A stretch of 16,632 bases of DNA, taken from an uncultured Deinococcales bacterium (GTDB lineage: Bacteria > Deinococcota > Deinococci > Deinococcales > JAAFIG01). Within the stretch, counting starts at the first letter, position 1; every line of letters starts with the position of its first letter. Below, one piece after another: positions 1 through 16,632 of the stretch. Both the position numbers and the translations under genes were made by a program. The notes under the pieces were generated by a model. It did no database searches, was not told where the DNA came from, and saw only the letters and a program-made list of their open reading frames with translations. The stretch lies in NCBI GenBank assembly GCA_964247135.1, contig CAXTTL010000100.1:1-16632 (forward strand), given 5' to 3'.

Positions 1-162
1 TCAGTGTACGTCAGGGTTGCGTTTTAAAAATGAATGGGTTTTGGCTTCAATTGTCCGAGCTTCAAACAAGGCTTTTGCGTTGGTCAGTAGACTGTTCATA
101 CAGATAAGCACGTGTTCTTGAGTGGGGGATTTGAAAATTTAAGGTTTTGACCAACTCGAGTT

Positions 163-1047
163 TCAAGCCAGATCAAACTTGAATAATGTGTGTGCCGGTT
201 TGTGGGTTTCGATCAGATCGCGCAGCAAATCCAGGGTCAAGGCTTCGGGTTTTTTGTTCAACTTGACCCAGAAGACAAACGCCTCTTTGGGGTCTTCGGT
301 CACGTCGGGCGTCAAACCCGTGCAAATTTCGATCATGCGTTCCAGACCGTATTTGGTGCCGCGCCAATGGTAGAGGGTCATGGCTTCGGCAACCAGTTCT
401 CGCTTGCGGCGTTCGGGCATCCTCGAGTAGACCTGAATGCTGAGCCAGCCACCCAGCCACTCGAGCAATTCGGCGGGGGCGGTGCGCGGGTCAAAATAAA
501 ATTCGATGGCGTCGGTGCGCCACTCGAGTGGCTCCCAGACGGTTTCAAAAATTTTCATGAAGCGGTTCATGAAGTCCGACTCTTGAAAGATCACGGGCAG
601 GTCCTGGGTGTACATGGCTTGATCGCTCAAGACAAACGGCGTCGGGTGCTTTGGGCGCGGTGCAATGTCGGGCGCTATCAACAAATCAAACTCGAGTTCT
701 GGGGCTTCCTCGGAGACTGGGACCTCTTCAAAATCTTGGCTGATGCTGTCGCGGTAGGTGATTTTGAACGGACCAATTTGCAACAGCACGCCCTTGATGA
801 GCGGGTACGGTTGATTGGCGACCAGTTTGTAACCCGCCACGAATGTCCCGTACTGACTGCCGAGGTCTGTGATGAGCACCGCCTGTTCGGTGACGTTCAA
901 TTCGGCGTGGCGCTTGGACACCAGCGGCAGGTTTAAGGGCAAATCGTTTTCAGGGGTGCGCCCAATGGTCAGCACCCCTGGTTGCAGTGTCAACGTGTTG
1001 ACCACGCTGCCTTGCAGTTGAACCACCAATTGTCCAGTGCTGGTCAT
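163..1047 (-). CDS. FHA domain fused to a phage tail / baseplate wedge (P2 gpI-like, TIGR02242-type) domain; probable contractile injection system component
   Basis: N-terminal FHA motifs (LTIGR, VSKRHA, ITDLGSQYGTFV, LQIGPFKITY). Acidic/Pro-rich linker. C-terminal LPVIFQESDFMNRFMKIFE..YFDPRTAPAELLEWLGGWL..LYHWRGTKYGL..HKPAHT pattern recognised as phage tail protein I family. SD-like GGGAGAGG directly upstream of ATG 1047. Confidence 0.85.
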   Translation of the reverse strand: MTSTGQLVVQLQGSVVNTLTLQPGVLTIGRTPENDLPLNLPLVSKRHAELNVTEQAVLITDLGSQYGTFVAGYKLVANQPYPLIKGVLLQIGPFKITYRDSISQDFEEVPVSEEAPELEFDLLIAPDIAPRPKHPTPFVLSDQAMYTQDLPVIFQESDFMNRFMKIFETVWEPLEWRTDAIEFYFDPRTAPAELLEWLGGWLSIQVYSRMPERRKRELVAEAMTLYHWRGTKYGLERMIEICTGLTPDVTEDPKEAFVFWVKLNKKPEALTLDLLRDLIETHKPAHTLFKFDLA

Positions 1048-1101
1048 GCCTCTCCCGTTCCCCTCGAGCTGAAGTTGCTGTGGTTCATGTCCGACGAGAT
1101 T

Positions 1102-1107
1102 ATTTTA
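1102..1107 (-). promoter_or_regulatory. possible -10 element (TAAAAT) for the FHA-tail gene
   Basis: Reverse complement of 1102-1107 is TAAAAT; a second TAGAAT lies at 1122-1127. No clear -35. Confidence 0.3.
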
Positions 1108-1172
1108 CGATACCGCTCGAGATTCTATCCTCATTTTCCTTATGGGATGGTTTGGCTGTGGCAGCGGGCGGT

Positions 1173-1185
1173 GGCGACACCCTAC
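1173..1185 (-). repeat. degenerate GTAG-type REP remnant
   Basis: Reverse complement GTAGGGTGTCGCC matches the REP start GTAGGGTGCGCC (5278, 16514) with a one-base insertion. Confidence 0.35.
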
Positions 1186-1188
1186 TCA

Positions 1189-1224
1189 AAAGCAATCAGT
1201 ATTTTGATTTTCTTTGATTGACTT
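1189..1224. promoter_or_regulatory. putative DeoR-family operator (10-bp repeats)
   Basis: TGATTTTCTT (1205-1214) and TGATTGACTT (1215-1224) in tandem, plus an inverted copy TGATTGCTTT (reverse complement of 1189-1198); overlaps the -35 box. Confidence 0.55.
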
Positions 1225-1246
1225 TTAGCTTCAAATTCAGTAACCT
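1218..1246 (+). promoter_or_regulatory. sigma70-type promoter of the sugar operon
   Basis: TTGACT (1218-1223), 17-bp spacer, TAACCT (1241-1246). Confidence 0.7.
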
Positions 1247-1290
1247 TGGCAAACTCTAGACATCTTCAACCCGTTTTGAAAGGACTCGCA

Positions 1291-2055
1291 ATGCTCGAGC
1301 AACGGCTTCGTACCATTCAAGAACACCTGTTTGCCCGTGGTGTTTTGAACATTGACGAGCTGGTCGAAATCACGCGCTCCTCGCCCGCCACGGTGCGCCG
1401 CGACCTGAGCAAACTCGAGCAAGGCGGTGTGATTGAGCGAACCCACGGTGGCGCTCGGCTGGCAGAGTCGAGCAACCATGAAGTCGCCTTCGGCTTGCGC
1501 GAGGGTGAAAATTTCGAGGTCAAACGCGCCATCGGTCGCGCCGCCCACGCCCTGTTAAAACCTGGCAGTACCGTTTTAATGGATTCTGGCACCACCGTTT
1601 TACAGCTCGCCAAAGCCGTCCGTCTCGAGCCGATGCCGCTGACCGTGATCACCAACGGGCTGGCGTTGGCGCAAGAACTGGTCAGCGTGCCAGAAGTGAA
1701 TGTGATCTTGCTGGGCGGTACATTGCGTGCCGACAACCTCTCGAGCGTCGGACCGTACACCGAAAAACTGCTCTCCGAATTCTGGTGCGATCAACTGTTT
1801 TTGGGCGCGACCGCCATCGGTCTGGACGAAAACCTGACGACCCTCGACGCGAATGAGGCAAGCATCAACCGCAAAATGCTGGAACGCACCAAGCAAAGTA
1901 TTTTGCTGCTCGACTCGAGTAAATTTGGTCACAGCGCACCGTACCGTGTCACCAACCTGCTGGGCATTTCGCAGATCATCACCGATTCAAAACTGAACAC
2001 GGCATGGTCGAACCGTTTGGAAACCCTGGGTGTTCATTTCAAAACCGTTCGTTAA
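1291..2055 (+). CDS. DeoR/GlpR family transcriptional regulator (AgaR/LacR-like)
   Basis: HTH SPATVRRDLSKLE..RTHGGA; sensor domain DSGTT, VITN, LLGG, DSSKFG. Start moved from 1246 to ATG 1291 (SD AAAGGA upstream; 1246 lies inside the -10 box). 254 aa. Confidence 0.93.
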   Translation: MLEQRLRTIQEHLFARGVLNIDELVEITRSSPATVRRDLSKLEQGGVIERTHGGARLAESSNHEVAFGLREGENFEVKRAIGRAAHALLKPGSTVLMDSGTTVLQLAKAVRLEPMPLTVITNGLALAQELVSVPEVNVILLGGTLRADNLSSVGPYTEKLLSEFWCDQLFLGATAIGLDENLTTLDANEASINRKMLERTKQSILLLDSSKFGHSAPYRVTNLLGISQIITDSKLNTAWSNRLETLGVHFKTVR

Positions 2056-2085
2056 CTCGAGTGTCGATTCATCAGGAGGCGCACC

Positions 2086-3015
2086 ATGACCGCTTCAACC
2101 GCTGCAAACAAACTCGAGAAACGCCGCAGCAAAGGCTCGAGCCTTCGCCGCGAGGAGGCACTGTGGGGTTTGGCACTGATTCTGCCGAGCACCTTGGGCA
2201 TTGTGATTTTTGCCATTTTACCAATTCTGGGCAGTTTTGGGATTTCGTTTACCGACTGGGGCGGCTTGAGCCTGCCCAACTGGACGGGTCTGGAGAATTA
2301 CAAACAGGCGCTCGGCGATTCCAAAGCCATCGAATCGATTGAACGCACCCTGATTTTTACCGTGATTTCCGTGCCCCTGGGTTTGGTGGTGGCGGTTGTG
2401 CTGGCGGCACTGATTCAAAATTTAAAGCTCGAGAAAGTCAAAACCTTTTTTCGCACGCTGTATTACCTGCCGATGGTCACAATTGGCGTGGCGACCGCGC
2501 TCTTGTTTAAAGTCTTGTTCACCGCCCAGGGACCAATCAATCTGCCACTCAATTTGTTCGGCATTCAGGGACCCGCCTGGCTCGACTCGCCAGATACGGT
2601 ATTGACCGCCATCGCCATTTACAGCGTTTGGCAGGGCGCAGGCTCGAGCATCATTTTGTTCTTGGCGGCGCTCGCCAACGTGCCCAAAGAACTCTACGAG
2701 GCGGCGCAGATCGACGGCGCTCAACCGTTTCGGCTGTTCTGGCACATCACCCTGCCCATGATTAGCCCCACGATTTTTCTGGTACTGATTTTATCTTTGA
2801 TCGGCAGCCTGCAAGTCTTTGAGGCGGTGCTGGTCATGACCAAAGGCGGTCCTGGCGACTCGAGTATGACAATTGCGATGTACATCTACAAGACCGGTTT
2901 TAATTACTTCAAAATGGGTTATGCCACCGCGCTGGCATGGTTGCTTTCCCTGGCGCTGGTGGTCTTGATCGTCTTGCAGTGGCGCTTGCAAAAATCCTGG
3001 GTGCATTATGAATAA
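2086..3015 (+). CDS. carbohydrate ABC transporter permease (CUT1, MalF/UgpA-like)
   Basis: Multiple TM helices, GLENY, FRTLYYLP, EAA loop ELYEAAQIDGA, MGYATA; SD AGGAGG at 2074-2079. Confidence 0.95.
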   Translation: MTASTAANKLEKRRSKGSSLRREEALWGLALILPSTLGIVIFAILPILGSFGISFTDWGGLSLPNWTGLENYKQALGDSKAIESIERTLIFTVISVPLGLVVAVVLAALIQNLKLEKVKTFFRTLYYLPMVTIGVATALLFKVLFTAQGPINLPLNLFGIQGPAWLDSPDTVLTAIAIYSVWQGAGSSIILFLAALANVPKELYEAAQIDGAQPFRLFWHITLPMISPTIFLVLILSLIGSLQVFEAVLVMTKGGPGDSSMTIAMYIYKTGFNYFKMGYATALAWLLSLALVVLIVLQWRLQKSWVHYE

Positions 3016-3862
3016 TTCTGTCCAGGACAAGAATATCCTCCCTCGAGCAAGGCGCGAACGTTGGAGCATTGTTATCGTTTTAGCGCTGGGCAGCATTTTG
3101 ATTTTTGTGCCGTTTTACTGGATGGTGACGATGTCATTCAAAACCCCAGACGAGGCATATCGCTGGCCACCGACCTTGCTGCCCGAAACCTGGACGCTCG
3201 AGAATTTTAAAGGTTTGTTCAATACCATTCCGTTTTTAAGAATGTTCTGGAATTCATTCTGGACTTCATTTTTGATTGCCTCACTGAACATTTTGACGGG
3301 TGCCCCTGCGGCGTATGCCTTCGCACGACTGCGCTTTCCAGGCAAGGGCACGTGGTTTGGGGCACATCTGCTGTCCATGATCGTGCCCTGGCAAATCACC
3401 ATCATTCCGGTATTCTTGCTGATCCGGTTTTTCGGTTGGTACGACAGCTATATGGCACTAATCGTGCCGAGCATCGCCAACGGCTTTAGCGTTTTCATGC
3501 TGTATCAATTTTTCAGAAGCCTGCCCAAATCGCTCGAGGAAAGTGTACTGATTGACGGCGGCAGTTGGTTCACGGCGCTGCGCCACATTGCCCTGCCCAC
3601 CTCGAGCGGGGCGCTTGCGGCGGCATGGCTGCTGGCATTCCTGGGCAACTGGCAATCGTTTTTGTGGCCACTGATTGTGCTGCAATCCGAAGAAAAAATG
3701 GTGCTGCCGGTTGGCTTGCTCTACCTGCAAAATCAGTTCTCGGTCAATGTTCCAGTCCTCATGGCGGGCGCAACCCTGTCGGTGCTGCCCACGATTGTTG
3801 CCTATATTTTCTTGCAACGTTATTTAACCGATGCCGCCATCACCAGCGGCGTGAAAGGCTAA
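3008..3862 (+). CDS. carbohydrate ABC transporter permease (CUT1, MalG/UgpE-like)
   Basis: PFYWMVTMSFK, AAYAFARLRFPG, EAA-like SLEESVLIDGG, WQSFLWPL, C-terminal GVKG; overlaps the previous stop by 8 bp. Confidence 0.95.
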   Translation: MNNSVQDKNILPRARRERWSIVIVLALGSILIFVPFYWMVTMSFKTPDEAYRWPPTLLPETWTLENFKGLFNTIPFLRMFWNSFWTSFLIASLNILTGAPAAYAFARLRFPGKGTWFGAHLLSMIVPWQITIIPVFLLIRFFGWYDSYMALIVPSIANGFSVFMLYQFFRSLPKSLEESVLIDGGSWFTALRHIALPTSSGALAAAWLLAFLGNWQSFLWPLIVLQSEEKMVLPVGLLYLQNQFSVNVPVLMAGATLSVLPTIVAYIFLQRYLTDAAITSGVKG

Positions 3863-3875
3863 ACCATCTTCCAAG

Positions 3876-3902
3876 CTCGAGCCGCAAAACCTCGAGCCGC
3901 AA
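3876..3902 (+). repeat. short direct repeat CTCGAGCCGCAA x2 (15-bp period)
   Basis: Exact 12-bp copies at 3876-3887 and 3891-3902, intergenic, just before the SD of the binding-protein gene. Confidence 0.8.
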
Positions 3903-3916
3903 GCCCAGGAGGTCGT

Positions 3917-5200
3917 ATGAAAAAAGTGTTCGTACTCTCGCTCGCGCTAGCTGGTGCCGCCGTGGTGGCTGCCGCCATCGCCCAGAATTCGGCTGTGACC
4001 ATTCAGTACGCCACCTGGGACGAATCGCGCCGTCCGGTGGACGAAAAAGTGATCAAAGCCTTTGAAGCCTCGCACCCGAACATCAAGGTCAAATACAACA
4101 TCGTGCCCTGGGATGCCTACTGGCAAAAAGCCGCCGCCATGACGGCTGGCGGGGTGACCTTTGACGTGATGTGGATGGATTTGAACAACCTGCCATTTTA
4201 CGTCTCACAGGGGGCGCTCGAGCCGCTGGACATGACGGCTGCCGAAAAGAAGGTGATTCCCGCCGCAATGCTCGCCCCGTACCAAACCAGTTCGGGCAAG
4301 GTTTACGGTTTTCCACTCGGACCCCAGGCGGTCAGCGTCTACGTCAACCGCGATCTGTTTAAAAAACGTGGCGTACCCGTGCCGACCAAAAGCTGGACCT
4401 GGGATCAATTGGTTGCCGCCGCACAAAAACTAACCTATATGGACGGCAACAAAAAAATCTGGGGCATCAACGGGCAAGATTTGCAGATTGACCTCGAGTA
4501 CGGCATGAGTTTCTTTTACACCTTCGGCGGTACAAATATCATCAAAAAAACCGCCACGGGTTATGTTTCCAACCTCGACTCGAGCTTTAAAAGCACCGCC
4601 CAAAAACTCTATGACCTGATTTTCAAATACCATGTTGCGCCGTCCTCCAAAGAGGTCACGCAGGCTGGATACCAGATTTTCCTGGCTGGACAAATGGGCA
4701 TTTACATCGAAGGCACCTGGATGACGGGCGTGCTCAACGGCAATCCCAAATTGAACTGGAGTTACGCCCCGTTCCCAACCCTGAAGGCGGGCGATAAACC
4801 AAGAGCCAGCAGCAGCGCCCACGCCCTGGTGATTCCCAAAGGCGCAAAAGAAAAAACCGCCGCGCTCGAGTTTGCCCGTTACGTGACGACCAATGTTGAA
4901 GCCCAACAATTGATTTCCAACAATGGCTTGCTCGCCACCAATGCCGACGCCTTTAAGAGCCAGTACAGCAAATCCTTACCTGGTCGCAACAGTGAGGTCA
5001 TCCTCGAGCAACTCAAAACCGGCGTGATCATCAATTCTGACGTTCGATTGGTCAGCAATTTGCCCGAGGTTTTGGGCGCCATGAACACCGCCTTTAACCT
5101 GGCTTGGACGGGCAACGGCAAGCTCGAGGATGCCATCAAAAAAGCCAGCACCGACATGGATGTGCTCTTGAAGCAAGCCAAGGTGCTCGAGTTTAAATAA
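3917..5200 (+). CDS. sugar ABC transporter extracellular solute-binding protein (family 1)
   Basis: Sec signal peptide without lipobox Cys (MKKVFVLSLALAGAAVVAAAIAQ); FEASHPNIKV, GKVYGFP, VYVNRDLFKK, WTWDQL motifs; SD AGGAGG at 3907-3912. Confidence 0.95.
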   Translation: MKKVFVLSLALAGAAVVAAAIAQNSAVTIQYATWDESRRPVDEKVIKAFEASHPNIKVKYNIVPWDAYWQKAAAMTAGGVTFDVMWMDLNNLPFYVSQGALEPLDMTAAEKKVIPAAMLAPYQTSSGKVYGFPLGPQAVSVYVNRDLFKKRGVPVPTKSWTWDQLVAAAQKLTYMDGNKKIWGINGQDLQIDLEYGMSFFYTFGGTNIIKKTATGYVSNLDSSFKSTAQKLYDLIFKYHVAPSSKEVTQAGYQIFLAGQMGIYIEGTWMTGVLNGNPKLNWSYAPFPTLKAGDKPRASSSAHALVIPKGAKEKTAALEFARYVTTNVEAQQLISNNGLLATNADAFKSQYSKSLPGRNSEVILEQLKTGVIINSDVRLVSNLPEVLGAMNTAFNLAWTGNGKLEDAIKKASTDMDVLLKQAKVLEFK

Positions 5201-5215
5201 TTTTTTTGAAGATTG

Positions 5216-5239
5216 ATGATTGCCGTGATTTGTTGATAT
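5216..5239 (+). pseudogene. relic duplicate of the 5' end of the pfkB-family gene (MIAVIC-stop)
   Basis: ATGATTGCCGTGATTTGTTGATAT versus ATGATTGCTGTAATTTGTTTACAT at 5398-5421; 20/24 identical. Confidence 0.7.
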
Positions 5240-5277
5240 TCCAAGCTTGAACTCTCACTCAAGCCATTTCCAAATTC

Positions 5278-5376
5278 GTAGGGTGCGCCTCTTGACCCTT
5301 ACAACAGCACCTAGCGGGCTTGGGTCGCCGTGCGCACCGTCTGGAAAGTGCTCTTGGTGCGCATGGCGCACCCCAC
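5278..5376. repeat. inverted pair of GTAG-type REP sequences (REPIN-like), left copy interrupted
   Basis: Left: GTAGGGTGCGCC (5278-5289), ~40-bp interruption, GTGCGCACC (5330-5338). Right: 5356-5376, reverse complement GTGGGGTGCGCCATGCGCACC. Intact relative at 16514-16534. Confidence 0.8.
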
Positions 5377-5397
5377 ACCTCATGTTCTGGAGCTTCA

Positions 5398-6270
5398 ATG
5401 ATTGCTGTAATTTGTTTACATCCTGCCATTGACCGCACCCTCGAGTTGAATACTGCGCTCGAGGTGGGTGGTTTAAACCGTGCGGCTCGGGTGTTTGAAC
5501 GCCCTGGCGGCAAGGGTGTGAATGTGGCGTCGGTGCTGACCAGTTTGGGCGCCGAGGCTTGCGTGATTTTGCCCGTGGCTGGCAGCAACGGCATGAAGCT
5601 CGAGCAATTGCTTCAAAAACAAAACATTTCGAGTTCGGTAATTTCTGTGCCTGGTGAAACCCGAGAGTGCCAGGCGATTTTGGACGGTTCCCAAACGACA
5701 GAAATCAACGAGTCTGGTCCAAGCCTCGCGCCGGATGACCTTCTCGAACTCGAGGCGTTGATTCCAAGTTCGGCACGTTTTGTGGTGCTTTCGGGCAGTT
5801 TGCCGCCAGGTTTGGATGTGCTCGAGTTTGGGGCATTTGTCAAGCGTTTGAGTGTTCGTTACGGGCTTGTGGTGGACACCTCGGGAGTAGCATTAAAAGT
5901 CGCACTCGAAAATGGAGCTGATTTGATCAAACCCAACCAAAGCGAACTCGAGCAATTGGCTTTGACACCCAAGCAACTTTTTCAGAAGTTTGGCACTCGG
6001 GTGCTCCATTCCAAAGGCGCGAATGGACTCGAGTATGTTGGTCCTGAAGGCGGTTTTTCTCAAACCTCGAGCCAGATTGAAGTCATAAGTTCTGTTGGTG
6101 CGGGCGATGCCACGTTGGCAGGATTTTTGTTCGGTCTGGCGCGAGGACGATCAATTCAAGAATCGTTACGTTTTGCCAATGCTTGCGGTGCTGCCGCCTG
6201 TCTCGAGCCTGTTGCGGGCGTGGTCAACCCCCTGAACATCGAGAACTCACTTGGGGTTGTTCATGCCTGA
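5398..6270 (+). CDS. PfkB family hexose-phosphate kinase (1-phosphofructokinase / tagatose-6-phosphate kinase LacC-like)
   Basis: HPAIDRT, PGGKGVNVA, LSGSLPPG, VVDTSG, IKPNQSEL, SVGAGDA. Start at ATG 5398 with SD GGAG (5389-5392); the longer 5320 start runs through REP DNA. 290 aa. Confidence 0.92.
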   Translation: MIAVICLHPAIDRTLELNTALEVGGLNRAARVFERPGGKGVNVASVLTSLGAEACVILPVAGSNGMKLEQLLQKQNISSSVISVPGETRECQAILDGSQTTEINESGPSLAPDDLLELEALIPSSARFVVLSGSLPPGLDVLEFGAFVKRLSVRYGLVVDTSGVALKVALENGADLIKPNQSELEQLALTPKQLFQKFGTRVLHSKGANGLEYVGPEGGFSQTSSQIEVISSVGAGDATLAGFLFGLARGRSIQESLRFANACGAAACLEPVAGVVNPLNIENSLGVVHA

Positions 6271-7204
6271 ATGGATTTTGGGACTCGATGGCGGCGGCAC
6301 CAAGACTGTTCTCGCCGTCGCCAACCGCAATGGCATGGTGCATCAGGTCATTGCGGGTGCAGGCATCAATCCGTTTGACAATCCTGCATGGCAAAGCGAA
6401 CTGAGCCGAATCCTGAACCAGGTTTCGGTGACGCCAGATCAACTTGCCTTCTCGAGCTTTGGAATGCCAGGTTACGGCGAATCGGAATCGATTTCCGCAG
6501 CGCAACTGGCGGCGGCTCGAGGTTGGGCGGGTGAACGCTCTGCGGTGCAAAACGATGTCGCGGTGGCGTTCACCGGTGCGCTGGCGGGGCAAGCGGGTGT
6601 GCTGGTTTTGGCGGGAACAGGTTCGATGGCGTGGGCTGAAAATGCCGACCGCGTGATTCGGGTCGGCGGTTGGGGCGAGGGCTTTGGCGACGAGGGCAGT
6701 GCGCATTGGATTGGACTGCAAGCCTTGCAAAAACTGAGTTGGACAATAGATGGACGGCTTTTTGATGCGGAATTTCGACGGGCGTTGCTCGAGCACATCG
6801 GCATCAAGGACAGCGAATTGATTTCTTGGTTTTACGCGCTCAGTCATCCACGACCAAAAATTGCAGCGCTGGCAAAAGCCGTGGACAAGCTGGCGGGTTT
6901 GGGCAACTTGACGGCAAAACACATTTTGCTCGAGGCGGCGCAACACCTCACCCAACTGGGATTCGCGGCGCATAAACAACTTAAACTCGAGCAAACCAGT
7001 TTCAGTTTCGCCGGCAGCGTTTTTAAAAGCCTGACGGTGCGCGAAACCGTGAAGCACAAGCTCTCAAGCCACGGAATTTGGCTCGAGCCTCGTGGCAGTC
7101 CGTTGGCGGGAGCGCTGCTCTGCGCGGCAAAACACGCGGATTGGGACATAAATCAAAGCTGGCTCGAACAAATCAACCAAAACCTTGGAAGGAAAACACC
7201 ATGA
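6263..7204 (+). CDS. BadF/BadG/BcrA/BcrD-type sugar kinase (N-acetylhexosamine/hexosamine kinase-like)
   Basis: GLDGGGTKT, VQNDVAVA, LAGTGSMA, RVGGWGEGFGDEGSAHWIG. ATG at 6263 overlaps the upstream stop. 313 aa. Confidence 0.92.
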   Translation: MPEWILGLDGGGTKTVLAVANRNGMVHQVIAGAGINPFDNPAWQSELSRILNQVSVTPDQLAFSSFGMPGYGESESISAAQLAAARGWAGERSAVQNDVAVAFTGALAGQAGVLVLAGTGSMAWAENADRVIRVGGWGEGFGDEGSAHWIGLQALQKLSWTIDGRLFDAEFRRALLEHIGIKDSELISWFYALSHPRPKIAALAKAVDKLAGLGNLTAKHILLEAAQHLTQLGFAAHKQLKLEQTSFSFAGSVFKSLTVRETVKHKLSSHGIWLEPRGSPLAGALLCAAKHADWDINQSWLEQINQNLGRKTP

Positions 7205-8160
7205 ACGCCACCGAACAAACCATCCTCGAGCAATTTTCCTACTGGCAACAAGCCTTGACGCTTGACCTGAGCGCCGCACAACTCGAGCCTGGACCCGTTG
7301 CCGTGATCGGTTGCGGCACGTCGTATTATTTGGCGCAGAGCATCGCGGCGGCACTGAACCAAACTCCCAATCACGGCGCGATTGCCGTGCCGTCCGGCGA
7401 ATGGCATTTGCGCCGCCGAAGCTATATTCCTGACACCAAAGTCCAAGTTCTGGCACTCTCGAGGAGCGGCAGCACCACCGAAACCGTTGCCGCCGCCAAA
7501 GCCAGCCTGGATGCTGGTGAGCGCGTGATCGGCATCACCTGCGAACTGAACAGTAACTTAGCCAGAGTCAGCTCGCAGTGCGTTTACGCGCCCACGCATC
7601 CGCTCGAGGATATCGTCATGACCACCAGCGCCAGTTTGATGCTGTTGATTGGGCTGGCACTGGCGGGACAAAAAATCTCGAGCGGACAAATTCAAGAGGC
7701 GCAAAAGTTACTCGAGCAGCACAAAAATCAATTTGATGCCTTGATTCAAAACCGCTCACATTTTGTTTACTTGGGCGGCGGCGCATTGTACGGCATTGCC
7801 AGTGAAGGCGCACTGAAATTGATGGAAATGAGCCTCTCGTTTTCCCAGGCGTACCATCCGCTCGAGTACCGCCACGGTCCAATTTCCTTGATCGATGAAC
7901 GCTCGGTGGTCGTGATGCTGTACAGCCCAGAGACGCTCGAGCAGGAAACAAAACTGGTGTCTGAGCTGCGCGAAAAAGGTGCAAAAGTTATCGGTGTTGG
8001 CGGGGCTGGGGATTTGAGTCTTGAGTTATTGGAAACCTCGAGCCTGCGCGGTTTGATTGCCCTGCCAAGCTTGCAATGGTTGGGTGAACGCGTCGCGCAG
8101 TCCAAAGGCTTGAACACCCGCGAACCGCGCCATTTGACCAAAGTGGTGGTGCTGACATGA
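7201..8160 (+). CDS. SIS-domain sugar-phosphate deaminase/isomerase (AgaS/GlmD/FrlB-like)
   Basis: IGCGTSYY, LSRSGSTTET, EGALKLMEMS, EYRHGPIS, C-terminal PRHLTKVV (GlmS isomerase-like tail); no glutaminase domain. ATGA overlap at 7201-7204 with SD GGAAGGA. 319 aa. Confidence 0.92.
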   Translation: MNATEQTILEQFSYWQQALTLDLSAAQLEPGPVAVIGCGTSYYLAQSIAAALNQTPNHGAIAVPSGEWHLRRRSYIPDTKVQVLALSRSGSTTETVAAAKASLDAGERVIGITCELNSNLARVSSQCVYAPTHPLEDIVMTTSASLMLLIGLALAGQKISSGQIQEAQKLLEQHKNQFDALIQNRSHFVYLGGGALYGIASEGALKLMEMSLSFSQAYHPLEYRHGPISLIDERSVVVMLYSPETLEQETKLVSELREKGAKVIGVGGAGDLSLELLETSSLRGLIALPSLQWLGERVAQSKGLNTREPRHLTKVVVLT

Positions 8161-9455
8161 ACTCTCGAGAACCCATCAAACTGGCGGTGGTCGGCGCGGG
8201 TTCTCGAGGCGCAATTTATGCACATTATGCCCTCGAGTACCCAGATCAGCTCGAGATTGTTGGGGTTGCCGAACCCAGGGATTTTTACCGCAATCAAGTG
8301 GTTAATCAGCACAACATCCAGCCCGAAAATGTCACCAGCGATTGGCACGATTGGCTGACGCGACCAAAGTTTGCCGATGGCATCATCATCACCACACCCG
8401 ACGCCCTTCATGCCAAACCTGCGATTGCTTTTGCCAAACACGGTTATCATTTGCTGCTCGAGAAACCGATGAGTCCAAATGAAACCGATTGTCGTGCCAT
8501 TGTCGCCGCCGTGCGCGAGGCGGGCGTGATGCTGGCGGTCTGCCACGTCATGCGGTACACGCCGTACACCAAATTGCTCAAGAAAATTCTGGACTCGGGG
8601 CAAATCGGCAACATCATTTCGGTGCAACACCTCGAGCCTGTCGGGTTCTGGCATCAGGCGCACTCGTTCGTGCGCGGCAACTGGCACAACGAGGCACGCT
8701 CGAGTTCGATGCTGTTGCAAAAATCGTGTCACGACCTGGACTGGCTGAGTTACATCGTCGGGAAGCCCTGCGTTGCCGTCTCGAGCTTTGGCAGTTTGAG
8801 TCATTTTAAAAAAGAATTTCGTCCCGTTGGCGCGGCTGATCGCTGCCTGGATTGCGGCGTCGCCAATGAATGTGCCTACGATGCAAAACGCTTTTACTTT
8901 GACAATTTGGCGGAAGGCAACACCGACTGGCCACTGAACGTCATCACCACCGACATCAGCGAGGCAGGGATTCTGGCGGCGCTGCGAACTGGGGATTACG
9001 GGCGTTGCGTTTACGGCGGTCTGGACAACGATGTGGTCGATCATCAGGTCGTCAACCTCGAGTTTGAGGGTGGGGTGACGGCAAGTTTCACGATGACCGC
9101 CTTCACCAAACCGCGCGACCGCGAAACCAGAATTTTTGGTACAAAAGCCGAATTGTACGGAAATGGAAATATTCTGGAAATATACAATTTTTTAACTCGA
9201 GAAACCACCACCATCAATACCGAACTCGAGTCCGATGGTTCGATTTTATCTGGGCATGGCGGCGGCGATGAAAACGTCATGCGGGCATTTATCCAAGCCC
9301 TTTCGGAGAATAACCCTGAGCATATTTTATCGGGCGCAACCCAAACTTTGGAAAGTCATCTGATGGTTTTTGCCGCCGAAAAAGCCCGCAAAGAAAACCG
9401 TGTCATGAGCGTCGACCACGACAATTCCAAGCTTTTTGAAAACGAATCCAGATGA
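8157..9455 (+). CDS. Gfo/Idh/MocA family NAD(P)-dependent oxidoreductase (YteT-like)
   Basis: VVGAGSRG, IITTPDALH, LLEKPM, KSCHDLD, GHGGGD; ATGA overlap with the SIS gene. Confidence 0.92.
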   Translation: MNSREPIKLAVVGAGSRGAIYAHYALEYPDQLEIVGVAEPRDFYRNQVVNQHNIQPENVTSDWHDWLTRPKFADGIIITTPDALHAKPAIAFAKHGYHLLLEKPMSPNETDCRAIVAAVREAGVMLAVCHVMRYTPYTKLLKKILDSGQIGNIISVQHLEPVGFWHQAHSFVRGNWHNEARSSSMLLQKSCHDLDWLSYIVGKPCVAVSSFGSLSHFKKEFRPVGAADRCLDCGVANECAYDAKRFYFDNLAEGNTDWPLNVITTDISEAGILAALRTGDYGRCVYGGLDNDVVDHQVVNLEFEGGVTASFTMTAFTKPRDRETRIFGTKAELYGNGNILEIYNFLTRETTTINTELESDGSILSGHGGGDENVMRAFIQALSENNPEHILSGATQTLESHLMVFAAEKARKENRVMSVDHDNSKLFENESR

Positions 9456-9577
9456 GGTCAATGCTGAAATCGGGGCAGGACATGTCAGGCTTGTCACCAC
9501 CGCAAGCTCGAGTTTAAAGATTTATTCGTCCTCAATCCGGACGTGTCAAGCACAGACTTGATGCGTGGGAGGTAGTC

Positions 9578-11200
9578 ATGTTCAATTGCTTTTCTTCACT
9601 CTTAATACTCAGCTTTGCCCTAGGGTCATGCTCGAGCCTGCCTATGGTCGTTGACTCGCCGCTCGAGCTTCAAACCAACAAAACCAATACCGTCAAATAT
9701 ACCGCCAGCAACAAGGATTTCCCCAACCCCGAACGCGGGTTTTACGCCGACTCGGAGTATTACCAAGCTTCACCGGCAACGCTGACAACCGCCCAATTAA
9801 AAGCCCTGATCCTCGAGAAAGCCAGCGCGGGTTATGCGGTCAGTTTGTTGCACCGCAGTTACTTTCTGCCCGAACTCATCGACACCCCAAAGCTTCCCAG
9901 CTCGTTTCTCAACACCGTGCGCCAAGACTTGCAGGCGGCTCGAGCCGCAGGGCTGAAAGTGATTTTGCGTTTTGCCTACCGCACCATTGCGCTCGAGGAT
10001 TGCAATGGCTTGCCACCCGCCGAACAACCTGCCTGCATCGCCAAAGCCAAAGCCGAGCACGACCCAACCAAACAAACCATCCTCAACCACCTCGAGAATT
10101 TGCGCGGTGTGCTCTCGAGCTTTGAAGACGTGATCGCTTACGTTGATGCGGGTTTGCTCGGCACCTACGGCGAGTGGGCGTATGCCACCGACCAAGGCGT
10201 GGGTTCGTTGCTCTCAGGATTTGCAAACAGCCTCGCGCCAGACCCACAATACGGTTATTCAGACGGTAACGTGCCAAACGCCAACACCAAAGAAATTATT
10301 GCCAAGTATCTGGACGTATTGCCCGAAACCCGAGCCATCGCCATTCGCACCCCAGAACAACGCGTGATGCTGCTCGAGGATTCGTTTGATCCTCGGGTTT
10401 GGAATCCCAAAAAGACCACGATTACAGATGAGACTGCTTTTGAAGATTCGGCATTGGCACGACTTGGGGCGCACAACGATTGCTTCCTCGCCTCGAGCGA
10501 CGATTTTGGGACGTACTATTACGCCAATTATCCTGGCGTGGACCTTGCGACGCAAATTCAAAAAGAAAAAGACTACCTCAGCGCCAACAACTTGTTCGTC
10601 CCGATGGGCGGTGAAACCTGCGCTGTGAATGCCGATGTCTCGAGTGCAGGTTATCCCGCTTACGCCAAAGCCGAACTGCGCAAAATGCGTTGGAGCACCT
10701 TAAACACCGATTACAACCAAGATGTCCTGACGGCAATGGGCGCAACGTTGACCGACGCCAAGAAAAACTTGGGTTACCGTTTTGTGCTGCAAAGCTCAAG
10801 CGTGCCAAGCAAAGCCGTGCGCAATGAAAACATCAACATCAAGTTCACCGTCAAAAACGAAGGCTACGCCAGCCCGTTCAACCCGCGCAAGCTCGAGGTG
10901 GTGTTTGTCAAAACGGGCAGCGCCCCAATTCGCCGTGAGGTCAAAATAGACCGTGAACACAACACCGACCCACGTTTTTGGAAACCGCTCGAGCACAAGG
11001 TTGTCAGCCTGAGTGTCAAAGCCCCGAGTGATGCTGGAACGTATTCGGTGTATGTAAATTTACCCGATCCTCTGTTGCCAAACGATGCGCGTTACAGCAT
11101 CCGTTTTGCCAACGCTGGTTTGTGGGATGAAAGCAAAATCACCGCGATTCAAGCCAGCGCTGCATTCAACACATTGAATCAAAGCATTCAAATTCCTTAA
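9578..11200 (+). CDS. lipoprotein with DUF4874/DUF4832-type domains (putative glycoside-hydrolase-like barrel plus beta-sandwich)
   Basis: Lipobox LGSC (Cys18); motifs FPNPERGFY, ARAAGLKVILRFAY, AGLLGTYGEW, RLGAHNDCFLAS..DFGTY, PMGGET, LGYRF, YSIRFAN; SD GGGAGG at 9567-9572. Confidence 0.82.
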   Translation: MFNCFSSLLILSFALGSCSSLPMVVDSPLELQTNKTNTVKYTASNKDFPNPERGFYADSEYYQASPATLTTAQLKALILEKASAGYAVSLLHRSYFLPELIDTPKLPSSFLNTVRQDLQAARAAGLKVILRFAYRTIALEDCNGLPPAEQPACIAKAKAEHDPTKQTILNHLENLRGVLSSFEDVIAYVDAGLLGTYGEWAYATDQGVGSLLSGFANSLAPDPQYGYSDGNVPNANTKEIIAKYLDVLPETRAIAIRTPEQRVMLLEDSFDPRVWNPKKTTITDETAFEDSALARLGAHNDCFLASSDDFGTYYYANYPGVDLATQIQKEKDYLSANNLFVPMGGETCAVNADVSSAGYPAYAKAELRKMRWSTLNTDYNQDVLTAMGATLTDAKKNLGYRFVLQSSSVPSKAVRNENINIKFTVKNEGYASPFNPRKLEVVFVKTGSAPIRREVKIDREHNTDPRFWKPLEHKVVSLSVKAPSDAGTYSVYVNLPDPLLPNDARYSIRFANAGLWDESKITAIQASAAFNTLNQSIQIP

Positions 11201-11204
11201 ACCT

Positions 11205-12971
11205 TCACTCGAGTTCGCCCGACCACAACCGCCGCATTTCCGCGCTGGTTTCCAGCAGTTCCTCGAGCCTGCCAACCCCCGTAATACAACCGTTCTCGAG
11301 CACAATGATGTTGTCGGCGCGTTTTAAGGCGGGCTTTCGATGCGAGACAACCAAACAGGTGGTCTCGCTCGAGTGTTCAAACACCCGATCCCAAAGTTGC
11401 GCTTCGGTGTTGACATCCAGGGCGCTCGAGAGGTCGTCGAAGACCAGCAATTCTGGTTCGCGCACGAACATTCTGGCGGCAGCCGTCCTCGAGACTTGAC
11501 CGCCCGAAAGCTTGACGCCCTTGCTGCCGATTTTGGTTTCAAAACCGTCTTCAAAGCCCAGCAAGTCTTGCTCGAGCACCGCGTTTTTGACGGCTTGCTC
11601 GAGTTTTTTGGGGTCGGCTGGAAGTCCAAGCAAAATGTTTTCGCGCAATGTGCCGCTAAACAGCACTGGCACTTGCGAGGTGTAGGCGACCCGAGGCGGA
11701 ATCAAATCTTGCGCTGTTGCTGGTTCTCCATTCCAGAGCACCGTTCCAGCTTGAGGCTCGAGCAAGCCCAGCATGGCGCGAAGGAGCGTGGTTTTGCCCG
11801 AACCAATGCGTCCAGTGATGACCGTAAAACTGCCGCGCTCGAGGGTCAAGTTGATGTTCTTGATGCCTCGAGCGCTGGTTTCAAACGTATAACCCAAATC
11901 GCGGATTTCGAGGCGTTGCAAGATGTCAGCTTCGGTTTTGACGCTAGGCTCGAGGTTTGGAGTTTTTCCTGAAAGCGCAATTGGATGTGGTTCGATCAGT
12001 TTCTTCTGGTTTGCACCTTGCAGCAATTCGATCATGCGTTTGATGCTGACCCCCGTTTGACGCATGGTGCTCATAAACATTCCAAAAAATTCAGTGGTGT
12101 GCGCTACCCGCTCGAGGTAACTGGCAAAGACCGCAAAATCGCCGATGGTAAAGGTTTTCTCGCGCATTCCCGAGGCTGCCAAGAGCAAAATAAAGCCCGT
12201 GCCAAATTGCACCACATTGCCGTAAATCGCATTTAAAACTTGGGTTTGAACACTGTCGCGCAACAGCGCCGCACGGCGGGCGTCGCCAAGGCGTTTGAAA
12301 TGCGCCATCACCCGAGCTTCCGCACCCGCAACTTGAATGCCCTGCACCGCGCCGAACATTTCACCCAGGGCGCCCGTGACTTTGGCGGTGCTTTCACGGC
12401 TTTGCTCGCGCAGTTTCTCGAGTTTGCTGCCATACAGGTACGTCAGACTCATGACGATGGCGAGCGGCACAAACACCAGCAGGGTGATGCGGGCGTTGAT
12501 CGAAAATAAAATTGCCAAGGCAACCACCAAAAACACCACTCGAGAGCTGATATCGAGCGTCCAGTCGCTGGTCTCCTCGACCATGAATGGATCATCGCGC
12601 ATTGTACTGATGGCTTCGCCCACGCTGACGGGCAGCGCACGTGCGCCTGGACGCTCGAGGATGTGCGCCAGAAGGTTGCGGCGCAAAAGAGCACTGATGC
12701 GAAAGCGCCAGGGAATGTCGGCTGCCATGCCGCCCACAATCGATAAAGCTCGAGCCAGCGCGACCACCAGCACCAGGGCAATGATGGACGTGAGGTTCAA
12801 CTCGAGCGGACGTTTCTCGAGGGTGTCAAAAAAGAGTTTGGCGATCAAACCCTCGAGAAGCGGAATGATGAACACCAGCCCCCACATCAGGGTATTCAGG
12901 GCGTACAACGCGCCCTGTTGCCAGATCATGCTTTTCACGACATGCCAGGTGCTCATGGGCTTGCCGCTCAT
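11205..12971 (-). CDS. ABC exporter, fused TMD-NBD subunit B (non-canonical Walker B)
   Basis: N-terminal TM domain; Walker A GRIGSGKT, signature LSGGQ, Walker B LLVFDD (Asp in place of the catalytic Glu), VSH switch; ATGA overlap with subunit A. Confidence 0.93.
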   Translation of the reverse strand: MSGKPMSTWHVVKSMIWQQGALYALNTLMWGLVFIIPLLEGLIAKLFFDTLEKRPLELNLTSIIALVLVVALARALSIVGGMAADIPWRFRISALLRRNLLAHILERPGARALPVSVGEAISTMRDDPFMVEETSDWTLDISSRVVFLVVALAILFSINARITLLVFVPLAIVMSLTYLYGSKLEKLREQSRESTAKVTGALGEMFGAVQGIQVAGAEARVMAHFKRLGDARRAALLRDSVQTQVLNAIYGNVVQFGTGFILLLAASGMREKTFTIGDFAVFASYLERVAHTTEFFGMFMSTMRQTGVSIKRMIELLQGANQKKLIEPHPIALSGKTPNLEPSVKTEADILQRLEIRDLGYTFETSARGIKNINLTLERGSFTVITGRIGSGKTTLLRAMLGLLEPQAGTVLWNGEPATAQDLIPPRVAYTSQVPVLFSGTLRENILLGLPADPKKLEQAVKNAVLEQDLLGFEDGFETKIGSKGVKLSGGQVSRTAAARMFVREPELLVFDDLSSALDVNTEAQLWDRVFEHSSETTCLVVSHRKPALKRADNIIVLENGCITGVGRLEELLETSAEMRRLWSGELE

Positions 12972-14770
12972 ACCAGCACCTCCTCCAAACCCGTGCGCCT
13001 GAGTTGCGCGAACCTCGAGTTTGGATCGTGCCCAAGGATTTTGGTGCTGCCATGCTCGAGGATTTTTCCATCCTCGAGAATCAAGATTTCGTCGGAACGC
13101 AAAATGGTTTGCAAACGGTGCGCGATGATGATGGCGCTGCGACCCAACAACAGTTTGTTAACCGCCCGCTCGAGCAGCGCTTCGGTGGCGGGGTCGAGGC
13201 GGCTGCTGGCTTCGTCGAGGATGATGACGCTGGGGTTGCGCAAGAAAACCCGTGTGAACGCCAGCAATTGTGCCTCGCCAGCGCTGAGGTTGGCGCTCGA
13301 GAGTTCGGTGTCGAGTTGTTTGGGCAAGCTGCGCACCCAATCGTGCAAGCCCAGTTCCTCGAGCGCAGCCCAAATTCGGGCGTCGCTTACGGTTGGATCG
13401 AAGAAGCTTAAATTCTCGCGGATGCTGGCTTGAAACAGTTCAACATTTTGTGTGACCAGCGTGACGCGACTGCGCACCTCCTCGAGTTTGGCACTGGTGA
13501 GCGGGATGCCGTTCAAGCGAATCTCGCCGTGTTGCGGATCGTAAAATCGCATCAACAATCTTGCCAGCGTGGTTTTGCCGCTGCCCGTGCGCCCCAACAA
13601 GCCAAGCACTTTTCCAGGCGCAAGCTTGAACGAAATATTCTCGAGCACTTTTTCAGGGTTGGTATCTTCAAGCCCTGGCTCAGGTTTGACCTCATCCTCG
13701 TAGCCAAAATGCACCCCACGAAACTCCACCTCGAGCGCCCGTTCAGACCAGTTCGCGCCAGGTCCGTCAAGCAATTTGGATTTGGTCGCCAGCAGTTCAG
13801 TCACCCTCGAGATGCCCGCGTCGGCGCGTTGCAATTCTTGGAGTTGATTGCGAATTTGATCGAGCGGCTCGGCGAGCAATCTGGTGTACTGGTAAATCAA
13901 ATAGACCGTGCCGAGCGAAATGACCTTGTGCTGATAGAGCGGCGCGGCAACCCCGAATGCCAGCGCCGTACCGAGCGCCATCAAAACCTCGAAGACCACC
14001 CACATGCTGCCGCCGAGCATACTGCTGCGCCAGACCACCGGATACCAGGTTTTCAGGCGTTCAACAAAACTGCGCATCACATATGGCGTCGCACCAGAAG
14101 AGCGAATGTCTTCAGTGCCCGAAAGTTGCTCGCCGATAAAACCAAAGAAAATTGCGTTTTGCTCGCGTACCGCCTTCCAGTACGGCGTGCCAAGGTTGCG
14201 AACTCGAGCCAAAACCAGCATTGCCAGAATCGAAAAGACCGTGAGACTGATGCCGATGCGCCAATCCTCGAGATACATCACGACCAACACGCCCAAGAGC
14301 AGCAAAATGTTGCCGCCAAGGTGAATGCTTAAATTGGAGAAAAACGCGGCAAGCGTGCTGACATCGCCGTCCACACGTTCGATCAACTCGCCAGGGGTTC
14401 GGGCTTTGTGAAATGAAAGATCAAGTTTGAGGCAATGCTCTGCCAAATTTGCCCGAAGTGCGTTGGTTGCCGTCCAACCAACTCGAGTGCTGAAATAGGT
14501 CGCGCCGACGTTCAAAACCTGCTGAAAAAAAGACGCGCCGATGAATACGGCGGCGGCTTGAATCAGTTCGGATTGTGCGCCGCCCTTTTGCGCGGTGTCC
14601 ATAAAAAACCTGACGATTTGCGGATTCAAAAGCTGTAAACCCACACTGAAAAGCAAACACACCGCCATCAAGACCACGCTGGCACGCTGCGGTTTCAAGT
14701 ATTCCTCGAGCAGCCCAAAATACTGGCGCACCGGAATTTGAACTTTGGGGGGTTTGACGACGGCGCTCAT
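12968..14770 (-). CDS. ABC exporter, fused TMD-NBD subunit A (degenerate signature motif)
   Basis: TM domain; Walker A GRTGSGKT, signature LSAGE, Walker B IILDE, IAH switch. Start set to ATG 14770 because the 14857 start would overlap the divergent gene. 600 aa. Confidence 0.92.
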   Translation of the reverse strand: MSAVVKPPKVQIPVRQYFGLLEEYLKPQRASVVLMAVCLLFSVGLQLLNPQIVRFFMDTAQKGGAQSELIQAAAVFIGASFFQQVLNVGATYFSTRVGWTATNALRANLAEHCLKLDLSFHKARTPGELIERVDGDVSTLAAFFSNLSIHLGGNILLLLGVLVVMYLEDWRIGISLTVFSILAMLVLARVRNLGTPYWKAVREQNAIFFGFIGEQLSGTEDIRSSGATPYVMRSFVERLKTWYPVVWRSSMLGGSMWVVFEVLMALGTALAFGVAAPLYQHKVISLGTVYLIYQYTRLLAEPLDQIRNQLQELQRADAGISRVTELLATKSKLLDGPGANWSERALEVEFRGVHFGYEDEVKPEPGLEDTNPEKVLENISFKLAPGKVLGLLGRTGSGKTTLARLLMRFYDPQHGEIRLNGIPLTSAKLEEVRSRVTLVTQNVELFQASIRENLSFFDPTVSDARIWAALEELGLHDWVRSLPKQLDTELSSANLSAGEAQLLAFTRVFLRNPSVIILDEASSRLDPATEALLERAVNKLLLGRSAIIIAHRLQTILRSDEILILEDGKILEHGSTKILGHDPNSRFAQLRRTGLEEVLV

Positions 14771-14778
14771 GAGCCTCG

Positions 14779-14784
14779 AGTGTA
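14779..14784 (-). promoter_or_regulatory. -10 element TACACT, 8 nt before the ABC exporter start (near-leaderless transcript)
   Basis: Minus strand reads GGTACACTCGAGGCTC-ATG; only a weak GAGG close to the start, no well-spaced SD. Confidence 0.55.
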
Positions 14785-14851
14785 CCGTTTGAACTGACGC
14801 TCGAGAATGGCATGATGGCTTACTCGGGCTTAAATCAGGATAAGCTTTGTC

Positions 14852-16486
14852 ATGCAAAACCTGGCTCGAGTTGTTGGTTTATTGATGCTGTTGTGGGTTC
14901 TCGAGCCTGTTGGGTTGCCAACCAAGGCTCAAACCACAAACCTCTTGACCGCGCCACCGATGGGTTGGAATTCTTGGAATGCGTTAGGTTGCAACATCGA
15001 CGAGAATAAAATTTTGGCTCAAGCAAAAGCGATGGTCACGTCAAATATGCTCGAGGTGGGCTACAAGTTTGTGGTGATGGACGATTGCTGGTCGTTGAAG
15101 TCTCGAGACGCGAATGGCAATTTGGAGGCTGACCCGCAAAAATTTCCGCATGGCATTAAAGCCCTGAGTGACGCGATTCACGCCTTGGGTTTGAAGTTTG
15201 GCATGTACTCGGATCGCGGTGCAAAAACCTGTGGCGGCTTTCCTGGTTCGCAAGGCTTCGAGTTGCAAGACGCCAAACAATTCGCGGCTTGGGGCGTGGA
15301 TTACCTGAAATACGACAATTGCAACGCCGTGCTGGACGAAAAAAACCAGTATCAAACCATGCAAGCCGCCCTCAAATCCGTGCCTCGAGAGATTGTGTTG
15401 AGCGTTTGCTCGTGGTGGTTTAGACCGTTTATTCCTGGCATTGGCGACCTTTGGCGCACGACCTGGGACATCCGTGACGCTTGGGATTCCAAAGCCTTGT
15501 CCTCGAGCATCGATGACCAAAGTGTCATGAGCATTAGCGATACCAACAACCTTTACGCCAGTTACGCCAATCTCGGGCATTACAACGACCCCGACATGCT
15601 GATGGTCGGCAATTACGGGCGCGGCGGCTTGGGTGGTCCTGGCATGAACGACCTCGAGTACCGTTCGCATTTTGGCTTGTGGGCAATCATGAGCGCTCCG
15701 CTGATCGCGGGCAATCAACTCTCGAGCATGAACGCCCCGACGCTCGAGACGCTGACCAATTCGGAAGTGATTGCGGTCAATCAAGACCCCGCCGACACGC
15801 CAGCGCACACCCAAGGCGTTCGGGTGCGACGCAATGGCAATGCTGAGGTTTGGGCAAAATCGCTCTCGAGCGGAGGCGTTGCGGTGCTCCTGTTAAACCG
15901 AGGCGAGCAAACGTCCGATCTTCGCGCCAACTGGTCTGACCTGGGGTTGCTCGAGGGCGGCGCGAGTGTGCGCGACTTGTGGCAGCATCAAGACCTGGGC
16001 ATGTTCGATGCCAGTTTTACGGCTCGAGCTGTTCCTGCGCACGGTTCGGTAATGCTGGTGGTGCGCGGCAAAAAACCCGAGCCAGAAGTGCTCAAAACCA
16101 TCAGTCTCGAGGCGGAATCAAAGGTCAACACGCTGCTCGAGCCTGCCAGTGTTCAAGATTGCAAAACTTGTTCGGGAGGAGCGTATGTCACCAACATTCG
16201 CGGCGAGGGTTCGTTAACATTCAACAACGTTTTTGTCTCGCGCACGGGTTCACTGCCAGTCACCATCTATTTCACCAATCCATCCGAGCAAAAACTCTTA
16301 AAGATCACGACCAGCGCTGGGGCAAACATTGTGGTGCGGGTTCACTCGAGCGGCGACGGCGACAAGGTGGAAAGCTTGCGTCTAAACCTGGAACTCGAGC
16401 GTGGCGAAAACACGATCACGTTTTCCTTGCCTGGAGCGAAAGCGCCCAGCATTGACCGAATCGGTTATCAAACGGGTTCAAAATGA
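14852..16486 (+). CDS. secreted GH27 glycoside hydrolase (alpha-galactosidase / alpha-N-acetylgalactosaminidase family) with C-terminal CBM35/CBM6-like module
   Basis: Signal-peptide-like N-terminus; PPMGWNSWN, DDCW, DYLKYDNC (nucleophile), WRTTWDI (acid/base), NDPDML, SAPLIAGN, VRDLW; C-terminal LEAE..CKTCSGG..V..TFNNV module. Confidence 0.93.
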   Translation: MQNLARVVGLLMLLWVLEPVGLPTKAQTTNLLTAPPMGWNSWNALGCNIDENKILAQAKAMVTSNMLEVGYKFVVMDDCWSLKSRDANGNLEADPQKFPHGIKALSDAIHALGLKFGMYSDRGAKTCGGFPGSQGFELQDAKQFAAWGVDYLKYDNCNAVLDEKNQYQTMQAALKSVPREIVLSVCSWWFRPFIPGIGDLWRTTWDIRDAWDSKALSSSIDDQSVMSISDTNNLYASYANLGHYNDPDMLMVGNYGRGGLGGPGMNDLEYRSHFGLWAIMSAPLIAGNQLSSMNAPTLETLTNSEVIAVNQDPADTPAHTQGVRVRRNGNAEVWAKSLSSGGVAVLLLNRGEQTSDLRANWSDLGLLEGGASVRDLWQHQDLGMFDASFTARAVPAHGSVMLVVRGKKPEPEVLKTISLEAESKVNTLLEPASVQDCKTCSGGAYVTNIRGEGSLTFNNVFVSRTGSLPVTIYFTNPSEQKLLKITTSAGANIVVRVHSSGDGDKVESLRLNLELERGENTITFSLPGAKAPSIDRIGYQTGSK

Positions 16487-16513
16487 ATTTGAAGACTCGA
16501 GCTTCTTGGTTTG

Positions 16514-16534
16514 GTAGGGTGCGCCTCGCGCACC
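16514..16534 (+). repeat. GTAG-type REP sequence (intact)
   Basis: GTAG followed by hairpin GGTGCGC-CTC-GCGCACC; first 14 bp identical to 5278-5291. Confidence 0.8.
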
Positions 16535-16591
16535 GTGCACTCCAACTGTATTTTCCTTGCCAAACACAAAAATCTGCCGTTGTACTTGCTT

Positions 16592-16632
16592 CCCTCATCC
16601 CCGACCCTTCTCCCAACTTCAGGAGAAGGGAG
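16592..16632 (+). repeat. CCCTCATCCCC-type extragenic palindromic repeat, possibly truncated by the window edge
   Basis: CCCTCATCCCC leader, then stem CCCTTCTCC (16605-16613), 8-nt loop, GGAGAAGGG (16622-16630). Confidence 0.6.

Follow-up and report, generated by a model that had tools for sequence, protein, structure and literature searches.

The window, by which we mean the whole stretch of DNA analysed, comprises 16,632 nt of one strand from an uncultured Deinococcales bacterium (GCA_964247135.1, CAXTTL010000100.1:1-16632) and belongs to a metagenome-assembled genome (G000; 5,091,702 bases; 386-contig assembly). It was modelled with 13 genes (Pfam support for 13 ORFs), among them genes of ABC transporters, a DeoR-type regulator and an alpha-galactosidase, and CTCGAG is dispersed over genes and spacers (Table 1). 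The copies number exactly 132, the figure that a first-pass annotation had reached approximately by manual count. In 200 dinucleotide-preserving shuffles of the window, 3.10 copies were expected (sd, 1.74; maximum, 9); the excess, put at ~30-fold in that annotation, is real but larger, ~43-fold. By phase, 77 sites are read as CTC-GAG, 15 as xCT-CGA-Gxx and 29 as xxC-TCG-AGx, one lies in a gene overlap, and 10 are non-coding; the density is 1 per 92 bp in non-coding DNA (10 sites in 916 bases) and 1 per 129 bp in coding DNA. All ten coordinates previously listed as non-coding agree with the 13-gene model, those at 14775 and 14800 on the condition that the minus-strand ABC transporter gene begins at ATG 14770, as it was begun here; if the upstream TTG 14857 is the start, both fall inside the longest ORF. 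The six codon examples were likewise confirmed (three in Table 1; 8164, SRE; 8203, SRG; 9196, TRE). The two copies at 3876 and 3891 are 15 bp apart, and CCGCAA follows each of them.

Table 1. CTCGAG sites of the window, with examples of the coding phases
Feature	Coordinates	Strand	Remarks
Dispersed array of 132 CTCGAG	155..16501	.	Exact count; shuffle expectation 3.1 +- 1.7; first at 155, last at 16496-16501
Non-coding CTCGAG	155..160	.	3 nt past stop of minus-strand FHA / phage-tail-like gene (163-1047)
Non-coding CTCGAG	1063..1068	.	Within spacer 1048-1245
Non-coding CTCGAG	1116..1121	.	Within spacer 1048-1245
Non-coding CTCGAG	2056..2061	.	Begins at first base past TAA of DeoR-type regulator gene (1246-2055)
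Non-coding CTCGAG, first of pair	3876..3881	.	Between ABC permease and solute-binding-protein genes
Non-coding CTCGAG, second of pair	3891..3896	.	Between ABC permease and solute-binding-protein genes
Non-coding CTCGAG	9507..9512	.	Within spacer 9456-9577
CTCGAG, divergent promoter region	14775..14780	.	Non-coding if ABC-transporter start is ATG 14770
CTCGAG, divergent promoter region	14800..14805	.	Non-coding if ABC-transporter start is ATG 14770
Non-coding CTCGAG	16496..16501	.	10 nt past stop of alpha-galactosidase gene (14852-16486)
Example of phase CTC-GAG	1294..1299	+	Leu-Glu (LE); codon check
Example of phase xxC-TCG-AGx	1914..1919	+	Asp-Ser-Ser (DSS); codon check
Example of phase xCT-CGA-Gxx	3042..3047	+	Pro-Arg-Ala (PRA); codon check

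Abundance in the genome and in Deinococcales

The pattern holds beyond the window. G000 contains 33,925 CTCGAG, 1 per 150 bp (6.7 per kb), against a second-order Markov expectation of 564 from the site-masked genome; this 60-fold excess is an abundance of the HIP class (highly iterated palindromes). CTCGAG is the commonest hexamer of the genome by 2.3 times, the 18 one-letter variants having merely 96-2,216 copies each, and its ratio of observed to expected (O/E) over base composition is 21-26 in every GC bin (~25-fold). All 3-kb windows of G000 contain the motif (minimum, 3; mean, 19.9), with an over-dispersed density (sd, 5.7, vs 4.5 for Poisson), that is, the spacing is not even.

Within the order, the enrichment is lineage-wide in the family of the window (f1), as the phylogenetic survey proposed in the first-pass annotation bore out: all 19 genomes have 4.3-6.8 CTCGAG per kb at a gene GC of 52-62%. 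Enrichment is weaker in three genera of family f5 (g13, g22 and g24) and in some genera of f2, the motif is very scarce in 51 genomes of genus g7, and 26-942 copies, likewise very few, occur in 51 genomes of the Deinococcus-like f3. In G027, a genome from a neighbouring family, an octamer palindrome, GCTCGAGC, accounts for 2,645 of the 3,131 CTCGAG. An artefact of assembly, binning or linkers has a vanishingly small probability and was rejected, since the density recurs in 19 f1 genomes, including one single-contig genome of 5.09 Mb, and the sites are in frame in conserved genes and alignable between genomes. In this uncultured Deinococcales family, CTCGAG qualifies as a genuine highly iterated palindrome, a bare hexamer found about once per 150-230 bp across genes, in all phases, and spacers.

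Reading frames and effect on proteins

For the whole genome, genes were called with a crude in-house ORF caller. Coding CTCGAG of G000 was found 16,839 times in phase CTC-GAG and 3,862 and 6,113 times in the other two phases (26,814 in total), and the short spacers, with a GC of 46%, hold 1,995 copies in 208,558 bp (1 per 105 bp); all coding frames and non-coding DNA are thus occupied, as in a HIP. A codon-pair or dipeptide preference, in which Leu-Glu (LE) is frequent and written with favoured CTC and GAG codons, agrees with the 63% of coding sites that are in phase CTC-GAG. It also agrees with the high-GC relatives in f4 and in the Thermus-like genus g9, whose IleS sites almost all fall in that phase, and where codon usage alone yields the moderate CTCGAG counts. 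In G000, however, the other two phases account for 37% of the coding sites (9,975 of 26,814), the density is higher in spacers than in genes, and within-gene synonymous shuffles gave 3,754 +- 46 copies, 7-fold fewer than observed. LE occurs 21,689 times in the G000 proteome vs 9,189 expected (2.36-fold), EL being unenriched (1.007-fold), and 78% of LE is spelled CTCGAG although only 25% of Leu residues are encoded by CTC and 46% of Glu residues by GAG. Synonymous positions within the sites are, in addition, conserved above background (see below). The phase counts, synonymous shuffles and in-site conservation refute codon-pair preference for f1, leaving it next to no probability, and the earlier statement that the pattern is not Leu-Glu codon-pair bias stood, the sites not being restricted to the Leu-Glu phase. 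Dicodon-preserving shuffles are uninformative here because they retain CTC-GAG pairs by construction.

The first-pass annotation also held the underlying process to be strong enough to shape proteins, with which the LE and EL figures agree. In IleS, only 2 of the 18 alignable phase-0 sites have LE in half or more of the 10 outgroup genomes; LE is found in 27 of 166 outgroup cells, vs 27.5% identity at other dipeptides; the sites are mostly not LE in relatives that lack the motif. CTCGAG sites tend toward less conserved protein positions.

Gain, loss and retention of sites

Retention was measured between G000 and 400 kb of the same-genus genome G005 (319,265 aligned bp, 85.9% identity). The sites kept numbered 970/1188, 165/251 and 363/479 in the respective phases, and 66/94 between genes, vs fractions of 0.445, 0.444 and 0.444 and, for intergenic DNA, 0.386 for other hexamers, so that retention of 0.66-0.82 stands against 0.39-0.44, a conservation beyond controls as in the HIP class. 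Inside CTCGAG, synonymous third positions were 0.81-0.92 identical vs a background of 0.714, and intergenic positions 0.92-0.96 vs 0.78. The sites of the window were likewise better retained, including in the comparison with other genera.

Differences at CTCGAG between these two genomes are mostly single transitions, the losses including C1>T (54), T2>C (63) and C3>T (48), with no CpG transition hotspot. Codon for codon, the IleS sites line up with codons of relatives that do not form the motif, and the flanks are uncoupled (G at -1 and C at +6 jointly 12.5%, vs a product of 14.9%), so that substitution, rather than an inserted element, gave rise to the sites, as in the HIP class. CTCGAG originates in point substitutions, of which many change an amino acid, and thereafter persists far better than the sequence around it. 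Single-lineage changes among six same-genus genomes comprised 16 gains and 25 losses; gains are not above losses, which fits an equilibrium and not an ongoing sweep. It is practically certain that the CTCGAG excess is real, lineage-wide, DNA-level and conserved.

Methylation, mismatch repair and XhoI-type systems

By analogy with Elhai's proposal for HIP1, a methyltransferase of CTCGAG or TCGA specificity might mark the site, and repair of a methyl-directed or very-short-patch-like kind might convert near-cognate words into the motif. HIP1 has its own methylases, which target the motif as well as sequences inside it (PMC4390886; PMC13756078), and the f1 genomes are rich in methyltransferases. 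An orphan CTCGAG/TCGA methyltransferase and a Vsr-like nuclease were the part of the first-pass reading that found no support. No methyltransferase orthogroup (PF00145, PF01555, PF02086, PF02384, PF07669) was common to six f1 genomes (G000, G005, G007, G009, G011 and G013) in a search of genomes 57-94% complete, which is blind to non-orthologous enzymes of the same specificity and in which specificity is not readable from sequence. A cognate orphan methyltransferase, expected in the HIP class wherever the motif abounds (Elhai 2015), was thus not found in the f1 genomes inspected. The methyltransferases of G000 include a PvuII-like (PDB 1boo, E = 1.5e-149) and a HaeIII-like enzyme (1dct, E = 6.5e-124), whose sites are nearly missing from the genome; close orthologues of its remaining C5 enzyme occur in just 2-3 of 30 relatives. 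Other enzymes are patchy across f1: a Dam-like one is found in 7/19 genomes and an N6 enzyme of 634-798 aa in 3 of the 6 inspected, and the C5 enzymes of seven f1 genomes mostly share only 25-35% identity, apart from one pair at 74% and a local match at 48%. The single-contig genome G011 has no PF01555 enzyme, and its sole C5 enzyme lies in a CTCGAG-poor island and has no orthologue in G000.

Vsr was found in 0/19 f1 genomes and MutH in 2/19. The XhoI endonuclease family (PF04555) was found in 0/19 f1 genomes by a search that is effective elsewhere in the order, where it gave six carriers (201 genomes), each with an adjoining 340-aa PF01555 methylase; these loci sit in f4, with one broken copy in f2, where CTCGAG is at ~0.7-1.8 per kb. 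The XhoI-linked methylase is absent from all 19 f1 genomes and from all 24 genomes of the moderately enriched g13, g22 and g24; it occurs in 20/28 Thermus-like and 13/23 f4 genomes, where CTCGAG counts are only codon-level. An XhoI-type system in f1 would require the endonuclease and the adjoining methylase, neither of which was found there.

The sequence composition of G000 also bears on conversion. One-letter neighbours of CTCGAG are not depleted (O/E 0.8-3.2, site-masked second-order Markov), including the deamination neighbours expected to be lowered by VSP-type repair (CTTGAG/CTCAAG, 1.38; TTCGAG/CTCGAA, 1.97), and TCGA outside the hexamer is about as expected (20,685 vs ~19,800 from base frequencies). 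With the lack of a CpG hotspot, these counts, the patchy enzymes and the absent or rare components make methylation-driven conversion unlikely. The link to methylation is nevertheless kept alive by G027, in which the octamer GCTCGAGC occurs alongside a PF01555 methylase that shares 63% identity with the XhoI-linked enzyme, with no XhoI endonuclease.

Flanks, spacing and possible readers

In intergenic DNA, CTCGAG is flanked by A at -3 (48%), A at -2 (40%) and G at -1 (35%); no flank position carries more than 0.19 bit, and the AAG..CTT preference is weak. Pairs of sites less than ~20-30 bp apart are under-represented. The flank preference and the scarcity of close pairs hint at a protein footprint. 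Apart from a slow trend, the sole periodicity in site spacing is the 3-nt one of coding DNA, with no helical period of 10-11 bp. Density peaks immediately 3' of genes, reaching 16.7 per kb over the 10 nt that follow stops.

On balance we incline to the reading that CTCGAG is a tag read by a protein and not the product of methyl-directed repair. A putative sequence-specific, probably dimeric DNA-binding protein would read CTCGAG. If the tag serves uptake or recombination, as discussed next, tag-rich DNA fragments would be preferentially taken up, protected or recombined, and site-gaining alleles would spread while site-losing alleles would be replaced, a 'molecular drive' of the kind proposed for the uptake sequences of Haemophilus and Neisseria and, of late, for HIP1. 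Each copy would bring a small advantage, and the ~15-25-fold excess over every one-letter neighbour would correspond to a scaled bias of ~3.

That such a tag serves preference in uptake or recombination during natural transformation is the likeliest use, though a doubtful one. It is consistent with the occupation of every frame and of less conserved protein positions, with the peak 3' of genes, and with ComEC in 18/19 f1 genomes; ComEC is found also in 12/12 genomes of other families (30/31 over five families), and because these include families lacking the motif, its presence does not discriminate. On the other side, DNA uptake in Thermus is reported to be sequence-independent, no reader protein was identified, a hexamer offers little specificity, the density is about 8-fold above that of known uptake sequences, and the sites are over-dispersed. 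The longest CTCGAG-free gaps of G000 are low-GC islands, but composition-corrected O/E in low-GC windows (n = 19) is 20.7-24.2, with no special depletion, so that the scarcity of the tag predicted for imported DNA is not shown in this assembly. The lack of an excess of gains over losses (16 vs 25), and G027 with its octamer and XhoI-linked-like methylase, also speak against uptake. A recent proposal for HIP1 is that it serves as an uptake signal and increases transformation, with a dependence on methylation (PMC13756078; bioRxiv 10.1101/2024.09.10.611283).

The scarcity of close pairs suits a structural footprint no less well than an uptake tag. An abundant dimeric protein (nucleoid-associated, condensin-loading or similar) might bind (AAG)CTCGAG(CTT) in compaction or segregation of the chromosome, for which selection would maintain the dense array of sites, as is suggested by sites scattered over all 3-kb windows, by the weak 12-bp palindromic consensus of the intergenic flanks and by intergenic retention; a chromosome-structure role was put forward for HIP1 by Xu et al. 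2018 (PMC5861425). We consider this somewhat unlikely: a candidate protein was not found, the helical period is not seen, and the biologically similar close relatives in f3 manage without the motif.

A further reading is a Chi-like or defence 'self' marker, at which a translocating nuclease or defence system would be attenuated or switched; self DNA rich in the tag would be spared or repaired and tag-poor foreign DNA would be degraded. Dense, orientation-free and well-retained sites, the heavy restriction landscape of f1 (palindromes near zero, many methylases) and the location of the biggest site-free gaps would suit it. We hold it to be very unlikely, since there is no candidate nuclease and O/E is unchanged in the low-GC windows. 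Known Chi sites are asymmetric and strand-skewed.

Comparison with known systems

HIP1-like behaviour outside cyanobacteria, the core of the first-pass reading, stood: it is DNA-level, protein-altering, lineage-wide and conserved beyond controls. Like HIP1 (GCGATCGC) and the alternate cyanobacterial HIPs, CTCGAG is a short GC-rich palindrome, hyper-abundant genome- and lineage-wide, present in coding (all frames) and non-coding DNA, and spread by substitution rather than insertion. HIP1 too is above controls in conservation, with codons inside it above those outside (Xu et al. 2018, PMC5861425). Unlike HIP1, it is a hexamer and not an octamer, of another sequence and in another phylum, and it is denser (1 per 150 bp vs at most ~1 per 350 nt); its Markov excess of 60-fold is set against 15-300-fold for HIP1, and its effect on the proteome is large. 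CTCGAG looks like a second, independent case of HIPs, so far known only from cyanobacteria, and no published report of its iteration in Deinococcales was found in the literature.

We put forward tentatively, at rather less than an even chance, that Deinococcales, independently of cyanobacteria, evolved graded CTCGAG HIPs, that the strongest carriers maintain the motif without a dedicated methyltransferase, and that a putative dimeric protein reads a genome-wide 'self' tag. If this is true, the pressure on the tag would suffice to double the proteome's Leu-Glu content, and HIPs in general would be caused by a process that a reader drives, with methylation as an accessory. The graded forms are the hexamer at ~7 per kb in f1, a weaker hexamer in some f2 and f5 genera, and the octamer of G027.

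Uptake sequences of Pasteurellaceae (USS) and Neisseriaceae (DUS) are 9-12 nt long, asymmetric or non-palindromic, and present at ~1 per kb in thousands of copies, in both orientations and all frames; they occupy tolerant protein positions and are enriched immediately 3' of genes. Their uptake bias has been shown experimentally, and the DUS receptor is known. CTCGAG resembles them in its frames, tolerant protein positions, peak 3' of genes, DNA-level bias and ComEC-bearing lineage. It differs in being a 6-nt palindrome at ~7 per kb (6.7 in G000), with no asymmetric core of 9-12 nt.

VSP repair at Dcm sites (CCWGG) of E. coli can raise the site and lower its deamination product, well under 2-fold, and needs Dcm and Vsr; CTCGAG differs in its 25-60-fold excess, the absence of Vsr from the 19 f1 genomes and the undepleted neighbour words. 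With XhoI-type restriction-modification it shares the word itself and the occurrence of XhoI genes within the same order, but f1, which has neither enzyme, carries 4.3-6.8 copies per kb vs 0.7-1.8. Restriction normally drives avoidance of sites, and in G000 GAGCTC, the GGCC words, CAGCTG and others are avoided, many palindromes being near zero, unlike CTCGAG.

Abundance of CTCGAG

The window contains exactly 132 copies of the palindromic hexamer CTCGAG, the number estimated by manual counting in the first-pass annotation, versus 3.10 ± 1.74 copies (maximum, 9) in 200 dinucleotide-preserving shuffles. Under a Pfam-backed model of 13 genes, 77 sites lie in the phase CTC/GAG (phase 0, Leu-Glu), 15 in xCT/CGA/Gxx, 29 in xxC/TCG/AGx, 1 in a gene overlap, and 10 in the 916 non-coding bases. 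The six codon examples cited previously for these phases all translate as claimed, and the same ten non-coding coordinates were recovered. Note that two of the latter (14775 and 14800) are non-coding only with the ABC-transporter gene starting at the ATG at 14770. A start at the TTG upstream of it is less plausible, because the divergent genes would then overlap head to head. The closest named records for this transporter are annotated as 'MAG: Deinococcales bacterium' (87-91% amino-acid identity). A terminator role for the motif was considered and rejected: the window has 17 consensus terminator-like sites (24 ± 5.4 in shuffles), few of which include CTCGAG.

The window is contig C100 of an assembly (G000; 5,091,702 bases in 386 contigs, 84% complete, GC 52.7%) that carries 33,925 copies overall (1 per 150 bp). 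CTCGAG is its commonest hexamer by 2.3-fold, the next-ranked words overlap it, and all 18 one-letter variants occur 96-2,216 times each. The Markov comparison proposed in the first-pass annotation, performed with a second-order model and the sites masked, gave 564 expected copies, that is, a 60-fold excess. The fourth-order O/E (observed/expected) of 1.24 was set aside as uninformative, because the 5-mers themselves are dominated by CTCGAG. When 2-kb windows were binned by GC, O/E against plain base composition was 21-26 in all bins. The 20,685 copies of TCGA that are not part of CTCGAG are close to our own composition estimate of approximately 19,800; thus the unit is the full hexamer. Gap lengths between sites, the longest being 2,644 bp, follow a near-exponential distribution (coefficient of variation, 0.96) on which a 3-nt beat is superimposed.

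Genes were called with a crude ORF and codon-score caller (4,015 genes), which covered 79.6% of the genome and thus misses short and truncated genes. The called genes contain 26,814 sites (16,839, 3,862, and 6,113 in the phases CTC/GAG, xCT/CGA/Gxx, and xxC/TCG/AGx, respectively), whereas synonymous codon shuffling inside each gene gave 3,754 ± 46. CTC accounts for 25% of Leu codons and GAG for 46% of Glu codons, yet CTCGAG writes 78% of the Leu-Glu pairs. Leu-Glu itself is 2.36-fold over expectation (21,689 vs 9,189), with Ser-Ser at 1.63 and the reversed pair Glu-Leu at 1.007. The short spacers (2,050 spacers of 10-300 bp between called genes; 208,558 bp, GC 46%) are denser in sites than the genes, with 1,995 sites (1 per 105 bp) where composition predicts 41. 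Our results therefore uphold the earlier view that simple Leu-Glu codon-pair bias does not account for the excess; with sites in all three phases, dense spacers, and so few sites in the shuffles, an explanation by codon bias is extremely improbable, and we give still less credence to an assembly or other artefact.

Conservation, turnover, and effect on proteins

A 400-kb portion of a same-genus genome (G005) was aligned to G000 (319,265 bp, 85.9% identity). In this orthologue alignment, a comparison also suggested earlier, CTCGAG was kept above the control hexamers in every phase and in intergenic DNA.

Retention of CTCGAG and of other hexamers of the same class between G005 and G000
Class	CTCGAG kept	Other hexamers kept (fraction)
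Phase CTC/GAG	970/1188	0.445
Phase xCT/CGA/Gxx	165/251	0.444
Phase xxC/TCG/AGx	363/479	0.444
Intergenic	66/94	0.386

Third codon positions were identical at frequencies of 0.81-0.92 within sites and 0.714 elsewhere, and intergenic positions at 0.92-0.96 and 0.78, respectively. When the window was compared with other genera of its family (f1) at approximately 71% identity, 56 of 98 phase-0 sites were kept, versus 0.17 for controls. Six same-genus genomes are related in a star-like manner (pairwise identity, 84-87%); 16 sites were unique to one genome (gain-like) and 25 were missing from one only (loss-like), which indicates turnover near equilibrium. Where a site differs by a single base, the change is mainly a transition; in coding DNA these number 54, 63, and 48 at the three half-site positions, an even distribution without a CpG hotspot. 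The one-letter neighbours occur about as often as predicted or more often (O/E 0.8-3.2), with the highest values for transition neighbours, which is what decay products of a large pool would show.

As a conserved test gene rpoC was wanted, but it was not found in the 84%-complete G000 with a motif as the query, and orthologues of IleS from 19 genomes were compared instead. Eight f1 genes have 15-33 sites and encode 22-26 Leu-Glu versus 8-13 Glu-Leu pairs, whereas two genes of genus g7 have 0-1 sites with 9 Leu-Glu versus 14 Glu-Leu. Sites occur in all phases in the IleS genes of genus g1; those in the high-GC family f4 and genus g9 are nearly all in phase CTC/GAG, which is ordinary codon usage. 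Among the 20 phase-0 sites of the G000 gene, 18 were alignable to ten outgroup genomes (f2, f3, f4, and g9). Leu-Glu was present in at least half of these genomes at only 2 of the 18 sites (27 of 166 cells), the usual occupants being Phe-Glu, Pro-Glu/Asp, Val-Gln, Lys-Glu, Leu-Asp, and similar pairs; for other IleS dipeptides, 27.5% of the outgroup cells were identical. Thus, the sites were mostly made by amino-acid replacement at tolerant positions. Together with the Leu-Glu excess over Glu-Leu, this bears out the proposal that the motif is strong enough to shape protein sequence: a DNA-level force has rewritten proteins, to the extent of approximately 12,500 Leu-Glu pairs over expectation in the 4,015 called genes.

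A directional, site-specific force thus acts on the DNA regardless of coding context, both making sites by substitution and retaining them. The site-to-neighbour ratio of approximately 15-25 would correspond to a scaled bias near 3, i.e., a per-site strength that is probably modest but pervasive. Such a force could be selection or transmission bias.

Distribution among Deinococcales

In the phylogenetic survey (201 genomes of the order), the density ranged from 0.01 to 6.8 CTCGAG per kb. All 19 f1 genomes (five genera; metagenome-assembled, 57-94% complete, possibly without mobile DNA) carry 12,028-35,442 copies, or 4.3-6.8 per kb with rounded genome sizes. The motif is present across the whole f1 range of gene GC (52-62%) and thus does not depend on a particular base composition. 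The 51 genomes of g7, presumably Deinococcus-like to judge by their size, have only 26-942 copies, and g9, which appears to be Thermus-like from its TTHA0409-type methylase (see below), has approximately 1 per kb. Densities of 2-3.4 per kb were found in several f2 genera and in g13, g22, and g24, which belong with g9 to family f5. A weaker form of the f1 pattern was seen when such intermediate genomes were sampled: O/E of 6-10, a similar density outside long ORFs, and Leu-Glu of 1.4-1.66 versus Glu-Leu of 0.8-1.1. As a separate observation, IleS of a genome of g13 (G030), one of the moderately enriched genera, is 64% identical to that of G000, versus 47-51% for other non-f1 genomes, g9 members of f5 included; either the gene may have been transferred or g13 may be nearer to f1 than the family labels indicate.

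Viral contigs were scanned for triplets of sites no more than 30 bp apart. At least 80 loci were obtained; those listed are on high-GC contigs (0.58-0.71 for the 15 densest listed), reach 6.1 sites per kb, and frequently contain many GAGCTC, and no evident phage of f1 was seen among them.

Methylation and repair genes

The first-pass annotation had envisaged an orphan methyltransferase together with a Vsr-like nuclease. This pairing was not recovered: Vsr was found in 0 of 19 f1 genomes, MutH in 2 of 19, and the methylases were patchy or unshared among the f1 genomes examined. At least ten candidate DNA methyltransferases are encoded in G000. By sequence likeness, they include one near-copy each of M.PvuII (the genome has just 15 CAGCTG) and M.HaeIII (palindromic hexamers containing GGCC are nearly absent) and two MmeI-like enzymes. 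No TaqI_C domain was found in G000, and matches to Eco57I/TaqI-like and N6_Mtase families in five f1 genomes were dismissed as diverse HsdM-like or type IIG enzymes. The second C5 enzyme of G000 has close orthologues only in G001, G002, and G007 (50%) among 30 relatives, and the C5 enzymes of seven f1 genomes are mostly 25-35% identical (one pair, 74%; one local match, 48%). A Dam-like methylase (L127-L133; contig C320 in G000) is present in 7 of 19 f1 genomes, with 84% identity between genera (G000 and G011) versus 76% within the genus (G000 and G005), which suggests transfer within f1. An N6 enzyme of 634-798 aa is present in G000, G005, and G011 and absent from G007, G009, and G013. G011, a single-contig f1 genome (5,085,195 bp, 23,515 sites), has no PF01555 enzyme; the only C5 enzyme that it has is encoded in an island poor in sites, and G000 lacks an orthologue of this enzyme. 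Methylase genes L048 (G000:C189:4856-5632) and L126 (G011:C1:4982631-4983683, adjoining an HD-CE domain protein gene) lie in low-GC stretches (0.40-0.42) with 0 CTCGAG and are probably recent imports.

XhoI-type endonuclease genes (PF04555) were found in 6 of the 201 genomes (five of f4 and one broken copy in f2), with none in f1, f3, or f5. Each of the five intact loci adjoins a 340-aa PF01555 methylase, 71-79% identical among the loci. Relatives of this methylase (E <= 1e-40) were found in 35 of 201 genomes: 13 of 23 f4 genomes, 20 of 28 g9 genomes, in which it is a close relative of TTHA0409 of T. thermophilus, the single g30 genome, and G027. They were found in none of the 19 f1 genomes or the 24 genomes of g13, g22, and g24; therefore, the methylase tied to CTCGAG by gene context does not track hyper-abundance. 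In G027 (f2, genus g12, 3.0 Mb; L368-L371, L168), 2,645 of 3,131 CTCGAG are part of the octamer GCTCGAGC, the commonest octamer in a 48-kb sample, where it is found in every phase as well as outside ORFs. The PF01555 methylase of G027 is TTHA0409-like (near PDB 2zie, E 6.5e-124) and 63% identical to the XhoI-linked methylase; its gene is flanked by an asparaginase gene and by a 209-aa ORF without a Pfam family, and the XhoI endonuclease is absent. The papers searched for a specificity of the TTHA0409 type give none. The same octamer is almost absent from two g9 genomes, G022 and G026, in which CTCGAG is at ordinary levels (5 of 1,966 and 19 of 2,203 CTCGAG, where approximately 10% would be expected by our estimate from flanking-base frequencies).

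A methylation ratchet, in which methyl-directed repair maintains the site, is thus unlikely. The known parts of methyl-directed repair are lacking in the strongest carriers of the motif, its neighbour words show no depletion, and no sign of deamination is seen; for these reasons a tag read by a protein would rank above the ratchet.

Placement and possible function of the site

The flanks of the site are weakly biased, more strongly in spacers (A(-3) 48%, A(-2) 40%, G(-1) 35%; a faint AAG-CTCGAG-CTT). The two flanks are not coupled, so CTCGAG is not the core of longer hairpins. Around called starts the density dips from -10 to +20, and it peaks directly past stops, where the first 10 nt have 16.7 per kb; in 188 of 3,823 called genes CTCGAG begins exactly 2 nt after the stop (T[AG]A-NN-CTCGAG), approximately four times as often as at neighbouring positions. 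Window 2056-2061 is a near example of this placement. The tRNA genes have 10 sites in 5,129 nt (1.95 per kb) versus 10.9 per kb in their flanks. The largest site-free gaps in G000 are islands of 27-40% GC, and two methylase islands have no site. A depletion in recent imports is not claimed, since low-GC 2-kb windows keep O/E of 20.7-24.2.

In G000, site pairs closer than approximately 20-30 bp are under-represented. A distance of 6, which would create GAGCTC, is never seen, and pairs 8 bp apart (CTCGAGNNCTCGAG) number only 11, versus 87 at 7 bp and 115 at 9 bp. GAGCTC (the SacI word, with the half-sites in reverse order) occurs 0 times in the 5.09 Mb of G000 and 0-25 times in most f1 genomes. 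Other palindromic hexamers are also nearly absent from G000 (GGGCCC 1, CGGCCG 3, AGGCCT 4, CGTACG 5, GGATCC 7, CCGCGG 11, CAGCTG 15, GCATGC 17), and two of these avoidances match its PvuII-like and HaeIII-like methylase genes.

CTCGAG may be a tag read by a protein, with an uptake or recombination preference favouring tagged DNA. We put this reading forward tentatively. In its favour are a placement with respect to reading frames and tolerant protein positions that resembles that of uptake sequences, the enrichment behind genes, and recent transformation data for HIP1, the cyanobacterial highly iterated palindrome (PMC13756078). However, the word is short and palindromic, its density is very high, ComEC is present universally, and close pairs are under-represented. 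Because of these same four features, sites of a nucleoid protein are almost as likely an explanation, though still a doubtful one; no 10-11-bp helical period was found in the spacing in G000. A role as a Chi-like site or as a self-marker in defence seems improbable. Of these readings, we continue to prefer the protein-read tag to the ratchet.

Comparison with HIP1

Highly iterated palindromes have been an unexplained cyanobacterial curiosity for approximately 30 years. With the Deinococcales CTCGAG, another phylum provides an independent second case, in which the density is higher still. What was a curiosity of a single lineage becomes a matter for comparison, since it can now be tested how general the proposals made for HIP1 (orphan methylases, a repair ratchet, an uptake signal, chromosome structure) are; the failure to find methylase, Vsr, and MutH parts where CTCGAG is strongest already constrains models of such palindromes. 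The order offers a natural gradient of extreme, moderate, and octamer forms and of lineages with very few copies. Some lineages of the size of cultured organisms are probably among the moderate carriers, which would make phylogenetic profiling and bench tests feasible. In practical terms, the motif calls for caution when such metagenome-assembled genomes are binned, fitted with codon models, or searched for motifs. Among the open-licence papers searched, none was found to report an iterated CTCGAG or any iterated palindrome in Deinococcota; a mention elsewhere is possible. The terms CTCGAG, Deinococcus, and Thermus were not found in the text of Elhai 2015 (PMC4390886), and the accessible part of Rodriguez-Cruz et al. 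2026 (PMC13756078) concerns cyanobacteria only.

Other features of the window

The gene at 163-1047 (minus strand) encodes a 294-aa protein with an FHA domain and a phage tail protein domain (Tail_P2_I / Mu Gp48). It adjoins a sugar-utilisation cluster with a DeoR regulator, ABC permeases, a solute-binding protein, a PfkB kinase, a BadF-type ATPase, a SIS protein, a Gfo/Idh/MocA oxidoreductase, DUF4874/DUF4832, and an alpha-galactosidase. Short intergenic repeats at 5275-5377 (approximately 100 bp) and 16551-16632 (approximately 80 bp), in the latter of which the contig ends, recur on many contigs of G000 and the same genus (76-95% identity). Both repeat-bearing spacers have 0 CTCGAG and contain a GTAGGGTGCGCCTC-like word, inside the repeat at 5275-5377 but upstream of that at 16551-16632.

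Follow-up and report, generated by a model that had tools for sequence, protein, structure and literature searches.

The baseplate wedge subunit Cis12 of a contractile injection system (CIS) carries an N-terminal FHA domain in a protein family that is found in seven named phyla. One member was analysed here, encoded at the end of a 16,632-nucleotide stretch of DNA (the window) that is a whole contig of a Deinococcales-like MAG. Across several phyla baseplate J, FHA-Cis12 and a membrane kinase-FHA protein are encoded in this conserved order, and the putative phosphothreonine-pocket residues of the FHA domain are near-invariant across the family. Together, architecture and synteny suggest a phospho-dependent dock or trigger between the CIS baseplate and a kinase-like membrane sensor, a reading towards which we lean with some reserve.

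Domain make-up of the FHA-Cis12 protein

The open reading frame (Table 1) had been described in an earlier note as an FHA domain at about residues 1-100, an acidic Pro-rich linker and a phage tail protein I-like domain of about 150 residues, and each part was recovered. The FHA model PF00498 matches the protein with 55.9 bits (cut-off 20.7, E 5.7e-15) and the linker string quoted in the note occurs exactly in the translation. The strand, which the note did not give, is minus. In the AlphaFold2 model of the whole protein (mean pLDDT 82.5), a predicted beta-sandwich at residues 6-99 is followed by a stretch with pLDDT <50 at 103-123 and by a helix/strand domain at 145-293. The modelled N-domain has the eleven-strand beta-sandwich fold of FHA domains. 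Compared with solved FHA domains it gives Z values of 16-17 (about 17 over about 100 residues), its structural neighbours being the FHA domains of MDC1, DgcB, FhaA and EmbR with an rmsd of 1.1-2.4 Å over 91-103 residues; as the list of neighbours is filled by FHA domains, it is silent on the fold of the C-domain.

The motifs of an FHA pocket, which we take to be GR, SxxH and S/T-x-N-G-T, can be compared with the predicted phosphothreonine-pocket residues of the window protein, G29 R30, S44 H47 and S64 G67 T68. Among 114 family members, G29, H47 and G67 are kept in all 114, R30 in 113, S64 in 112, T68 in 111 and S44 in 107. The usual Asn (SxNGT) is Tyr66 in the window protein, and Asn stands at this position in only 64 of the 114.

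The C-terminal half is matched by tail and baseplate proteins at the level of both profiles and solved structures. Two models score above their cut-offs, Tail_P2_I (PF09684, residues 165-273, E 2.7e-13, 50.4 bits, cut-off 20.6) and the NCBIfam 'phage tail protein domain' (TIGR02242, residues 149-251, E 8.3e-28, 97.1 bits, cut-off 51.85), and PHROGs assigns the protein to tail-protein families (phrog_48, E 1.4e-10). The family profile aligns at positions 160-307 with chain E of 9gtp, the Streptomyces coelicolor CIS baseplate (E 2.2e-23), and covers residues 21-182 of its 190; the best Foldseek match of the window protein model is 9gtp_A (E 5.8e-9). Chain E is presumably Cis12: the entry names it only 'Secreted protein', and its sequence is present in six chains of the entry, which fits one Cis12 per wedge (PMC12237407). 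Two phage models fall below threshold, namely TIGR01634 (P2 gpI equivalog, 24.1 against 30.05) and PF10076 (Mu gp48, 29.2 against 37.4). The CIS12_fam equivalog NF053768, of 715 positions, gives 78.4 bits against a cut-off of 860 with only positions 472-572 matched; judged from this alignment, the window protein shares a domain with that equivalog and is not a member of it. On these matches the window gene encodes Cis12, the small wedge subunit of a CIS and counterpart of P2 gpI, Mu gp48, T4 gp7 and, in the T6SS, TssG.

The protein is under purifying selection, with a dN/dS of 0.08 against the orthologue in a close relative (locus L013); the FHA domain (0.07) and the C-domain (0.04) have lower ratios than the linker (0.18).

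Table 1. Features of the window and contents of the other contigs with injection genes in the same genome
Feature	Location	Positions	Strand	Details	Basis
Non-coding stretch 3' of the FHA-Cis12 gene, to contig end	Window	1..162	minus		ORF list, blastn
FHA-Cis12 fusion gene	Window	163..1047	minus	ATG start, 294 aa; stop codon 163-165	ORF list, translation
Cis12 / Tail_P2_I / gp7-like baseplate wedge domain	Window	166..612	minus	Residues 146-294	TIGR02242, PF09684
Acidic Pro-rich disordered linker	Window	613..750	minus	Residues 100-145	pLDDT, family alignment
FHA beta-sandwich	Window	751..1032	minus	Residues 6-99; Pfam match residues 27-92 = 772-969	
Intergenic region 5' of the FHA-Cis12 gene	Window	1048..1245		Shared with divergent DeoR-family regulator gene	
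DeoR-family regulator gene	Window	1246-2055	plus	Divergent from the FHA-Cis12 gene	
Injection genes	C97			Kinase-FHA / sheath, tube, tube, eCIS_core protein, LysM tube initiator, VgrG, PAAR, gp25, baseplate J, second FHA-Tail_P2_I gene (paralogue)	
Injection genes	C10			gp25, sheath, tubes, eCIS_core/muramidase/lipase proteins	
Injection genes	C1			Kinase-FHA, LysM tube initiator, VgrG, baseplate J	
Injection genes	C23 and C221			Cap + AAA ATPase pairs	

Gene neighbourhood and the injection genes of the genome

The fusion is the rule in this family. Of 80 related loci, spread over the seven named phyla, 76 encode an FHA domain and Tail_P2_I in a single ORF; in two others the ORF is split by a frame change and in one it is cut by a contig end. 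The distribution across phyla, which the earlier note had wished to see, is that of a conserved family. The only Cis12 truly without an FHA domain is that of L092, a locus devoid of any FHA or kinase domain. PF09684 and PF00498 were both present in 118 of 120 among the homologues listed, and an N-terminal FHA domain was found in 113 of the best 150 cluster representatives retrieved with the C-domain alone. The family tree is a quick one, with weak deep support.

Of the 70 loci with enough sequence, 58 have the end of baseplate J at most 600 b upstream of FHA-Cis12; a same-strand Hanks kinase domain begins within 600 b downstream in 50 and within 4 kb in 61. In Thermogemmatispora carboxidivorans the FHA-Cis12 and kinase genes overlap by 4 b. 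The window lineage departs from the first half of this arrangement. A Tail_P2_I gene normally follows baseplate J, whereas the window gene has upstream of it a divergent DeoR gene, which is part of a sugar-use operon outside the injection system; in the reconstructed locus of the sub-lineage, baseplate J lies about 7 kb away and convergent. The same arrangement of FHA-Cis12 is kept in L013, L014 and L016.

The other half of the arrangement was recovered across a contig junction. In L013, FHA-Cis12 is directly upstream of the gene for a 1310-aa membrane protein, followed by tube-initiator and spike genes. By blastn, positions 1-1300 of the window (reverse complement) correspond to L013 9905-11047 and the end of contig C1 to L013 from 11079 on; the kinase-FHA membrane protein gene of L013 starts about 31 b past the window-end match, and the same gene stands at the C1 end in the present genome. 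By synteny with this orthologous locus, the window end and the C1 end would adjoin. A scan of window positions 1-1400 gave no terminator-like site within 1-162, one such site inside the FHA-Cis12 gene against 2.2 expected, a number that is uninformative, and no sigma-70-like promoter, which is equally uninformative for this phylum. A look-up in sequencing runs returned 7 rows with at most 0.21 of the sampled words, and no RNA runs were listed.

The sheath, tube, VgrG, PAAR, gp25, baseplate J and AAA ATPase genes that the earlier note had proposed to look for are all present elsewhere in the genome, where contractile-injection genes were identified in two sets that comprise sheath, tube, spike, gp25, baseplate J, cap and AAA ATPase. 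Neither of the two outcomes that the note had named as refuting, a C-terminal half without tail or baseplate match and a genome without other contractile-system genes, was found. The core set of sheath, tube, tube initiator, spike, PAAR, gp25, baseplate J, Cis12, cap and AAA ATPase is complete, with most of these genes in two copies and PAAR seen on C97. The C97 paralogue of the window gene, unlike the latter, is encoded directly after baseplate J. Loci of the C97 type do not have the kinase gene downstream of Cis12; in C97 itself, the kinase and sheath genes are divergently oriented. Among the ORFs annotated on C97, C10 and C1, none matched a fibre-like Pfam family. Genes for Uma2 and for DUF433/DUF5615 proteins were observed near the C1, C10 and C97 loci.

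A prophage-tail origin of the gene was considered and rejected, given the eCIS_core (DUF4157), Pvc16 cap and AAA ATPase genes of the genome and a lack of phage genes both in the window and among the ORFs annotated on the CIS contigs.

A candidate phosphothreonine link between baseplate and membrane

The membrane partner was analysed in L013, where the 1310-aa protein spans the membrane once and holds a kinase domain, an FHA domain and Ig-like domains. Single-pass topology is predicted for the family in general, with one hydrophobic 19-mer in 52 of 54 full-length kinases at about residue 540-940, mostly 630-760. The nearby Ser/Thr kinase anticipated in the earlier note is present just downstream, by synteny with L013, with the catalytic Asp missing. 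Its motifs read HGEIEPEN and DFA where HRDxKPxN and DFG are expected, and by these residues it may be a pseudokinase; a dN/dS of 0.037 for the kinase-like domain indicates strong purifying selection and speaks against decay. In the family, HRDxKPxN is found in 47 of 66 kinases, most of them with DFG and the VAIK Lys, and the catalytic Asp is absent from 10, seven of which are from Deinococcales. In the two Calidithermus kinases the VAIK Lys is replaced by Arg and DFG by NFG, and the paralogous C97 kinase has HGD/DFG. The phosphatase envisaged beside such a kinase did not appear: the three PP2C_2 matches of the genome are on C40, C2 and C276, outside the CIS loci, and no PP2C phosphatase gene stands beside the kinase in the T. 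carboxidivorans (L088) or Calidithermus chliarophilus (L024) loci. A predicted complex of kinase residues 1-705 with whole FHA-Cis12 scored 0.01 in both of two runs, made without controls; the score is no evidence either way.

The earlier note had proposed an injection baseplate steered by kinase signalling through its FHA domain. The fusion, the CIS genes and the kinase neighbour have been confirmed, and the phosphothreonine coupling is read from architecture and synteny. According to the mechanism that we favour, each of the six wedges would expose one FHA domain on a flexible tether of about 45 residues at the baseplate rim, and the phosphothreonine recognised by these domains would sit on the cytoplasmic portion of the receptor-type Hanks kinase from the same operon or on a substrate of that kinase. 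An envelope signal or a stress signal picked up outside the membrane could then draw the free-floating particle to the membrane and permit its firing or assembly. The kinase gene occupies the place where eCIS has tail-fibre genes and Streptomyces has the membrane adaptor gene cisA. Particles of the clade were imaged unattached in the cytoplasm, according to PMC12998442, so any docking on the membrane would have to be transient. In the window sub-lineage, where the partner kinase has lost the catalytic Asp, the phosphate would have to be supplied by another kinase, such as the HGD/DFG kinase of C97, or the contact might by now be phosphate-independent.

A bolder form of this mechanism is offered tentatively, as possible without being probable. 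The FHA domain would be a phosphorylation-gated substitute for tail fibres, docking of the free-floating particle on the cytoplasmic face of the stress-sensing receptor, allowed only while this is phosphorylated, would itself trip the baseplate and fire the particle into the cell's own membrane, leading to regulated lysis or effector release, and the Deinococcales pseudokinase receptor would be phosphorylated in trans by the paralogous kinase. If true, the Chloroflexota/Deinococcota CIS clade, which has no cisA, would here have its missing trigger, and the trans-phosphorylation would wire the two CIS sets of one cell together.

The kinase might instead license assembly in the cytoplasm, with no anchoring: by phosphorylating Cis12, for instance in a PPRP(T/S)xP linker, or another baseplate protein, it would gate wedge assembly through FHA-phosphothreonine contacts between subunits or with its own FHA domain. 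The occurrence of two FHA domains in the system, on Cis12 and on the kinase protein, agrees with this, as do the unattached particles just mentioned and the T6SS protein TagH, reported to be both binder and substrate of TagE (PMC13584744). The linker is variable in length and sequence and ends in a semi-conserved PPRPxxPxP motif (APRPKHPTP in the window protein), of which R131 is kept in 89 of 114 members. Thr or Ser at position 133 occurs in 57 of 114, which is in favour of such a licence, but the other half of the family has neither residue there, among them the window protein (Lys133) and the C97 paralogue. A linker Thr was for these reasons (57 of 114 only, missing in the window protein) rejected as universal phospho-acceptor. 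A conserved single-pass membrane partner in the fibre/cisA position would also be left unexplained, and we hold this alternative to be rather unlikely.

The FHA fold could also act as a plain protein-protein module, like the FHA-like SctD/YscD domain of the T3SS ring, tethering the wedge either to the kinase-like membrane protein or to some other part of the CIS with no phosphorylation involved. It would account for a partner in the window lineage that is strongly conserved in spite of having lost the catalytic Asp and the Gly of DFG, for the unconserved FHA Asn and for the lack of a linked phosphatase, and a weak match of the window protein to Yop-YscD_cpl stays below threshold (32.4 bits, cut-off 33.2). 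The phosphate-holding Arg, Ser and His are nevertheless kept throughout most or all of the family (113, 107 and 114 of 114), and the full catalytic motif is found in 47 of the 66 partner kinases, which makes a phosphate-free scaffold improbable. Finally, that the gene is an orphan or decaying fragment of a prophage tail or CIS, left outside any working machine after a rearrangement, is hardly credible: it does lie apart from the baseplate J and sheath/tube genes, which are on other contigs, and Uma2 and DUF433/DUF5615 genes are near those loci, but the ORF is intact and constrained, its arrangement is kept in three related loci, a Cis12-kinase pair without upstream baseplate J also exists in Calidithermus (L024/L029), of which C. 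chliarophilus makes particles (PMC12998442), and the window has no capsid or terminase genes by Pfam.

Comparison with known contractile systems

A cytoplasmic CIS clade of Chloroflexota and Deinococcota, a branch of lineage IId, has been described (Gaisin et al., ISME J 2026, PMC12998442), with the systems of Roseiflexus, Thermogemmatispora and Calidithermus placed in it and particles imaged inside T. carboxidivorans and C. chliarophilus cells. FHA-Cis12 and the kinase are present in T. carboxidivorans (L088), C. chliarophilus (L024) and Roseiflexus (L081-L087). Based on the tree of PMC12998442 and on these homologues, the window system, known here from its genes, probably belongs to the same lineage. 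The contractile injection apparatus proposed in the earlier note is supported; the word 'extracellular', which the note used of one class of such systems, may not apply, since the lineage makes cytoplasmic particles. The authors of PMC12998442 considered that the firing mechanism may differ because there is no close cisA homologue, and their paper leaves the trigger or anchor open. Neither FHA nor a protein kinase of this kind is mentioned in its main text and one supplement.

The clade itself is thus known, and the phosphothreonine-reader domain fused to the wedge subunit is without mechanistic discussion in the literature found. Searches for FHA with CIS, eCIS or Cis12 returned only T6SS or unrelated papers; the only trace is in supplementary tables of 2021, which list an FHA enrichment and one such gene, PMC3482391 mentions FHA only with PrsW peptidases, and PMC12210884 mentions neither FHA nor kinase. 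The pair of FHA-Cis12 and receptor-type kinase offers a testable candidate trigger for the firing of cytoplasmic CIS. A natural baseplate with a signalling domain as targeting module also bears on the re-targeting of such particles.

The closest solved relative is Cis12 of the S. coelicolor cytoplasmic CIS (9gtp; PMC12237407), homologous to the C-terminal domain of the window protein. It has 190 aa and no FHA domain, and the words kinase and FHA are absent from the main text of PMC12237407. As reported there, the wedge consists of two Cis11 and one Cis12 with no fibres, and cisA is just downstream of the baseplate genes. In Streptomyces, firing needs the membrane protein CisA. PMC12998442 puts both systems in lineage IId. 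Both share a gene for a membrane protein after the baseplate genes, with no tail-fibre genes seen; CisA is not a kinase, whereas the partner here is a Hanks kinase or pseudokinase with its own FHA and Ig-like domains. In eCIS, Tail_P2_I proteins have been proposed as fibre adaptors, and fibre genes are reported to follow Tail_P2_I/Afp11/12 in about 90% of systems (PMC12923769).

The wedge proteins of the P2 gpI, Mu gp48 and R-pyocin type share PF09684 and TIGR02242 with the window protein. To our knowledge, an N-terminal FHA domain is not a feature of phage Tail_P2_I proteins.

The T6SS is equipped with a membrane Hanks kinase and an FHA reader (TagE/PpkA and TagH/Fha1, with TagG/PppA), which provide post-translational control of a contractile machine (PMC13584744). 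The proposed mechanism would follow a logic akin to the threonine phosphorylation of PpkA-Fha1, with the reader built into the baseplate, and, if true, would extend kinase/FHA control from the T6SS to phage-tail-like CIS. The window protein is not a stand-alone TagH/Fha1, as it scores 30.4 bits with the TagH model TIGR03354 against a cut-off of 120.25. The T6SS set includes a PP2C phosphatase, while none is linked here and the kinase has an FHA domain of its own. The machine is a phage-tail-like CIS and not a T6SS, and the FHA domain, a separate accessory factor in the latter, is here fused to a core wedge subunit.

A wedge subunit with a built-in FHA domain

The FHA and tail domains that the earlier note had proposed for a single ORF were borne out by profile searches, and the linker string quoted there is present in the translation of this ORF. 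FHA (residues 27-92, 55.9 bits against a cut-off of 20.7) and Tail_P2_I (165-273, 50.4 against 20.6) were recognized by Pfam and TIGR02242 (149-251, 97.1 against 51.85) by NCBIfam, and the PHROGs matches are tail-protein families. The profiles of Mu gp48 (29.2 vs 37.4), the P2 gpI equivalog TIGR01634 (24.1 vs 30.05), T6SS TagH TIGR03354 (30.4 vs 120.25) and the CIS12_fam equivalog NF053768 (78.4 vs 860, with only positions 472-572 of 715 matched) remained sub-threshold on the window protein. The Cis12 part is a Tail_P2_I/TIGR02242 family member outside the NF053768 equivalog. In an AlphaFold2 model built from 114 family sequences (mean pLDDT 82.5), a beta-sandwich (6-99), a disordered stretch (103-123) and a helix/strand domain (145-293) are predicted. 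The N-domain of the model superposes on solved FHA domains (Z 16-17) and the top Foldseek match of the model is the contractile injection system (CIS) baseplate of S. coelicolor, CIS-Sc (PDB 9gtp). The family profile matches a 190-aa chain of 9gtp with an E value of 2.2e-23. This sequence occurs in six chains, which agrees with one Cis12 per wedge, the CIS-Sc wedge being described as two Cis11 and one Cis12 with no fibres (PMC12237407, eLife 2025). The window protein is a wedge subunit of the Cis12 type into which a conserved FHA domain is built.

The fusion defines a family. Homologues of the window protein numbered 207 at E <= 1e-5, and 118 of 120 among the matches listed carry both Pfam domains. 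Both lie in one ORF in 76 of the 80 related loci compared; two exceptions are frame-split (L080, L084), one is cut at a contig end (L089) and one is truly FHA-less (L092). The spread across phyla, which the earlier note had wanted checked, covers seven named ones: Chloroflexota including Thermomicrobia (47 loci), Deinococcota (17), Acidobacteriota (6), Gemmatimonadota (6), Methylomirabilota, Rhodothermota and Myxococcota (1 each), with one locus unclassified. When the C-domain alone was compared with 1.84 billion cluster representatives, 4117 matches were obtained at E <= 1e-3 and 72 at E <= 1e-30. An N-terminal FHA was detected by a family HMM in 113 of the best 150 of the 4117; the remaining 37 include many short proteins (109-257 aa).

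The FHA pocket is nearly invariant in the 114 family sequences (G29 in 114, R30 in 113, S44 in 107, H47 in 114, S64 in 112, G67 in 114, T68 in 111). The Asn of the phosphothreonine-pocket motif SxNGT is retained by just 64 of the 114 and is replaced by Tyr in the window protein and by Lys in its paralogue on contig C97. Judged from its other pocket residues, the FHA of the window protein may be a competent phosphothreonine reader. The linker varies in length and sequence across the family and ends in PPRPxxPxP. R131 is present in 89 of the 114 sequences and P135 in 86, and 57 have Thr/Ser at position 133. The window protein has APRPKHPTP, with Lys at position 133. The motif could possibly be a phospho-acceptor or a docking arm.

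Coordinates of the features of the window and of related loci
Feature	Location	Strand	Description
FHA-Cis12 ORF	window 163-1047	minus	294 aa, ATG start
Linker motif PPRP(T/S)xPxP	window 637-663	minus	semi-conserved, directly before wedge domain; protein positions 129-137 (A2 alignment of the 114 sequences)
Sugar-use operon	window 1246-9455	plus	DeoR regulator, then two ABC permeases, solute-binding protein, PfkB kinase; also BadF/BcrA-type ATPase, SIS-domain protein, GFO/IDH/MocA oxidoreductase
Other window genes	window 9578-16486		DUF4874/DUF4832 protein (540 aa); two convergent ABC exporter half-transporters (588 and 629 aa, minus strand); alpha-galactosidase (544 aa; weak CBM35 match below cut-off)
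Kinase-FHA partner	C1, L012:14600-18532	minus	1310 aa
Ribonucleotide reductase large subunit	C1, L012:10-4593	plus	1527 aa; intein with LAGLIDADG homing-endonuclease domains
Lipase_3 + eCIS_core (DUF4157) + N-acetylmuramidase protein	C10, L006:5538-8834	minus	1098 aa
Pvc16_N cap-like proteins	C23, L094:1483-2316; C221, L095:1162-2031		C-terminal CarboxypepD_reg-like domain (2 of 3 cap-like proteins)
Uma2-family nuclease genes and DUF433/DUF5615 pairs	C97, L005:1565-2134; C1, L012:7427-8760; C10, L006:17622-18288		flank CIS loci
Methyltransferase	Roseiflexus MAG, L085:7923-9587		MethyTransf_Reg + PKMT_2nd, protein-lysine methyltransferase type
FHA-less Cis12	Blastocatellales MAG, L092:9926-10450		175 aa, Tail_P2_I only

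Gene order and dispersal of the injection machine

The window makes up one complete contig (C100) of the assembly, which comprises 386 contigs (5.09 Mb, 84% complete, 1.8% contamination). The closest homologues of the window protein are found in Deinococcales MAGs (92-94% identity). Its gene lies 162 b from the contig end downstream, and a divergent DeoR regulator and sugar-use operon stand upstream. In the contiguous orthologous locus of a close relative (L013), FHA-Cis12 is followed by a 1313-aa kinase-FHA protein, a 155-aa ORF, the LysM tube initiator and VgrG, beyond which lie, in convergent orientation, a 151-aa ORF and baseplate J. The window end aligns to L013 up to 11047 and the end of contig C1, which carries the same gene set, from 11079 onward; the two contigs thus abut.

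The other contractile-system genes sought by the earlier note (sheath, tube, VgrG, PAAR, gp25, baseplate J, AAA ATPase) are present in the genome. It holds two Tail_P2_I genes, both FHA-fused, and two sheath, two baseplate J and two VgrG genes. A compact operon on C97 runs sheath, tube, 127-aa ORF, tube, 910-aa eCIS_core protein, LysM tube initiator, VgrG, PAAR, gp25, baseplate J and FHA-Tail_P2_I, with a kinase-FHA gene divergent from the sheath gene. C10 carries gp25, sheath, tubes and eCIS_core proteins, and cap (Pvc16_N) and WHD/AAA ATPase pairs occur on C23 and C221. The duplicate gene sets indicate two systems, the one with the window gene being scattered over at least three loci. Both Cis12 types occur in four related Deinococcales MAGs (L013+L025, L014+L023, L015+L021, L016+L017). 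In a quick tree whose deeper branches are weakly supported, the window protein groups with L013-L016 and the C97 protein with L017 and L021-L025.

A third cap gene has no adjoining ATPase gene and stands beside a Het-C-like ORF. The 1098-aa protein of C10 has as neighbours another eCIS_core protein, of 818 aa, and one of 656 aa without Pfam match; the three are candidate cargo or lysis factors of the split CIS. XisH/XisI genes lie near the CIS locus on C1, and together with the Uma2 and DUF433/DUF5615 genes may mark rearrangements that dispersed the second system.

The kinase-FHA partner

To establish synteny, the CIS proteins of this genome were compared with the 80 loci by tblastn. The usual arrangement is sheath, tube, unknown ORF, tube, eCIS_core, LysM tube initiator, VgrG, (PAAR), gp25, baseplate J, FHA-Cis12, kinase. 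Among the 70 loci with at least 2.5 kb of upstream sequence, 58 have the end of baseplate J no more than 600 b before FHA-Cis12. The nearby Ser/Thr kinase sought by the earlier note was found: of the 70 loci that extend at least 1.5 kb past FHA-Cis12, 50 have the start of a same-strand kinase domain no more than 600 b downstream and 61 have it within 4 kb, and by synteny with L013 one adjoins the window gene. No PP2C phosphatase, also sought, is linked in this genome, T. carboxidivorans or C. chliarophilus. The gap to the kinase gene is often below 10 b, with a 4-b overlap in T. carboxidivorans. In one group of Chloroflexales loci, the gene after FHA-Cis12 has an FHA start and an Ig-like part without kinase domain, the kinase lying 3-5 kb further. 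In Roseiflexus a PKMT-like methyltransferase gene separates FHA-Cis12 from the kinase; a supplement of PMC8213781 gives this order for Roseiflexus sp. RS-1 too. The FHA-less locus (20 kb) has neither FHA nor kinase domain and keeps an Ig-like C-terminal-type protein downstream, the one instance of joint absence bearing on the FHA-kinase link.

The partner consists of a kinase domain, linker, FHA, Ig-like (FixG_C/NEW3-type) domains, one hydrophobic 19-mer (735-753 in the window's partner) and then 200-600 residues. At least one such 19-mer occurs in 52 of 54 full-length partners, two of which have a second, weaker one. Fibre genes follow Tail_P2_I/Afp11/12 in ~90% of eCIS (PMC12923769, 2026), and cisA, required for contraction and cell death, lies directly downstream of the baseplate genes (PMC12237407). 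The FHA-Cis12 gene adjoins that of a conserved single-pass kinase-FHA membrane protein in this fibre/cisA position.

Catalytic motifs were inspected in 66 kinases (64 of 69 extracted ORFs of at least 280 aa and the genome's own two): 47 have HRDxKPxN, 8 another motif with Asp, 10 lack Asp and one is gapped. The window's partner and three orthologues (L013, L014, L016) have HGEIEPEN and DFA instead of HRDxKPxN and DFG, and H(G/W)QLEPEN occurs in three other Deinococcales kinases. In the two Calidithermus kinases the VAIK Lys is replaced by Arg and DFG by NFG; the C97 kinase has HGDLNPEN and DFG. The activation-loop region of the window's partner lacks the Thr residues of the family consensus TATG...GTPAYMSPEQ. 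Against L013, its dN/dS is lowest in the kinase domain (0.037; FHA 0.093, Ig-like part 0.10), so this degenerate domain is not decaying. The partner looks like a conserved pseudokinase.

Proposed role and known systems

The kinase signalling suggested by the earlier note is well supported by context, its mechanism being a proposal. FHA domains tethered at the baseplate rim would read phosphothreonine made by or on the kinase-FHA membrane protein, so that docking, firing or assembly would answer to an extracytoplasmic signal; we hold this to be somewhat better than an even guess. An assembly licence acting in the cytoplasm, after the manner of Fha1, seems unlikely. Slightly less probable still is a phosphate-independent scaffold, whose weight is greatest in the lineage of the window itself, the partner there having no catalytic Asp; the FHA pocket itself is conserved. 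That the gene is a remnant is very improbable.

Intracellular particles were described in Roseiflexus, T. carboxidivorans, C. chliarophilus and Deinococcus, their systems being placed in lineage IId beside the Streptomyces cytoplasmic CIS; for want of a close cisA homologue, firing or attachment may differ there (PMC12998442, ISME J 2026). The window's system probably belongs to this particle-assembling lineage. No mention of FHA or such a kinase was found in the main text and one supplement of PMC12998442, nor of FHA or a kinase in the portions covered of PMC12237407, PMC6899500 (Chen 2019) and PMC12923769. FHA is absent from the main text of PMC8213781 (Geller 2021). Its supplementary file 4 reports an enrichment of pfam00498, classed as 'Regulatory', among eCIS operons (odds ratio 5.59, FDR 4.6e-13, 35 occurrences, 4 phyla) and none of Pkinase (odds ratio 1.24); file 9 gives RoseRS_1667 as FHA + Tail_P2_I, with a methyltransferase and then two Pkinase+FHA genes after it. 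No publication discussing the fusion or the kinase link was found in a search that left aside bioRxiv supplements and subscription journals, where an earlier mention is possible. Both thus appear undiscussed in print, FHA enrichment and RoseRS_1667 figuring only in these supplements as far as the sources were covered. Since the TagH model fails and no phosphatase is linked, the window's system stands outside the T6SS threonine phosphorylation pathway, which it may nevertheless resemble in its way of working.
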